NCBI GenBank assembly: GCA_905178155.1
Contig: CAJINV010000002.1
Span: 8,810,225 to 8,874,224, forward strand
Reading direction: 5' to 3'
DNA from: Amoebophrya sp. A120
Lineage: Eukaryota > Protista > Dinoflagellata
Length of the DNA: 64,000 nucleotides
Shown: positions 1 to 64,000 of the stretch, one piece after another
Position numbering within the stretch: position 1 is the stretch's first letter
Layout: every line of letters starts with the position of its first letter
The notes under the pieces: generated by a model
The model's input: only the letters and a program-made list of their open reading frames with translations
Databases searched by the model: none
Told to the model about the DNA's origin: nothing
Position numbers and translations under genes: made by a program

Positions 1-1939
1 CCGACATTACTAGGGAAAACTGCTTCTCGATAATCGGCACGAGCGTGGATAGATTCTCGCAGAGCTCTGGCGACGTGCTGTATTTTTTGATCGCCTCCAG
101 TAGTCGTGCGTCCACGTTGACGTTCTTGTCGAAAACCAGCAAAAGTAGAACTCCGTGGTAGCAGAGCGCAACCAGCTGCCCCTCGGCGTTGTTACTCGGG
201 AGAAACACCCGCGGGATGAACAGATTCCGATTGCTGGTCGCCGTGCTGGAGGTGTCGTCCGAGCCGAACAGGTAGCAACCGCTGTTGTGCGGCTGCGCGG
301 ATTTTTTCCTCCCAGCAGCACCTGTTCCGCTCCGCGCCGAGGGCAATACCGTGGCGGCACCGCCGAACAAGGTCGTTTCGATCAGGTTTGCCGCGGAATT
401 AGTGCTCGCACCCTCGGCGGCCTCGATCAAGTGCGATCTGCCGAACGCGCTGGAATGCGAATTGTTCGACGTGGGAATGCGGCCGTAGGGCGGCTGGTTC
501 AGCTTCTCGTTCGAAACTTGCCCATTAAACAAATTAACGAGGTAGGAGTAGGCGACCTGGTTAAGTGTTGGTTGAATTTTTTAGACTTGACCATACGGTA
601 AAAAATGCAGCTGACATCGATTGGCTCTGCCATAGATGTAGTTGCAGCCTGACGGCGATAACACTATGCCCTGGGACAACTTGTCCCAGCAACCATCTGT
701 ACGCAGCTGGCTACAAACATATGCTGCATGTGCTATATAACACTAGTATCATGTAGCAATCTATTTTCACATGAAAACCGCCACAAGTAATCTGGCGCAC
801 TCTCTGAGTACCTTCATGTCCTCCAGATCCATGCCACTGTAGATGAGATGCGCCTTGTAAAACAGTGCGCAATTTCGGTACTCCACGCCCAGCATTTCTT
901 TCAGTTTTGCCAGAAATGTTGCGATAGAGACGTAGGTGTTTCGTTCCACTGGTCCGTAGTGAAACCCATCGAGCTGGTAGAAAACACCGTTCGCCAACTG
1001 CGAGTCGAGCAAGTGGTGCGTCAAGGTTTCCAGATACGCAGGCACGAGGTCCTCCAGCAGGTCTGCCAGAAGTTCCCTTTGCTGCGACCTGGTTTTCATG
1101 CTATGGCTGCTCATTTTTATTCCCGGTGCGATTTTTTTCCCATCTTCCTTTGAGGAACTTGACGCAGAAGTAGAAGTTCCTTGGCCCTTATTGTCGCCTT
1201 CCGGCAAAAAGTGCCGCACCTTTCCGTGAAGCAGTTGAAAGATGCTGTAGAGGTTTTTCAGCACCGCAAGCAGCGTGTTCTCCGGAATGATGGTTTCCAG
1301 TGACTCGCGAATGTCGATCACCTGCTGTCTGTGGTTGGGTCTGCTCGAGCTATTGTCCTCGCCCTTTTGCCCGTCAGGTGGTCCACCTAGGCCGTCATGG
1401 TCTCCCCGCGTCCTCGGGCTCTGCTTGTTTCCACCGGGAACCGTCACGGTTTTACTTCCGACAGTCACCGCGGGGTGCTTCACGGCGAGCGCGAACCAGA
1501 TGTTGTCTTCCACCTCTTCGAACCCGAAGGAGTAGTCCTTCGTCTTCATCGACCGCAGCGAGGAACATCGCTTCTTCTTTTGTTTCTTTATTCTACTGCT
1601 AGACGAACTGCTGCCTCCCGAGCCAGAGGTGCCGGCTGCGGCAGCTCCCGCCGGAGCCGTGGTTTTCGAGCCCGCCGGGCTGGCGGTGGATACGGTTTTT
1701 GTTTTTGGCTCCTTCGCAGGAGCATCCGTCATCATGTCCCACTGTCGCGTGAAATCCACCAAGCCCTGCACGAGCGACACCTGATTCCGTTTCTCCTCTT
1801 GCGTCACCAAACCGGGGTGGTAATACAGAATCTTCGCGTCCTGGTGTGCGAATTCCTTTTCGTCGTCCTGCAAGTGCGCGATTTCTTCGGGGGATGCTTT
1901 CGCTGTCGGATCCCACGCAAAAAAGCAGAACTGCGCCAT
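1..1939 (-). CDS. CCZ1: Vacuolar fusion protein CCZ1-like (Mon1-Ccz1 GEF subunit, longin-type N-terminus); two or more exons, 3' end runs off the window
   Basis: The ORF contains KILYYHP...EKRNQVSLVQGLVDFT...EVEDNIWFAL...LYSIFQLLHG, which resembles the CCZ1 N-terminus. A GT-AG intron at 557-811 joins MK|VAYSYLVNLF in frame. Confidence 0.75.
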
Positions 1940-2745
1940 GTTTGTGCTTTTAAGGAGGAACACTGCAGGTCCAAATCAACAGAATGAGGAGAAATAACTG
2001 CAGCTATTGTAAAGGCGAAATTTTATTCCTTGCTCTCGAGGACAATAATGCGCGTCTTTCTAAACCTAAAATCGTATTGTAAACTACTTCCGTTCCTGCG
2101 TCGATGTACAAAAGCGAATGGGCACCAACAGGATAACACGTGTTCCAGAGAGGTTTTGATGCTTGCAAGCGCGAAGCGGAAAGAAATGGCGATCGATTAT
2201 CAGCTGGTCAGCTAATTCTTCATCGATCCTGAGCTCGCCCCGTGCAGCGATAATTTTTGCGTTTCGCTAGTTCCAACACAATCCAGGGTATCTTCAGAGA
2301 CAGAGAGCTGCAGTATGCAAAAAGAATTCGAGAGCTTGATGCGCTTGCCTGTGAACATCGGTCTTCATCATCCTTGTTCCTCCAGATTGGAGGGCGTGGA
2401 AGAAGGGTTGCAGGTGGCATTTTCAATTGCCTGCAAATGAAAAAGTCGGGGGGGAAAGTACGGTTTCTAAGTACTTTCATACCTATGATGGGCAAGTATG
2501 TTTTTCGACTTGGACAGATAGCAGCATCAACACTGCTTTTTCTGCTGGTACGGTTTTTGCAATCACAAAGCTCTTTACTGGAGGAACATTGGTATGCAAA
2601 AGCAAAAGTAGTTGTCATGTGCATATAGCTTGCTTATCATCCAGTCGGGCGATTACCGTGCGGAGTTTTCTTTTTTTTCTGATACACGAGAAATCGCCAT
2701 CAATATGAGTAGAATCGATAGGGGTGGAATTCGCTTAGTTATCAG

Positions 2746-2797
2746 TTAGAGGTACACAAAATACATATTTTTCTTCATACTTAAAAATTTTATATGC
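2746..2797 (+). repeat. Left terminal inverted repeat of the giant element
   Basis: TTAGAGGTACACAAAATACATATTTTTCTTCATACTTAAAAATTTTATATGC. Confidence 0.8.
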
Positions 2798-3522
2798 GCG
2801 GAAATTATATATATTATCACGATCGGAAATAGATACAAGTGGCCGATATGTTGTACGAATTTATTATCATTGGAACGACTAGAGCAGTACTTGGTGCGGT
2901 TTTGACCTTGTAACTGATCAGGTGCCGAGCTTGATGCTATTTTTTCACGACCGACTACGATAGATCTCTACGTCGTTGCTTGAGCTTCATGATCCTTGCA
3001 CTTTCTATGAACGCGGCACATAATTAAGCGTTTTTTTTACGAGGATGCGGCCCCCTGCGATATCTACAACTAACAGCCTAGTGCTTTTTGACTCAAGATC
3101 TGTGCTGCTGCGCACAACCATCGAGAAAAGGCTTGCAAGACGGAGAAATTATATAAGTTAATGCACCAGCACGAAGCGCGATGGCATTTCGACAGCGGAT
3201 ATCTTCCCACCGCTGCGGGATGCGTTTATTTTTTTTACTTTTCAGTTGTGCTGTCAGCTGGGTGCACATCATTTTTGTTGTGAATTTACTACACTGAAGT
3301 TGACTGCTATGCTTTCGCAACACAGAAAGCGGATACAACATGCCTCGAAGCAACGCAGAGTAGTGCTTTTGTTGATGTGTCGATGTGGATGCGATCAAGC
3401 TAACTACGGAGTAGAAATTACATCACGCAAGACAATATCAAAAATAATACTACTTCTTGTGTTCTTGAAAGTGAAGTTTTTTTTGCATTACAAATCTGCA
3501 TGTTAATCCGAGCGAAAAAAAT

Positions 3523-6500
3523 CTACCCAAAAAGTTGCTTGTCGTTTACGGGGTCAATATCAAATTCGAAGCTATCGTCATTCAGCTCGAGGCTATCGCT
3601 TTTCGTTTTAGTATAAGTGAACTTTTGCGGCAAGCGTGGCAATTTCTTTTCGGTGATTCGGTCACTTTCCGCACAATTGCAGAGGGTATTATCACTTTCC
3701 CTGGCTCTTGCTTTTGCGGTAAGAATCGCGCAATTGAAAAGATCATCGCTACTTATTTCTTCACAAGTCAAATCTGAGCCAGTGTATAACTTTCCCCCTC
3801 TCCACCAACCACAAAAACACCTTCCCAACTCCGCGGCCCCATCCGGAACGCGGTGCGACATGGGGCCCAGTTGCACTGTCCTCCAGTTAGACTTTTGCAT
3901 TTCTCGGTAGGTGAGGCACGGCCCGCCGCCGGAAATAAAAGTTTTCTTGTAGATGATGATGTTTTTCTTGCACTTAGAGCATTCGCCGTTGTACTCTTTT
4001 TGGTGGTACTGCTTGTGCAGTTTGACGAGGTCGAGCTCCTTATGAAAAACGTCACTTGCGGCATCGACCTGCTTCTTCCACTTTCCACCCGCGTACTTGT
4101 TTCGATATTGTTGCAGCTCTTGTTCAAATTTCAGTTGCCCCTCGGATTTCGGCTCCTTCCGCACAGTGTCAGCAGTATGGATGCTAATTCGCGCCTACAA
4201 ACAAGCCAGGTCATATAGTTGAAGCTCAGAGCCGTACATAAAAAAACTGGATGGCTACAGTTTGTCACGCGTGCAATGACTGCTGCGGTTTCATTTGTAG
4301 GCGGAATTTATTAGATATTTCAAATCAGGCAGCGGCTGCGGATTCTGCTGGTGCGGTTCGTCTTGCACCGCCTGTAAAATATTGGAAAAAATTATAAACC
4401 GCACAAGGAGCGATCCATGCATGAGAAATCAGTCTGCTAATCGGGTCACAGCGAGAGCATTACACTGGGTGCACAAAATAGTTAGTACCTCTCTGTCTGC
4501 CACAACCTGCTTGCCAGCTGCTCCAAAAAGTCCAATCGCTCCTTCCAGAACCTTCTTCTCGTTCACTTTGATCTGGTCCGGGAGCATATTCTCTTCCTGA
4601 GTAGGCTCTTTAGCTTTCTTCGCGTTGTACTCGTCGATTTTCAGCCGGGCGTAGAACTGGATGTCGCTAGTCTTCTTGTCTATTTTTGCTTGCTCCATCT
4701 CGTCGGATAATTTTTTGTAAAAAGCCTTGATTGACATGCTCATCGTGCTGGCAACGCCGGTCGCGACGGCTTCATTTTTGTAGCACCCCTGCTTGACCAA
4801 GATCTTCTCGCCGTCCACTTCACCGAACATCATGCAAAACATAATGTCCCGCCAATGCTCGATCTGGTCTATTTGCTTCTCGACCCGCCGGAAAAAAACC
4901 ATCATCTGGTCCTTGGAGAATTCTTTTTCCTCCTTTTTCGGTCTGGTTTGCCACTCGTCAACTGCTGCAGTCGGTTTCTGTTGGCTTAGAATTTGCATCT
5001 CGGTAATGCCTTCCGGGGCATCAAAAAAAATTCCGTCCAGCATCTTCTTTTTCTCGCTGCTCGTCTTTTTATTTCCTTGGCGGGTCATGTGCTGAAACCT
5101 GACGTCCACCCGATAGTCTTGTAAGTCGCCAACAACCGAATCCGTGTTATTCTGCAGCGAGGAGTCATTTTGTTGTTGGTCATCTACCTTGGAGTTGTGG
5201 TGTGTGGAATTTTCTTCAAATACGTCCCACAAACGCTCCTCCCGTTCTTTCACACTGTTGTAGTCCAGCTTCCTCCAAAATTCGTATGGTTCGAAACACT
5301 GCCGCCCATCCATGTCCGGGCGAAAGTTGATGATTCTTCGGGGTTCGTCCTGAAACAAGAACTCGCATGTTTTCTTCACGTCCGCTTGCTTGGAACTTTT
5401 TGCGCCCGTAGGATTTGGAAGAACACCGTACCCGGCCTCGATCGCAGCCTGCAACGGAGTAAGCTGCTCCGTGTCAAAAAACCAGCAAATTCTGCAGCGA
5501 GACTTGTTCAGGATTCTGTACCGCGCGTCTCTGACGACCCGGATTTCTTGAAAATGCCCCGAGGTGCACATATCAATGCGCGAGGAGGTGATGAGCAAGC
5601 ATTTCAGCCGAGATTTCGTGGACATGGCGTGGGTTGGAAACGGAAGCGCCCAATTCCAATGCTCGTCTGGGTACTCGAACTCCGCGACGTTGCCAGCGTG
5701 TTTGTCATTTTCGTACTTCTTGGTCACGTCACCGCTGTAAGGTGACTCGAAACACCGGGCAAAACCTGAAGGCATCACATATTTACACTTTTAAAAAATT
5801 ATTGGCATGAAATTGCTGCTCGTTTTGCGCATTTTGGACGAACGTAAGCTGCTGCACAGGATTCAGCTGCAGATCAAATGCACAACCATAGGACACACGC
5901 ATAAACAATTATACTTGTACTAGATGCACACTTTTATAAGCAAGCATGGCGCGCAGCATCCCGCAATTGAATTTCAAAAATACCTCTCCACTTTCCCACA
6001 GCCTCGCCGCTGATCACCCGTGTGCTCCTCTGGAACTCTTGGTGTGCTTTCGGCAGGCGACCCGTAGCGGGTTGGTTAGGATCGGGCTCGTCAGATCCAG
6101 TTGCTTGGCCCTCTCCAAAATGCACTGCGTGGGGATCTAAAATATCCGCTTCCCGCAACACGACTACTACCAAGACCTGCAGGCTCAAATTGACGGACAG
6201 CACCTGGACAATGCGGGATCTCTTGTGGTAGAGGTAAATTTCCAGGCAGAGTGGTTTTCCTGCTTCGGTGTAGGCGTGGAGGAGAAAAAATAAGTACAGA
6301 CACTGGAGTCTGCCTCGCTGGCAGGCAGTTTGGTACTCTTCGGCTCCCTGGCAGATGTCGGTATGATGCTCGTCGATTATCGCCTCACAAACGCGGCGCT
6401 CGTGGAGACGCATGGTAGCGCACTTGTGATTTAGAAACTCTTTTACTTCAGCTTCCGACATTCCGTGTTTTGCGTGGTCCAAGTTCATGAATTGCTTCAA

Positions 6501-9500
6501 TTCTGGCAGGGCTTCCGCCAACTCGGGGTACTCGGTGTGCTGCTGGAGATTTCTTTGCAACTGCGGTTTCGGGTCGTTGTTCCACGCCGTGTTCTGTATT
6601 TTCATCATGTAGAGCATGCGCACGATGTCACTGGGTTTGCGAAGCGTGGCCATATTTTCGAACTCCGTGCCGTCCGGCCACAAATATTCGCGGCATTTAT
6701 CATAGTCGACGTCGGGCTCGTTTTCCAGCAACTGCCGGCCGTCCAAGACACTGTTGCTGTCCATGCAGCCTTTCCGTGTATAGAGCGTGGAAACAGGATC
6801 GTATGCTCGAAAACACGGCACCCAGGTCGGAAGACAAGACTCCTGCAACGCGTACTGGGTGCACTGTTTGATTGTTGTTTCAATGTGTGTCATTTGTCAT
6901 GCATAAAACGCAAGTCATTTTGCATTTCGGATTCGCAAAAAAAAATCAATATCTGCATTTTGGTACCTGCTGTAAAATCCCAGAGTTGTTGCCGCGACGC
7001 GACGTCCTGGAGAGAATGCCGCCGTACGCTTCTATACCCCGCGTACTGGGTATCATTACCGCCGGAAATTGTTCCAAAAAACTTTTCGCTTGTTCCGCCC
7101 CCTCCTTCTCATAAACTATTAACCACTTCCGGATGAGCCAACTATTCTCCATCTTCCCGAGTCCTGCGATCAGCTTACTGGCGATGGGATTTTTCCGCAG
7201 CCCCTTGACCTCCAAGATTTTCTCGAAAAGCTGGAGCTCGAACTTGTGCGAGCCCATGATCGCTCGATCGCGAAAGTGTGTGTAGCAAGCGGCCTTCGTC
7301 GTAGCAGTCTTTGTTGCCTGGATCGCGGATACTTCCTCCTCTTCCAAAAAATGGTACGGAGAACTTTCCAGGAATGCGAGGAAAGAGCGGTGCTGTTGCT
7401 TCAGGTAAAAATCCCGATCGCGACAAATTTCGGCAACTGAAGACTTCCACCCCTGGAGGTCGGATGGCAAATGCGCAAAATCCTCAAGCGTGAGGTCCAA
7501 CCCGGGCTTCATCCCGTAAAGTAACATTCTCTTTTCCATTGAGAGGCGGAGTTGCTGGGTTTTCACGGCCTTTTGCAATACCTGTTTTGTATTAGAACAT
7601 TATTTTTTTTGATGCAGTCGCGAAATAGAGATATTAACGGCCGCAGTGCCCTGATTGTGTATCGCCAGCAAAATGCAAAGCAATTTTCTTAGCATGAAAC
7701 TGCAGTAGTATAACCATAAACGTGTGCGCTTTGCATGACAAAAGCATGATCATCTGTACCCAGAAGAACCCCGCTCCGTAGGTTTCCGCAAATTTGTCCT
7801 CTTGATTCATCCGGAGAGATCGGCGAAGATCGTTTTCGAAGTGGGAATTGGACAAAAACGCCGTGTCCGCTAGCATGCTTGGAGACTGGCTGTAAAAACC
7901 CGCCCGCTGGTTCAAATTCACCCAGCCGATGGCTATGGTGGCCCCATGATAATACAGGGGTGCTCTTTTGCACAGTTCGCATATTAACGCCGCCATCCGA
8001 ATGCTTTCGTCAGCAAGTGTTGCACAGATGGAAACAATCGTGTTCGGATCGTCATCCGGGCCGAGTTTGGTCAGAGTTTCTTCCATCATGTTTCTCCCCT
8101 CCTGTTCCTTCCGCTCCCTTTTTCTCTCATCTAATTCCGTTATCCAGCTTGCAACGTCCCAAAAACCGTCTTGCTTGACCTTGTCGTCTAGCTCCTGCAC
8201 CTCGTCGTGAAAACTCCACACGGCCTTTTCCCTTCTTTTCGTGTTTGGTAGTTTGGCTTTGTTATGTCTGTTCTCGTCATCATCATCGGACTCGGAGTCG
8301 GTTTCAGCGTCGGCTTTGTCGATTGCTGATGTAATTTTGAATTCAAAATTTGAAAACAATTACGAAAGGCCTTACATTTGAAAACTTTGCATGACAAAAC
8401 CATCGGCGAACTACAGATGCAAAAAACAAAAAGTGCTTTTCTCTCTTTCCACTCCTGACCGCTTTTTGTCTTTGAACTGTAGCTTGTTGCAGGATTGGGC
8501 TAGGACGTAATCCAGTTCGAGTTTCTTCCACATGATTAACGAAGGCCTCCCATCTTTCGCAGCAGTTACAAAAATCTCCGAGTCGAGGGCCTTGCGATTT
8601 GGATTCTCGATGTAGAGAAAGCACCGGAATGCGAACCGCAACGTCGTCCACCCTGTTTTCGCGAAAAAACAAGTATAATCCATCTGGCAGAACCGCTCCT
8701 TGCTACTGAAGTTTCCCAATTGCGAGCGGATGAGTTTGCACCGAATCCTCACCGCATCTGCAAAATCCGGACTATCGTACGAGCAGTTGATTTCCGCCTC
8801 CAGATCCTCCCTGAACTCGCCGACCAGTCTGATGATGTCGTTGTCGTCGCAAGATTCGATGACCGCTGTGTAGAAATCGCCAAACTTTATGGAGTGTTTT
8901 CCTTTCGCCGTACTCCTCAGCCTGTAGAGGCGCTTCATCTTCACCGGCAGCATTTTCTCCGCAATTTTGATGGATTGCCGGTTCTCGTCGTGCGGGACGT
9001 CCCAATTGCAAATCGAGGGGCAGTATGAAAGTTAAAGACTCAGATACACATTTCAAAAATCGATCACCGTCGTATTTGTCATGCAGGTTTTCTAGTAGTG
9101 TCGCGCAAACATATATCTGAATCATTTTCACAAGATAAATCCCCGCGCTCAGCGCGCCACTGCGGGTAGGAATTCGCCGAACACTTGTCCATTGTGAAGA
9201 CCGTCGGGATGTCCACTCCAAGCCGGCCCCAATTCGTCAGGAAGGAAATGATCTCCAACAAGGCCGACAGCCAACAGCTGTATTTTTTTTGCTGGTAGGT
9301 GTAGTTGTAATCGGCGGTGTCAAGTTTTTTCAGGAACTTTTGGATATCCTGAAAAGAACCTTCCGGAAGCGCGACGAGCAGCATGCTCAGCGTGAACGCC
9401 TCATCAAGCGTGTCAAACAAAAACCCGCGAATTCGACTTTGAACAAACTCTCGTCCACCTAACCGCACGCCATCCAAGGCGCATCCCACTGCGTGTCCGT

Positions 9501-10082
9501 ACCGGGTATTCATCATCGCGTTGACCTTGATCACCTGCAGAATCCAGCAAACATAACCCAAGACCAGCATTTGTCGTGCTTTTTCCAGATGCTGCGTGAA
9601 GAGCGGGCTGTACGGCACGGCGCACATGGAGATGTGATGAGCGAATGGTAGTTGTTTTCTCCCTGCTTCTGCAATGGTGATAATTACGGGCGTGCGGTCC
9701 TGCAGCTGGTATCCTGAGGTAGAGTGATTTTTTTGAAATATTGCATGACAAATTGCGGAATGTCATTTCACGCAAGTTTATGCATGGCAAAAATCTAAGT
9801 ACCTAATCCCGGACGTTCTTGTGCGTCCCACATTTCGACAATGCGCCCGCACCACTGATTGAAATACTCCGCCATAGTTTCGATGCCCTGATTCAAATTT
9901 TAAGGTCAGCACTGTTTGTCATGCAGATTTCAGTAATCGTGAACAGTCAATATGCATAATCACGCGGACAATAAAAAGCATGCATTTGCTATGCGCAGCG
10001 CCATCAAATAATACTCGCGTCGTCCCATGTTGCAGAAGCCAACCGACAAATTGCTCAGAGGAGAAGTCGACTGTGGGTGTAT
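3523..10082 (-). CDS. Multi-exon DDE transposase-like protein (hAT/P/Kolobok-type RNase H fold), ~1,800 aa; 5' end unresolved
   Basis: Motifs occur in the expected order: CALDG (D at 9472-9474), TMDKCSAN (D at 9187-9189), WDVPH (8990-9001), KERF (~8695) and IPSTRGIEAY (E at 7030-7032). In-frame joins were checked at introns 8326-8454 (GA-AG) and 7582-7759, 6864-6966, 5766-5983, 4372-4488 (GT-AG). Joins near 9030-9130 and 4190-4310 are inferred. Confidence 0.6.
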
Positions 10083-10467
10083 CTGATAAGAAGACTATAA
10101 AGATGCGAAATATTTTCCGACACGCCGAGAAAGGTGCAACAAACTAAAATCGCCAAAATATGACATGCGTTTTTTGGTACAACATAGATGCTTCGAATTT
10201 GTTGGCTTCTTTTGCGCAACACGGTTTTTATTTCCGGACGGACAAATTCGAAACAGTCCTGCCGTCGAATTGTTTCTGCTAAAGTACGCGCAGCTCAAAA
10301 AAGACAAAACGATGCGCAAATCGACAATAAACAACTCAAACGCGAACAATCGCTGTGAGCTAGCTTTTTTGTGCAATTTTGGATGTGCCACTTCTATGCG
10401 CAAGTATCATGCGCGATCAAAGTGCAGCGACGCTGCGTGCAATCATGATGCTGGAGCGCGAAGTAAA

Positions 10468-10541
10468 AGCTCCACGCTCGAGCTCCACGCTCGAGCGTGG
10501 AGCTCGAACGTGGAGCTCGAACGTGGAGCTCGAGCGTGGAG
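10468..10541. repeat. Palindromic array of 13-bp units (CTCGARCGTGGAG)
   Basis: Two units in one orientation are followed by four in the other. 10468-10517 is a loop-less 50-bp palindrome with 24/25 arm match. Confidence 0.9.
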
Positions 10542-10594
10542 GTCCAACTTGGAGCATACTTGTGTATTCTGACGTGCGAAGTTCTGCTGTGTGT

Positions 10595-10810
10595 GATGCT
10601 CAAAAATATGCTCTTTGTTATGCTCAAAAAGTGACTACCTTTTTGACTACCCAAAAATTTCTTAGACCCCACGGCGCGCTCTCTGTTTGCGCGCTCAAAA
10701 TTATGCTTGTTTTTATGCTCAAAATTATGCTTTTTCTTATGCTCAGAATTATGCTCAATCATCGCGCTCTCGCGAGAAGAGCAAGCTCGACGCCTTAGCG
10801 TGATGCTCAA
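10595..10810. repeat. Degenerate ~12-bp-period TATGCT(C) repeats
   Basis: Example: TTATGCTTGTTTTTATGCTCAAAATTATGCTTTTTCTTATGCTCAGAATTATGCTC. Confidence 0.75.
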
Positions 10811-11338
10811 ACGCGGAGATTGATCAAGCAGAGAAGCCTAAAACTACCAAAAGCGGAAGTGCTCGAAAAACCTAAAATGGATTTCGGATTTAGGCTTTCG
10901 CGAAGCCCCCTTTTTTTAAAATGCAGCTTCTTAAAGGCCGCGCTCTTTTACCCATCTTGAATGCGCGCATAAAATTGCAGCGCAGACCTCCAGCTCGCTG
11001 CCGTCCACAGCAAATAAGCACGTGATCCGCATCAAATACAGCATCAACGCTGCGGCGCTTTTCGGCAAAAAGGCTGCTCCCCAAGAGGATTAATAAGCTC
11101 TGGGCATTGTGGCATCAAAATACCATAACACATGTAGAAGGATTGCTACAATAACAAGTATTACACGCTTTTGGCATGATTTGCGCAACAAAAACACTAC
11201 TAAAAAAAGGTAAATATGTACTCGCTTTGCCTGTGAAGGTTATCATCCCGGACATGTGGGCTATGCTAATGAAACGTCGCAGCTTCACCTTGAATGTAGA
11301 TGCTGCGATAAATAACTGTGTTGCTTTACCATACAAAG

Positions 11339-11983
11339 CTACTGCATCCATTCAAGGCAGAACTGCGAGCTACATTTCTTAAACAGACCTTGCATCTGTT
11401 CGACAGGCACAACCTGCCCGAGAAACACGTCCCGAAACACATCTGCTTGGTAGTTGCAGGCGACCAGCGGCTTGATCAGCAGCTCGGCGAAGATTGCGGC
11501 AAACTGCGCCGTCGTATGCTCCAACTTTTTCTTCACACGATTGCTCTGCTCCTCTTTGAAGTACTTCTTACACCGGCCGTTGATCAACATGAAGAACGCG
11601 TCCATCGTCAGCAAATCGGGACCGTCTGACCCTTCCGGAATCATAACCCACTGCTGTTTTTTTGCGGTCTCGGATTGCCCTTGTCGCTGCACGAGGCAGG
11701 TGTGCGTTTCGTTTTTGAAAATCTCCAGCATCAGGGTCAATGCTTTCCCACGGAGCGTGTACTGCTGCAAGAAGTCCTTCTTCGGATGGTCTTGCCACTC
11801 GTCCCGAGTACAGTTGCGAAGGTCCGTGATGGTTTTTACAAAGTGCTCCAGCGGAACACCTAGCAACAGCTCATTGACAGCGATCAAAGGCACGTCTGTC
11901 AACGCCGTTGCCTCAATGTCGATGTCGACGGGGGAAGACCCCGCAAACGACGCCAGTCGTTCCATTTTAATTCTTTTTTTCAC
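11339..11983 (-). CDS. Orphan exon/ORF inside the element; either a separate gene or the N-terminal part of the transposase
   Basis: 214-codon ORF with protein-like composition on the transposase strand. No family recognised. Confidence 0.5.
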   Translation of the reverse strand: MKKRIKMERLASFAGSSPVDIDIEATALTDVPLIAVNELLLGVPLEHFVKTITDLRNCTRDEWQDHPKKDFLQQYTLRGKALTLMLEIFKNETHTCLVQRQGQSETAKKQQWVMIPEGSDGPDLLTMDAFFMLINGRCKKYFKEEQSNRVKKKLEHTTAQFAAIFAELLIKPLVACNYQADVFRDVFLGQVVPVEQMQGLFKKCSSQFCLEWMQ

Positions 11984-12751
11984 ACTACATCTTTCAAATT
12001 ATTCTATCTCTCAGCTTTTTCTATATCGGATAACAGATGCACTCGTCATAAGAAATTTTTTGGTTCGAAAAATACTTTTTGACATAACAAACAAACACAG
12101 CAAATCACTTCAGTAGTTTCATCACCATCGCACTTTCAATTTCACAGCGTATATTTATTCCCAGATATCGAAAAAACATTTTGGACCAAAGAGAACAACG
12201 ATGCTTTGCACTACATTCATTTTTAAACTCTTTTACATCGTGTCCAGTTGCGTTTCCCCAGAAAAAAGCAATAATATGGCCCCAGCAAACTTGTCTGCTA
12301 CCGCTGCAGTCAGTGTTTGCATATAGCAGGAACAGAAAACTCCTGGCTTCATTGATGAAAAAATCAATGGTCTTCGGGACAAATGACAGACAACTAGATT
12401 GTGCAAACTGAGAAAAAGTTTACTTTATCTAGCGTGGATATGGAAAGGCAATCTATGCATTTTTTCCCAAAAAAATTCATTAATTGATACTATTTATTTC
12501 GAGCAGAGCCCCTTCATCATACAAGAAAATGAAATTCAATAATTTTTTACACAGTTGTGAACTACAACTGCTGCTTCGAAATAAAAGTTTTACAAAAAAT
12601 TGTACACGACGTGCAACAAAAAGGCGAAGGAGTTCACTTATATAAAAGTAAGACGATTAATAAGGAACTCGACTTCTAGTCATCTGCTGGCACTCACGCT
12701 TGCCCTACTTGGTGGTCTAATTCTTGTTCTAGAATTACTTGACTCCCTTGA

Positions 12752-15438
12752 CTAGATCAACTCATCCTCAGCAGCATCACTGCTTCCATCATCCATCGTG
12801 ACGAACGGCACCTCGGTACCATCGGCCAGGGTCACGGTCGGAATCTGGGGGTTCAAGATGTCCTCGATTTCTTCTTCCGGAATCTCCTGTTCGACAGCGG
12901 TGCAGTCCATGACTTCCGATCCGTCGTCCAGCAACGTGGAGATCTGTTCCAAGGCGGCGATGGGCACGCCACGGGCGGCGTTCTCGACCATGGAGACGTT
13001 CAGGTCGACGCGGACCGTCGAGGGAACTTGCGCTTCCCCAGCAGTAGTACTCATAGTGCGGCGGCGCTTCGTGTCCGGCTCAGCAATCACTTCTTCGTCC
13101 ACCTCCATCGGAGCGGCGGTAGACTCAGAACCACTGGCAACCGCAGCGGGCGCAGACGTGGCGTTGGAGATGATACCAGTGGGGGCCGCGGCCACGGGGA
13201 CAGAGGTGGTCGTCACAGGCACGTTAACGTTGGTGGGCTGCGCCAACATCGGGGTGACCGGAGGAGCCGGCTTGGCCACCTTCGGCAAGGACTTCTTCTT
13301 GAAACCGCTGCTCTTCGGGGCAGAACCGGCCTTGCTCACGACCGAGGCGGCACGCTGACCCGCTGTTTAGTTTTTGTTTGTAAATTGACAATTATCAAGC
13401 ATGATGAGTCTTTGCATCTTATCATGCACCAAAAGCAAAAAAAACTACCTTGATTCGGTTCGTCGGTCGGCAACAACGTCTGGATTCCAGACGTTGTTGC
13501 CGACCGACACTGGATCGAGGCGGGCTTGGCCTTGGACGGCGGAGCAGCTTTTGTTCGAATATTGATTATATTGCAATCGATCACAATCGTGCTCGCATCA
13601 AAACCAGTTCTGCATGACAAAAACATTATACCCTTCTGCTTCGGCTGCACATTCGCACCAAGGGATCCTTGCGAAAACAACAACCGCTGCGGCTCAATGG
13701 CGTTGTTGGAAGACGGGGTGTGAAACAGTCCTCCAAACGCAGACCCCATGGTCGAATCGACGTTCTGTTCGGCATTCGGGTCCAGCGGCGGCTGCGATTG
13801 CAGATCGGGAGACAAGGACGCCTGCGCCGCCATCTCGGTCTGCACGGTCTCCTTAATGCCGGCCATCAACTTCGACTCCATCTGCACCATACTGGTCTGC
13901 ATCAGGTTCTGCATCATCGCCAACAAGGCCTGCTGGTCGAGACCTGAGTATAATATTTTATGATAATACGCATGGTATAAAATGGCAAGCGATCACTTTT
14001 CAACACAAACTAAAAAAAATTATACCCAGTCCCGCACCCGCGGCTGCAGCAGCAGGAGCTTTCGCCACCGGAGCTTTCGCCTTCACCACCGGAGTAGCAG
14101 CAGCTTTCACCTTCGGATTAGCAGCAGGCGGCGCTGCCACCGGCGCTGCCGCAGCAGCAGCCGCAGCGTCCGGCATCGGCGTGTCGTCGACGGCAGCAGC
14201 AGCCGCACCAGCAGCTGGCTGCTCACCACCTTCTTGTCCCTCCTGCGGCAAAAATTCGGCGTCCATGATCACGTCGTTCTGCGGGGCGGCTCCCAAAGGA
14301 AGTTGACCACGGCGACCACGGCCGGCGATTCGTTCGGGGCTGGCCAAGGTGAACTCACCCAAACCATACATCGTCGGCTGGTACGTGGTCGTGTACAAAT
14401 ATGCAATGCAAATTTCAACACCGACCATCAGAGGCACTACGACAATACCGTATCAAATACATTACCTAGACACAACACACACAAACACAACATGCGTACT
14501 GTTTCTCATATTTCCACGCAAAGCCTCTCAGTCGGTGTATAGTTTTCAAAGGCATATTTCTCCCCACAACATGGCGATCTCCTCGTCCGACATGTCCGGG
14601 TCGTAGAACTTGTGCAAAGTGGTGAACCACAGCTCCAAAATGCGACGCTCAGACGCAGTTTGCAGCGGTTCGAGCACACGGACAACCTGAAGCAAGTTTT
14701 TAAGTGAAGGCTTGTATAATTTCGAGATTGCATCCACCATGTCGCATGCTGATTAAAAAAAAGCAATAATTTCTGTACCTCCAACCAGGATTCGCGGTAG
14801 CTGCACGTGATGCGGGCGGTCGCGGCGTGGATCAACAAGTTTATGCTATGAAAAATCGCACACAAAGCAACCTAAACGCAAGCACTCTCTTCGCATCACA
14901 GAATTTTTTATGCATAAAGCAGGACATTTTTTCAATCTGAAGACCGGTGCTCATCATGCAAAAATTTGCTTTGCGTAAGCAGCAGGTTTCTGCCACTTCG
15001 TGGGAAGTTCCCAAGTTGCGGGGGGCTGGGAATCCTGCAGATCATGAACACGGCCAGAAGGAGCCTCGCGGCAGACGTGCAGGTGTACTGGATCTCGCCG
15101 ATCTGTGGGTGATTTAATGTGTATTTCAAATGAGATAATAAAACGCGCAAGAATTTCATATACATATCTATGATGCTGTGCAAAAAAAAAACAAACATTT
15201 ATACCTCGACGGAGTCCTGGACGGCGACCAGGAGGCATTTCGTCAACATTGAAAGAGCAAGTTGAACCCACGCCCGGCTTACTTGGCCACTGCCAGTATT
15301 TAATAAGGTAGAAGCCACACCTCCACTGCGGGATCTCACCGTGGAGGTTTCGATCAGATTGCCCCGCGGCGGAGGGTTGCGCTCGTTGTTGTTCTGGCCA
15401 TTGCCATTGCCGGCATTGCCAGCGTTGTTATTCTGCAT
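12752..15438 (-). CDS. Multi-exon orphan cargo protein of the element, with a helical N-terminal part and an Ala/Pro-rich, acidic, probably disordered C-terminus
   Basis: A chain of GC-rich exons (MQNNNAG..., IGEIQYTC..., MVDAISKL..., YQPTMYGL..., QQALLAMMQ..., SKAGSAPK...DELI*) is separated by short AT-rich introns. Confidence 0.6.
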
Positions 15439-16271
15439 TTTGAAGTTGTGGCTTGAACTGCTGATCGCAGACAAGAAGACTTTTTTCGCTCACACTCAGC
15501 TACGGTTTTTGATTGAAAAGAGAATTTGTGATGCGCGGATGAAAAAATTGCTGTCTTTTGAAATCTCGAAGCCACAAATAAAAAATGAAGTTGCTCAACA
15601 ACAATTACACACTACAAAAGTACCCAATTGAATTACTACAATAATGCTATATGATCTCTATGGGGAGAAGTGCAAATGTCTATTTGGAAATTGCTGAGGG
15701 GATCCCGCATTATCGTCTTGTTTTGAAAGTACAACTCTCGAGATTATGTGTGATGTGTGGAAACAGAAACTCACGCTACGGGGACACACACTAAAACACT
15801 CAAAAAATATCTATCACAGACACGCTTCGCATTGCACTTTTTTCACAGAAACAAACTCTTTCTATTGTCATGAACGCAGCTCTAGTGAAAAAACGCACAG
15901 ACCTTTGCTCTGCAATACATCTCCACACTCCAACGCAAAAAAACGCAACTCAATTTATGCAGTGGAGTCTTGTGCTTTAGATTGGTTGAACGTACGGAAA
16001 TTCTCAACACGGTGGGGCTTAGTTTTGGATAAGTGAGAAAGTGTTGCTTCGGCTACACAAAATTTGCAGAACTATGGAGCTGTAGTTGGAGATTGATGAT
16101 CGTTTTCCGCATATCTTTCAAGCATTGCTTTGTGGAACACAATCATCAGAAAAGTTATGAAGTCGTATGGCTGGTTCTGCCACAGGTCAAGCACACATCG
16201 CCGCAGGTGCAAATTTTTGAAATCGCAAAGGTATTACGACGCTCACGCATACAAGTAAAAGCGCTGCAAAT

Positions 16272-17406
16272 TTACTTGATTATGTTCAGTAGAGAGCTTT
16301 CGATCGTTTGCAAAGCGTTCTGTCGCATCAAGGGCAAGATCATTTTCACTTTTCGAGCATCTTTTTCATTTTCCCATAAGCCCTCAGCTTCAGACGTTTT
16401 CTTCAAAAAAATCAAGTAGTAATTCCAGTTTGCGAATCTTTCACTATCGCCAGGGAAGCTCCGCACTGCTGGAAAGTACAGAAGCTGCACGTCCAAAACC
16501 ATCATCTGTATCAACGTAAAGATCTTGAAGTCCATCTTCAAGAAGCGGCGGCTCTCGATGATCTTCATCAAGTTGATCAGCTTTTCGGGATTGTCGCGGA
16601 CGGAATGCCACTCCTCAAACGATGCAAATGAAAAAACAAAATCAGTCACTAGCTGATGGTGCTAAATTTTTCGCAAATCGGTTTTTTAAAATTTCCAAGC
16701 ATCACACACTGCATAAATGCGATGCGCATTACAAACATGCAAACCGCAATGGTTTTGATTTTGTGTCTTCAAGCCATACAAGGAAGAAGTCGAAGCTGAG
16801 CTGCAAGTTGGTCAGCTCGGCGGATGGACCACGGTGATGATGGCCTCCACGGCGATACTCGATGACTTCGGGTGCAAGGCGAATGAGGTCTCCAACGTGG
16901 AATTTTGGACGCCATGTACGCGAGCCATACTTCCCATCCGGCGGCAAGAAGAAGCACTCCATCTTGAACAACAAAACTGCTATGATGCTCTGTGCTCTTG
17001 TGCTCTATGCACACTTTGTCAACTACAAAACGAAGGCAATATCAAAACACTTGGTCAAGTCGCAGTATGTGAGGCGCACGCTCCGAAATGCCTGAAGTCA
17101 CTTCATCAATTTTGCCGCCTGAAATTTTACATCAAAACCTCTAGCAGATCTTAGAACAGATCATCGGCGCGTCATCTTGTCTTTGAAAATTGAATGACTC
17201 TGTCATGCATAAACGCAGATCTTTTGCAGCAAAAGCACAAAGCCGTCGTGCGAGCCTGGTGGGCGGTCTTCTTCAACAAGATGGCTGGCATTACCTGGGT
17301 GAGTAGTAATTTGTGGATCAGCACTGCATTGCATGAATTCTATTTGATTTTGCTCGTCATTCGCTCTCTCAATGTGAAACACAAGCACAACAGCAAAATG
17401 GCTCAA
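16272..17406 (-). CDS. Multi-exon orphan cargo gene; ends uncertain
   Basis: Protein-like exons at 17203-17406, 16729-16974 and 16272-16649 are separated by AT-rich gaps. Confidence 0.4.
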
Positions 17407-17690
17407 GCTGTATCGAAGTCAGCGAGCTGGGCAGGGCGGATTACTCACTCATACTTTTACAGCGCGGCGCCTGTACAATGACCAGTCGGTGCGCGGTCAG
17501 TCCAGCTCGACCAGAGCTGCTTCCGTGTATCCACGCAATGGACTCCATATAAGATCGGCCCCCTGCTTCAGGCAGGAGGCTGGTACTGTAATCGCGGACC
17601 GCGACCAATACTGGCGCGCCATTTGAAAGGCGCGCAATATGCCGAGCCCGCCAATGGGGCCCGGCGGGGCATTGGCCCCAGTTGGTAAGA

Positions 17691-18045
17691 TGCTACAGCT
17701 GCAAGCAAGGAAGCGCCGAAACTTTTCGCGAACAACCGGAAGGCTTCGGCGTCCCGTTTTTCCGCGATCGGCGCCGAGGAGCTCGTAAACGGACTCCGGA
17801 GACGCCGCGGCGCAGGCACGGGACAGCTGCTTCAGGCCGTCCTCCGTCACAAGGCAGCTTGCAAACCTGTGACGTGTGCCAGCGCCCGGGAGCGGGAAGT
17901 TTTTTGCATGACGCCGGAAGCCCTTCAGGAACATCCGGATCTGCGTCTTTCCGTTCCCGCGCGTTGTACCGGGCGCACGCGCTCCTCACTCACTCCTTCT
18001 TTTCCAAGGAGGTGAAGAGGCGGGCCCGGGCTCGCAGCTGTAGCA
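17691..18045. mobile_element. Nested GC-rich TIR element (MITE/introner-like) inside the giant element
   Basis: TGCTACAGCTGCAAGC (17691-17706) matches the reverse complement of 18030-18045 at 15/16. AAGA is directly repeated at 17687-17690 and 18046-18049. Confidence 0.55.
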
Positions 18046-18571
18046 AAGAAGGCGCGGAAGCGCCGCCCGAAAAGGGCGCACCACTATGGTGCCACACAGA
18101 AGCTAGTTTCTTTATTGGAAATGGTTTCTCGCCTTCGCTCCGCCAGCTCCTCTCGCTTGTCTCTCCCTCCCCTCTTGCTTTTTATTATTCAAAAAAAAAC
18201 CTCTATACTCAGGACCTGTAAGACGCCTCCGGACTGCATTGAAAAACTTCGGGTCTGCCGCGCTTCATCAGTTGCGAGTCCGTGCTGCGCAAATCGATGC
18301 CGCCTTCGCTGGAACAACCTGGCTAATATGCGTAGCGAAATATTTCCACGCCACATCTACTTATCAACTTCTATAATTATTTTCGCTAGGAATACGTCAA
18401 TGCAAATTCGAGATGGTAACTAATGCAATCGCTTTCATTTATATCTACCCTCTACCACATATAGAGTTGCCATTCATTTTTTCCAAGAGTTGGCCATGTA
18501 TAAATTCCACGGCAGCCATTTTATCATGCAACGGTGCATATGTATGGTTTTTTTTCCGCGCTTGCGCTAGT

Positions 18572-18623
18572 GCATATGAAATTTTTAAGTATGTTCTTGA
18601 GTATGTATTTCGTGTAGCCTTAA
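18572..18623 (-). repeat. Right terminal inverted repeat of the giant element
   Basis: The reverse complement reads TTAAGGCTACACGAAATACATACTCAAGAACATACTTAAAAATTTCATATGC. Confidence 0.8.
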
Positions 18624-19179
18624 ATCAGCAAATATGAAATTGTGGACAGCTCCTAGAAAGCGATCTCACATCATTTGCTTTTCCTCTACTGACTTTGCAC
18701 CATGATGGTTCTTGTTGTATTTCCGACTGTTAACAGGATTGTATAGCAACGATTTGGGGGGAATAATATTACGATAACGATAAAGCGATATCAATTCATG
18801 TCTAAAAAAAGGCTCTATGTGCTGCAATTCCTAGTACGGAAATGATCAGTAGGGTTCAAAACTCTCGGAGGTTCGACGAAGGCAAGGATTTTCAAGCGCT
18901 CTAGAACAGCGCATCAAGCTTTATCCGGCAAAGCCGTACTTTTGATGCGCCGGAGGTGTTGTTCGGCCTTCGGAGGTTCTACGAGACAGATAAAACTTTG
19001 GTCTAACGATTGTACAAATTGCCCGCTTTTTTTCCAAAACCGAAAAAAGATCGTCTTTTTTCTCTTTTCCGCGACATATTTGATTCTACACTAGGTTAGA
19101 AACTACGTAGACGTACACATGTACGAATAACTCCAATAAATATCTTCCATTCTACAAAAAATAGCAAGTACGTTCATTT

Positions 19180-19779
19180 TTACAGCAACAATCCCATTCC
19201 CAAGCCGAGGGCCAATCCGCCCACCATGGCGCCCGGCACCGGGTCATAGTAGCCGTACGGGTAGCCATAGCCGTAGCCGTACGGGCGGCCGTAGTACCCG
19301 CCATAGGGATAGGGACGGGCGTACACCACCTGCGGGGGCGGCTGCTGCACCACCACCGTGGTTGGTTGCTGCGGTTGCTGCACCACAACAGGCCTGGAAG
19401 CCTGTTGCTGCACCTGGGGCTGCGGGGCCGTGCTGACTTGACGCCTGCGTCCCTGCGACACCGATTCGACCTTGAGCTTGTCGCTCTGGCCGGGCGCAAG
19501 CTTCTCCCCGGGCTTGAGCTTCAGCTGATCGCCTTTATTCAACCGGACGACCTTTTTGGAACCGTCCTTGCGGATAATGGTGACGTCGATCGGCGCGGGC
19601 TTGCTTTCGGATTGTTGTTGAGAATTCCGGGAAGGGGTCGGAACCGGAGGGTCAACCGGAGCCTTGGAAGACCGCGGAGCCGCGGGCTCAATGGTCTGTG
19701 GGTAGGAGGAAATTTCCGGCATTTTGTGTGTGGCGGTCTCTTCTTGCGGAGCCTTTTGCTTGCTCTGCTTGTTTCCCAT
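19180..19779 (-). CDS. Small Pro/Gly/Tyr-rich protein with a possible N-myristoylation motif (MGNKQS) and a C-terminal Gly-zipper hydrophobic tail; paralog A
   Basis: Intact 199-aa ORF that shares a ~40-aa domain and the tail with 27147-28180. Confidence 0.8.
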   Translation of the reverse strand: MGNKQSKQKAPQEETATHKMPEISSYPQTIEPAAPRSSKAPVDPPVPTPSRNSQQQSESKPAPIDVTIIRKDGSKKVVRLNKGDQLKLKPGEKLAPGQSDKLKVESVSQGRRRQVSTAPQPQVQQQASRPVVVQQPQQPTTVVVQQPPPQVVYARPYPYGGYYGRPYGYGYGYPYGYYDPVPGAMVGGLALGLGMGLLL

Positions 19780-21761
19780 AAAGATAAAGGTGATTTATGA
19801 AAGAAGATCCGCAAACTGTAGCGTAGTGGGTCGTTACAGAACTTGTCAAGTACGTAAAAGAAGTAAAAAAAGTCGGGAAAATAGTTGATAAAAGAGGTCG
19901 ATCGATTAGCAGGTTGCTTGTTTCCAAAGTTGTCAAAATAAATGATGCGGGAACTGTTGCAAAATTAAGTGGATGTGGAGTTTTCTTTGGAGTTTTTGGA
20001 ACATAAGTTTCACAACGGCAAAAGAACTACAGGCGCCGCCTTAAGCTAAATGATCTTTGATGTTTACCGACACTTCTGGATCGATCACATTTATCCCAAA
20101 GATCTGAAATTTTTTTTGTCTCTTCAGTCAAGTCATTTATCAAGCGACAATTGCAATTTATTCAGAACTTTTTGTTTATATGCACCGAATGGTCGCTGAA
20201 GCTTGATCGAAGTGAAAATGTCACAGGAGGAGTATGTTTCTTCGCGACATGTGCACGATGAAGGGTCGATCTTTGCCAGAGGTCGCTTGTTACTTAGCAC
20301 CGACATTCGGGAACGTGTAGTGCCAATGCACATTTGACACGCATGCTGCAGAAAATCCACCTCTTTCCAGAAAAGAACAATTGCAATGGACTTCTCTTTC
20401 ACTACACTTCTTTGACCCTCACGCTAAGACACGGTGAGAGGCGACTCACCAGGTAGCGCAATAAATGATTTTTTCTTGAAATTCTCTAGTATGTTTCCAA
20501 ATAATACTACACAAATTTGGTTCATGATGATTATGACGATATTTGTTCTTTCGGTTTTGCATGTTGAATCAGTTTTTCTCTTTTTGTCATGCTGAGAAGT
20601 CCGTCAGCAAGATCCAAAGTTCATCTCGAAGTAGGGATTGTGGGATGCGCTCGGACATGATTTCGCCGTTGGTCGCCGATGCTTCGCATAGGATTCGAAT
20701 GAAAAAACTCTGCAAAGAAATGCAAAACGCAGCCAGCCATAATTATCTCTTGTCTTCGTCACAAAGATGACAGCGCTATCATCATCATCATCTACTTAAC
20801 AGCACTGGGCGGTTTTGTTTGACCTCAAACGAAAACGGAGTGTGGGTTTTCCGTGAATTTTAAAGTAGGCATTCGTCCTTCCTCTCCTGGTTGAGAGGCC
20901 ACATCAAGGAAGTCGTCATTGTCGTGGTTCTTTTTCGGAAAGGCGAACAAGAGGAAGTAGACCCTTTTTTTGCTACAAGTTTGCGTAAGGCCTGCTTTGT
21001 CGAAACAATAAGAATCGCTTAACAAGTGCGCTTCGACCTCAAAAATTAAAATCCCATTACGGAACAACAAAAGAATAAAAAAACAAAAGTTTCGGATTCT
21101 ACATTCTATAATTAAATCTTTTTACTGGATTAGACAAAAAAGTTTCAGCTATACATAGTACTACTACTAACAAGAAAAGTACAGAAAGAAAAAATGTACA
21201 TTTTGAAAAAGAAAATGCGAGGAAAGTGCCAATACGTGTAAAAAGAGAGCACGGTCGTTTATGTTCATCTATTGTTTGTAGCTTTCGTCCTTTCCTTGCT
21301 TTTTGTAGAAGTTGACCCTGATGAACTACTTACACTTACACGTGACGGACTCGGAGGTGCGTCTTGATTTACTGATATAAAAATAGTGTAGAAGTCTTGT
21401 ATTAATTTACAAATATTGATTTTTTAAACGTGGAACAAGAAAGGCGATGGACTAGATAGGAACGTAAGCGGCTGTGCATGCAGCTGCGGGAGTTCAGCGC
21501 CAGGAAATTGGCACAAATCAAACAGAAACGAAGCGACTGCAACTAGCTCGCGGCCAAATTACGCTGCGGCCTTTATCTGTTGTTCTTGTTCTGCGACTGA
21601 GAAGGGTAACGCTAAGGCGGCACTCCAGCAAGCGATACACCAGATTCATATGTTTCACGCTGTCGCAGTCGCTACGTCTCTGGTTTTCTATCTTTCACAT
21701 TGCAGCACTCACATTTGTTCTTACTGGGTGAAATTCTTGTTGCTGTGTTCTCCAGTTGATT

Positions 21762-24700
21762 TCAGCGCTCCCAGAAAGCGGGGTCTTCCAAAGACTGGTC
21801 CCTTTGGGGCGTCACTGCATGCACTATGTGGGACGCGATCGCCTTTCTGTCCTTCTCCAGAATCTCCATGCGATGAACGGCTACCGGACGCTCCAGGGTG
21901 GAGTCCTCTCTTTTACGTAGAATCGGCAGCGAGAGAAACTGATCGACAGCCTCTCTAATGTTCGCCTCAAAGGCAATTTTCCCAGTGAAGAAGTCGTAAA
22001 CTGGGCACTCTTGTCTTTCAAAATCAGCGCCAATATCATGCGGGCGCGGTTCGACCTGAAGGTTGGGGGGCAATTTTTTCCGAATGTCCGGACTCACGAA
22101 GTGATTGCGGCTCCACAGACGATAGCAAACGAGTGTGTTTGTCAAATCTGGGCGGAGCTCCAACATCATAGTGATGCTTGCCGCGAACCAATCCGCTTTT
22201 GGGCTGTACCAATCGGGCTCGTCTTTGGAAGAAACGCTCCAGCTTGAGAATAAAGATGCAGACGATGATGTGTGTGATCCAACCGACGTGTCCGCGGGGT
22301 TCCGAGAAGCCTGATCGACCGCAAATTTATTTCCCGGTGCAAGGACGGCCTGGCGAAGGATAGGGGACATGAAAAGTGGCGTGCCGATAATGCCATTGCC
22401 GGAATATAAATATATGCTTTTTATCTCCACCACCGGGCCGCTCTCCCAAGAGCGGTTTTCCGTCGTCCGCCAGAAAGGTGGCCAACCCAAAGTCAAGGAA
22501 CCGCACATTGTTAGGATTGAACCACTCCCTACCTGTGTTGTCGGGCTTCAAGTCATTCATCACAACCTGTGCTCGCTCCATAATCTTAAGGCACTCGTGA
22601 AAGCGGTGCACGTAGTGCCCTGGAATCCAGGACCCCGTCTGCAGGATCCAAAGTGGCTGTCGTTGATGTGGATCAGAAGGGGGCTCGATTCTTTTTAATT
22701 CAGGAATGTCTTTGCCCGTTCTTACCGATTCGAGGAATGTAACAACACGGGACCCGGGCTGAGGAACGGATTCGGATTGTGTGCCACCCGGGTAGTCTTC
22801 AATAACAACGACACGCCTGAGTTGCGCAACACATTCTTTTGTCTGAGCTGCGAAGCCCGAGCCAAAAGTCAGCAAAAAGTTCGCAACAATCTCTTCTGCT
22901 ACTGCCCACATACTCTGTGTTGATGAGCTCGGAGCCGCGCTCGGAACGACGATCTTCATGACCTGAGCGAACTTATCGTCTGGATGTCCTTTGTTGTCCA
23001 CCGAAAGTAACTCTCCCGACGGCCCCTGAATGAGACCGGCCCGTGGTGGTCTTCCACCGGCATTTGCGTTCCTAGCCGTGGCCGGTTCGGTTGGTTCCTT
23101 CCAGTAGGTTTTGAAGCTCTTGTAAACTTTACCAAAGTTTCCTGCTGCGTCAGCCTTCTGGTTATACGTAACAAATACTTTGCGAACAGGTTGCCGTTGC
23201 TTGCGTAGCTCCTTTGTTGGAGTTGGCATTACACGAAGTATTTCTCGCCGGACATCAAGCGTCTCTGACAATGGCAGATCACCATCTGACGTCAAACCTC
23301 TCGCCTCGACTTCGCCGATGAAGAACATGTTATTAAATTGCTTTAACAGCTGGTCTTTGGCCCATTTCCCGGCGTCACTATTTCGATCGGCTTCCGCGTG
23401 CACGAAGCGCTTGAAAGCTCCAGGATCATTGATGACCCTGTCAAGGATTCTGTTGCTGTGGAAACGAAGCTGCGCATAGGCAGGTGCAAAGAGCTGTTCT
23501 TTGGGGGCTTCAAAGATTCCTTCATCGTTGCCTACAACGTACGTGTCCGGACCCGGAGAGCGAGTGCGAGAGACCCTTCCCAAATACGTCACGCGCCTCC
23601 CGCGCCACTGGCCCGCCGGGCCGAAAGGACGACCACGCTTCTCAACATCAAAATCGAAATACACGATCTCTTCCCCGGGGGATATTTCCATCAATTCCGG
23701 GCGGCGGGCGAAGCCCGTCAGCTGATAACCGAACTTCTCCTGCTTGACATCATGGCTTAACGTGTGCTGTGCTTTTACAGGTTGCGCATGCTGTTGTCCG
23801 TGAGATGAGTGTGTTTCAAGATACGAGCTCCCCCCTCCACCCAAGTCGGCATCTGCACCTGAAGCTGTTCCATTCCGATTCCCACCAGGAAGGACCGCCG
23901 AAAAACCTCCGATCGCGCCGGTCATTCTTAATGTACCACCTTTGTACCGATTCAGATCCCTGGCGTCCGACGCAAGCGCCTCCGTCATTTTCGTAGCATC
24001 GGCACCAAGAACGGTAGGGTCCATGTCTGCCTGCTCTTCCTGCAAAAATGCGGTGCTGGTCCGCTCCGCATGCAGCTTTGGGCTCTGTCGCACCGTATCC
24101 ACTACCGACACTGTGCTGTTATGAGACGCCAGAAACAGCCTCTGTTGCTCGTCCTCCACTGCTGCTGCAACTGTGCCACTGTCGCGGGCCAAAGAGAGCT
24201 TCTGTCCATCCGCCTCGGGATGCACTGCGTCGGCGACCGCCTTGTTCCGACCCGCAAGTCGTGGCACTGGCTTCCTGCTGTTCGTGGGCAGCAATGCTGC
24301 GGCAACTGCATTGCTCTGGTTCTTGCGGCCCGAGCCCATCTTTTCGTGCGCTGGTGCGTCGTACAGTGCGGCAGCTGGCGCCGGTGCGACGGACGTGCTG
24401 TTTCGGTCAAGATGTAGTTCGTGCTGGTCTGGCGCGGAACCAACTTCTCCAGGTACTGGAGGGACATCTTCCGTGCTGTTGTTGCGGCCCGAGATGACCG
24501 CGCGCAGCCTGTCAGCTCTTGGCGCAGTGGTCACGGCTGCGTCCACGGTAGCAGCGGCCGCCGAGGCGGCTCGCTTCCGCCTGGAGCTCCCGCGCAAGTA
24601 GTACTTCTTCTCATTCGCATTTGTAGTGCCAGGGGACGTTTTTGCACCGGCGGTACCCTGGTGCTCTGCCCGCTTGAAGAATCCGGCCACGGCATTTACA

Positions 24701-25017
24701 ACTGGTCACTCCGGCCAACCGTGATCGTGGGCTTCGTGTTCACTGTCAGAGACGGTTCTCTCGCTTTCCGATTCCGTTTGGCGTTGGCGTTCAGAAAGTT
24801 CATCCGAACTGTCTGGCTCTTCCCCACCGGATGCATTTGCCGGATCGCCCGCAGTTTTCGTGACCGGGTTTCTTTCCGGCACGACTTCTGGAGGGACTTT
24901 GGTCGCAGAAGCCGTTCCCGGCCCGCCACAGGACATCTGCAGGGCAACGAATTCCGCGGCTCTGTAGAGAGCCGCCACATTACCATTTTTGTTGAAACGT
25001 CGCTTCCCCGGCGCCAT
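21762..25017 (-). CDS. Divergent Ser/Thr protein kinase with a long low-complexity N-terminus
   Basis: Kinase motifs GNFGKVYK, VMKIV, NDLKPDN, FLDFGLA and then GTPLFMSP...DWFA in the next frame. It needs a frame change near 22400 and has an in-frame TGA at 24706-24708. Confidence 0.7.
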
Positions 25018-27146
25018 GCTGGTGTGTTCTCTTCCTGGTCCACGTCCGTGGCTCTCCGCGAATGAATTATGATGCTGTGGTGATTGTGCAAAGGAGTTCG
25101 AAAGTTCTACACTGGGAGGTGAATATTTTTCAAAAAAGTTCTCCGAAAATTTTGCAGAATAAAAAAAAATGTCTCAAATTGGGAAAAGAAAATAGAAGGG
25201 TCGTTGAGTTGTGAACAATTACGTTAGAAAAATATTTCAAAAATGCATATGGATATGACAGCATGGCAACATGAAAAAATAAAGCGAAACCAGTTTTGTG
25301 CACAACTGTACTCCTCGTTTGAAGTAAGTTTCAATTGCAATTCTCAATGTGTGCTAGAACCGGGGGGCTCAAAAGCGAAGGAAAGCAAAAGGAGGTGACG
25401 CTGATAGAGTGTGTTCCAACACGCTTGTTGCGCAAGAACTTACTGTTACAACAGGCGGACAAACCAATTTCGTTGTTTTCGCACGCATTTTCTTTCGAAA
25501 CATACCACAGTACATCTCACGAAGCCGATGTGAATGACGTTTGCAAACGAGACGAGTGGAACGACAGATTCTCAGATGACGATGCTTTGTGAGTAGGACT
25601 ACAAGTACAATGCCCGATATCGCGTTACAGGTCCTCTTCTGAGTCGTACCTTGACCGACTAAACCAACGCCAAGCTCTGTGTGACGCATTTTTCAGAAGA
25701 ACGATAACGATGCTACTCAAGCATTGACGGGAACGATTGTAATTAACCGATGCATTACCATTATATTATCGGACAAAACCGAATAAAGAATAGATGCAAC
25801 AAAAGCTGAAAGGACAGAAAGAGTACTGATACTCAACGTAAACCGATCCAAGCATTCGTTACTCTGTGCAGTGCCACGAGCATCTACTTAGCTGCCAGCA
25901 GCTCAACCGATTCTAGGTATGTTGTGTTTCGCTTTTCGTTTTTTTCAGTTTTATTTCTGGTCGAAGTTTTGTCGGATCGGCGCCCGGTTCTGCGACGTCG
26001 CAGCACACAGAGCTTGGAAACTACCTGATCGCCCCCGACAAAACCTCAGTCAGAAACAATCAGGAAGACAAATTCCGCAGGTATGAAGCAGATCGAGATC
26101 CAATTCAACCGCACGACCAGAAATGGGAGCGCCCCCCGATCGGTTCTCTGTCTTCCGGATGGTAAAAGAAGGCCGAAAAACCTGCTAAAAAAGCTGATAG
26201 TGAGAGGCAAATCAATGCGGACTTTACTTTTCATGCTGCCTGATCTTGATCTCGAGAAGAATTACTGGATCGCTTTTGCATGGGTGACTAGGTAGATTTC
26301 AAGCACCGGCACAGGGGAATGATCAGCCCTGTGTTGCACTATCCCGCTCTGGAACAGCTTCATCCTATTGCTAACCAACCAAGTCCGCAAGACCATCGTC
26401 ACCGTCAGACTATAGCGATATAATTATTCTTCTTTATCTTTTTTCAAAATTCCAATAGAAACACTCTATATTTGCTGTATGAAGGTCTTTCGCCCAGGTG
26501 GATTCATAATCATGAAGACAAGTCTGTGAAATATGGATACGAGCTTCTCCAAGGCATTGTGGGGGTTGCTACGGTGGGAGTTCCTCACTTTTTGTCGTCT
26601 ATTCGAGAAGATTCCACGAGCATAGATGCAGAATATCTTCGTCACGACGACGTAAACGCAGCTTGGGCTCGATCAGATGCCTCATTTCGTTCTCCATTAT
26701 GTTGATTATTGAGAAGCCATAATCCGTCTTCTTACCTACAAATATCTCTGGACATTGATTGGTGAAAGTTCAGTGGGAACAACTGCAAGTGGTTTCGTTA
26801 ATAAAAGCACATTGATTTTTCAGTGGTGGAGGAAATACTCATCGTCAAACGTACAAGTGAAGATACCAAAGTCAAACGAGTTCTAGTTTTTGTTCCTCGT
26901 GCAACAATTTTTGTCAGCCGGGCCTCGGATAATCAAAAGCCGCAGTTGTCCCGCTCCTATGGACCACACTTGCGGCGTCTTGCTATTATCATCTCCCTGG
27001 AGCGTCCTGTTCTATCGTTTTCAATCAAAAATCGCTGCCCCCGCGGTCCTCGTGCTTCGGAATTTCGAGTAGCATCACGGCCGCTCTTTTCCTTGGAAAA
27101 AGATCATCAGGTCTTCCATCTCTGACAGATAAATATCAGATGATCT

Positions 27147-28180
27147 TTAAAGCATCAGCCCCATGCCGAGGCCCAACGCCATGCCGCCGCCCAATCCGAG
27201 ACCAAGGCCACCGTACGGGTACATGCCGTAGCCGTAGGGGTACCCGTAGCACCCGTAGCCGTACCCGCCGTAGGGGTAGCCATAATACGGGTAGGGGTCG
27301 TACGCGTACATCGGCGGGCGGCGACGCACCACGACCCGCTGTGGCTGTCCCCCGGCTTCCTGCTTCACGTTTTCCCCTTTCCCCGTCTGCACCTTCAACC
27401 GGTCGCTCTGGTTCGGCGCAAGCTTCTCGCCCGGCTTCAATTTTAGCCGTTCGCCCTTGTTCAGCCGCACCTGCTTCTTCGTCCCGTTCGCGCGAATGAT
27501 CTCTACCAGGATCGGCGGGTGCTGTTCCTCGACTGGAACAGACTCCACAGACGCCGATCTCTGCTTTGGGCTCGGCGCGGGTACCTTATCTTCTGCCTCA
27601 GAGGTTTCGGGAGCGGCGATCGGGACCCCGGTGACAACGTGGGTTCCGGAAACAGGGGTCTGTAGTTGCATGTTAGTTAACGATGATGTTTTACTTTTTT
27701 GATTGCATGATTCTTCGCACGAAGGACTTGATACCGCACTTCCACGATCACGAATTTATCAAAATTGCTAAATAGCACAAGAGTATCTATGTGCCTACTC
27801 ACTTTTTCCGCAAAAAAAAATAAGTAAAAAATCCATCATAAAACCGAAAAACAATTTAGCACAAGCTCCTTCGGCACTGTACGAGCTGCCAAGGCGAGCT
27901 GCCAAACCGAAAAACAAAAACGCTGTACCTCAGAATGCAGCGATGCCCTACGTTCCGACGGGAGCGAGTGAATGCTGTCGCGCTTCTCTTGCTTCGGTAC
28001 TGCTTCCGCCGCCACATCGCCGGCAGCGGGTAAGGGCTCCGCTTCCGCTGCGGGAACATTTTCCGCACGTTTTTCTTCCATCTTGTCCCCTCGATTTTGC
28101 TGATTTCCCATTTCGATTTCCGTCTGTTTCTCCTCTTCAATAACGTGGTCTTGTTGATGCGCTCCTTCCTTTTCTGCCAT
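27147..28180 (-). CDS. Gly/Tyr-rich protein, paralog B (two exons)
   Basis: Exon 1 ends SLHSE|GTACAG and exon 2 starts CTACAG|TPVS in frame. It carries VEIIRANGTKKQVRLNKGERLKLKPGEKLAPNQSDRLKV and a GLGMGLML tail. An alternative start MGNQQ lies at 28111. Confidence 0.75.
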
Positions 28181-28968
28181 CACTGCTAGCTTCAAAATTT
28201 TCTCGGCACAAAACTAAAACTTAAATTGGTACTCCGCTTGTTCTTGTAGTTGATGATGTATAATTCTTGGTTGATGGGTTAATATACAACGGGTTTAATA
28301 TCAGGGTCAAATGTCGCTTGTTGATATGTAGTAAAAATATCTTCTTCTTCTTCAAACTATTGAGTGTTACTTTAGCTCTGAAGATGGAGAAAATTGAGAC
28401 GATGAAAACGCCTTGACAGACCGATTTTTTGACGATGGTGACGACTTTCTTGGCGAAGTAAATGCGACCTGATTTAGCCCAGATCTGCTGTCGTGGATCT
28501 TCCTCAGATCATGGTATTTGTATTTCGAATCCTCGCTGGTCTGGAACGATTTCAGTTTTGATCGGAATCGGATTTGTACAGATCTGTCTACCATTTGTCA
28601 AGCGAAGGTTGTGTCACACACGGCACAACTACTACCGATTTTCTACCGACAGAAACGGTTGAATTTGATGAACTACATTCATAATAATTCCGATGAAGCA
28701 TCTGACCGATGCACAGAATATCTGACTAATGCGAGATGGCGAAGAAATAGAAGACGAGCGCAAAAATGCGCCGAAGCTGTGGTTCACGCTAGACGTCTCC
28801 GTAGCTGCTCTGCGCAAGGACATCGCCAACCTTCGTTTCATACGAGCACCTGCTTCTATGCGTAAGAGTCGCTTTCGCGCAACTTCGTCATGTAGTTTCA
28901 TTCAAGGTTTCTCTTTTTGCAGTTCATCATGAGGAGATGAGATAAAGCAGAAGAGATAAGGATCACCA

Positions 28969-30395
28969 TCACGTCCCAGTCTCTACCACCGCGTGCTCTT
29001 CTATTCTGATCTCTCTCGCTGCAACACTCTTGCCCGATTTTTTCGTCTTCCTGCTCGCCGCCATCAAGGGCGCTTGTTGAAGACCACCATTTGTCAAACC
29101 CGCACTATCGGGACGACCCTTGAGCATCTGCTGCTTCTCGGCTTTTCTGCTGTCCTCGTGGGGCCCTTCTTCTTGTGTAGGCTCTTCCAGTTCGACCGAG
29201 TCTTGCCGTTCCCGCTGCATATTAAACACACGACTTTGCGGCAATCCAGCAGCTTCCAGACTCGGTCGAGCAATCACCTCCTCGTCTTCGTCGTCATGAA
29301 AATAATCGTCATCGCCGTCCTCCAAGCCGGCTTGCACCGCGTTGGTCGGCTCATCAGAAAACAGGGCGCTGTAGTTGTGCAAGAAATTTTGTTATGTTTC
29401 CCACATCACCGCGCCGAAGAAATGGAAAATATCAAAGAAAGTTTAAGATGCGAAAAAGAAATTGGTCCTCCTTCAAGAATTTCGAAACAAAGAAAACATT
29501 AAAGTGGACGAGTTTTGGAAAAGCAATATGCCACTGGAGAAAAGAATTCCTAGCGCGCACAAGACATCAATCAAACACGGTTTTATCAACGTTACTTACT
29601 GCTTGCTAAGCCGGTTGGAGGAATCGGGCTCTGGCAAGACGGTTACCACCGCTTCTGCCCCGCCATCGGGCTGCAACTCTCGATTGCTCTGATCCAAGAA
29701 CTCCTGCAGTGTCGTGTTTGGCGGGGCGCGCTGGTACTGGTGGTTTGCTGCGCGCCACTTTGTAACGTCCATCGACTCAAACGACCGGCGCGGCCACCGA
29801 CACAGGCACAGGTTCACAAAGAGGGTCCTGTTTGGAATGATTGTCCTTAGAACGTAAACAGTGACTGGCAAGCAGCATGAAAACTCGGGGTGGTCGTCAC
29901 TGGCCAGCGGTCTGCAGAAGAAAAACTGCTCGACGTACTTAATCAATAATGATTCGACGTAAAACCACATCATAAATTTCCGTCCATACAAGCGCTGCGC
30001 CAGCCAGTCTCAGTTCTAGACACCGCTACAACAGTGAGAGGCTTTCCAGCATAGTTTAGCGATGTTCCTTTGATCCTAAAAGTAAAACACGCTATTGTAG
30101 ATAGAACTTTCACCCACCTTCCCGCTTTTGTCACGGCGCCTCGCCAGCCGCTTGCTGAGGAGCCTCCACCAGGTTCCGAAGAGCGATCGTCGTTGATGCT
30201 GCTCACGTCGATGTTCAGGATCAGACTTTCCCGCTGCGTGTTATTCGAACTGCTCGCCGAGGAGCCCCCGCCCGGGCTGTCGCTCATGCGCATTTGCAGG
30301 GGCGTTTCGTAGTGCACCTCGTACGGAGATTGGAGCAACGGCTCGGCTCGCAACTGCGAGCCGGAGCGGGACGTAGACGAACTGTCGCTGTGCAT
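28969..30395 (-). CDS. Hypothetical protein, three exons
   Basis: Three minus-strand ORFs join in frame through a non-canonical intron 29977-30107 (GAAA direct repeat) and a GT-AG intron at ~29370-29599. Confidence 0.6.
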
Positions 30396-31216
30396 GGTGA
30401 TCTTTTACGGATTCACGGGTAAAATATTTCGGACCTTCACGCTAGGAGTAGAAAGTTTCAACTTTATATTTCAAGCAAAAAAGGGTAGCAAAAGCGGAGG
30501 TAGTGAATATTTTCTTCTTTTTCACACAAAGACAAGAGGTGGAGGAATTCTGGAATGTAAAGGCACGCCAAAAGGGGCGAAAAAGCTCTCTTATCTTGCG
30601 AATGCGAAATGTAGTCAAAAGCAGTAACTGATCGCACTGACCGTGGGCGGGATTTACTGCACGACAGAGAGGGGAACTGTGCCTGTCAAAAGAAACAAGG
30701 GATCCAAAAAGGACACATCACTGCAGGACTCCTGCAAAATATCTACCAGCATCAAGACAACCGAGCTGTGAAAGAATGCGAAACGCCTTTGCTTTCCTCA
30801 ACACATCTGCATTATTCAACTTTGGCCGCATTTTTTCCTGCGGCTGCGATGTACACGCTCTAAATGTTTTGATGACATCCAAGGCAAAGACGACTCTCGG
30901 ATGGAGATAGTCAATCGTAATCGAATTATTCAGAACACGACGTGACCGGAGACATATCACTCAGAACGGGTTGTATGTCTGGTGCTTGCTGCTCGGGCAG
31001 ATGACACCAACAGTGATTTCAAATTCTAGGTCAAAACTAAGTCCGCATCCATGAAAAACTGCGATGATGTAGCATACCGTACTTCCTCGTCTAGACTTCA
31101 GTCGATTGTCGTCTTTTGTTGATGTCCTGACACCGTAGCACGCTCTTGTGTCGAATCCTTTCGAGAATCGCCTTGTTCCCGATAAAAATTACGTCCGTCT
31201 CTGCAGAACCATCAAA

Positions 31217-33117
31217 TCAAAATGTTTGCCCCGGCTTGTTGACCTGAAAGCGCACGTCGCCTTTTTCAAAGAAGTCCACGATTTGCTTAGCCGCAGCGAT
31301 GCCGGCGTTGTTGTTTGCCTCCGACGTCTGCGCTCCCATCTTCTTTTTGGTGACAAAACACCTCTTCTTGCTAGCGTTGAGTTGTTCCATGTCAAAGGTT
31401 GGGGCGACGTCAGAGATGTAGGAAAGATCAGCACCTGATAGAGGAAACAATCAGACACAATATTGATTCGAATCTGCTGCAAAAGAAAACCTATTTCATA
31501 CTTTTCTGCATCACCAGCTGCCACTCTGCTAAGTGTAAGCGCGTACAGCGATGAAGAAAAGTGCAAAGTAAACACAATGAATTGCTAGGTTTCAAGTACG
31601 TTCCGCGAACGCCTCCAGCAGTCCTGCTTCGTGGACAACCTCGGCTCGAGCGGTATTGACCAAAACCCCGTTCTTTGGCATTTTTAGCAGGAAATCCTTT
31701 CCAATCGATTCCTTCGTTTCCGGAGTGCAGGGAATGTGGAGGGAAACAAAGTTCGCGTCGAAAAGTTCTGCTACCTGATATGATAATTATGACCCGGCTG
31801 TACTTTTTAGCAGGTCCCTATTTGCTGTCGTGCGCGGCGCGCGACCATTTTTTCTGCGTCTGATCCTGATACAAAGAACAAGAAGATTTATTGCGCAAGG
31901 AAAAACACAGACAATCTTGCGTTTCTTGTGACCAAAAGTCCGATACCGACCCCACTGGCACTGCGCCGGCACTTTCAATGTCTTCCTTCTTCAAAAAAGG
32001 GTCGTATGCCAGCACTTTCATTTCGATATCCTGTGTAAAAACGTCCCCACACCATAGTTGTCATGCAACTCTGCATGCTTAAAATGTTTCTCATGCGGAG
32101 CCCCACGAGAAGCATTTTCTAATGCGGTTTTGAAATTTGTCATGCTCCAATCAGCATGAGCTACTAGACCTGTAATGCTGCTGAACTAGCTCAAACAGCA
32201 CTACACTACGCGTCCAAATTTGTCATGCGCAGCAATCAAAGCTGTGGGATTTGTTTAGCAGATTTCCCATGTTGACTCTGGTGTGGGGACGTTTTTACAC
32301 AGGATATTCGAAGCCCTTCGCCAATCGGAACATGTTCCTCGCTACCTGCCCGAACCCGTGCAGGGCCAGCGTCTTGCCCTGAATAAATTGGAGAGTTTTC
32401 TCTTTATCAAAAGCTGGCGCAGCACGGTACTAATCAGCAGCCAAGGCAACAGCAGCGAGGACTCCACATAAAAAATAGCATGCACCCTGAAGATGATCTT
32501 AATGCCTTTAAACAAAAAACACCCTTCGCCCCTCCTTCTTACCTTCAACTCGTAGCCAGAGCTTCCGTCGTAGTGGTTTCTGATTTGTGTGATCATCATG
32601 CCAAAGGCAAGCTCAGCCACCGCATTCGAGTTCTGCCCCGGTGTATTCATAACGACCATACCTTGAAACATTTTTCGTACCTCTGTCTGGTGCAGCTAAA
32701 AATTTATCAGCAGCGCGCTCGTGATGGACCAGCTCTGTTGCAATAATTGAAAGAAACCGTGCCGAAGTCGCTGGTCCTTTTGCCACAGCACATGGCATTA
32801 GCAAGCACTACTTCTTTTCGCCTCTATTTACCTCTTTCGGTCGCCGCATTTAGGTCAATCGTGTCGACCCCGGCTCCCGCCCGGACGATGAGCTTCAGCG
32901 AATCCTTGCAGGCGTCCATAATTTCGGCCGTCATTTTGTCGGACCTCACGATCGCAGCTTCGGACTTTGCCAATGCGGTTTTGAGCTCTCCCACATCCTT
33001 GTAGTTTTCCAACTTTTCCAGCGTGTAACCCGCATGCTTCAGCACATCGTCGATCTGGGCCACCGCCGGGCCGGCGAAAGGCTTTTCCGTAGCCAGCAGA
33101 ACGGAGTGGGCCGGCAT
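31217..33117 (-). CDS. PHGDH: D-3-phosphoglycerate dehydrogenase, short type IIIK (Lys in place of the catalytic His), six exons
   Basis: Motifs IVRSD, IVRAGAGVDTID, NTPGQNSNAVAEL, GKTLALHGFGQVA, AYDPF, SLHIP, LVNTAR and TKKKMGAQT. Introns 32662-32831, 32379-32542, 31775-31946 and 31435-31599 are GT-AG; one non-canonical intron lies at ~32022-32306. Confidence 0.9.
32027..32306. mobile_element. TIR introner (non-canonical intron) in PHGDH
   Basis: Perfect 28-bp TIR TATCCTGTGTAAAAACGTCCCCACACCA with TTCGA duplicated (32022-32026, 32307-32311). Removal restores KGFEMKV. Confidence 0.93.
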
Positions 33118-33676
33118 CTTGTTTGCGAGAAGCTGGGAGTAGTTACGTAAACTAAGGTGAGGCAAAGGCAAAGCAAAAGAAAATTGGAGAAAATAAGTGC
33201 GCAAACTAAGTCGTTCAGTTTCGGAAAACACCAAATAGGTGCGCTCGCATTGCCTTCATGATTATTGCGTTTTTGCAAGTGGAGCCAGATCAGGAACAAA
33301 GCCCAGGTGTGATGAAATAAACATGATCATTTCTTTTGCTCTTCTCTGATGGTTGCGCTTTTTTTGCCGAGGAAAGCACACATGATGATGATCGTCTCAT
33401 CATAAAAGAATAAACCGAGGACCAAAATCTAAGCGATTTGCGTTTCGCTTTCGTTGAATCAATAGCCAAAAACTCGTTTCCATAAACCCAAACAAAAAAC
33501 AGAAGCAATTTTACAAACGTGGTGGCAGCGACGATTTTCAATGCTGCACCGAGATGAACAACAATTGCAAGGCGGAGCAAAGCACAAGAACTTGCGCCGG
33601 TGCCATTTCTCTACCAAAAGTGGCGCTCCAATTAGACAGAAGTTGATGTCAGTCGACAAAAATGCTTCCCAACTTC

Positions 33677-36600
33677 TCAATACTTGAAGCCATTAAGCAG
33701 GCTCGCGGCCGCCTTCTCGATCATGTCAAAGTTGGTTCCTCCCCCCCGGGATGATGTTGTAGTTGTTCCTGAAAACGCAGGAGTAGTTGTATGATTCATG
33801 GTAGCGTTAGAGAGAAAATTTGAATTCGAACTATCTTCCTGCGCTACGAAATTTGGGTCCTGTTTTCTCAACAACGCAAGTTTTTCCGCAGTAATGGCTC
33901 CCGTGTCTAGGAACGCCCGTGTCTTCACCAAAATCGCATTCACGTCGATTGTCCCCAGTTCGCGCACCTCTCGCGCCCATTGACCGATGATCTCCTCTGG
34001 CCGTTCCGGCCCGGCGTTTTTATCCGGCGCGTTTTGGGAGGTCGGGCGGTCTTTACTCATGTTCACCACGGTCATGGCGCACAGAGCAATGAACAGAGCG
34101 AACATCGCCTTCGGACCCTCTAGGATGAACACGTCCCAGCACCGAATCAGTGCGGGAAGGGGTAAAGTGTGACCGAACAAACACAGGAAGGGGTCGACCG
34201 CGAAAAACAGGAGGTCGAGGTTCGCCGCATGAATTTTCTGCAGAAACTTCGGGCATAGTTCCTGCATCAACTTCTCCAACACGTTGATGTCCACCATCAG
34301 ACTCTTCATGCTCACAGAATGGTAGTTGGGCGTCAGATGCTGCAGAATCTCGCAAAACAAATCAAACTCCTGTTGCCGCTCTTCCGCGAAGGGATCTGAT
34401 AGTAGATGCACGACCTGTTCTTGTTCCAGCTCTTCCTTGGACTGCTTCTGGTCGTGTACAGTTGTTTCCTGATGTGCGAGGGCCATTGTTCCGCTTGGCG
34501 ATGCAAGACGTTGTTGCTGTTCAGCTGGTCGTGCTTCGTGTGCGTCACTACTCATGGCAGCTGCATCTGCCGCTTCCACGATGACGAGATCTTCGTGACT
34601 GCTCTTAGTGGATGTGACAGCTGCACCTCCCGTCGTGCAGTTCTCCTTGAGAGGACTGTTGATGTGCCGGAAATCGGAGTGCAAGAATACCAAAACGCCT
34701 GCAATCACGTTCATGCTTTGGCAATACCCTATGACGGGATTGAAAACGCAGTAGGCTTTCAGAATCTTTCGCACGGCGTCGCGCTGCCAGTCCTCCGTTA
34801 GCGCCTTCGGCAGCGTGCGAGGGAGATCAACTTCGATTTGCCGCACTACGTAGTTCGGGATCTGATACGACTGCGATGATGTGGCAGTGGCCGTGACGGA
34901 GGAGCTTATCATGTTATCGACATGCGGAGGCTCGCCTTCTTCTCGCCCTGGTCCTGTCCCCGTGTCGAACGAAGACGTCGCTGGACTCGCTTGCGCGCTC
35001 GCTTTTTGAAAAAGTTGCAACTCTTCCACGACCGCGGACCCGTACTTTCGTTCGAACAACGATAGCTGTCTGGGATAAATTCTGCTTCTCTCGACTTGCT
35101 CCGGTATCATCTCAGGTGCGCCACGGGTCGTGCCAGGAGTTGTTCTGCCGGCGTGCCACCTCAACAGCTCCTGCCATAGTCTCGCTCTGCGGTCCCCTGG
35201 AATGCCGAACTCGTAGCACAGCTGCCGGATTTTGCTCAGCTTTTCAGTATTGATGTGAAGTTGCGAATCTTCTTGGTTACTATCTCCTTGAAACATGATT
35301 CCAAAAAAATCGGGCGCAATTATTCCAGCGTCGTTCCACGCGCGCAACTGCGCTTCCGTGCACTCCGGAAGTTGCGGCGAATCCAGAGACAGGAGCTCGT
35401 CCTCTGATAGGACCAGGATCCAATTGTCAGACAGTTCCTCCATCATCTTTTCCATGGTGTCATTTTTCTCACCGGCATGTTTCTTTTTCTGTTCCTTCGC
35501 AGCACCGGAAGTAGATTTGTAGTTGCCACCAGTATAATGTTTGCTACTCGAACTGGAGCTGTTACTGCTCCCGACGCGAAATTTCGCGACGGAATGCTTT
35601 AGCCGGTTTTTCAGGGTCCACGCAGACCGTGGCTTCGCGTTGAACGAGAAGGGAGATTGAGTTTGCTGACTGTGCGACAGGCCAGTGGGGTTCGGATGCG
35701 GATGGGGATGCGCGGAGGAACTATAACTTCCTACCCCACCAGTACCTCGTGCTGCGTCTCCTACCGCGAGCGGTGAAGCCAGTGGAGGCGGCAGATGAAC
35801 TACTGCTCCACCTGAGTCGACAGTGTGAGAACTTTTGCTCCTGGATGAACCGCTTACAGTTGCGCTTTGTTCTTGGAGCCGAAGGCTTTCACAACTATGA
35901 AACACGTGCGCCGTGACAGACTGGGCCAAAATCCGACTGTTCACGTTTGTTCTCGCCGAATTCAGCGCGTTCTTTCCCACCACACCCTTCACAAGATGTT
36001 GCTCTTCCTGTGAAGACGCGGTAGAAGTTCTGGCACTTCCCCAACCAGCATCTACCCAACTCCCCCCGGAATTGTCCAGCCTGCGCAGGACTTCCGCGTC
36101 TGTGCACACGTGTCGCACCGTCTGCAGATCGCACTTCTTCAGAAAATTCACCAGCAGCCGTACCTGTTCCCTCGGGGGGAAATCGAGCAATTGGTCGACG
36201 AAGGTTCTCGCTGGCTGAGGTGGACCAACTACACCTTGTGCTGTTGGCACCGGGTTCTTCTCCGTCGTGTCAGCCGATCGCGATTTCGACTTCGATGACC
36301 GCGAACCTCCTGCAGACGTGCTCGAGCTTGATATGCAATGCAACAAAATCGTTCTAGTCGTAATTGCAAGACAATAAAACTTTTTCCACAAACACAATCG
36401 GTATCAGAGAACGAAATTGGAAATAATAGACAACAAAGCATGCAAGTTTGTTTGCCACTGTTGCTGTTGCAGAAGTGTAGTTACAACTAGTACGAACACG
36501 CTACATTTGCACAGGATACTTGCGGAATGAAACCAGCTCGAGATGAGGCCCGCTCTTGAGGACGAGGTCTTCGAAGCAGTTCCTGCTCCACTCGCGGGCG

Positions 36601-36706
36601 CAGCAAGCGTTGGCGGTTTCCCGCTTGGTACTGAACCGCGACCGGATGCAACACTCGTGGTCTCAGGGGAAGGACCCGAAGAGGCAGCTGGCGTCGACGG
36701 AGGCAT
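33677..36706 (-). CDS. TBC-domain Rab GTPase-activating protein
   Basis: GIPGDRRARLW, QIEVDLPRT (Arg finger), GYCQSMN (Gln finger) and RCWDVFILEG. A 192-nt non-canonical intron at 36327-36518 joins the two ORFs in frame. Confidence 0.9.
36332..36518. mobile_element. Degenerate TIR introner in the TBC gene
   Basis: CTTGA/CTTGC near-direct repeat. One end reads TATCCTGTGCAAA, like the PHGDH introner TIR, and there is an internal degenerate inverted repeat CTAGTYGTAA. Confidence 0.65.
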
Positions 36707-37574
36707 GACGGTCTTGATCCTTCGAATATCAGTTTCAGTTCGCCAAACAGGACGATCGAGGTCGTTTTCCGTCAAGAAAAGTTGGTAGAAAGTGGCAGTT
36801 GTAGGAGGTATTTTTATTGCAAATTGTCGATCGCTCCTTCAACAGGAAAACGTGTCGGGAAAGGATCGGATCTTTCATTTTGGTCGGCAAGAGCGCGACA
36901 ATGAAGCTTGTTTGACATGAAGACTTGAGATGTAAATCGATCTACACCAGTACCACGAGAACGGGCACATTTCGTCCTCATGATGACGATATAGAAGTAA
37001 GTAAAACTGCTAGGCTTTTCATCAAGGCCTACCAAGGCTCACCATCGATATCGAATGATCACTTGTGACATAACACGCACGGACTGTGTGCGAGGTGAAT
37101 CGAAGAACGTCAATGCGTAGAGCCAAACATCATGCTGGGGGCGGTAGGGACCTGATAGAAGTGCATCATGCGGCGAACAAATGATACCCCCACAGTGTGC
37201 ACGCAGAACAGAGCAAACGCCACTGCGACCAAAAAAACTCAAACGTATGAGAAAATTTTGTGTGTAATCAGCGCGAAGGAATAACAAAGTCAGACCGATA
37301 TGGAGACAAAGTCAATTCGAAAGGAGAAAGAACCGCGAGCAAATTTTATCCAGCAATCCAAAACCTTGCGGCCCATGTAATTTTCACGATGCACAATGTA
37401 GCAAAATCCGAAATTAATGCGAGAGCCCAGGGGCTAAAAGGCTGTGTTAGGAACATGTCGAAATCAGCACTCTTCTGTCGTCTCTTCTATCCGTCATTCC
37501 GTGGTCCTGCCAAATTTGACGTACTTCACTCGTGGCACAACTACCGTCCTGAAGAAACACGACTATTATGATTT

Positions 37575-39074
37575 TTACTCTACAAGTCGTTGCTTCTCGC
37601 CGGCTGACTGGCCACCCATCTCCCCGAGCAGTAATGCTTGTCTTTTCACCCGCCACTGCACCTCTTCCTCCACCGCTTTCTCAACCATCGGGCCCTGCGT
37701 GTCTTCGTCGAAATCTTCGTCGGAACACCAGAGGATTTCCCCGTCGTTTTTAACCAAGAAACCCCACGCACGACCATCCTCGTGAAGTTTCATTTCACGG
37801 AAATACTGACTCTTCCAGGTCACCGTGGTCAGAAACTCGATTTTTCCTGCCTCCTCACCGAGCGGATCTTCACAACTCTTGATGCTTGTTGTGCTCTCGC
37901 TGTGACTGTGGTCCTTTAGGCTTCTGACCTCCGCGAAATACTTTTCCAACTTGTTGCGCCACCTGCGAACGAAAAAGTGCCACATCAGTCTGGTCAGCGG
38001 GAAAATGGGCAACATACACACAACGTACATGCGCATTTCATCTCCAGAAGAAGATAAGCCCACATTGTTTGGTAGCACTTTCGGTAGTTCTTGATGTAGT
38101 TCATCTACTTGATAGTACCCAACATCTTGTTGTAGCACATGCGTGTTTTCGTTACCGCGCTGCTTGTCGTTGTCCTGCTCCTCCTCAACCGAGGTGATAG
38201 TCTTAGCCGCGCTTGTTTCATCAACACCTGCGGAGGTCCGTGCGTGGTCCTCATCTGGTCGCGACAAGAGGAGTCCACAAGTCGGTGCGGGCGGGCTAGC
38301 TGCAGGAAAAGCAGTTCTTGTTCTCAGACAGCCACCGTCGGCGGGATAGGCCCCATACTCGCGGTGCGAATTGTGTCGCAGACTCGTAGTAGTTCTTGGT
38401 CCACTTCTCTGGGGAGCCTCTTGTTGTGGAGGAGGTCCGGGTTTTTTCACAAACATATCTGAAGATTTTAGAACGCATTCATCTCTCTTCATTGTCGGGC
38501 CGTTCCCTTTTACTTTCTCGTTTTCGCCAGTTTCGATTTTTTCCGCGCGAGAAGGCGAGCAACGCAGGCTGTCCTGTTGTTGCGCTCCTCCGCCTCCTAG
38601 AGAGGAACTTGAAAATAACGACGAGCACGAGGGCCGCCCCACTTGGGCTTTACTTTCTCCTGCCTGCTCGGTCTTCTGACCGGACAGATTATGATCCGGA
38701 GAGGACACGACCTGGTTCAGCTTCAGCTTCTGCTTCAGAACGGTATCCAGACCCCTGCGTAAATTCAACCAGCTGTCCAGGCGGTACACGTGGCGCAGCC
38801 GCGTCAGACAAACGACAAAGTGCATTCCGGGAGGAAGGTCGCCCGGCAACTCGTACGCGTAGTTCGGGTGTAAAGGAGTAGACCGCAAGATACGCTTTTT
38901 TACGAGTGTTCCTAACTTCTCCCTCATCTGCGAAAGGTCACCGGATGAGAAAAGTAATCGAATAAAGAACCCGAAAGAGTCTTGCTGCTTTTGCAACGGC
39001 CAGCACCCGAGCCGTCGGAACTTTTGCAGAGCCACCGGCACGACACGGCCATAGTGCGCGGAAGACATCCTCAC
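37575..39074 (-). CDS. ATP10-like (thioredoxin-fold) protein with a low-complexity insertion; possible upstream exon(s)
   Basis: LPGDLP...VVCLTRLRHVYRLDSW and C-terminal WGFLVKNDGEILW resemble ATP10-family motifs. Recognition by eye only. Confidence 0.45.
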   Translation of the reverse strand: MRMSSAHYGRVVPVALQKFRRLGCWPLQKQQDSFGFFIRLLFSSGDLSQMREKLGTLVKKRILRSTPLHPNYAYELPGDLPPGMHFVVCLTRLRHVYRLDSWLNLRRGLDTVLKQKLKLNQVVSSPDHNLSGQKTEQAGESKAQVGRPSCSSLFSSSSLGGGGAQQQDSLRCSPSRAEKIETGENEKVKGNGPTMKRDECVLKSSDMFVKKPGPPPQQEAPQRSGPRTTTSLRHNSHREYGAYPADGGCLRTRTAFPAASPPAPTCGLLLSRPDEDHARTSAGVDETSAAKTITSVEEEQDNDKQRGNENTHVLQQDVGYYQVDELHQELPKVLPNNVGLSSSGDEMRMYVVCMLPIFPLTRLMWHFFVRRWRNKLEKYFAEVRSLKDHSHSESTTSIKSCEDPLGEEAGKIEFLTTVTWKSQYFREMKLHEDGRAWGFLVKNDGEILWCSDEDFDEDTQGPMVEKAVEEEVQWRVKRQALLLGEMGGQSAGEKQRLVE

Positions 39075-40338
39075 GCTGACCTCTGGTTCCTAACACGACG
39101 TCTCGGGAGTTCGCTTTGCTATTTCTTCCTTGATAGACAACAACCGATCGCAGAAGCTGTGGGGGCATGCTAGTGGTCGACGACGTCGCGTGATGCACTA
39201 GTTGTACTTACTTCATCGGATTCATATTGGCTTCGAGATTGTTTTCTTGGAGTTCGTGATCATCTTCAGGATCTGGTACTTGTGCAACATCTCGATCTTC
39301 AAAACCGATCCCATATGATTCTTTCAGACTATTGAACAAAACTGGAAACGAAATCATAATAGTTGAAGTTTCGATAGCAGGAGTGGAGCAGCAGCTTCTT
39401 CTGGGAACGAATATATTGCACACGTTGTTCTCACCGAAACAAAAATGTCCCTCTGTCGAAGGTATTACACGACGAGATCTTTTCTAAGTAAAAATTTTCT
39501 TGGATGTCGTGAACAGAGACGTCGGAGCAAACACATCCCGCCTGCTTTTGCGTCGGACTGCTCATAAAAAGGCCCTTCTCGCCTTACTCGCCGTATTGCC
39601 AGTCTTGTTGCAGCCTCAACACTGCGCATTTGTTCATTTTACAGGAGTGGAAAACATCACAACATCACTGCGCTGCCTTTCACACACTCTTACGTAATCA
39701 TAGACCCAGCCGCGGGCGAGGGTCCAACAAGAACGTCGACTGGGCGTGTATGGTCATGCAAAACAATTTCAGCACTCTAACTCTTGAGATATAATTCCGG
39801 CTGCGCAACAAAATATGTACTGAATCATGCAGTTGTCAAAGGAGAATGTGTATCTTCTGATAAAATCATTCATCAATCGTATATACTTACGTGTGCGCCG
39901 TCACTCTTCAGTAGTGGGAATCCTTCTCTACTGAACCATTACTCCAGAAAATCTTTCACAGATTTCCTTTCTTACCGCCTTCATCGATTACTGGAATGAT
40001 GGATAAACCTATCGCGCGCCGCCGCGGACGTGGATGACCATGACACAAACAAAGTCGGCGACGGCTTCGGCGTACGAATATATTTATACCGTAGGGGTGC
40101 AGATGCGCAAGACCACGATGAAAAGGATTATACTTCGGACTTCGGGTGATCGAGTGGTGGGCGTCTATCTGCCCCCCAACTCGGACTCGAAACTGAAGCT
40201 ACGCACTCGCAGCTCCAGGATCGGTCGTAAAATGAGAAATGTTTGCTCTTCGTTCAAAATTCCTTCTTTTTTCAGCAGACAACAGAACCGGAGGGAAACC
40301 TGGGACACCTTACCTACGTGAAGCCAAACCTACCAAAC

Positions 40339-40406
40339 AAAACCTTCAAAAAACTTGCACTGGGGAGTCTTCAAAAACCTTCAAAAAACCTTCAAAAAAC
40401 TTGCAC
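40339..40406. repeat. Short degenerate AAAACCTTCAA tandem repeat
   Basis: About four copies of an ~11-nt unit. Confidence 0.7.
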
Positions 40407-40786
40407 AGAAAAAAGATATACTGCCAGTGGTGGAAACAAAAAAACTGAGTCGACGAGGAGGGAAAGCTGGGGCAATCCGCATCTACGCGTCGACTGTCGA
40501 GGTGGAAGGAAAAAAATACTACTTAGACTTACCCTACAAACACTTAGTGTGTGATAAGTTGCGGACCAGTCTAAATAATCGTACAGACAGAGAGCAGCGG
40601 TGTTCGACATCATGATAGATTGCTGAGCAACCTGTACTTACACTACCGCAACAAGGTCGCGCATTGCAGTCCGGCTTTTCTCGTATTGGCGTGTTTGAGT
40701 GGCAGGCAAGATCAACCCCCTCAACGTACAAGATCGCGCGGTCTTCCGTCTCCGTGGTCTTCCCGTAGAATCCGACGAACCCGTCT

Positions 40787-43700
40787 TCAGCAGGGATCCA
40801 GGAAGCACGCGGCCGAATGTTGAGGAAAGAGTGCGACCTGAGCCGGCAGCAACAGAAGACTACAGAGACCGGAGCAAACCCATCCTAGAAAGAGAGACAA
40901 CAGCGACGGGTGGTCCTTGCGCGGCGCAGAGGCAGGAGGTGGTGTTCCTGAACCACGAGAGGACGGCGGGAGGACAGTGCGAGGTGGATCTTCGCGATCG
41001 CGAGCGCCGTCGTTGTGGTATCTCTTCTTGAGGCTGAATTCCGTATTTCCGATTACCACTCGCCGGTTTGTGCCGCCGGCCTCATGAATGACTGCCATGC
41101 CATCAGCGATTACCAACATGGAGAAAGGGGACAAATGCCGCATACGCGGCGCTAGTCGTTGGATGCCCGGCTTGACTTTTCTCGTGCTGGCCAAGCAGGC
41201 GTGCGGACGAATGGAGAGGTTCTCTAGCCAGCCGAGTCCCATGAAACGCGAGCGCAGACCCCCGAAGTTCCAAGCGTTGCACTCCCCGCCCGTAGTGGGC
41301 TGACACCGGGGGTCCTCGCTCGAGTCTAATATACCACGGGGATCGTCGACGTCCTCCCGTGCGTTCGTGTAAACAGCGTACTTCTCGGAGATGAAGTGAC
41401 TCCGCGACGGACAGTCCACCTTTGCTCCGGTAGTTGCGTCGCTGGTACTACTGGTTCCCTTGCCCGGGAAGACATAATGCTGCACGCGCATCGTGTCTAG
41501 CGCGGACAGCGTCTTCGCGCACCCGCCCGGCAATAGGTCCGCGCGGTTCAATTGACAATCTGAGTCCGTCGAGAACCACACGGCAAACATCCACCGCGGG
41601 GCCAGGTCCGCCGCCACCCCCATCAGCGGCCCGCCGACAGAGGCAGGTTCCGCGCCGGCGGGCTTCAGCCGGCTCGCCTCAGCCATGACGCTCTCCATCC
41701 AGCTGTGAGTGGAAAACTGCACGTGAATTTTCGTAATCTGCCGCCCGACCGCCAGGCCCTCCCTATAAAAGCTCGGGTCCTCGATTTTCTGACGAATTTT
41801 TTCCGGTGTCAGCTCTAGCTCGACAGGGGTCATGTGCTTTTTCTCGTTTCCTGGGATGCTGGGGTCCGAACAGCCGGCATGGTAAACCACGTAGCTGCTC
41901 GGCTGGATATCGGGCAATTTCGCTGTGTAAATATTCGTCTTGTTCCCATCTCCACCAAACCCCTCCTGCAGAGGTTCGTCCCAACGCAAATATTGCATGC
42001 TGCTGCACGCTTCCGCGAACTGCCGCCCGCCTACGGACAAGCCGGACAGCTCCGAGCAGCTGTAGCTCGCTGATTGACACTGGTTGAGGCAGTCCTCATC
42101 GCACTGGTCCGTCTGATACCGACGGGCCGCCAGGGGAAACAGCGCCCTCGGAGTTTGCAAATTGCTCTGAAACGCTTCCAAACTCCTATCAACCACTTCG
42201 CAGCTGTGGCCACCTCCAGTCGAAGACTTTGTTCCGTCGTTTATCTTCACAAATTCTACTCCGGGCTTAGAAAATTCACACCCCGTGACCAGGTGCGGTC
42301 TGTCTTTGCAGCCCAGCTCGTAGTTCCCGTCTTTCGACACGCGGTACGGAAGCGTTCCGGACTCACTGTCGGTTTCTAGTAGGTGCGGTGGCGGGTCACC
42401 GGAGAGCCCGAAGTACAAAAAGTCGTTGCCCAAACCGTTCATGACCATACTGCCTGCGCTCTGTCCCCCCAGCATTATGACACCGGAACGCCAGCGTCGC
42501 GTCATCTCCTGCCAGTAAGAAAGCGCGTCCGCAGATTCCTCGTTCAAGGCAGGGTTCTTAACATCGGCCATCAGATCATACACGTTCCCACCTCCGACGT
42601 AGTAGTACGCACCGTCGTTCAGACCCTGGCTCGCGTTCTCCTCGTGTTGCGGGTCGCGGGTCGAGGGCGGGCAGGAATCCGGAAAAACCGACTTTTTACA
42701 GGTGATCGTGGCACCGTCGCTACGGTGCACAATCCCTCGGGACCGCAGCGGAAAGACGGACTGCGTTCTTTTCGACGCATCTGTTCTTTCTTTCTCCACC
42801 AGACTTTTATTTTTGCCAAGAACGGGGGCAACCTTCTCGGAAGCATTATCATTTTTACCGCCGGCTTCATAATCTCCGGTGCCTTTTTTCACCTTCACCG
42901 GTGGTCCCACAACACTTTTACGTGGTTCGTCGGCAGCGACGTCTTCTTCATCTTCGTACAGGGTCCAATCAAACTTTTCTTCCCGCCAATCCCAAGAGTA
43001 CTGCCCGGCTCCGTCTGCGGAGCCATCCCACACCGTGCTAACACCCGATGGAACGACCTTTACCCGCATGTTGTGCCTGGGCAAATGAACCCAGTAGGAG
43101 AACTCCTGGTAGTCAAACTCGCCGTGGCTTAGCCGGAAGGCATCGAGGAACTGCCGCAACGAATTCTCCACGTGGGACTGCAGCGCGCTTGTGAAGCAGT
43201 CTTTCACTAGCCAAGAGGACGTCTTGGTCGTCCCGGGGGTTCTTTCCAACTTTTTCTTGCAGTTTTTCGGCAGCTTCATTAGCCCGAGCTTTGCGTCGGG
43301 ATTCATGACGATGTGCTTGATCCCAGCAGCCGTGCGTGCGGTCGCGGTCATGCCCACCCGCTCGTGGTCGTCCTCGCCACGAACTAGTACTCTTTGATTC
43401 CTGTAGTACTGTGCACGAAACGTGTTCAAAAAAGCGAGGGAAAGCCCAGCGTTATTGATCAAGGTGGATAAGAAAAACCCGTAGCCGCTCGCTTTATCCT
43501 GATGAACCTCCAGGCCGAGACTGCGCCGGCCGTAGGCTTCTTTGCAAACGGACGGTTTGTTTGGCATTTTGACGTTGTTACCGTGCGGTCCCGCACTGCT
43601 TGTATCGTTACCGCCCACGGAAGTCCAGCAAAAAAAGCTGTTTCATTGTGACCATTTGTGCATGAGGCGGATGTAGTTGACATACAAGCTTCTTGTTTCG

Positions 43701-44390
43701 CGTGAATAAGACAATCAATGATTCGCAGGTATGCGGTTCTCATACACCACCAGCGTAGTTTATTTAATCATCTACTTAGACACCTTGACCGCCTCGCACT
43801 AGCAGCAGAGCAACCTGTTCTGTGTTGCTTCTGCACGCTCTGGTGCCATTTCCGAATTCTTTCACAAGGAAACAGTTTTTGACTGCGATAACGGAGGAGC
43901 ACTGCCCCATTTTGTCACAGGTGACCGTCATGTTCCAAAGCCCTGCCTCGCAAACTTCGTCTTCCATCTGTTGTATGAGACCCGACTCGTCACACACCGC
44001 CGTCGTCGGGATCTTTTCAAATGGGTCATAGTGCAACCGAAATGCTTCCACCTCAGCAAGCGACACGCTGAACGCGCAGTAGTCTTCGGGACCGGGAAGG
44101 CGGCAGCGCTCGGCCGGCGGAAAGTTCACACAGTACCTACAACCAGCGTTCGGGCTTTTGCCGCAGGAAGCGGCGTCGCTCGCTGACTCATTGCAGTCTG
44201 GACCTGCCGCGCCGGAACGGACAACTTCCGCTGCGCGTCGCTGCAGCAATACTTTTCTAGCTGCGTTTTGCCAAAACAGGTTTCGGGGTAAAGAGTTGGC
44301 GGAAACGGTCGTGCTGCAAATTTCGCTGAGTTGTGCCAAGAAGACGCAAAGATTGCCGAGCAAGGCTAATACCCGTGGAACCGAGAACAT
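40787..44390 (-). CDS. Secreted peptidase S51 (dipeptidase E/cyanophycinase-like, class I GAT fold) with large Cys-rich insertions
   Basis: Signal-peptide-like start MFSVPRVLALLGNLCVFLA, then YYVGGGN, GGQSAGS (nucleophile elbow) and GLGWL...IRPH. One intron at ~43620-43785 has an unresolved acceptor. Confidence 0.65.
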
Positions 44391-45460
44391 CCGTCCAGGT
44401 ACTGTACTTAGTCTAGTTGAAGCCCGAGAATCCGATCCTTAAGGTTAAGTTTTACAAAACAAAATGTATTGTTTAAATTGGTTTGAGCAATGCGATAGTT
44501 CAACGATGTTCGAGTATTTTTTCAATACTTACTGCGAAACTAAAGGGAGGCGAAGACGGAGACAGATTGGGATTCACTTTTTCTACTTACACAGAAGAGT
44601 AAAAGATGAAGTAAAAGACTTTCATCTGACAGAAAAAATGTCCTTTTTGGTGTGTTTCTCCTTCTTTTACCGTAAACAGTCTAATTCGAGCTACTAACTT
44701 AATAGTAGGTCTCTCAGGCCGATCATACAAAATCAAAAACTGGTAATCAAGTTTACTCAAAAATACATGGCAGCTCATTGCAAATGTAGTAGTAGTTCCA
44801 ATACCTCGCGCAATATTTCTACTGACACGTCTACTTGCCGATGTAGGGAGGTGGGGCTTCCGCTTTCGGAGAGTTTATACAATGAACGATTAGAGGTTGA
44901 TTTCCAGCGAGCCCCTTGTCCTCGACGATTTTTTACCGAATCTTCCGAACTTCCGATAAATCATTCTGACCGCATTTAGTAGATACAGGAACCTTTTGTT
45001 GGTGGATCGCATGTGTTCGTAGCGGTGGACCAGCCGTAAGACAAATTTCAACATTTACTGCCCCTCGTCGCAATCGTCGCAACGGGAGCGGACCAGCTCA
45101 ACTTCATCATCACAACAGATCACCGTTTTCATCAACAAGTTTCAGAGCACATAAGACAAATCATCAACAGTTTTAACGTCGCATCAGACAAATCCCAGAA
45201 TCTCTTACCGATGGCGGAGAGTGGTAGAGGGGATCATTGTCCAGGAGTACGATCCTCATCCAGATCGGCGACAATGCCAGAATGAGAGTTGCGGTTGTAA
45301 TTGTATCACGACTTGGGTACAAGGTAACAAAAAGCTCTGCGCGAACGTGCAGCAAGCAATCCAGGTGAAAGTGCAGCGCTGGTGCGGGCAGTCGAGACAT
45401 AAAACTGCAAATCAAAGTTTGTGAAGTTGTTTCGTGCACCGTCAAAATACTACCTGACGG

Positions 45461-48222
45461 TTAACATCTACTTACTTCTTCCTCCGTATTTACATCGATG
45501 CTCAGCATCGAAACGCCAGCGACATCAGAAGTACTACTACACTCGTGCGGCCCAGTACCACTTCTACCGGTGCTGTGCTTTGGGCTACTTGTAACAGCAG
45601 GCCTTACGCGACCATCAACGATGTCTGTCCTGTCATGGTTCGTGTAGTTTTTACCGCACAGACATGCGGGACCAGACGAGTTGGTCGCCACTTCACTTGC
45701 CTTACCTCTGTCCTTCCACCCCCTGGTACTACTACTTAGGCTTGTCTTTGATGTTTTCTTTTCGCTCTCCTCTGCGTGGAATATTAAATCGCTCTGGTTG
45801 CTGTTCGTTGCACCAGAGGCCGACGCGGACCCGCCCTCCGTCCCGCTGCCGCTGCTCGATGAAGATGGTCGCGAAAAACAGGAATGTTGATGGTGCCCAT
45901 CAAAATTGTCTGCCTTGTGACTCTGTTGCGCCAGCAGCTCCACCCGTGAAGTAGCACTAACACAGGCATCCGCGGTCTGCAACACTGCTCCAGAAGAGTC
46001 CCCTCCCTCTACCTTGGCAGACGTCGTCGCGCCAGCACCTTCTCCTGCAGCGGAAATCATGCTTGCGTTCTTGTTTTTCTTCTTGCCGTTCATTTTGTTC
46101 AGGAAGAGAAACCAGTCACAAACCGCAGGCAAGGCCTTCAGCGACCGCTTTACCGAAAGTCTCCGTCCCGACTTGAGGAACATCACGATCTGGTCCTGGT
46201 CCTCGCCCGCACTTCCTCCTCCTTCCGCAGCAGCAGTATTTTTCGCGCTGCTCTTCTCGTAGGTCCGCTCTCTGCTCTGCTCCAGTTGTCTTTCTGCTTT
46301 CCGTCTCTCTGCTTGGAGCTCTCGTTCAAGCTTGATCATGATGTACTCGTACGTTGTTAAACCGTTCCACCAGAGGTACAAGTGCAACAAGCAGAGTTGG
46401 TTATTTAGGAACCAGAAGGGCAGGTTGATGACGAGAAGGACGGCGTAGAGCGTGGGATGCAACGCGGAACAGAAGTAGGCCACGTGACGATCATCGCTCT
46501 GTTCCGGGCCGCACTTGGACCACAGGAGTTCGGACACAGTCGGGCTCTCGAGGAGAACGAGGTTGGAGTTATTTTCATTTTCCCTGCTCCTGTGCTGATC
46601 CTCGTCGATTTCCATGTTCAGGTACAAGTGTAGCAGGATGAACACGATCAAGTTTACCATGGTGCACACCACCGCCACGGCGCAGATGGCGACGGCAAAG
46701 AATTTGTAGTTTCTCTTTCCGATGCAGGTGTTCAGCCAGACGCAGTGGTGGTCAAAGTGCAGCACACACTTGTTGCACTCCGTGCAATGCTTCGAACTGT
46801 TGTGCACCTTGGAGCGACAAATCGTGCAGTACAACAGGTCGAGGTCCTGGTCATCATTTTCCTCAATTTCTGCTAGCTGCACTGCTTGTTGCCCTGCTTT
46901 CGTCCCATGATCTTCACGGTGGCAGTGGTTTTGTTCATTTTTATCGTCGTCTTCCACGACATCAACACCGACCTTCTGCTGGTACAGCTTTTTTTTCCTC
47001 CCCGCCGCGAGAAGCCCCCGCTGGTGCCCGTTCACCAGTATCGCTATCAAATGTAAAAGTGTCTGGGTCTGGATCTGGAAGAGTCATGCTGTTTTTGCAT
47101 GACACAGAAGGGCTGGCATGGAAGCTCTAGCGTCACAGGTGTCGAAAAGCTTCCGTAATGCCGAATCCGCATGACAAATCCCCCATTTTGGTCACAGAAA
47201 GTGGCCAGCTTTTGCTACCTATGCATGAGAGATCTTTCTGTGTTCTGAAATGCGCATCACAAGTTTGTATTCTTCCAGACCCAGACATTTTTGCAATGCA
47301 CAATCGCGACGCAGCCGCAAAACGCCGACCCGAGAGAAACACAGAGTTTGACGCAGTACTCGGTGACCAGTTTGTGCACAAACCTTTTCCACAAACCGTC
47401 CTTCCGGCGCTCGGGGTAGCGGCGATCGGCTGGGGCCAGGGGGTCCGCTGGGTCGATCTCGTGGGCCAAGTAGGCTGCGACGTAGAGCACCAAAAGCGAG
47501 AGGTAAAAACCAACGTTGCAGCAGACGAGGCAAATGGCTAGTGCTTTGTTCGTCGATGCGGGGGCGGAGGACGACAGTAAGGCGAGTGATTGCGGGAACA
47601 GAAACCAGGATATCAGGACCATGTCCAACCCAAAAATCCACCAGGAAGCAATCTGGGCGATCCGCAAGGGCCGCTGCCACCCGTTGCGCCGAGACGGCTC
47701 TACGTCCAATGCAACGGAGGAATTGGCAATCATTTTCTTTTTCAAAGCCGCCGAGCTATTATTTTTCTGGTGCTGCTGGCGCTGCTCGTGTTGCAGCAGC
47801 TCGTGGTGCTGGTTGTTGGTTCTCGCAGCTTCCAGTTGGCACGTCAGCTTCAAGCTTTGTTCATCAGGATCGCGGCGATTACACGCCGCCGGAGTTGTTG
47901 TGCCGATTCGAGTCTGCTTTGTCTTCGATGCAGTTTGACAATTGTCGCTGGTGGTACTATTTTTTCCAGCACAAATTTTTATTTCAAGACCGCGATGATC
48001 ATGCCCCTCCTGTTCGGTTGTCGTGTAGTCAAGTAGTTCATCATGATTTTCTCGCCAAGGACTGTTTGCGGCGGCCCCAGCACCAGCATTCTTTGCTGCT
48101 TCCCTTTCGCCAACAGCAGCTTCTTTGTGCTTCGAATCGGAGCAGCCGCGCATGTAGAGAGCCGGCGGGAAGGGCAAAATGTCATCGCTACAGCCATCCT
48201 CAGAACACAACAAGGGAGCCAT
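45461..48222 (-). CDS. DHHC palmitoyl-S-acyltransferase
   Basis: [16 protein letters not shown]...[33 protein letters not shown] and LTTYEY. Removing 47050-47294 fuses the ORFs in frame. Confidence 0.93.
47054..47293. mobile_element. TIR introner in the DHHC gene
   Basis: TIR TAAAAGTGTCTGGGTCTGGA versus CAAAAATGTCTGGGTCTGGA, with flanks AAATG/CAATG and no GT-AG ends. Confidence 0.85.
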
Positions 48223-49087
48223 GGATAAACTTGTTGAGTAGACGTATTTGGTCGTGGATACGACAAACAATGTTCGGAAGATATTTTCACGTAGAGATAT
48301 TGGTTCGATTTTTATGATAAAATATGTTGCACGACGAGGAGAGCTTCTTCTAGCACGCAGCCGAAGAACGAGGACCGCTCGAAAAGGCTCGAACGCAGAG
48401 GTCACCTTTGACGCTTACCTGAAGTGCTCCCGTCTGGCCGCGCGCGTTAAAATCAGCTCACTGACTGCTCTCTCGTGCCGACGCTCCCGGAATACCACAT
48501 TTTGTCTTCACTCGAGGCCGGCCTAGCCCTTCGCTCGGTACAACTAGATGTCGACCTATACCAGGAGAATACTTTCACATTCACTACCGTGCTGAAAGTA
48601 GGCAACTGGACATTACGACACAAATGAAACCCGCCCAACCGAAGTATACGAGGAGCAGGGACGATTTCATCGTCGAAAGCAAAAGCCGAACCACAACCAA
48701 GGGCGGCTTCAAATTTAATCACTGAGTAGAGAAACTTCTTACTCTCGTCAACGCAGAGGATCATTCGCACAGGACGAAGTTCCAATTATGGCACTAAGTG
48801 TCACTACCACCCTTCTAAAAAATCTTCAAAGTCATCTGTTTATTGATGCGGGGAGAGCGTTTTGCATTTGCCCTATGCCTTGCGTTCCCGCAATTTGTTC
48901 CCTTAAGCTCATCAATCCGTGCTTCGCATCGCAAACTTTCTCCAGAATGCCGTGCCCCGGGCTGTCGTGCGTGCAATTGTTGCACCGCTATGCACGATAC
49001 ACAACCGCTATGCCCCCGCCCACGCTATGTCACGCGAGTACTCTTGCATTTTAATGACAGAAGAGTTCATGGTGATGCGAAATTAAT

Positions 49088-49768
49088 GGTAAAGGTGTAG
49101 ACCAGGGCCCCTGGGACCAGGGCCCCCAGGACCAGGGCCCCCAGGACCAGGGCCCCTAGGACCAGGGCCCCTGGGACCAGGGCCCCTACGGACTGGGGCC
49201 CCTACGGACTGGGACCCCTACGGACTGGGGCCTCTACGGACTGGGGCCCCAGTCGTGTCTCAGAATCTGGCGTCCCGGAATCTGGTGCGCCGGCGTCTGG
49301 TTCTGGATGAGTTGGGGCGTCGCTCTACGTACAAAAAAAGCACAGCTCGACTTTCATAGTGACAATTTGAGATGTCTCTCGTTAGCACTTTGAGCTGCAT
49401 CCCTGTCCACTCAAGAAGTGCTTTTGCTGGGAAACATTTCGAATACAAACGGCGCCCGTCGGTCGTGGCGTCTGACTGTGCTTCTTTATTTTTCATTTCA
49501 TGACTCGGCGGCAGCTGTCGCTACTTGGCGTACCTCCTGGCCCGATGCTAGGACCTACATGTCATGACATGCGTACTTGGTGGCCCAGATACGCTGGTAG
49601 ACAGCTCCGGTTCCGGCCGCGCCTCGCCGTGTACCAGATTCCGGGACGCCGTTCAGTCCGTAGGGGCCCCAGTCCGTAGGGGCCCTGGTCCTGGGGGCCC
49701 TGGTCCTGGGGGCCCTGGTCTGAGCAGGGGCCCTGGTCTGAGCAGGGGCCCTGGTCTACCCGGATACC
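49088..49768. mobile_element. Non-autonomous Mutator/Foldback-like element (681 bp)
   Basis: 9-bp TSD GAAATTAAT (49079-49087, 49769-49777), GGTA...TACC termini, and inverted subterminal arrays of 15-bp units (GGACCAGGGCCCCYR / GGACTGGGGCCCCTAC-like). Confidence 0.9.
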
Positions 49769-49794
49769 GAAATTAATCTCCAAGGCAGCTTCCG

Positions 49795-52390
49795 TCAGGC
49801 CAATGTCCAAAAGTAGAAACCGACAGAAGACAACGAATTAATTGAACTCAATTCTCGTTTACTTGGATTTGTCTTTCCAATCCGCTCTGTAACGTCATCC
49901 AATTGTGTGTCGCTTGTGGTCGTTATGGAATACAAGTGCGGTGGTGGGGGCACAACTCCTGAAGTTGTCTTGCATAGAAGCGCCTGCCTGTAGAGCTGCC
50001 CCATGACCGCCTCGCGGTCGAGAAGCTTCGCACACGTCTTGGACCCGTGCCCCGCATTCGAGTTGAACATGTGGTAGGCGGTACGTAACAGCGGGTGTGG
50101 ATCTTTCAGGCGCCCTACCTTCGGATTCCAGTAGGCAGCGTTCATGACGGACAGATAATACGTTTCCGGCGGTATCGGCACGAAGTTTTCCGGCACTCTG
50201 TATGCTGCGCAAAACTATTTGATAGATGCACCAATCGAATCATCAAAAACACAGCTCGCTGTTTTACGCTGAACATCTCGGTTGGGAGCACGAAAGTCTA
50301 TATAGCACGAACAAAAATTTCAATCTTTCAATAGAAATGTTGACCCATGCAGTAGATGGAGTTGCAATCATGTTGGACATCGCTGCTATGTGTCCACCGT
50401 GACAGTCGTGGTGCATGCTACAATTTTTACGCAAGGCATAGGTTGTAGCATATGACGACGTTGGCAGTCGTTTTTCCTGATCTTGCTTCTCCGGCACTAA
50501 CATAGAACTCCTTCAGACCGGAGCTTCCGACGGGAAGCGCCAGTAGCTGCTGCTCGTGTGTGCCGGTTTTGTACCCCATCACCGGATTCACCTTCGCGGC
50601 CCCCACGTAGGCGGCCAGCTGGTTTTTCTCCTTGTTGCTAGCTCCAGGAAGCTGGTCTCCTTCGCCACTGGCCGCACCTGTGCTGGACGAGGGTCCTCGT
50701 GGTTGCGCGATCTTGAAGCCCACCTTGTGCGAGATGCCCTCGCCCAGCTGCGTCCAGGGGATGTGGCATTCCACCTTCGGGTTGGCCATGCAGCAAATTT
50801 TCTCCTCCTTCAGCTCCTTCATTTCTTTGCAGTGCGTGGTCAGTGCCTTCTTCTGCCGCCGCCACACCTCGTCCATGTACTCGCTGCCCTTGGAGGACCC
50901 CAGAAAATTACTGCTGTACCAGCCGCGCAGGCAGTTCTGCCCGTCGCCCTCGTAGCTCAGCATCTCCACCGGGGTCAAGGACGAACCAAGAACCCCGGAA
51001 GGATCATTTGCGGACGAGGTGGAAGTAGCAGCTGCAGAAGGTCCTCCTGTTAGCATCACAAACTCCTGGTAGGCGTCCTGCACGGACTTGTCAAAGGCAG
51101 GGTCCGCGCCGCCGGTGAGCAGCAGACTGAACAGTATCTTCGGATGCACGTCGCGCTGCATCAGGATGTCCGTATCGAGGTAGATCCCACCGTTGTGGTG
51201 CAACACCGCGTACCGCACCGCGTCGGACTTCGCGGCGCTGTACGGCAGCCGAAAGTACTCGTCCGGAACGTCCTTGATCCATTTCCGCACATTCTGGTTG
51301 TTCAGCAACACGATCTTCGGCTCGATAAAGTGCACCACTTTCCTTTCCGACGGCGCTGGGTGATCTTTAGTATCGCCGGCCGCCGGTCCGCCGGGGGCGA
51401 TTACCCGCAGGTGCTGCCGCCAAGACTCCAGGTTCAGCCGCATGTAGGGTTTCAGCGATACGTGCCCCGGAGACACCAGCTCGTACTCCCCGAGGGCGAA
51501 CAAGTGGAGCGTAAACCTCGCGGAATTCGGGGGTACTCCCGTGGACGCTCCGGTGGACGGAAACGTAGACGTCGCGCCTCCAGAAGATACGACCGTGCCT
51601 CCTGCTGCTGCACCGGGCTAGATTGTGCGGAAAAACTGTATGCATTATGTATCGGTCTCAAGAACTCATGTGAGTGCAGTTGCAGTTGTAACGGTTCCGC
51701 TTCCGACGTCCACCGTGTTGCAATCAATCACAAATTCGCAATGTTGGAAAACGCTTTTCGTTTTCTCTGTGACTTTAGCGCATGACGCTAATGCATTCAA
51801 GGTGGCGCCGCCAGAACCTCCTGAAGTTCTCTTTTTTCTTTATCGTGCTGATGCTGAGCGCAAAATTTGTGCAGTACACACATGTGCAGCTGCTGGAAGA
51901 ACTAAAAAAATAAATGCAGTGAGTTCATCCGCAGTGCTTAAAGCTTACAGTTTTTTCGCTCGTCGATACCAGTTGCAGAAGCAGGGTTCGTTTGCTCCCG
52001 AGCTTTCGCATCGGACGTTGATGGAGCAGATGGGACGGTGGTAGAACTAGAGGTTGGCGTAGCACTCGAACTGGAACTGGAGGGTGAAGGACTCCTGCCA
52101 AAGATCCAAGACAACAAGTCAAAGTATTCTCCCTGGTTGTTCCTGCTGCTATTTTTTCTGCTTGCGGAACTGGTTACTGGCGAAGCTGCTTCTGCCACAG
52201 GCGTCCTCGAGAACTTGTTTCCGACGGAATACATTCTTATCGGCGGAGCGTGCAGTCGTTTCAACGCGAAGTAAAAGCAAACAAAGACGAACCCGAACGT
52301 AAGAAACAAACGGCGAGCGAAGGGACCGGAGCAGCTACTGCACGGAGACCCCCGGTCCCTACCCGAAGAGACGGAGGAATAGCTCGGCAT
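49795..52390 (-). CDS. GT32-type (DXD) glycosyltransferase, type II membrane protein, multi-exon
   Basis: N-terminal TM segment RRLFLTFGFVFVCFYFAL, core AAKSDAVRYAVLHHNGGIYLDTD and C-terminal AYHMFNS. Exact splice sites are unresolved. Confidence 0.8.
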
Positions 52391-53972
52391 CGTTTCGTGC
52401 AAATATTTCTTGATAAATGAAAACGAAGCGGAAAGTTAAAACTTGGTCAACTCGACGAAAGCGAATAACTGACAACAAGGTAGGCGAAAGATGAATCGAA
52501 AAATTTTGTTTCTCTGAAAAAAGCACTGCATTCATATTCTACCTTCGTAAACGTCATATGTGTGGAGTCTGATACTTATTTTCGAAGATCTTCGCACCAA
52601 ACAATCGCGGTACAGAAAAAAGCGACCGCTGTGCTAGAAACCACAAATTCTCTCACATTTTTGTTTTTCGCTCTCTGCTCGTCAACGTGAAAAAATGCAC
52701 TTTACATCTATAAAGAGCTTCCCTCCCCCGGTATGGACATGTTGCGACAGGTGAAGCCAAGCTAAACAGCAAAAGTGCTATATCTTAAAAATGGCTTGGT
52801 TCTGCAAGAACGAAAATCATCTTTCTCCAAAAGTTAACATCCCAATGAGAGAGCTGCCACAAAGACAGGTTCCCTCCGGACGAGCAGCTTTCTTCAGTCT
52901 CAATAATATTTTCGCCACTTAGCCTTACTTTCATCATGAGGTAAACCAATTTCATCGTGCAGATTTCAAGATTTTTCTTCGTTGGAACGTCAACATATTG
53001 ATACAAAAATGCAAAATAATTTCGAAACAAATATATTTATATTCAAGTTATCTGCGAAACTGAAACTCGTATCAGTCTGATCATATATCCTTACTCTTAA
53101 ATGCTGCGATAATCCAGTGCTCTAAGTTCAAAGGTGGATATGGATCCTTCACACCTGCGCGCCATATTAGTAACCGTTGCAACTAATTTCAGTAAATTCC
53201 TAGTAGGCTGGTCATCGATGCTTCAGATTCTGCTTCGGCCGAGCTCGTTACGCACCTTCTCTGACAAACACAAACCGGACTGATTGGTATTTGCAAGATA
53301 GTTTCAGGAGAGACCATAGCTGATGCTTTTCGTTTTCTATTATTTAACAAGATTTGAATTCATTTTCTTTTTTCAATTTCAATAAACTGCACGTATAATT
53401 TTCAAATGTTTCACTTATCCACCACACCCTGGAGGAGACCCCCATGCGCCCCCCGTTTTGTCGCGATCTACTGCGCCGGCCCCGGCTGCCCATGGCCCTA
53501 TCCAAGAAAAGAACTATGTTTAGTGGTAGTGCTGTAGGAGCTTCTTTAAACCAACGGCATGACAGAATCAGAAATAAGAAAGCTGAAGTTGTCCTGGAGA
53601 GCTGCAGCACAAGATGAACGCGAAACTACTCATGACATGAATGTCCGGCATGACAAGTGCAAATGTCTTGCTTCGACTGCATCACAGGAGAGCTACACCA
53701 TCAAGACGACAGTTCTTTTTCTTTTATTTTCCGTGGATAAACTCCCTGTCATGTTCGTCCACTTTTCGCCCAGCGATATCCTGTGTAAAAGCGCCGCACC
53801 TAGCCCAGATTTCTCATTCTCTTAATACTCTTTCTCATGCAAAGCTGCATACAACCCAGGATGTGTCTTATGCGCGGTCAGCCCCATCAGCAGCATATTC
53901 AATTACTAGTCGCAAAAAATATCTCGTGCTTTGCTCAGGATGAGCACGTGGATTCTTGATTCAAGCCAAAGA

Positions 53973-56900
53973 TCATGCGTGACTTGTCTGACTGATTTTC
54001 CCTTTGCGACTGGTGGGTACGACGTTTTTAGTACTCGGGATAGACCAGCTCCTGTAGCTTGCCGCTTTCTCTCTCGCTTGGTCCCTCTTCTCCTGCATCC
54101 AGTCCCTCGCCGCGCGCATCCTTCGCCCGGACGCTTGGTACATGCGATACACAGGCTGCACGACTCCTGACTCCACCCTGCTCACACCCGCATACACATT
54201 TGTGATGCCCATCCAGTCGATCGCACGGCGCAACCACTTGGGAGCAGCAACAAGCGGAACTTCCAGGAAGTGCCGTCGAAACAGGCCCGCGTCCTCCTCC
54301 GGCAACCGTTCTTCCGACCGCTTTGCCAATTTCGCCAACTCCCCCGTCATTGCGATGTTTTCCCACGCGGCCCCGATCACGACCTGCAAATACGACATCG
54401 TCAACTGCATATAGCGATCAAGAGCCTCGCTCTCGCTAGTGGTATTAGCCACGGCGTGCAGTGTAAAACTCAGCGTTTGGTATCCGTTCAGCCACCGCTT
54501 CACGAAAGCAGTGTAGAACTTGAGGAACATGGGAATCGGCTCGAACATGTTGTAGCTCATCAAAAATTCGTCGAAGGCCGCTATCTGCACATTCGTCAGC
54601 AAAACCGTCGGATCGAGAGATCCGGTGGGCTGGTGGGGCTCCGAGTCCACTGCGGCGTCCCCTTCGTCGTCATCTTTTTTGAGAAGAAACGACGAGTACG
54701 GTGCGAGGCCCCGCATGGCTCGATGTGAAGAGAGGCCCCCGCGAGGAAACATTTGCTGTTGATCCCGCTGTAGTTCTGCTGGCGCGCAAGCGGACCCGCG
54801 GCAAAAGTCTTCCTGGTCCACTTCCTGCAGAAACGACGGCGCAGCGTGGTTCGAGGACGAAGCACCTGCCGCTTGTGCTTTTGCCGCCGCCCCTCTCTTT
54901 TCCTTCGACCGTGCGGCACGCAGAAAACTGTCCAAAGCAGCATCGCCCGCTGCGAAAATGGACTTCACCACGCGCCTCTTTGCGTCCTCGTAGTTGGCCG
55001 GCGCGATTCCCTCCGGAGGCGAGGGCTTGAAGTTCGTGCCCAGAATGGGCGCCACGGTGCTTTCCCAAAACTGCCATCGCGCGTCGTCGTCCGGCAGGCC
55101 ACTCGTGGTGTTGCGGATCAGCGCACCCTCCAGAAAACACATCATGTAGAGAAACAACCGGTCGCACAGTGCGTAGTGCTGCGGTAACTTCTGCACAATC
55201 CCGAAATCAATGAAGGAAAAGACGCCACTGTACCGCTCGCTGGCAGGGCTCTCCAGCTGGGACTGCGTCGCGAACAAAATGTTCCCCAAATGCGGGTCCC
55301 CGTGGAGAAACCCCTCCGCGCCGTGCGCGGGGCACGCCTCCCGTTGCCACACCATGTAAGCTTGAATGTACGATTGCATAGCCATCTCCCAGTCGGTCAC
55401 GCGTTTGCCCTCCTTTCCCTCCGCGATCTGCTCGTTCCGCAGGTTCGTGTACGTGTCGCCCGGCGCGCGGTCAAGCACCAAGACGGCGGTGGAATTTGCC
55501 AGCACCGCGGGCACAGTGATCTTCAGCGGCTTCGTGTGCCCCTCCAGCGGCATCTCCTTGTCGTACCGCCGAAACCCCTCCTGAAACGCCTCAGTTTCCT
55601 CCCCCATGTCAAACTCGCCCCGGGACGCGTCCACCAGGTTTCCCAGCAGGTACTCCTTTCATGGACTGAAAAAAGTTTGCCACAGCGGTTGCTTTTTTTA
55701 TGCAGCGCATCAATGTATTTTCTGGCACCACAACTTTCTCTTCTTGTGCTGCAGATGACACATCACAAAGGAAAACCTCACGCACACACAGGGCCTCAAT
55801 TGTGGGAATATGCATTTATTTTTCCGCATCACCTCCTTTGGATACGATACTTTTTCTTTTTGTTTTTGTAAATCGCAAAAATGAACGATCGCAACGAACT
55901 TTTTTCGCTCAAATACTTTTTCACCAGGTTCTAGTCCAATAGCAGCAGTTTTCACGTACTCCTCCTCGGCGTCGAACTTCGCTTGCACGCCCGCACGCAC
56001 GATCTTCCCGAACGCCTGCTTCGGCGCGGGGAACGTTTGCAAATCGCCCGTCCCGCAGTTGTCCGCGTTTATCAAGGACAACGACACTCCCACGGCGATG
56101 CTGGCCCGGTTTTTCGGGTCCAAGTCGATTTCGTACAGGGGGTTGCAGGTCGGCAGGACCTTTGCGCCGAAGCCGAGTCGGGGCGGGTAGGACAGTCGCA
56201 GCGTCGCATTCTGGGTCGTCGCATTGTAGCGGAACTGCACATCCTTCAAGGCGTTCAAGCTTTCCAGCTGCAGTACCATCGCGGCCACGGGGGGCGTACG
56301 CAGCTGGGATTTAAACTTCGCCAGCTCCTGCCGGATCAAAGCGAAGTTTGGGCCCGCACGGTAATCGTCCGTGCCTTCGCCGAAGTTCTGGATCATTTTG
56401 TGCAGCACCGGCCCCGCGTCCTCGAACATTTTGACGTGGGCGCGACAGTCATACTCGACTTTGGTCCGGTAGTCATCCACATCGGTCTCCATGAGCTCCT
56501 TGTGCAGCGCGATCATCGGAATCTTCACGGCCTTTCCGATTTTCTCGAAATACGAGGCAAAAAACTGAATCGTCGCAACGCGCTCCGCCAGCGGTGCCAG
56601 CTCGCGGTAGTCCCTGCCTCCCGCAAAAGTTGGAATCAGGTGAAACCCCTCGGCGTAAAGGCAGGTTTTCTCCTCCCGGTTCTGCATGTCCACCGCGATC
56701 GCGTTTTCCTTCTGGACGTACGGTGGCCGCATCCACGCGGAAAATTCCGTCGCGCACTTGGGGTGCGTCCTGCCCAGCAGGTTTTCCAGGGTGATCTCGT
56801 CCAAGTCCCGTTGCTGCTGTTCCGACAGAACCGCACTCTTGCAGTCCTCCAGCGTGCCGCACAATGCGCGAATTTGCGCTGCGTCAGCGCGCAAAAACCA

Positions 56901-57293
56901 GTTGCCCACCAGAACATCTGCAATCTCTTCCACAACCTCCGCCGCGGCTACCACGCCCTCCTGTACCGCTTCCGCACCCTCCGCCACGGTTTCCGCGACG
57001 TCGTCAACGAGAGGTTCAACATCATCGCTGTTCTCAGTAGCAGGTTCCGCTTTCTGCCGCTTTTGCACGAAGGCCCGCGGGGATGGGAAATTTTGCTGCG
57101 AACTAGTGCTGGCATCCTCTTCGTCCGTGCTAACACGGACCGTCGTTGGTTGTTCCGGGGACTGACCGTTTGCGGCGGTTGCGAGGCACAGAGAGTGGCT
57201 TCCCGCCCCGATTGCCACGAAAGCAGCAGCGACAAGCTGGCCTCGTCGGTTGAGTAGAGTGAGACCGCCTTTTTGACTCATTTGCGTCATCAT
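53973..57293 (-). CDS. ABC1/UbiB-family atypical kinase, copy 1, with a signal-peptide-like N-terminus
   Basis: GPVLHKMIQ, ASIAV, KIVRAGV, EFD, FLHGDPHLGNIL and FIDFG. Single GT-AG intron at 55656-55916. Confidence 0.85.
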
Positions 57294-58395
57294 GATTGTG
57301 ATCTTCGTTTATTTCCAGTGCACAGTATCTCAGATGAGAGCCGAAAGATCAAAATCCAAGACCGTGCTATCTACGATACACCATGCCATGCACGAGAGAC
57401 CCGCATCCAAAAAACCTTAACCTTGCTTGTAATTGAAAGACAGGCTATATTATCTACGGGAGTTCTAGCACGACTTCAAATCTATCATGCTACACGATGA
57501 ATTTTTCATGAATAGACAGGGACAGCAAGATCCCGGGTACCTACGAAAAAGCTTCACTTGTTCTATGGCAACAACGACTACCATGCTGGGCGGCGACCGC
57601 GACCCTTTGGTGTCAAAGCTACTTAAATGCCGACACAAACCCGAACGACGAAGCCAATAGCAATACGAGTACGACAGCATTATCGTTGCTTCTACTAGAT
57701 TGATCTACTAGATCTTGATTTTTATACATCTCATGCATCCTCGAGGCTGGTGGAACCCAATGCGGCGCCGTTTAATTTCCACGATCACGAGTACAAGATA
57801 ATTACGAATTCATTGATAATGCGATTGCTTTCGCGACGCCTACGGAACATTCGTCGTCCACGGCAATCACAATCAGCCTCCGGGGACCGGGGGTGCTGCT
57901 TATGCACTTGACTTTTTTTTTCTTGTGCCATAATTTAACCTTTGATTACTGTACAGTCCATTTTTGCCCTTTGTTCATATACAAGTACACAAGCGAAGTT
58001 GTAGTCCTGCCGTACTCGTCAACCAAGACATCTAGTCTACACCATCATACAGGTATTATTTCAAAGGTATTATCTATCAAACCGCGATATTCATAACTCA
58101 AACTGCTCTCCTTCAAATTCGATATGAATTTGTGACACGGTGTGAGTACTTCCGACTGATCGTGATGTGCACCTTTGTTGGTACGAGAGTGATGATTTAT
58201 TTCTGCTGATGCTGCAAAAATTTTGAACGTAAGTGAAAGTCAAACTCAAAGTTAGATGGAAACATAATAATTGAGAAACAAGGTAGTGGTACAACTCTCT
58301 GCATCATCTCTTTAAATTGTTCAGGTGATGGCGATGGGCGTAGTTTTTAGTTTACCCCCGACACTTTCCCTCCGTCCTTCTTCTTTTCTTGTGTT

Positions 58396-61300
58396 TTACT
58401 TTTCCTCGGAAGTAGCCGCACCACCACCACTTCCACGCATCGCCCCCCACGCCTTCCGGATCTCGTCGACCCCAGACTGATACTTTTCCATTAGCCATGC
58501 CTTGGCGGACGCAAGCCTGTTGCCGACGGACGCTGCCTTGTCGCCCAGGGTGAAAATTATCGCACGAAAAAGGTTTTTCACTGAGGTCGTTCACTTTCTA
58601 ACATCTGCAACATTACAAAAACTTTACAGTGAAACAGTTTTTTCTTGCGATAAAAATGTTCTCGACGCCAACAAATTTGACTGCCTTGCGGATCATTCCC
58701 ATCCTCCATGAATCCGGATCGAGGTGGTCGAATTTCTTCAGTACCATGGGTTCGAGGAACTGCTCCCGGAACACGGCCACGTCTTTGTCCGGCAGGACCT
58801 ATTCTCGGCAAAAGTATCGCACTCTTCGTACTAATTGCTGTACAGCATGACAGGTCTGGTTTCACCATATCTTCAGTCGGGTCCCCACCTAGAAGTTCAG
58901 CATTACAAGTTGAACCTTCCTCCTTCTGAAGAAATTCGTAAATGCAGTTTCTCGTACCACCACTACGACCTAGTGCGATACTATTGCAATGCATAGGACC
59001 TCCTTCATTCGATGCGCTATGCGCGCAAACTCCCCGGGCGGCGACATGGTTTCTTCGGCGGACGACGTCTTATCCAAGAAAAAAGTGTGTAAAAAGTGCA
59101 AGAAAGACTAATGAAAGTAAGTAAGTCTGTGCTGTAGAAAATGCAAGACATCAGTCGAGCTTGTTGTGGTATCGCCTTTCCGTCAGACTCTCTTTTCATA
59201 TCTACTTGCACTAGTGCCGTGGGTGTCGTCCGGTCGTGACCGTCCGATAGATGCCCATGGCCCATGGCAAACCTTCTGTGTCATCCGTGAAGACGCTGCT
59301 GATCGAACAGAGTACACTATTAACACAGCTTTCCTCCTGGATACGTGAGTACCTCGATGTACAAGTCCAGGATTAGCTCCGCCCCTGGCCTAGGAAAAGC
59401 CTTCCTGAAGACCTCACTTTCTTTCCCGAACGCGTACAGCATTGAGTGCTGCAAGTTCAGGTAGCCGGTAATCCACCGCTTCGTGAAGGCGGTGGACCAC
59501 TTCAGGAACTCGGCGAACTGCTCGAACTGGTCGTAATTTTTCATCACAATTCCGAAGGCCGCAAGCTGCACTTCCGCGACCAGGTTCGGAAGAGTGGTGG
59601 TGGTGGTCGTCGTCGAGGTCGTGACTCCTGCATGCAGAAACGAGGAACCGGAACTGATCTTCGACATCCCCTGGTCCTCTCCAAAGAGAAAGAAGTCTTC
59701 GAACTGCAGCAGCGGAAACAAAGGACTAACACCAGGCGCTGCCTGCTTTTCTTCGTTGCGGTCCGCCGCAGCAGTGCGCGACACTTCACGTTCCGAGGTA
59801 GCGAGGAAGGATGAACTGCTGCTCCTGCTCTTCTCGTCGTCGTACGTAGCGAAAGTACTAGAGGACATCATGGACAAAGAAGTCGGCGCCGCACCAGTAT
59901 TTTTTGCTCCACTACTCGCCTGGAGCTGCTGCTCGCGCTCCAGCTGCAGAGTTTGATGTTCATACTGAACAAAAGAAACTTGACCCATAGTCGCGTTGGT
60001 GTCTTCCGTATCATGGAAAAACTGCTGGGACAAAAACGAGCTTGCTGCACCTCCTGGCTGGTGAAAGTCGAGCCACTTCCGGAGCCCCTTGTCTGCCTCC
60101 GCGAACACACTTGCCACCACTGCCTTCTTTCGTTCCTGCCAGACTGCCGGGTCGTTCTCGGTTGGGTTCGGCGACACGGCCAGGAACTTCGTACCCAGGT
60201 TGGGCTCGACTTTCTCCCGCCACAGGTTCCAGCGCGCCTCCTCGTCCGGCGACCCGTCGGGTTTTCGCAGCAGCGTGCCCTCCAGAAACGCGATAGAAAG
60301 CCGCATGATGCGCGCACAGAGGTAGAAACGCGGTGGCAAATCCGCCGAGATACCGAAGTCGATGAAGGAAAACTCGCCCGTGTACCTCGCGTCGTCCCCA
60401 CCGTCGAGGTCCTTTCCGTCGGCCCACAGAATGTTTCCAAGGTGCGGGTCGCCGTGCAGGAAGCCCGACCTCTCGTTGCCAGTTGGGCAGGCCTGCCGCT
60501 GCCACAGTTTGAACGCCGCCAGGTACGCCGCCATGGCGTCCGGCCAGTCGGTTACGGTGTCCACGGTCTTGGCTGGCGGGGTAGTGGACTGCGTGCGGTC
60601 TTCGGTGGTGGCCGCGAGCTGACGGTTGCGAAGGTTGAAATAGGTGTCGCCGCGCGCCCGGCCCAGCACCAGCACCGCGGAGGAGTTGAGAAGCACTTCG
60701 GGCACGGTGATGTGCAGCGGTTTATCCCGGTGGAGTTTGTCGCTCTTGTGAAAGGCGTGCGACTTGTATATGGCCTCCTCAGTTGCTTTTTACATCATTC
60801 TGTCAGCTGTAGTTACATACCCGCCAACGTTTTTTATTGTGGCACACCAGCTAGAGCTGCAGCAAAGGGAGACACTGACACGCACACGCTGTGCCGTTCG
60901 CATGACAAGTTTTGGAAAAATCTTGATGCTATGTATTTGAGGCATCCATCTCTATCTCAGATTTTTTGTGATGCGAAGCTATATGAGAACGGGAAAACAC
61001 GACGTCGCGCAGATTTTAAATGACAAATGGATTGGCCAGCATGTAGCAGTTGAGACGTCGAGTGTAATATCTTCACCTGAGGAGGCCATATTGTAGCGGT
61101 GCCGGCCCATCTCGTAGGCCTCCTTTTCGCCGGAGAAATCGAACTCGTCGCGCGAAGAGTACACCATGTTGTCCAGCAAATACTTTTTCCCGGCGGTAGT
61201 GAGACCAAAAATGTTCGCACTCTCGACGTAGGCAGCCTCCGCCTCGAATTTCCCCTCCACGCCGGACCGCAGGACCTTTGCGAAGGCGTTCTCCGGGGCC

Positions 61301-62784
61301 GGAAAAATTTGCGTGTCGCCGCCGCACGTACTTTTGTCCACCAACCTCATGGGGTGCCCCACGGCGATGGAGGCGCGGTTCTGCGGTTCCGCGAGCTGGA
61401 TCTCGTAGGTGGGGAAGCAAATCGGCTCACTCGGGTTGCCCGCGTCTTCCGGCGGGTAGGGCAGTGTCACGGTGGCCCGGGCGGTCGTCTCGTTGTAGTC
61501 GAACCGGGCGGCGGGGGCCTCGCTCATGGTGCGGAACTGCGCCACCAGGCTCGCCTGCGACGGGACGCGCAGCTTGCTCTTGAATTTCTGCAGCTCTTGG
61601 CGGATGGGCAGAAAGTCTGGTGCATCGGGGGCGTCAGACATGGGCTCGCCGTAGTTCTGGACCATCTTGTGCAAAACCGGCCCGGCATCTTCGAAAATCA
61701 GTACGTGGTTACGGCAGTCGGCGTCCACCAGTTTCGCAAAGCTTTCATCCAGCATCCGCTCCTTGTGCCACGCGATCATCGGCAGCTTCACGGCGGGCTC
61801 GATCTTGTCAAAGTACTGCGCGAAGAACCGCATGGTCGCGGTGCGCTCCGTCGGCGTGGCGCCCTTCCAAAAAGCAGTTCTTCCTGTTTGCGGGGCCAAG
61901 TGGAAGCCTTCCACGTAGAGGCACTGGTCCTTCTGCTCCCGATTCTCCGCCATCGCGGCTACATCGTTTTCGTTCTCGTTGGCATTGGGCGGCACCAAAT
62001 AATCCGCGAACTCGGCAGCACACTTCGGGTGCGTTTTTTCCAGAAGTGTCTTCACTGTCACCTCCTTCAAATTTTTTGCCTTCCCGTCATCCAGCGTCAA
62101 TGACTTGCAGTCCTCGAGCGGGCAAAGGGCGCGAATGTCCTCCGGGCTAGCATCCAGAAACCTTGTTTTAAAGTCAGTATTAGTAGTGCCTCTTGTTTTT
62201 TTCGCAGCTATGCACCACGATGCGTCCTTAGTTTTATTCGCGGCCGCACAGCTGCAAATCTTCTGCTAGCCCACGAACTATATCGAGAAGTCTGTTTCAA
62301 AGTGACACAAGTAAGAGGAACAGCGGTTTGCCGCTACAAAAAATGAATGCCGCGTGCCTAATTGCGTCTTCATGCAAGAAAGACGCACGCCAGTAGAAAC
62401 GTACAGAAAACAGATAAAGTGAAAGTGAGTCTCTGGCTTTCTTCTATACCAGTTTTGTTCGTTGAGTACAGCTCCTTGTGCGTCAGCTGGTGCGGTTCCT
62501 TCCTCGTCTGCAACATCTCCCGCTTCACCCTCCGCACGGTAGCGCCGCTTCTGCACGAAGGATCGCGGGACGCCGGGAAGGTCTTCGCTGTCGCCCGAGG
62601 AAGTTGACGTCGACCACGACATGGCTCCCTGGTCGTCCAGAAGCACGGACATTTTCGCAGAAGTGCCTGTGAACCTGCTCGTCAACAACATGCTGGCGAG
62701 CGCGGAGAGGAACATCGGGAATTGTGCTCCCCGTGACCACGTGGCGCACGTAACGAAAGTGCGACCGGGTGTCATGAATGTCAT
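58396..62784 (-). CDS. ABC1/UbiB-family atypical kinase, copy 2 (tandem paralog), multi-exon
   Basis: Same motifs as copy 1. Introns at 62162-62449 (GT-AG), 60764-61090 (non-canonical) and further ones in 58600-59350. The last exon aligns with the copy 1 C-terminus. Confidence 0.85.
60769..61090. mobile_element. TIR introner in ABC1 copy 2
   Basis: Perfect 14-bp TIR TATGGCCTCCTCAG with TTGTA duplicated (60764-60768, 61091-61095). Removal gives RYKSH...KPLHITVP, collinear with copy 1. Confidence 0.93.
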
Positions 62785-63428
62785 TTTTCTCTAACAAGCC
62801 TGGTTACTTTTACCAGATGAAAGACGCGCTGGTACTTTTTTCCAAGAAAAACTACAAGAACTGAAAGTAGTAGAGCTGAATCTGATTGCCTTTTCGATCC
62901 ACGTGACACCCGGAAACGAGCAAAGATCTCTTCATTCTTCTTCCTTTAACATTGGGATTGGCCGCGAAAGCGCAGTTATGAAACGATTCGATAGCAACAG
63001 GCTCGCTACTTCAGAAGTGCTTGACGATGAAATAGCGACGACCGCACTGCAAGTGCCGACGATGACGTGAACGAGAGCCCCCGATTACTTCGACAGATGA
63101 TGTGATGTGGTTTTCGGACGACCCTACGCAATTTGCGTTTTCGAAACGATAAACGAGACCGAGTCAGCGTCATAGGTTGACAACGTCCGACGGTTGGAGC
63201 TTGTACAATTGGGAACAAAATCACACGCGGCCACGGCTACAACTAGACGTCTTGCTTACAAGGAGCGAAGTTGTAGTACACAAAACCACACCGCTCCTCC
63301 ACTGAAAGATCGATCCTCAAACAGCAAAAGTGACTCCTCCAGCTGTTCCACGAATGCTGACTGGGGAACGGCGACGGGGTTATTGCCGATTTTCTGCCGG
63401 ACAGCCTGAGCCGCGCTGCAAAACGGCG

Positions 63429-64000
63429 GGGTGACGAGGGTCACTTCCGGCGCTGAAGAGACCCTCGTCACCGTTCCAACCCTCAGCATTCCTGGAACGG
63501 CTGGCGGGGTCATTTCCGGTCCGGAAGTGACCCTCGTCACCGTTCCTGGAACGGCTGGTGGGGTCACTTCCGGTCCGGAAGTGACCCTCGTCACCGTTCC
63601 ACCCGGCAGCATTCCTGGAACGGCTGGCGGGGTCACTTCCGGCCCGGAAGTGACCCTCGTCACCGTTCCTGGAACGGCTGGTCGGGTCACTTCCGGTCCG
63701 GAAGTGACCCTCGTCACCGTTCTTGGAACGGCTGGCGCCGAAAGAGGTGCACAACTTCAGCTGTACACCTCTTTTTGCGCGTCGAAAAGAGGTGTACAAA
63801 TCAGCAGCACACCGTCGCGGCAAGGCACGGGTGTGCACCTCTTTTCTTGGTCCGGCCAAAGGAGGCGCACACTCGATTTTGTACACCTCTTTTGGCCCGC
63901 CGAAAAGAGGTGTACAACTTCAGCTGTACACCTCTTTTTGCGCATCGAAAAGAGGTGTACAAATCAGCAGCACACCGTCGCGGCAAGGCACGGGTGTGCA
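63429..64000. repeat. Hairpin-rich tandem arrays: 54/69-bp units, then a ~163-bp unit; runs off the window
   Basis: GTGACCCTCG recurs at 63527, 63581, 63650 and 63704. AAAGAGGTGYACA alternates with its reverse complement from 63741 onward. Confidence 0.85.

Follow-up and report, generated by a model that had tools for sequence, protein, structure and literature searches.

A 15.9-kb element of Amoebophrya sp. A120 with inverted ends, a 5-bp target-site duplication and a giant, probably hAT-like transposase gene, and its possible relation to introners

The described DNA transposons closest to the element presented here carry a DDE transposase. A C/DxxH motif marks hAT, P, MuDR and Kolobok as well as Dada (PMC9587614), and in the hAT transposase Hermes its histidine touches the scissile phosphate (PMC7780238). 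The target-site duplication (TSD) of hAT elements is 8 bp, with 5, 6 or 7 bp in named subgroups (PMC12730594). A BED zinc finger at the N terminus serves as a hAT criterion, and hAT ends are asymmetric by nature (PMC10368747). Kolobok lineages have extra genes and, in all lineages but Kolobok1, a zinc finger between C/DxxH and the final glutamate (PMC9587614). Introners make up 8-17% of the Amoebophrya genomes studied by Farhat et al. 2021 (PMC7789003), whose Repbase domain search returned two putative transposases for A25 but had no match in A120. As almost no transposases had been detected, a general transposase-driven spread of introners was judged to be ruled out (PMC7789003). Introner families number 252 in A25 and 1,954 in A120. 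For the genome of a K. veneficum parasite no DNA transposons were reported, and 8.6 Mb of repeats are unclassified (PMC12005148).

The window analysed here is a stretch of 64,000 nt from Amoebophrya sp. A120 (assembly GCA_905178155.1, contig CAJINV010000002.1, positions 8,810,225 to 8,874,224). An earlier note on this DNA had described a 40/52 inverted repeat with TTA at both ends and an ATCAG directly outside each end, and both observations could be confirmed. The left terminal inverted repeat (TIR; 2746-2797, plus strand) and the right one (18572-18623, minus strand) match at 40 of 52 positions without gaps, while the next 52 nt inward agree at 8 positions. Shuffling bases 1-22000 25 times, with the composition preserved, gave best 52-nt inverted matches of 32-36. 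The arms start with TTAGAGG (left) and TTAAGGC (right), each of them TTA followed by two purines (TTAGA, TTAAG). ATCAG occurs at 2741-2745 and at 18624-18628, abutting the arm edges exactly, and is the longest flanking repeat over all boundary offsets tested (+/-8); for a fixed boundary, the chance of a matching 5-mer is 0.0011. The element proper thus comprises 15,878 bp. Within 600 nt of its ends, no prominent subterminal repeats were found.

It could be argued that the inverted repeat and the TSD are unrelated to the enclosed gene and arose by chance or from two small elements bracketing host genes, as the termini are known from a single copy and short inverted-repeat elements abound in the genome. 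However, the arms exceed all 25 shuffles, the TSD directly adjoins them, no further partner of either arm occurs within the window, and a gene with a predicted transposase fold is located between them. We consider this the least credible of the alternatives. The terminal letters also allow the shifted, Kolobok-like parse proposed in the earlier note, with TTAG/TTAA as TSD and RR...YY termini from 2750 and 18619. The AG... and ...CC termini fit RR...YY, a pattern which is frequent by chance, but the left end reads TTAG rather than TTAA, and the exact ATCAG pair would remain unexplained except as coincidence.

When the flanks are rejoined in silico no long frame opens, so the insertion site looks intergenic. 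The insertion is not fresh, as 12 of the 52 arm sites are mismatched and the element has since acquired three introner-type introns. Five of the 12 mismatches represent a single 5-nt micro-inversion (TTCTT/AAGAA, arm positions 26-30). Metagenome and viral contigs were scanned for the TRDIE motif or for an exon of the window, and no locus was found.

The element had been described as a cargo-carrying, multi-gene transposon with same-strand, intron-containing orphan genes. This needs to be modified: the interior does lie on the minus strand, contains introns and lacks family matches, but most of the supposed genes are exons of one transposase-like gene which occupies 8.4 kb of the 15.9-kb element, so that the interior is not mostly cargo, although two further genes without known relatives are present. 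Orientation is not diagnostic, as the minus strand holds 14 of the window's 18 ORFs of at least 300 aa. The transposase-like gene (3523-11965, minus strand) codes for 1,991 aa in 11 exons (11965-11374, 10094-10015, 9887-9803, 9713-9139, 9019-8455, 8325-7760, 7581-6967, 6863-5984, 5765-4489, 4371-4303 and 4194-3523) and has no internal stop under this model, in which junctions 1, 4, 5 and 10 are provisional. In-frame codon bias was found in all eight exons tested, and codon use and GC3 resemble those of host genes. The protein has the motif residues D333, D428, D451-x-x-H454, R553-F554 and E1005, as well as a C-terminal Cys/His cluster (C1840, C1843, H1882, C1894, C1896, C1923, C1940, C1942). 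A protease of OTU/Ulp1 type, suggested by eye for exon 8, was dropped because it lacks a conserved cysteine. The first intron (10095-11373, 1.28 kb) contains a 13-nt palindromic array (approximately 10450-10555) and ATGCTCAAAA repeats and possibly holds a later insertion. GCATGA, which recurs in the introns of the element, was rejected as an element feature because it is common in host introns too.

Upstream of this gene are two multi-exon orphan genes on the same strand which are probably passengers or accessory genes. ORF2 (12752-15438), for which the exon model is incomplete, has an Asn-rich start, an Ala/Pro-rich middle and an acidic end, and two of its introns (14400-14556 and 14842-14916) have TAT...ATA ends. 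ORF3 (16272-17270) is short, with uncertain 5′ exons and start, and shows in-frame codon bias in its last exon (16272-16631). An ORF at 17500-17985 has weak codon bias and was not counted as a gene. For the interior genes, no match to Pfam, NCBIfam or PHROG was found above the curated cut-off or at E≤0.001; for ORF3, a word search with the last exon returned no relatives and the ESM Atlas gave no usable match. A word-based protein search with exon 4 of the transposase-like gene and a comparison of the window exons with hAT profiles (Dimer_Tnp_hAT, DUF659, ZBED1 RNase-like) were equally without match.

Relatives of the protein do exist. Of 19 matches, 18 are real relatives with 22-29% identity, while the remaining one (P0015), a repeat protein without relation to the family, was excluded. 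Among the relatives are CAD7951862.1, CAD7976820.1, CAD7965913.1 and CAD7935635.1. All relatives that carry names are Amoebophrya genes, at least 12 different ones from AT5.2 and at least four from A25, the latter annotated as 'unnamed protein product'. Pairwise identity among the AT5.2 and A25 relatives is 17-55%, and judged by sequence these many divergent paralogues would correspond to the multi-family pattern that is typical of transposons. None of the 18 relatives matches Pfam, and no hAT family appears even at E up to 10; a word-based search with the family alignment returned its own first row alone. The two aspartates and DxxH are kept in 16 of 16 long alignment rows, with DxxH always 23-25 residues past the second D, and the final glutamate is kept in all 15 rows reaching that far. 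An R-W, R-F or R-L pair is present in 15 of 16 rows, the remaining row having K-W. These data support a DDE enzyme with DxxH from a lineage that is named by no library tested, and the earlier proposal is upheld as regards a large TIR element with 5-bp TSD in a dinoflagellate-type genome. The alternative assignment as a hAT5-type element is unlikely, as none of the hAT Pfam families is matched by the sequence.

Two kinds of cysteine motif were looked for in the alignment. A CxxC upstream of the first aspartate, as expected for a BED finger, occurs in none of the 16 rows, nine of which have at least 230 residues in that region. Between H454 and E1005 no cysteine is conserved in at least 60% of the rows, whereas nearly every Kolobok lineage carries a finger in this region (PMC9587614). 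A Kolobok-like element would account for DxxH and for the additional genes, which are known in Kolobok (PMC9587614), and as no Kolobok chain occurs in the fold lists, the structure search described below was perhaps unable to return one. With the missing finger, the terminal letters described above and the variable 5-bp TSDs made by other elements of the window, we nevertheless regard this reading as very unlikely. Transib/CMCT elements, which have CA...TG termini and, within the insertion, C(2)C and H(3-4)H motifs (PMC12730594), were also rejected, the termini here being TTA...TAA and the insertion having no conserved cysteine.

The fold was inferred from the model of a relative, P0014 (pLDDT 69), rather than of the window protein. 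In Foldseek the best 11 rows are all Hermes, with a best E of 5.4e-3 and no row at E 0.001. In VIA the model aligns with Hermes 139-609 (377-378 aligned residues, rmsd 4.7-4.8) at Z 10.8-10.9, a moderate value considering that the model is largely helical. Of 48,161 chains, Hermes alone has Z≥8; those next in rank are mostly ISCth4, integrases, Tn5 and P. The strand-helix order is that of the RNase H topology, and the predicted arrangement is an RNase H core in which strand 5 is followed by DxxH and a helical insertion of approximately 550 residues and then by the helix with the glutamate, as in Hermes. ESM look-alikes with names, which serve as leads only, belong mostly to hAT/ZBED families (0.81-0.82). 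Sequence profiles gave no match to PDB chains. For the C-terminal half of a second relative, P0019 (model pLDDT 65, pTM 0.46), no Foldseek match was obtained; the best VIA Z was 4.6, and residues 466-547 gave weak rows that resemble the helix-turn-helix of sigma region 4. This result does not show that the model represents a new fold.

Taken together, the 15.9-kb element is probably a cut-and-paste DNA transposon of autonomous type, from a hAT-like lineage that is unclassified. An improbable, but more serious, alternative is a domesticated or immobilised transposase gene, with the ends as relics of an immobile element and the gene, perhaps together with ORF2 and ORF3, kept for host use. The TIRs are only 77% alike, the element contains introner-type introns, codon use and GC3 are host-like, and the frame is open although approximately 17 stops would be expected at 6.5% change per site (none of 500 simulations was stop-free). 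An open frame despite such arm divergence implies that the gene is under selection or that the arms have never been identical. Against this alternative, five arm mismatches go back to one micro-inversion and hAT ends are asymmetric by nature (PMC10368747). Furthermore, no catalytic residue has been lost, the TSD is exact, and a dozen deep paralogues per genome suit transposon families better than one tamed gene.

For a transposon of this lineage, a mechanism can be proposed by analogy to Hermes. The enzyme would bind both TIRs and break both strands at each end, and the DxxH histidine and the R-W/F pair would help in strand breakage. The 3′ ends would be joined to the target with a 5-nt stagger, repair of which would give the 5-bp duplication. 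As there is no BED finger, the ends would have to be recognised by the N-terminal 330 residues or by the C-terminal Cys/His region.

Elements of introner type are present inside and outside the large element. Intron 4 of the transposase-like gene is non-canonical and is formed by such an element (9024-9137, minus strand) with degenerate TAT-N7-AAA ... TTT-N7-ATA ends. It is located between D428 and DxxH and its own TSD is no longer recognisable, but its removal together with 5 nt gives R-G-D-P-S-I-C-N-W-D, matching the nearest relatives. Outside the large element, and outside repeat arrays, there are three small elements with exact 5-bp TSDs, all three with a TAT start and TAT...ATA ends, and two of them are introns. 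The first (32027-32306, 280 nt, TSD TTCGA) rejoins, when removed with 5 nt, a 2-hydroxyacid dehydrogenase-like frame (PF02826, E 0.004, below the cut-off). The second (58558-58652), less clearly an intron, has 95 nt and the TSD AAAAT. Removal of the third (60769-61090, 322 nt, TSD TTGTA) with 5 nt gives an open frame of 872 aa, compared to at most 594 otherwise. The result rests on the scan for 5-bp TSDs, which gave 0-2 matches of any start in 12 shuffles, and not on the scan for TAT-N7-AAA pairs, which is barely above shuffles (5 versus a mean of 1.2, with 5 reached in 1 of 100). Small elements of TTARR type were not found in the window at 10/13 matches, and its TAT-type elements have no TIR sequence in common with the large element.

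In A25, introner repeats start with TTA and two purines and flanking repeats have 3-5 nt (PMC7789003); 5-bp direct repeats are given in the legend of an example figure for Amoebophrya introners (PMC7789003). The likeness of the large TIRs to the A25 motif was noticed post hoc. As the small intron-forming elements of the window have the same 5-bp duplication, the transposase-like family may be the overlooked enzyme that spreads introners, and we infer that members of the family, not necessarily the present copy, could move short TIR introners in trans. The broadest version of this proposal is possible, though we hold it to be rather less than probable: that a superfamily-level lineage of Hermes-fold transposases of approximately 2,000 aa, invisible to the domain libraries and represented in each Amoebophrya genome by a dozen deep families, is the so far missing driver of the tens of thousands of non-canonical introners which have remodelled splicing in these parasites. 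The present element would then be an autonomous representative of full length that bears the end signature of introners and the 5-bp duplication. A transposase family missed by domain searches, with at least four genes in A25, a duplication of introner length and the A25 end motif, reopens the question of introner mobilisation (PMC7789003). Mobilisation becomes directly testable by pairing the ends of each transposase with introner families. The family also provides sequences with which the unclassified repeats of dinoflagellate genomes can be queried.

Compared with known systems, the element shares with Amoebophrya introners (PMC7789003) TIRs with direct repeats of 3-5 nt and the TTA plus two purines start of A25, and the TAT-N7-AAA type in the window also has exact 5-bp TSDs; introners, however, are non-coding and only 0.1-0.3 kb long, and the TAT-type ends have no further likeness to the large TIRs. 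With Kolobok it has in common DxxH, accessory genes and TTAA-like letters at the ends, but TTAA is not found on both sides, an exact 5-bp duplication lies outside, and the cysteine finger between DxxH and E is lacking. With hAT5 it shares a 5-bp TSD on a hAT-type fold. hAT5, which is nested within the Blackjack/animal hAT lineage (PMC12730594), is recognisable by sequence whereas the present family is not, and the common TSD length is probably convergent. Both the D/D/E topology and C/DxxH are found, as in the group of DDE/RNase H transposases that have a helical insertion (hAT, P, MuDR, Kolobok, Dada). The usual hAT TSD is 8 bp, while the single copy analysed here has 5 bp, inside the published range (PMC12730594).

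The best fold match is to hAT/Hermes (PDB 8edg, 6dww, 4d1q), with D, D and E, a C/DxxH soon after the second D, short imperfect TIRs and, as modelled, a core of RNase H type whose strand 5 is followed by a large helical insertion. An R-W pair in the insertion domain is a hAT feature, and the R-[WFL] of the family presumably corresponds to R318-W319 of Hermes. In contrast to Hermes, with approximately 610 aa and an insertion of some 300 residues, the window protein has approximately 2,000 aa and an insertion of some 550. It further differs from hAT by DxxH instead of CxxH, by the absence of an N-terminal BED finger and of any match to a hAT Pfam family, by a C-terminal extension of approximately 950 residues, which has a Cys/His cluster and for which no match of fold was obtained, and by a 15.9-kb element with two more genes. 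We conclude that the element is real and represents a new hAT-like variant, to which introners may be linked, with a hAT-type enzyme that has three times the usual size and an unexplained C-terminal half.

The terminal inverted repeats (TIRs) of the 15.9-kb element, located at 2746-2797 and 18572-18623 as the earlier note had claimed, match without gaps at 40 of 52 positions, while the next stretch inward matches at 8 of 52. The best inverted match in 25 block shuffles of bases 1-22000 ranged from 32 to 36. A TTCTT/AAGAA micro-inversion accounts for 5 of the 12 mismatches. The exact ATCAG reported outside each end is also found, abutting both arms (2741-2745 and 18624-18628). It is the longest flanking repeat when all boundary offsets within +/-8 are compared, and a match of this type at a fixed boundary has a chance probability of 0.0011. 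Neither arm has a further partner within the 64-kb window. The element is flanked by a CCZ1-type longin gene (PF19031, E 1.4e-10) on one side and by a small proline-rich gene on the other; no long open frame results when the flanks are joined without it. That the repeats are unrelated to the transposase-like gene and bracket host genes is considered extremely unlikely. Two similar small genes (19180-19794 and 27147-27755) have Pro/Gln-rich middles and Tyr-Gly-rich ends, and one of them adjoins the element.

None of the interior ORFs has a meaningful match in Pfam, NCBIfam or PHROGs. A phmmer search with a single exon (8450-9028) against 1.84 billion representatives gave 19 matches at E<=0.001, one of which (P0015) was left out as an unrelated repeat protein. 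Counted among representative sequences only, also for the range beyond Amoebophrya, the 18 relatives comprise 13 named Amoebophrya genes (9 from strain AT5.2, 4 from A25) and five unnamed ones. For three of the latter, the 90% cluster also contains a further AT5.2 gene, which gives 12 AT5.2 and 4 A25 genes; the A25 relatives are annotated as "unnamed protein product". Two distant members (P0009 and P0017) are AT5.2 genes g1908 and g1913, and numbers only five apart suggest clustered or nested insertions.

The tblastn matches of the relatives are collinear, descending from 11923 to 3553, and the interior ORFs in this region are therefore exons of one gene (3523-11965, minus strand). The interior had been described as same-strand orphan genes with introns; strand, introns and lack of family matches hold, but many of the ORFs are exons of this single gene. 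A provisional 11-exon model has 1,991 codons and is free of stops. Its protein scores 872 bits against the family profile (with an earlier choice of junctions) and is 21-29% identical to the relatives. Seven of the ten introns are GT-AG, one each is GA-AG and GC-AG, and one is non-canonical; in-frame codon bias resembling that of host genes is seen in all eight exons tested. Within the 1.28-kb first intron, a 13-nt palindromic array with ATGCTCAAAA repeats (10450-10820) shows neither ends nor a duplication. Two further intron-containing genes lie upstream on the minus strand, the low-complexity ORF2 (12752-15438) and ORF3 (16272 to about 17270), and no known relatives were found for either; they may be cargo or accessory genes. 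A near-perfect hairpin (13457-13513, 46/52 self-matches) occurs in an apparent exon region of ORF2. The same-strand order is normal in the window, since 14 of its 18 ORFs of at least 300 aa are on the minus strand and unidirectional gene clusters are reported for Amoebophrya (PMC7789003).

Conservation was assessed in the window model and 15 database proteins, 16 rows that are each longer than 800 aa. D333, D428 and D451-x-x-H454 are invariant in all rows, E1005 is kept in all 15 that reach that far, and R-[WFL] occurs in 15 of 16. D1 and D2 are 93-102 residues apart, DxxH follows D2 after 23-25, and another 429-599 separate its H from E. In an AlphaFold2 model of a relative, P0014 (pLDDT 69, pTM 0.67), the first of three strands bears D1, strand 4 ends with D2, strand 5 is followed by DxxH, and helices lead up to the one with E. 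With this model, the hAT transposase Hermes fills the top 11 Foldseek rows, none of them reaching E 0.001; VIA-align gives Z 10.9 (rmsd 4.7, 377 aligned). Hermes is the only chain with Z of at least 8 among 48,161 (Z 10.8, residues 139-609). The next rows are mostly DDE enzymes (ISCth4 6.9, integrases, Tn5, P element 5.4), and a designed helical protein reaches 7.2. Named ESM look-alikes, which serve as leads only, are mostly hAT/ZBED clusters (0.81-0.82). A Hermes-like fold is predicted. About 950 residues extend beyond the core; this C-terminal half has no fold match and ends in a conserved Cys/His cluster which probably binds zinc. Pairwise identities within the family are 17-55%. In the tree, the window protein groups with two AT5.2 genes (98/99), but its place is unsure because of its long branch (1.7).

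The earlier note had also allowed a Kolobok-like parse. DxxH and RR...YY termini would fit such an element (PMC9587614), but one end reads TTAG instead of TTAA, the finger expected between DxxH and E (PMC9587614) is absent, and the ATCAG duplication is left unexplained, so that we regard this reading as very unlikely.

The insertion is not fresh, because the arms are only 77% alike and three introner-type introns lie in the interior. A change of 6.5% per site should have introduced about 17 stops into the large gene, and none of 500 simulations remained stop-free. Therefore, the gene has been under selection, be it as an active element or as a tamed one, unless the arms already differed at the outset. 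A domesticated relic is an unlikely, though not negligible, explanation. Another small insertion may be nested within the element at 17691-18045, where a GC-rich stretch of 355 nt has 27-nt inverted ends (78%) and is flanked by AAGA (4 bp).

Amoebophrya introners carry 8-20 nt inverted and 3-5 nt direct repeats; the inverted repeats begin with TTA and two purines in A25, and with TAT, seven bases and AAA in A120 (Farhat et al., PMC7789003). That study reports two putative transposases for A25 and none for A120, and its authors take this scarcity to rule out general mobilisation of introners by transposases. Some A120 introners have already been assigned to "diverse TIR DNA transposons" (PMC12130899). 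Both ends of the element begin with TTA and two purines, as A25 introners do, a match spotted after the fact (TTARR background 0.13-0.27% of positions).

An unbiased scan for elements of 50-700 nt with inverted ends and a 5-bp flank returned seven. Four fall within or border on the repeat arrays found at 49 and 63 kb. The former region (49088-49767) is non-coding, its inverted ends are formed by long arrays of repeats (15-16 nt) with GGTA/GTA termini, and it is flanked by a 9-10 bp duplication (CGAAATTAAT) and looks like a Mutator-type MITE. The latter (63430-64000) consists of two palindromic-unit arrays with periods of 54/69 nt and 163 nt, continues past the window end and is possibly the end of another element. 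The remaining three are all TAT...ATA (32027-32306, 58558-58652, 60769-61090), compared to 0-2 of any start in shuffled DNA (n=12), and excision with 5 nt restores the frame in two: a dehydrogenase-like stretch is rejoined for 32027-32306, and an open frame of 872 aa (otherwise at most 594) results for 60769-61090. The latter lies in the second of two tandem paralogues that encode ABC1/APH kinase-like domains (53973-57308 and 59320-62265). The odd junction of intron 4 in the large gene is likewise due to a worn TAT-N7-AAA element, which upon excision with 5 nt yields RGDP, a motif also present in the two nearest relatives.

TAT-type introner ends have nothing further in common with the TIRs, and no small TTARR-type element is seen within the window. 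Thus, a relative rather than the present copy would be needed to move the local introners. We tentatively propose, at somewhat less than even chances, that this transposase family is the missing introner mobiliser. Introns of host and element genes alike contain the motif GCATGA/TCATGC, often as TTTGCATGACAAA or its reverse, about once each and in either orientation (61 sites in the window; 9 of 10 large-gene introns). It may serve as a signal in splicing or be left over from introners; the lineage reportedly lacks U1 snRNA.

By analogy to hAT, the large-gene enzyme would act by cut-and-paste, and a 5-nt target stagger would lead to the 5-bp duplication. As in Hermes, hairpins would form on the flanking DNA and the R-W pair would take part. 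The C/DxxH histidine of hAT contacts the scissile phosphate (PMC7780238), and the BED finger of Hermes acts on subterminal repeats (PMC10368747). As neither a finger in the family rows nor subterminal repeats at the element ends are visible, the ends would be recognised through the bipartite 52-nt TIR and by other domains.

The literature searched contains no description of the family, although Repbase, Roy et al. 2023 or the introner table of PMC12130899 could hold one. In none of the 16 rows does a CxxC precede D1, and searches at E up to 10 matched the family to no hAT entry of Pfam. Both distinguish the large protein from hAT, and with neither a BED finger nor a profile match found, the element is not assigned to hAT. 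hAT subgroups with 5-, 6- and 7-bp duplications exist (PMC12730594). We are fairly confident that the element is real and represents a new hAT-like variant, which would work like hAT.

Follow-up and report, generated by a model that had tools for sequence, protein, structure and literature searches.

The window analysed here, a stretch of 64,000 nucleotides from Amoebophrya sp. A120, contains a giant element in the 3' UTR of a host gene, about 550 nt past the stop codon, together with four small introners (Table 1). Both inverted ends of the giant element start with TTA, and ATCAG, present in two copies in the DNA flanking the element, occurs in one copy in the joined RNA, in agreement with the exact 5-bp duplication and TTA ends that an earlier note on this DNA had attributed to it. 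At two fixed sites, a 5-mer would be repeated exactly by chance with a probability of 0.0012, and at 4/5 positions or more with a probability of 0.017. Pairing of the two element ends reaches -30 kcal/mol, lower than in 300/300 controls. Contigs of the DNA run X1 also showed these ends with other flanks (2 left and 3 right), where the duplications were not visible. Thus, the inverted ends, the duplication that is single in the empty form and the presence of the same ends at other loci are those of a DNA transposon with terminal inverted repeats.

Table 1. Positions of the giant element, its genes, the host gene and the small introners in the window.
Feature	Position	Strand	Remarks
Last piece of host transcript, beyond giant element	2437..2745	-	contigs 2437-2745; read ends 2463, 2474
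Left target-site duplication ATCAG	2741..2745	+	
Giant element	2746..18623	.	15,878 bp; missing from host-gene RNA with one repeat copy
Left terminal inverted repeat, TTA-GA-G start	2746..2797	+	52 nt, 77%
Gene D, ~8 exons, ~1,750 aa, likely DDE transposase	3523..9875	-	exon limits approximate, without RNA support
Candidate catalytic Glu (IPxTxxxExxGG)	7030..7032	-	common to gene D and one full-length homologue
DxxH signature (DVPH)	8990..9001	-	Asp and His invariant in 3/3 homologues
Candidate second catalytic Asp (DK[C/G]S)	9187..9189	-	invariant in 3/3 homologues
Candidate first catalytic Asp (LDG)	9472..9474	-	invariant in 3/3 homologues
Gene C, single ORF, 208 aa	11339..11965	-	no family
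Gene B, multi-exon	12752..15440	-	low complexity, rich in Ala/Pro; approximate limits
Gene A, probable multi-exon gene	16272..17985	-	weak coding signal; no family
Right terminal inverted repeat, TTA-AG-G start	18572..18623	-	52 nt, 77%
Right target-site duplication ATCAG	18624..18628	+	
Host gene ORF, 199 aa	19180..19779	-	
TAT-type introner, repeat TTCGA exact	32027..32306	.	removal gives open frame
TAT-type introner, repeat CTTGA/CTTGC (4/5), in TBC-domain gene	36332..36518	.	removal gives open frame
TAT-type introner, repeat ATCGC exact, upstream of DHHC domain	47045..47302	.	alternative edge 47054-47293
TAT-type introner, repeat TTGTA exact, in ABC1-like kinase gene	60769..61090	.	paralogue uninterrupted in window

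The reading frames and one paralogue suggest that the small introners are spliced. In the introners starting at 32027 and 60769, the first 28 nt and the first 14 nt, respectively, are perfectly inverted. The exact duplications and perfect TAT-start ends described for them in the earlier note hold, as does the 4/5 duplication at 36332. The 4/5 duplication given for the introner at 47054 is right for the edges 47054-47293; the slightly wider edges 47045-47302 give an exact repeat and a TAT start, and both choices keep the reading frame.

Probable removal of the giant element from host RNA

An RNA joint from 2740 to 18624, skipping 15,883 nt, was present in the three RNA runs X3 (depth 412), X6 (depth 44.7) and X8 (1,116 reads), and none of the six possible cut registers at this joint offers GT-AG. 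None of the matching runs listed was registered as RNA; X3 and X6 were assigned to RNA as a guess, to which a spliced GT-AG intron and the empty interior of the element lend support. Neither the joint nor an empty site was found in the DNA run X1, whose contigs span both element junctions, a single contig at single-copy depth covering the interior. As the DNA run shows the filled site only and the RNA is joined, the element is likely a 15.9-kb non-canonical intron, spliced whole from the host-gene RNA. An element located in a host 3' UTR, with RNA joining 2740 to 18624, is what is new here.

The same joint would also be seen if the RNA came from cells without the element, through polymorphic insertion or exact excision. 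RNA and DNA runs are indeed different samples, and X8, with zero reads within the element and a variant at 19042 in 1,038/1,297 reads, may simply lack it. X3 and X6 speak against this explanation: RNA crossing the filled left junction (2716-3686 at depth 72.6 in X3, 2716-3403 at depth 35.4 in X6) indicates that the element is present at the locus in both samples, beside the joint, and both carry the same variant at 3455 as the DNA run. Moreover, no RNA entering the right end of the element was detected in X3, where the bin depth of 32.7 equals the 32.7 expected from the host exon alone. Together with the missing empty site in X1, these data make cells without the element a quite improbable source of the joint. 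Template switching is unlikely, since the interior coverage of the element is near zero.

Splicing of the whole element is therefore the reading that we retain, and removal between direct repeats at non-canonical sites, as observed in this RNA, is the mark of Amoebophrya introners, with an empty allele as the improbable alternative. The element would have inserted into the host 3' UTR with a 5-bp duplication, as indicated by the sequence and by the single repeat copy of the joined RNA. Its transcript would then be cut at the direct repeat, a step for which the joint itself is observed, and pairing of the ends probably guides removal, as proposed for small introners. Removal may not always be exact, as X6 also has a deeper joint (103.3) that lies at 2735 and encloses unknown letters. 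Such a 15.9-kb removal provides one locus for probing the splicing route (end pairing, repeat dependence, length limit), and would illustrate how a transposon of full size may stay concealed in a gene with high expression.

Candidate transposase motifs in gene D

No other gene of the giant element is as large as gene D, whose modelled exons are free of stops. In a search among 1.84 billion entries, homologues were found in strains A25 (E 1.2e-5) and AT5.2 (E 3.9e-5), the latter being colinear with five gene D exons (E 4e-9 to 2e-29), with a weaker correspondence in a sixth. The three proteins share about 27-32% identity. Of the acidic residues 4/28, and of the His 1/6, are invariant across 247 three-way columns, and the series D, D, DxxH is kept in all three, with spacings of 95/95/96 between the first and second Asp and of 20/24/24 between the second Asp and DxxH. 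A later candidate Glu is kept in two of the three, at a long distance from the second Asp (456-581 aa); it is weakly placed, being one among many shared Glu. On this motif evidence, gene D is likely a DDE transposase with a layout of the hAT/P/MuDR/Kolobok type, which would move the element by cut-and-paste. By-eye assignments of a complete MULE core to exon 6949-7599, of the first catalytic Asp to the 5' exon and of the catalytic Glu to exon 7760-8335 were abandoned because these residues were not conserved in the homologues. The third hit of the search, P0004, was glycosidase-like and was dropped as a chance match.

Profile searches of the gene D exons in Pfam, NCBIfam and PHROGs were blank, and exons and homologues gave no hAT family match in Pfam. 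Blank results were also obtained in PDB with the exons, the AT5.2 protein and a profile, in Atlas, plasmid and two-exon word searches, in viral and metagenome contigs and in Rfam; an exact look-up of nine ORFs of the element found 0/9. Two single-sequence structure models, considered with regard to an RNase H fold, reached pLDDT values of 44 and 35, too low for use. No publication on the giant element or the gene D family was found among the papers listed in literature searches; supplementary material of PMC12130899 (file 13 and the figures) may bear on how new they are. The lineage has so far been seen in Amoebophrya only and is likely a new kind of transposase.

Gene D could instead be cargo or a domesticated gene, in an element moved by another enzyme. 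The lack of a profile or structural match, the almost complete absence of gene D RNA in the runs examined and the drift of the element ends to 77% would suit this explanation; the catalytic residues held at fixed spacing in such divergent homologues, and the open exons of so large a gene, argue against it and leave it unlikely.

Taking gene D as the transposase, the element was compared with known classes. The sections of PMC9587614 and PMC12730594 covered here place hAT (including hAT5, with 5-bp duplications), P, MuDR, Kolobok and Dada in the C/DxxH group of DDE transposases. Gene D resembles this group in the order D, D, DxxH, followed by a candidate E, and the element in its inverted ends and target duplication; they differ from it, as described in these sections, by the missing profile match, the very long insert before the Glu, a long C-terminal part and ends starting with TTA. 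Kolobok was rejected: it has a 4-bp TTAA duplication and RR..YY ends, whereas the left end of the element reads TTAG, and the joined RNA retains ATCAG and loses the TTA ends. hAT5 shares the 5-bp duplication, but gene D has no homology to hAT transposases recognisable in Pfam. P elements and MuDR make duplications of 7-9 bp, against 5 bp here. Polintons, likewise rejected, and PLVs carry capsid, packaging ATPase, polymerase or integrase genes, and no such Pfam or PHROG match was found in the giant element.

Relation to Amoebophrya introners

In the parts of Farhat et al. 2021 (PMC7789003) considered here, introners have inverted ends, a direct repeat of 3-5 nt where they adjoin the exons and non-canonical splice sites, with the consensus TAT-N7-AAA in A120 and TTA plus two purines in A25. 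The giant element shares the first three features, but it is 15.9 kb long and contains about four genes, whereas the introners described there are short (the analysis was limited to 40-1000 bp) and without transposase. The small introners of the window fit the A120 consensus, whereas the giant element fits that of A25.

The earlier note had proposed the giant element as mobiliser of the TAT introners, with the caveat that their ends do not match. This caveat is justified: 12/12 introner ends tested, one of them placed a single base off, agree with the giant ends at 5-9 positions out of 20, and random 20-mers match at 5.5 on average and reach 9 in 6.5% of cases. Elsewhere in the 64-kb window, no sequence resembled the giant ends (at most 4 mismatches in 20) except an internal 20-mer at 41044. 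The giant element and the TAT introners have no more than the 5-bp length of their repeats in common, TTA facing TAT, so that the proposal is unproven, and we consider it unlikely. Since its ends are unlike those of the nearby small introns, the giant element likely moves its own family. The broader suggestion that this transposase family may generate introns fares better: as the element is likely removed exactly from host RNA, the gene D family can likely make introns, and the part naming the TAT introners is not supported.

Which enzyme, then, moves the TAT introners? Integrase-type enzymes often yield 4-6-bp duplications, and a Ginger-like transposase of this integrase-like kind, with no relation to gene D, is a tentative possibility for which a candidate family is already published. 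The rows of Dataset S2 of PMC12130899 taken into account list A120 family 38 as Ginger, with '5-bp TSD, TA/TA termini' and homology to LTR elements; this family measures about 810 bp, has only partial transposase homology, and its authors report that the usual Ginger ends are missing. Mobilisation by gene D or by paralogues with other ends is doubtful. It would account for the 5-bp repeat length common to the giant and four small elements with exact repeats, and for the same non-canonical exit from RNA; no recognised transposase is reported in A120, and the gene D family escapes standard profiles. The roughly 1,950 TAT families in the published material covered would require a relaxed or multiple mobiliser. 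Against it stand the chance-level similarity of all tested ends, the scarcity of giant-like ends in the window and the presence of the family in AT5.2, which is reported to have mainly canonical introns.

Our preferred reading, held with somewhat more confidence than doubt, is that the giant element duplicates 5 bp on insertion, is likely moved by the gene D transposase and likely spliced whole, and likely moves its own low-copy TTA family rather than the TAT introners. This would make it an introner of probably autonomous type, with a transposase lineage that is new. Judging from the text consensus, relatives of gene D would be good candidates for the A25 TTA-type introners. That giant spliceable transposons with unrecognised DDE transposases were the engine of the Amoebophrya intron explosion, directly for A25 TTA introners and via diverged paralogues for A120 TAT introners, in a cell recognising introns of any length up to 16 kb by paired ends and a direct repeat, is a speculative extension that we regard as rather improbable. 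In the sections of Farhat et al. 2021 (PMC7789003) covered, no transposase was found in A120, and a general transposase-driven spread of its ~30,000 introners was therefore taken as ruled out. A profile-invisible transposase family in three strains reopens this question and names a gene for testing.

Other lineages have full-length transposons that function as introns, according to the portion of PMC12130899 covered. Among the rows of its Dataset S2 considered (58/58 for A120, 30/60 for A25), 0/58 A120 rows describe an autonomous DDE element, unlike the giant element. A120 family 135, filed there as 'non-LTR, unknown', has 4 copies, an 18.8-kb alignment and only non-canonical splice sites; compared by description rather than by sequence, it could be the family of the giant element.

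Structure and gene content of the giant element

The giant element, a transposon lying in the 3′ UTR of a host gene, bears the exact 5-bp duplication and the TTA ends that an earlier note had ascribed to it (Table). Its inverted ends extend over 52 nt at 77% identity, and no other TTA-R-R-G end pair in the window is flanked by a 4-5/5 repeat. In the DNA run X1, two contigs with its left end and three with its right end continue into other flanks, so a few further loci bear giant-element ends. None has a near-identical interior, and one contig shares the first 60 nt and diverges afterwards. The gene B region (12674-16008) may be present in a diverged second copy: DNA depth is slightly raised there, and a single contig shows a joint 12886->14794; this joint has a short side and may be a repeat.

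Features of the window, with positions counted in the window
Feature	Position	Strand	Particulars
Giant element	2746-18623		15,878 bp; ATCAG on both sides; ends start TTA-GA-G and TTA-AG-G
Gene D	about 9875 to 3523	minus	roughly 1,750 aa; modelled exons stop-free
Host gene ORF	19180-19779	minus	199 aa; present in public protein sets
Small introner	32027-32306		TTCGA repeat exact; 28-nt perfect ends
Small introner	36332-36518		repeat 4 of 5
Small introner	47045-47302		ATCGC repeat exact; TAT start; alternative edge 47054-47293
Small introner	60769-61090		TTGTA repeat exact; 14-nt perfect ends
Motif TGTCATGC	6895, 7733, 8389, 9077, 9743, 9917, 13612, 17201, 20585, 32059, 32138, 32221, 47097, 47169, 53557, 53648, 58845, 60900

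Codon scores and reading frames outline about four genes, all modelled on the minus strand. The largest, gene D, gave no match in Pfam, PHROGs, NCBIfam, PDB, Atlas, plasmids or word searches. A HMMER search with its exon 9142-9714 against 1.84 billion sequences returned three matches: a protein fragment of strain A25, a 1,552-aa protein of strain AT5.2, and a third that was dropped as due to chance. Five gene D exons match the AT5.2 protein colinearly (E 4e-9 to 2e-29), and the last exon, a sixth, does so weakly; exon 7760-8335 has no match to it, and 391 of 1,451 aligned positions are identical. Over the 247 columns of the three-way comparison, 4 of the 28 acidic residues and 1 of the 6 His are invariant. 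The first invariant Asp lies in LDG/TDG and the second in DK[C/G]S, 95-96 residues on; DxxH follows 20-24 residues past the latter Asp, and one further Asp is also invariant. Further on in gene D, IPxTxxxExxGG is common to the full-length homologue. From these motifs, gene D is a likely DDE transposase, which would cut and paste TTA-ended elements; its alignment profile found no transposase in PDB. Nearly no gene D RNA was present in the RNA runs X3, X6 and X8.

Absence of the element from host RNA

The host ORF stop codon lies ~550 nt before the giant element. A joint 2740->18624, which skips 15,883 nt (the element and one ATCAG), occurred in all three RNA runs, with depths of 412 in X3 and 44.7 in X6 and 583+533 reads in X8; X3 and X6 are judged to be RNA by a spliced GT-AG intron and an empty element interior. 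The joint was absent from X1, whose contigs span both element junctions and cover 2795-18577 as a single contig (depth 41). The filled left junction was also found in RNA (depth 72.6 in X3, 35.4 in X6), so both samples bear the insertion. If insertion-bearing cells left the transcript unspliced, strong host transcript would be expected to enter the right end; none did in X3, where the bin depth of 32.7 equals the value from the host exon alone, and splicing is thus favoured. The joint could instead come from a lineage without the element, as DNA and RNA derive from different samples. X8, in which position 19042 is variant and no read falls in the element, may be such an empty-site lineage and was not counted for splicing, but the filled junction in X3 and X6, the empty right end in X3 and the lack of the joint in X1 DNA speak against this explanation. 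Also counted against splicing was a deeper X6 joint (103.3), which maps to 2735, its two sides being separated by undetermined bases. Overall, the giant element is most likely removed from host RNA by splicing.

None of the six cut registers shows GT-AG. Pairing between the ends comes to -30 kcal/mol, lower than in any of 300 controls, and in this the element resembles the small introners, whose ends likewise pair. The host would remove the insert at the direct repeat, with end pairing as the probable guide, and a 16-kb insertion within a busy gene would thereby be tolerable. Abundant X3 and X6 RNA covers 2716-3686, across the host's last exon and the element's left end; it may be left over from splicing or be transcribed outward from the element. 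Position 3455 is A in X1, X3 and X6 and T in the window. A host-gene paralogue lies at 27147-27671 (E 5e-21).

Relation to TAT introners and described families

The exact duplications and perfect ends noted previously for the introners at 32027 and 60769 were recovered, as was the 4/5 duplication at 36332. At 47054, the boundaries first proposed keep the frame, but so do the wider ones, which have the exact repeat. At fixed sites, the chance of an exact 5-mer repeat is 0.0012, and taking out the small element with one repeat leaves an open frame in each case. At the 60769 site, a paralogue within the window is uninterrupted. Tandem ABC1-like kinase genes (53973-57308 and 59320-62265) differ in intron positions. 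A further TAT-type element of 95 bp (58558-58652; AAAAT repeat exact) leaves an open frame once removed, and the element at 53777-54042 begins with the 14 nt that open the 32027 introner, its CCAGC repeat lying 2 nt off both ends.

The earlier note had proposed that the giant element may mobilise the introners with 5-bp duplications, with the caveat that the ends do not match. This caveat holds: 12 introner ends match those of the giant element at 5-9/20 positions, versus an average of 5.5 for random 20-mers. In the available part of PMC7789003, introner ends are TTA then two purines in A25, and TAT, seven bases, then AAA in A120. The small elements mostly fit the A120 consensus, whereas the giant element fits that of A25, its ends differing at positions 4-5 and both remaining purine. 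A 5-bp duplication alone is weak evidence, because hAT5 and others make it (PMC12730594, in part), as does an A120 Ginger-like family ('5-bp TSD, TA/TA termini'; PMC12130899, in part). The gene D family also occurs in AT5.2, whose introns are described as mainly canonical in the accessible portion of bioRxiv 2024.09.05.611473. It is thus unlikely that this transposase mobilises TAT-type introners; short derivatives of the giant element would be TTA-type ones.

Autonomous introners are already known outside Amoebophrya (PMC12130899, available sections), and PMC7789003 reports no transposase for A120. None of the 58 A120 rows of Dataset S2 (PMC12130899) describes an autonomous DDE element. By its description, family 135 of that dataset, which has 4 copies, an alignment of 18.8 kb and non-canonical sites, may be the giant element's family, unrecognised. 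No description of the element was found in the literature searched, including the available parts of PMC10824691, PMC11282704 and bioRxiv 2020.10.14.339549.

A recurrent motif and other repeats

The motif TGTCATGC occurs 18 times on either strand, versus about 2 expected, always outside approximate coding blocks (18/18), and is found in 5/7 gene D introns and 3 small introners. It is likely a general DNA-level signal in this genome, and it resembles the apicomplexan TGCATGCA motif. Large inverted arrays at 49099-49760, with 15-16-nt units about 440-520 nt apart, are possibly another foldback element. A nested palindromic repeat array occupies 63430-64000 and continues past the window end.

Follow-up and report, generated by a model that had tools for sequence, protein, structure and literature searches.

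A Large Terminal-Inverted-Repeat Transposon of Amoebophrya with a Predicted Multi-Exon DDE-Type Transposase That Fits No Known Superfamily

Structure of the Element

The window analyzed here is a stretch of 64,000 nucleotides (64 kb) from Amoebophrya sp. A120 (contig CAJINV010000002.1). The gene singled out in it by the initial annotation is enclosed by a 15,878-bp insertion (positions 2746–18623), bounded by inverted ends and by a 5-bp duplication (Table 1). The terminal inverted repeats (TIRs) are imperfect, with 77% complementarity over arms of 52 bp, and the 55-nt ends of the element pair to form a duplex of −44.0 kcal/mol (z −12.9). The TIRs, together with a target site duplication (TSD) and its empty form, are the features of a class II element. 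Since sequencing runs contain a joint from which the element and one copy of the duplication are missing, the insertion is taken as real, and it is almost certainly a mobile one. No second copy was found within the 64-kb window.

In addition to the flagged gene, the element contains predicted cargo genes, for whose segments no credible family matches were found in Pfam, NCBIfam, or PHROGs. Upstream of the first modelled exon, on the side of the 208-aa ORF, 13-bp tandem and palindromic repeats as well as ATGCTCAAAA-type repeats are present at 10460–10830, possibly as a nested insertion. Two 23-bp arms separated by 1 nt form a perfect inverted repeat (13462–13508) within a predicted cargo exon.

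Table 1. Coordinates of the element, its predicted genes, and neighboring features in the window.
Feature	Position	Strand	Remarks
TSD, left copy, ATCAG	2741–2745		Identical letters at 18624–18628; empty joint has five ambiguous letters
Left TIR, 52 bp, start TTAGA	2746–2797		Inverted-repeat pair with right arm
Predicted last exon with stop, Cys/His-rich	3523–4194	−	Nine Cys in aa 1561–1783; no family match
Predicted extension exon, 425 aa	4489–5765	−	Coding score stops at 4488 donor; one ankyrin-like TPLxxA..G motif
Predicted first extension exon	5984–6863	−	First ~30 codons score poorly; Met at 6764
Predicted exon, putative catalytic E820 (PSTRGIE)	6967–7581	−	E at 7032 (codon 7032–7030)
Predicted exon, insertion region between DxxH and E	7760–8325	−	Coding score/frame
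Predicted DxxH exon (DVPH, 9001–8990)	8437–9030	−	D at 9001, H at 8992; both flanking joins non-canonical
Non-canonical intron (AT-AC reading) with hairpin, or insert plus frameshift	9031–9116	−	Hairpin z −4.7
Predicted exon, putative catalytic D131 (ALDG) and D226 (TMDKCSAN)	9117–9713	−	D at 9474 and 9189; motifs, codon score
Two small predicted 5′ exons (9887–9803 and 10082–10015)	9803–10082	−	68-nt exon has negative coding score
208-aa ORF	11342–11965	−	Separate cargo gene or transposase N-terminal exon; no family match
Predicted multi-exon cargo gene, Ala/Pro-rich, low complexity	12752–14452	−	Coding segments 14296–14060, 13977–13453, 13351–12755
Further predicted spliced cargo genes	14560–16990	−	Segments near 16616–16275, 15489–15337, 14743–14567
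Right TIR	18572–18623		Reverse strand begins TTAAG
TSD, right copy	18624–18628		Equals left copy; joint in runs
Host gene, Pro/Gln/Tyr/Gly-rich	19180–19779	−	3′ UTR holds the insertion and ends near 2440–2470
Short element, 280 bp, TAT-start	32027–32306		Terminal repeat perfect over 20 nt or more, 90% over a 40-nt arm; 5-bp direct repeat
Short elements, TAT-start, 5-bp repeats	58558–58652 and 60769–61090		TIR scan

The Predicted Transposase Gene

All motifs named in the initial annotation were located on the minus strand in the order given there, and its estimate of a protein of ~1,800 residues with ~950 beyond the catalytic Glu agrees with a nine-exon model (10082–3523) of 1,783 aa, which has zero internal stops and 963 aa past E820. 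Residues D131, D226, the DxxH motif (260–263), and E820 are followed or interspersed by ERF (aa 361), CSKC (aa 1632), and CFC (aa 1686). When the six frames of each exon were compared using a codon score for which ten host ORFs served as the training set, the model frame was the best one in nine of nine exons and the score was positive in eight, with the 68-nt first exon being the negative one. The 5′ end is open, as this first exon has no Met, leaving the start codon uncertain. The GC content is 0.32–0.45 in the introns and 0.48–0.54 in the exons.

Six of the eight joins consist of an in-frame GTA(C/T) donor and a YAG acceptor, a number reached in 13 of 5000 shuffles with windows that were chosen post hoc. 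The other two, located within the catalytic region on both sides of the DxxH exon, are not GT-AG. In the initial annotation, in-frame GT-AG joins lead to four more exons past the catalytic Glu; in the model, three exons joined in this way follow the E exon, and a fourth (about 4372–4300) would need a non-GT donor. No AG acceptor is present between 9031 and DVPH; since there is none between the last upstream stop and this motif, the exon must be reached either through a one-base frameshift or by non-canonical removal of 86 or 92 nt with AT-AC ends. The gap in question folds into a terminal hairpin with z −4.7, whereas z is about 0 for two other introns of the element and for one host intron. 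Precise excision of the hairpin insert would shift the frame, in which case this copy of the transposase may be broken. For the join on the other side (8436–8326), where the coding score stops, GC-AG is the best reading.

A 9-mer is present in six of the eight introns, including the one that leads from the E exon to the tail, as well as in the short element at 32 kb (at 32059); eight copies lie within the large element and two in the remaining 48 kb. The heptamer GCATGAC, in either orientation, has 24 sites in the window and recurs often in introns and in short introners, within the large element as well as beyond it (for example, at 6896, 7733, 8389, 9078, 9743, 9918, 13612, 32060, 47097, and 60900). 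The RNA check of the splice model gave no reads or contigs spanning any join among the matches listed, and the nine-exon model is therefore a prediction.

Evidence for a DDE-Type Enzyme

The order D, D, DxxH, E is found in the predicted protein, although it depends on the non-canonical join at the DxxH exon. In shuffled sequences this ordered pattern appeared in 47 of 3000 cases in a loose form and in 2 of 3000 in a strict one, the patterns (hhDG, T-x-D-x4-N, h-DxxH, and P-x-T-x3-E) having been written down after the motifs had been seen. hAT enzymes are characterized by CxxH and RW motifs, and the initial annotation proposed a hybrid motif set. The predicted protein has DxxH rather than CxxH, and a reading of ERF as RW was rejected as unsupported, since ERF lies about 100 aa past DxxH. 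In the P element, DxxH is positioned about 30–36 aa past the second D, a spacing that is also seen between D226 and D260 of the model. The span from D226 to E820, about 600 aa, exceeds those known from hAT or P enzymes.

Searches for relatives were blank within their respective scopes. No homolog was found in three word-index searches of proteins, for which the queries were the D-D exon (among longer proteins), the E exon (among proteins of near length), and the DxxH exon (among longer proteins), in two locus scans each of metagenome and viral contigs, or by tblastn against plasmids. With six exons used as queries, PDB sequences gave no match better than E 0.12; for the ORFs of the element, all matches in Pfam, NCBIfam, and PHROGs were unrelated and below threshold; and the Atlas gave no usable match for the D-D exon. 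These blank searches are weak evidence of isolation. Single-sequence AlphaFold models were all-helical, with pLDDT of 34.4 and 38.3. With no homolog in these searches and neither model usable, identification as a DDE enzyme rests on the motifs and on their context. The reading as a transposase is much strengthened by the TIRs, the 5-bp duplication, and the empty-form joint, but the RNase H fold expected for it could be shown with neither of the two low-confidence models.

The gene might, instead, encode something other than a DDE transposase, with motifs that arose by chance in an element that is non-autonomous or is a cargo carrier mobilized by other means. The lack of profile, structure, or language-model support and the post hoc choice of the patterns speak for this explanation, whereas the rarity of the strict motif order among shuffles and the position of the gene as the largest one in an element with TIRs and a TSD speak against it, as does the D131–D226 region, whose residue pattern can be read by eye as the succession strand–strand–strand–helix–strand. 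We consider this explanation rather improbable, and it is likely that the flagged exons do encode a DDE transposase.

The Tail Following E820

The exon carrying E820 is followed by a stop (6946–6948), and the transposase could end about 27 aa past this residue, the tail then being a separate multi-exon cargo gene starting from the Met in the next exon. Such an arrangement would agree with the near-zero score of the first ~30 codons of the exon that begins at 6863, with the strong segment beginning at that Met, with the presence of several further co-oriented genes in the element, and with the lack of RNA across the join. However, the gap between the two exons (6967|6863) is only 103 nt long, much shorter than that of ~790 bp between cargo genes (12752 to 11965), and has an AG|GTA donor, an in-frame CAG acceptor, a GC content of 0.33, and the 9-mer found in five upstream introns. 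A separate gene is therefore thought unlikely, and the tail probably belongs to the same protein as the catalytic region.

A binding or scaffolding role, and not a second enzymatic activity, is the most likely reading of the tail, whose predicted sequence includes a cluster of Cys and His residues and a single ankyrin-like motif and matched no catalytic family. For the 425-aa exon, the best score in the Atlas was 0.81, to an ankyrin cluster, which is below the 0.9 level, is reached by a third of shuffled proteins, and serves as a lead only; the ten best family-bearing matches (10 of 10) share the family or clan of the best one. A Walker A motif is absent from the tail, in which no nuclease or helicase family match was found either. 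A helicase was considered and rejected, as the tail has one DEHH and no Walker A.

The initial annotation contrasted the long tail with hAT enzymes, which usually end soon after E. Precedents for a long tail are found in Dada-U6_DR (PMC3706591) and in KolobokE and KolobokH (PMC9587614), making the tail less novel. In Dada-U6_DR, the catalytic Glu is residue 811 of 1402, with about 590 aa beyond it and a CCHC finger at the C terminus (PMC3706591), whereas in KolobokE and KolobokH the transposase is followed by domains of a nuclease or helicase (PMC9587614). The predicted protein resembles the latter two in having a DxxH transposase with an accessory region past the catalytic domain (PMC9587614), but differs from them in a tail with neither Walker A nor a nuclease or helicase match.

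Short Elements and Other Features of the Window

Three short elements with near-perfect terminal repeats starting with TAT and with 5-bp repeats are present in the window, compared with zero in each of five shuffles. The strict scan gave six matches with 5-bp repeats, and three of them, in a tandem array near 63.5 kb, were dropped. A relaxed scan (8 of 10) was discarded, since its 14 matches compare with 7–13 in shuffles. The element at 32 kb is inserted in a gene resembling D-2-hydroxyacid dehydrogenases (Pfam E 0.052, over a piece of 29 aa), and the one at 60769–61090 splits a kinase-like gene, whose paralog at 53973–55658 shows the same stretch uninterrupted. Excision of the element together with one repeat restores the frame in two of the three cases, namely in these two genes. 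The ends of the large element have no sequence in common with those of the TAT-type short elements, so that a partnership between the two would be hypothetical; ends shared by the large element and short introners were looked for and rejected.

A 14-nt match to the end of the short element at 32 kb is located at 53777–53790. GC-rich tandem arrays, laid out as long inverted repeats, occupy 49100–49720 and 63300–63960. Two pairs of host paralogs are also present, one of small Tyr/Pro/Gly-rich proteins (19180–19794 and 27147–27755) and the other of ABC1/APH-like kinases (53973–57308 and 59320–62265). A CCZ1/longin-like host gene has a canonical GT-AG intron at 556–811, which is supported by joints in runs X3 and X6.

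Comparison with Known Superfamilies and Introners

The TSD of the element is 5 bp long, as in the hAT5 subgroup, whereas MuDR elements have TSDs of 8–10 bp. In one row of the supplementary file 8 of Gozashti et al., the MuDR TSD is given as 8–9 bp (PMC12130899). DDE superfamilies have been assigned to a C/DxxH group (PMC9587614, PMC10045372), and the element shares with hAT, P, MuDR, Kolobok, as well as with Dada, the putative order D..D..DxxH..E, the TIR/TSD architecture, and introns in the transposase. It differs from all five, as described in these sources, in combining a 5-bp TSD and TTA termini with ~600 aa from D to E and no Pfam transposase match. hAT elements have an 8-bp TSD and the PF05699 dimerization domain (PMC6004678), neither of which is found here, and the TSD of the P element is ~8 bp (PMC3706591). 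Kolobok is characterized by a TTAA TSD and 5′-RR..YY-3′ termini (PMC9587614). A Kolobok reading of the ends was rejected: the termini begin with TTA, and the TTAA at the right end is assigned to the element itself rather than to its TSD because the empty joint holds ATCAG. Dada elements, known also from the alveolate Perkinsus, have no TIRs, a TSD of 6–7 bp, and small-RNA genes as targets (PMC3706591). The element resembles them in the multi-exon, very long DxxH protein with hundreds of residues past E and a C-terminal Cys/His finger, but has TIRs, a 5-bp TSD, and a target in a 3′ UTR (PMC3706591); no Rfam match was found in positions 1–21000.

The introners of Amoebophrya have terminal inverted repeats and direct repeats of 3–5 nt, and start with TAT in one strain and with TTA plus two purines in the other (PMC7789003); the direct repeat is 5 bp according to the legend of Figure S19 (Farhat et al. 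2021, PMC7789003; Gozashti et al. 2025, PMC12130899). The three short elements of the window, with their TAT starts and 5-bp repeats, agree with this description. The large element is built in the same way, having TIRs with a flanking direct repeat, the TTA–purine–purine start, ends that are not GT-AG, and a location in a transcribed host gene in common with introners. In contrast to published introners, which are short and contain no transposase, it extends over 15,878 bp and includes cargo genes in addition to a putative transposase. Among the rows listed, AT donors and AC acceptors occur commonly in published Amoebophrya introners (PMC12130899).

Of the two strains studied by Farhat et al., one yielded two putative transposases and the other none, and these authors ruled out a general transposase-mediated spread of introners (PMC7789003). 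In rows 1–61 of the 118 in supplementary file 8 of Gozashti et al. (PMC12130899), 58 rows belong to one strain; 56 of these carry no superfamily, the other two being one Ginger and one Mutator. One four-member family among the rows listed has an alignment of ~18.8 kb and terminus tags of hAT5/hAT6; long elements may therefore already sit unrecognized in that table (PMC12130899). Our literature search found no paper describing such a large introner-like element.

The Joint in Sequencing Runs

Four (X3, X6, X8, and X9) of the ten listed runs were examined, with X9 having no reads. X8 is raw RNA from another study, and the RNA status of X3 and X6 is only a guess. The joint 2740->18624, with five ambiguous letters, which omits the element and one duplication copy, is present in X8 (583 + 533 reads with 147 starts), X3 (depth 412), and X6 (depth 44.7, and a near-identical joint at 103). 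A contig of X3 fuses 18624–19780 to 2716–2740, and the X8 reads that mark the end of the host 3′ UTR terminate at 2463 and 2474.

In X3 and X6, the filled left junction occurs alongside the empty joint. No contigs enter the right end of the element in these two runs among the matches listed, and their depth at 17969–18615 is zero, while X8 has hardly any reads within the element. The depth over the transposase exons is about zero among the matches listed, apart from a few contigs at the left end (2716–3686 in X3, depth 72.6; 2716–3403 and 3379–3663 in X6) and a trace at 5618–5794. These left-end contigs cover just ~0.7–0.95 kb of the element at a depth of 35–73, run into the flank, and can be read as a short transcript in either direction.

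The joint can be explained in two ways, and its sequence would not differ between them. The element may be removed from the host RNA by splicing, to which we give an even chance, or the joined form may be an empty allele, coming from other strains or from a mixed culture, of an ordinary polymorphic insertion that is not spliced at all, a possibility we judge to be evenly poised. An empty allele would account directly for a joint that is identical to the pre-insertion sequence, and for a length of 15.9 kb, which is far above the window of 40–1000 bp within which introners are defined (PMC7789003). Splicing would also require the host transcript to cross several co-oriented genes, and the run that is known to be RNA comes from a different study and has almost no element reads, the RNA status of the others being guessed. 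On the other hand, a filled allele present in X3 and X6, as their left junctions suggest, should produce reads entering at the right end, exactly where the depth is zero. The strong pairing of the element ends and the two short elements of the same anatomy, which interrupt coding frames that are restored by their precise removal, also argue against an ordinary insertion.

Discussion

The large element is a TIR transposon with an orphan, multi-exon transposase, probably of the DDE type, that fits no known superfamily. In the reading that we prefer, with a probability of roughly 0.6, the flagged exons belong to a single spliced gene whose product is a DDE transposase of the DxxH group acting by cut-and-paste, the predicted mobilizer of the element itself. 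This transposase would bind the ends starting with TTA and then excise the element, and reinsertion would proceed with a 5-base stagger, as suggested by the duplication. Following insertion, the element is about as likely as not to leave the RNA of the host 3′ UTR together with one copy of the duplication.

The element is also a candidate for an autonomous element of the introner type, an assignment that is testable. More speculatively, it could be the autonomous master element for a new DDE superfamily, with a 5-bp TSD, TTA ends, and an enzyme of ~1,800 aa, from which the non-canonical introns invading Amoebophrya-type parasites derive their mobility, being itself a hairpin-closed, multi-gene mRNA intron of 15.9 kb, although this extended proposal is doubtful. 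The gene is possibly the missing enzyme of introner-like elements. A transposase that is split by introns and missed by every profile search tried would explain why introners have seemed to lack one, and a concrete enzyme and end sequence are now available for testing. If the element is indeed spliced out, the non-canonical splicing machinery of these parasites would cope with whole autonomous elements, making insertion into genes nearly cost-free.

Follow-up and report, generated by a model that had tools for sequence, protein, structure and literature searches.

A conserved internal motif of Amoebophrya introners is a predicted docking site for the protein that would mobilise them

The genome of Amoebophrya sp. 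A120 holds about 30,000 introners, making up 17% of the assembly (PMC7789003). In the available portions of that study, Farhat et al. (2021) report having found no transposase in A120, and they rule out a general transposase-mediated mobilisation, and the U1 snRNA was found in neither A25 nor A120 (PMC7789003). In the accessible part of Gozashti et al. (2025, PMC12130899), which covers 21 of the 58 rows for A120, most are classed as 'TIR DNA, Unknown'. Short motifs in the vicinity of transposon ends are best described for the hAT element Herves, whose subterminal repeats (CG/AATTCAT) are bound by protein and are cited alongside those of Ac, Tol2 and Tag1 (PMC3143072). Emigrant MITEs share motifs with the related autonomous element Lemi1 that are bound by the latter's transposase (PMC1636448), and binding motifs are similarly common to the non-autonomous and autonomous elements in the pair AtMu1 and BRODYAGA2 (bioRxiv 10.64898/2026.08.24.746577). 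Finally, the motif YAGTATTAY, the target of VANC21, is confined to the introns and noncoding parts of the large, multigene DNA transposon VANDAL21 and is sporadic elsewhere (PMC5735166).

Our window is the whole 64-kb stretch of A120 DNA analysed, and one of its exons is 100% identical to an A120 protein. It contains 11 exact copies of a 10-mer, six on the minus and five on the plus strand and all at the positions given in a preliminary description; shuffled sequences contained 0.23 on average and 2 at most. The one-mismatch copies at 4261, 17199-17208, 32057, 47097, 53648 and 60900 were likewise verified, while the one listed at 58846 exists but is really the 8-mer GCATGACA, starting at 58845. 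This 8-mer occurs 18 times in the noncoding DNA of the window (30 kb), where Markov models of orders 1-4 trained on that DNA predict 1.3-2.3, and never in the hand-curated exons (34 kb); none of the 11 exact 10-mers is coding. The placement of almost all copies in introns or introners, roughly one per transposase intron, was borne out for six copies in six of the nine predicted introns of a transposase-like gene, one within an intron of another gene belonging to the same large element and three in two introners, but not for the copy at 20583. The features are collected in Table 1.

Table 1. Motif copies, introners and the large element in the window
Feature	Position	Strand	Context
15.9-kb element	2746..18623		terminal inverted repeats of 52 nt, imperfect, at 2746-2797 and 18572-18623
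Multi-exon gene, large DDE-transposase-like protein (putative)	3526..10143	-	possible first exon 11342-11998
Exact motif	6893..6902	-	predicted intron 6966-6864 (GT-AG)
Exact motif, antisense	7733..7742	+	predicted intron 7759-7582 (GT-AG)
Exact motif, antisense	8389..8398	+	intron of uncertain borders, about 8430-8326
Exact motif	9075..9084	-	predicted noncanonical intron 9137-9019, decayed TAT...ATA insert
Exact motif, antisense	9743..9752	+	predicted intron 9802-9714 (GT-AG)
Exact motif	9915..9924	-	predicted intron 10014-9888 (GT-AG)
Exact motif, antisense	13612..13621	+	second-gene intron, about 13632-13549
Lone exact motif	20583..20592	-	noncoding DNA, no element assigned
TAT...ATA introner, family 1, 280 nt	32027..32306		PHGDH gene; duplication TCGAA; exact copies 32136, 32219
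Introner, family 0	47045..47302		DHHC gene; duplication ATCGC; nhmmer E 1e-68; copies 47097, 47169 (exact), 47223, 47254; ends and duplication visible in sequence
Decayed family-4 element	53499..53739		copies 53557, 53648, 53679; nhmmer E 2e-9
Decayed family-1 element	53777..54043		one variant copy 53831; nhmmer E 6e-13
Family-2 element	58800..58995		duplication GGACC; copies 58845, 58900
Family-7 element	60769..61090		second ABC1-like kinase gene; duplication TTGTA; copies 60900 and 60965 facing opposite ways

Rather than marking introns in general, the motif is repeated inside introners that have TAT...ATA inverted repeats and 5-bp target duplications. Most of the evidence comes from related loci of an Amoebophrya-like metagenome, 358 kb found via the introner end of one family and not a random genome sample: of at least 118 loci, the analysis used 38 long ones (one record set), with 42 long ones that are unrelated as controls, and 38 short ones were only counted. 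Exact copies number 274 in the related loci, about 50-fold more than the 5.3 expected under an order-3 Markov model, and one in the controls (about 410 kb). All but one of the 274 are noncoding, according to an HMM trained on our hand curation and agreeing with it at 92.5%. The consensus, GCAT[G/C/T]A[C/G]A[A/G][A/G], is sharp and column-specific. Per kilobase, elements hold 2.57 exact copies and other or decayed repeats 1.97, against 0.098 for unique noncoding DNA and 0.007 for coding DNA. The enrichment in noncoding DNA belongs to mobile DNA and not to introns generally. Ordinary host introns mostly lack the motif: none of the four canonical ones of PHGDH has it, and of 42 intron-like segments that are unique in the related loci, one has an exact copy and nine have the consensus. 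The tetranucleotides GCAT and TGCA are frequent in noncoding DNA.

A branch point or another RNA signal would favour the sense strand and ordinary introns; however, 258 consensus sites lie in sense and 303 in antisense to the host gene, and a family whose arrays of sites all face one way has 18 insertions along and 17 against the direction of the host gene. On this strand symmetry, and in agreement with the preliminary description, a branch point was rejected; so was an RBFOX-like RNA site. The apicomplexan motif TGCATGCA was rejected as well; in Amoebophrya, GCAT follows A, T or C, and the motif is no palindrome.

The introners themselves are noncoding inverted-repeat elements. In a search for inverted-repeat candidates that have a 5-bp duplication and any start, 202 began with TAT and at most 4 with each other triplet; among 251 elements chosen without a duplication criterion, 174 have a 5-bp duplication and at most two each have any other length from 3 to 10. 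The ends consist of TAT, seven variable bases and at least three A (A at positions 11-13 in 0.86-0.94 of ends), with a short direct repeat at the exon-intron boundary. In these TAT-N7-AAA ends, short direct repeats, noncanonical junctions and a length of about 150-320 nt, they resemble the A120 and A25 introners, for which the available parts of the published descriptions give no cross-family internal motif (PMC7789003, PMC12130899), and literature searches turned up no account of the present one; unlike in the accessible portions of Farhat et al. (PMC7789003), the duplication has a uniform length of 5 bp, and there is a transposase-like gene. In the protein annotation, P0001 skips 32306-32022, the PHGDH element and one duplicate, a possible sign that the element is removed from the mRNA. 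The reading frame across element junctions is open in 276-281 of 285 cases at every offset and so does not discriminate.

A consensus site is present in 284 of 289 elements, with family means of about 1-4 sites per element. In held-out comparisons of seven families, the identity of the motif (0.82-0.91) equals that of the inverted repeats (0.78-0.92) and exceeds that of the other interior (0.62-0.76), the motif surpassing the interior in 30 of 30 splits in each family. Once the motif and ends were masked, BLAST found no links among the eight largest families; weak cross-hits between unmasked family profiles leave room for a remote common ancestry. Inside the terminal repeats, the motif is not only conserved but also set in position, as in hAT- and MITE-type elements. 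The first site usually faces the end at a distance of 31-32 or 39-43 bp, and the 15 family ends with a recurrent outward site, out of 24 and with the nine lacking one left out of the test, cluster at 31-32, 39-43 and 52 bp (Rayleigh R 0.87 for a period of 10.5; 0 of 20,000 random draws). In family 0, the distance is bimodal, 32 and 39-41; family 2 has inward-facing sites at both ends and family 4 at one; and for the spacing from site to site, a 16-nt period fits as well as 10.5 nt (0.68 vs. 0.53). All six consensus sites of the PHGDH introner point toward one end, lying 31, 61, 90, 110, 143 and 193 nt from it.

The same 10-mer recurs in an element with different ends. The terminal repeats of the 15.9-kb element (inverted repeat I10) are 77% complementary, both start TTA-purine-purine-G, and they are flanked by ATCAG at 2741-2745 and 18624-18628, again a 5-bp duplication; the insertion lies in the 3' untranslated part of a minus-strand gene at 19183-19794. 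In RNA run X4, 1115 reads join 2740 to 18624, and run X1 has contigs that break off at each border of the element; runs X5 and X6, with 0 and 3 reads, are too small to inform on the join. By tblastn, the exons of the element's transposase-like gene match P0059-P0062 in the same order, with E values as low as 2e-28; the matched proteins are those of Amoebophrya A25 and AT5.2. In-frame GT-AG junctions are present. DDE transposases with an insertion domain (the hAT, MULE, P and Transib group) share a D, a second D, C/DxxH and a distal E, and this residue pattern is found here: D81 and D176 are conserved in three of three sequences, DxxH in the three covering it and E in five of five. The large protein has no Pfam match at E 10, no transposase among PDB sequences and no family in a word-index search, and its AlphaFold model (pLDDT 36) is unreliable, with three consecutive strands around the first D. 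It appears to be Amoebophrya-specific, and the residue pattern and element ends, rather than a family match, suggest the name transposase. Further genes of the element, including a second one at about 12770-15440, have no family matches either.

All seven exact copies in the 15.9-kb element are intronic, one per intron and in mixed directions, whereas the rate of unique DNA predicts 0.74 for its 7.6 kb of noncoding sequence (p 1e-5); for the introns of the transposase-like gene, the comparison with the 42 host segments gives p 3e-5. Beyond the motif, these introns match no introner family (E at least 0.03). When intron 9137-9019 and a further 5 nt are taken out, the frame is restored, as is the spacing that the homologs have before DxxH; the intron keeps an exact site, with the inverted repeat and duplication eroded and the remnant of the former weak (p=0.023, uncorrected, 25 segments tested). 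An autonomous partner would share the introners' ends and end-proximal sites. The element has TTA, not TAT, at its ends; no consensus site lies in the 50 bp next to them, with none 31-43 bp inside, and the element may therefore not be the introners' mobiliser.

Set against the known systems, the motif is most like the subterminal repeats of Herves, a short motif of 8-10 bp with variants inside the ends, an asymmetry between ends and likely cooperative binding, although binding was shown for Herves and is predicted for the Amoebophrya motif (PMC3143072, as far as the available text goes). Unlike in hAT elements, it spans many families, and its sites run through the whole 150-320 nt of the introner. 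The target duplication of hAT elements is usually 8 bp, with a 5-bp subgroup, hAT5; it is 5 bp in both the introners and the 15.9-kb element. Emigrant and Lemi1 (PMC1636448) and AtMu1 and BRODYAGA2 (bioRxiv 10.64898/2026.08.24.746577), as described in the accessible parts of these sources, belong to other superfamilies, and introners differ in apparently being removed as introns and in having at most a candidate partner. The 15.9-kb element resembles VANDAL21 in bearing the motif in the noncoding parts of a multigene transposon; however, VANC sites form dense tandem arrays within one family (PMC5735166, available parts), and in Amoebophrya there is one site per intron in the large element, without same-direction tandem repeats, and fixed end distances in many introner families.

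We consider it probable that the motif is a double-stranded DNA binding site of a transposase or helper protein that would mobilise the introners. The suggestion of a DNA-level site common to introners and the large element is supported as a prediction; of its two proposed forms, a transposase subterminal site or a chromatin mark, the fixed distance to element ends and a conservation equal to that of the inverted repeats favour the former over a general chromatin or intron mark, although the copies in the large element are internal, in introns far from its ends, contrary to what a subterminal site predicts. Alternatively, the motif could be read by a host DNA-binding protein, with mobile DNA selected to carry it as a site for a transposition cofactor, a chromatin organiser or protection from silencing. 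The occurrence of one motif in families with unrelated interiors, and in an element with different ends, would be expected from this, as would the 11 exact copies in unique host noncoding DNA, where 0.6 are expected. However, those lone copies may be older relics, the motif's density in elements is 26 times that of unique noncoding DNA, and decayed elements in host genes (36332-36518 and 58558-58652) have lost it, and we regard a host protein as unlikely. Somewhat less likely still is anti-silencing of the VANC type, in which an accessory protein of the large element would bind noncoding sites and keep elements active, with the introners riding along: the element has further genes without family matches, its copies are intronic like the VANC21 sites of VANDAL21, and family 1 has same-direction arrays as seen for VANC21, but introner sites are tied to fixed end distances and not to tandem repeats, and a single site per intron falls short of the dense arrays that VANC21 needs (PMC5735166, in its available parts).

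The fixed distances would also fit a role in splicing, since the element ends are also the apparent splice junctions. A DNA-bound or, less likely, RNA-bound protein might mark the inserts for removal in a lineage where U1 has not been detected (PMC7789003, available portions), and the exact site retained by the otherwise eroded intron 9137-9019 agrees with this. We nevertheless find it very improbable: a simple RNA signal is excluded by the lack of orientation bias, an in-frame GT-AG choice exists for five of the six introns in the transposase-like gene that carry the motif, and the motif is no better conserved in 37 exon-flanked than in 201 other elements (0.915 vs. 0.907, p 0.43), the classification being a weak one. 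It is hardly credible that the motif is a neutral remnant of a single ancestral repeat or that it arises from composition, for instance through CpG decay. The concern that all copies derive from one dispersed repeat was justified in that 253 of 274 lie in dispersed repeats and 285 repeat intervals were linked together by single-linkage clustering, but the copies are spread over many families; GCAT and TGCA are indeed common, but the sharp, column-specific consensus, the loss of cross-family similarity after masking and the large excess over the Markov model all speak against such an origin, and the held-out conservation, equal to that of the inverted repeats, largely refutes it.

If the motif is a docking site for a transposase or helper, protein subunits would load onto the sites along one face of the helix and place the catalytic unit on the TAT-N7-AAA end, and only copies with intact sites would leave progeny. 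More tentatively, the single strong intronic sites of the 15.9-kb element may bind the same protein, as internal enhancers or for self-regulation, and at least one of them may be what is left of an introner inserted into the gene. It is a long shot that one DNA-bound protein mobilises the introners and also tags them for removal from the transcript, in place of normal splice-site recognition where no U1 is detectable, and that the 15.9-kb element is a giant introner, spliced whole and encoding the missing transposase family. For A120 introners, earlier work ruled out a general transposase route (PMC7789003, available portions). A conserved, end-phased motif across otherwise unrelated families, a uniform 5-bp duplication and a large, Amoebophrya-specific protein of DDE-like pattern lead back to a single cut-and-paste system, and with the motif as a defined DNA probe and the protein as candidate enzyme, the mobility of introners becomes testable by pull-down and excision assays.

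The motif, a 10-mer reported in the preliminary description at 11 positions on both strands of the window, is confirmed as a strong excess: the 11 exact copies (5 plus-strand, 6 minus-strand) compare with 0.23 from dinucleotide shuffles, and the 32 one-mismatch matches with 6.2 expected; two local tandem arrays aside, no other 10-mer of the window is as over-represented. With exons curated by hand, the copies of GCATGACA number 18 in non-coding and 0 in coding DNA, where the non-coding composition predicts 1.3–2.3, and no shared repeat was seen in the flanks of the window's motif copies. Metagenome contigs were scanned with a 17-letter piece of the PHGDH introner end, giving at least 118 loci; among those listed 80 are long, and 38 of these, from one record set, form the analysed sample of 358 kb, which, having been picked by an introner end, is biased to introner-rich genes. 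One myosin exon in it is 54% identical to an A25 protein and its introners are up to 94% identical to those of the window; judged by sequence, we regard the set as Amoebophrya-like. It holds 274 exact copies (5.3 expected under an order-3 model) versus 1 in the other 42 long loci. From the single-substitution variants the consensus GCAT[G>C,T]A[C>G]A[A>G][A>G] emerges, with T a frequent next base.

All but one of the 274 copies are non-coding by the coding model and 253 lie within repeated sequence, exact copies per kb being 2.57 in elements, 1.97 in other or decayed repeats, 0.098 in unique non-coding DNA (11 copies versus 0.6 expected) and 0.007 in coding DNA. The exact word occurs in 1 of 42 unique intron-like segments and the consensus in 9, some of these visibly decayed elements. 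Since the density is high in elements and other repeats and the word is scarce in such segments, the motif belongs to mobile DNA and is no general intron signal; the earlier description stands as to non-coding DNA (273/274).

The 289 TAT...ATA introners, 4 of which belong to the window, group as 12 families with at least two members and 12 singletons; 284 carry at least one site, with family means of 1.3–4.1 per element, and a perfect 5-bp duplication is present in 174 of 251 elements chosen without any duplication criterion. Once the motif and the 16 outermost nt had been masked, BLAST found no links among the 8 largest families, which speaks against the idea that all copies derive from one unrelated dispersed repeat; unmasked family profiles give weak cross-matches. 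Sites defined on half the members of a family and then scored on the remaining half had an identity of 0.82–0.91, level with the inverted repeats at 0.78–0.92 and above the remaining interior at 0.62–0.76, and they surpassed the interior in 30/30 splits in each of 7 families. Where elements in host genes have decayed, the motif is gone, and in a weak test exon-flanked elements retain it no better than others.

Outward-facing sites never lie within 24 bp of the end they face and peak at 31–32 and 39–43 bp. The modal distances of 15 family ends (31 bp at four ends, 41 at four, 32 and 42 at two each, and 39, 43 and 52) fit a period close to 10.5 bp (R 0.87; none of 20,000 random draws reached it), in a test that excluded 9 of 24 family ends, those without a recurrent outward site, and in which the two ends of one family are not fully independent. 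Inward-facing sites occur in family 2 and at one end of family 4. Same-direction neighbours are spaced by 18–20, 30–33, 39 or 48–50 bp and never by 9–17 or 22–24, with 31–33 bp found in six families; periods of 16 and 10.5 bp describe these spacings equally well. Family 1, whose sites all point toward one end, has 18 insertions with the host gene and 17 against (35/55 assignable), and 164 elements together have 258 sense and 303 antisense sites. This lack of orientation bias rules out a simple signal in the RNA, including the branch point against which the two orientations had been argued.

The long reading frames of the window are on the minus strand, and the first exon of PHGDH matches a protein named Amoebophrya sp. 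A120 at 100% identity and that of A25 at 65%. The annotated PHGDH protein maps with four canonical introns, all without the motif, and one non-canonical gap occupied by an introner whose six consensus sites are all oriented to one end. That introner ends in TAT + 7 nt + AAA, the A120 introner signature in the covered part of the published account (PMC7789003).

The main gene of the large element matches, exon after exon, four database proteins (P0059–P0062; 1059–2161 residues), all from Amoebophrya A25 and AT5.2; for A120 the search of the records gave only a 64-residue piece of this family. These proteins have in common D, D, DxxH and a distal E, the order seen in hAT/MULE-type transposases; for the putative transposase fold neither Pfam nor PDB gave a match, and the structure model was unreliable. 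Six of the nine inferred introns contain one exact copy each (p 3e-5 against the 1/42 intron-like segments), and the element's 7.6 kb of non-coding DNA has 7 exact copies (0.74 expected); the sharing of the motif with introners is upheld. One motif-bearing intron is likely an old introner, its motif outliving the inverted repeat, because it has TAT...ATA ends and its removal requires 5 extra bases to keep frame and DxxH spacing; the other introns gave no match to introner families. The element's ends start TTA-purine-purine-G, as published for A25 introners in the portion of the source covered (PMC7789003), and no motif site lies 31–43 bp inside them; the element is thus a relative of the introner system, its role as partner putative.

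RNA run X4 is at least 99% like the window in 7131 of 7611 reads; 1115 reads join 2740 to 18624, within the 3' untranslated region of a strongly expressed gene, and depth inside the element is nearly nil. In run X1 the contigs stop at each end of the element; these ends recur at other loci, and the interior has single-copy depth. Either X4's strain has an empty allele here, or the join comes from splicing of a giant non-canonical 15.9-kb intron.

Features of the window and of three metagenome loci
Position	Strand	Feature	Remarks
2746-18623		Large element	Imperfect 52-nt inverted repeat; ATCAG copy on each side
2741-18628		Removed by X4 join	15.9-kb element plus one ATCAG copy
3526-11998	-	Protein family, Amoebophrya-specific, ~1,100-2,200 residues	DDE/DxxH-like pattern, Cys/His-rich C-terminus
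10463-10553, 10574-10748		Palindromic 13-nt tandem array; 24-nt repeat with motif-like variants (one-mismatch copy at 10614)	Separate first two parts of transposase-like gene
12770-15440, 16275-16930	-	Further intron-containing genes of large element, one Ala/Pro-rich	No family match; candidates for helper DNA-binding protein
19042		Extra A in homopolymer, 1036/1294 X4 reads, no X1 contigs	Strain difference or slippage artefact
19183-19794	-	Highly expressed gene at X4 join	Tyr/Gly/Pro-rich; paralogue of 27150-27755
27150-27755		Tyr/Gly/Pro-rich protein	Paralogue of 19183-19794
32306-32022		PHGDH gap, 285 nt	Inverted-repeat element (280 nt) and one 5-bp duplicate
36332-36518, 58558-58652, 59075-59343		Decayed introner-family members	No consensus site
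49085-49250, 49647-49770		Separate fold-back element	Arms of 15-16-nt GC-rich tandem units, no motif
53976-57308, 59323-62265		Paralogous ABC1-like kinases	Intron in same gene part, sequences unrelated; recognisable introner in only one
63430-64000		Palindromic tandem arrays	54/69-nt and other units, extending past window end
L022 12110-12636, L051 11861-12550, L047 8262-8767		Longer fold-back elements	Arms of several motif copies, beginning few bases from end

Subterminal binding repeats are already known as a feature type, and introners themselves are published. The literature and those supplements that were covered mention no motif common to introner families, no end-phasing and no A120 transposase-like gene, and these three, not found in print, would be what is new here; the covered part of one account reports that a transposase is absent from A120 and uses this to exclude transposase-driven spread (PMC7789003).

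The motif is fixed in position, conserved, independent of strand and confined to elements with 5-bp duplications. A host factor that recognises the motif and is exploited by the elements seems unlikely to us, and anti-silencing of the VANC type, as described in the covered part of PMC5735166, somewhat less likely again; a DNA-level splicing mark is quite improbable, and a neutral relic hardly credible. We lean instead toward binding by a transposase or helper, as in other systems: subterminal repeats bind transposase in Herves (PMC3143072) and act as binding sites in the Emigrant MITE (PMC1636448), as far as the covered text of each goes. The transposase or helper would dock at the motif on double-stranded DNA, and selection would act through the capacity of a copy to move.
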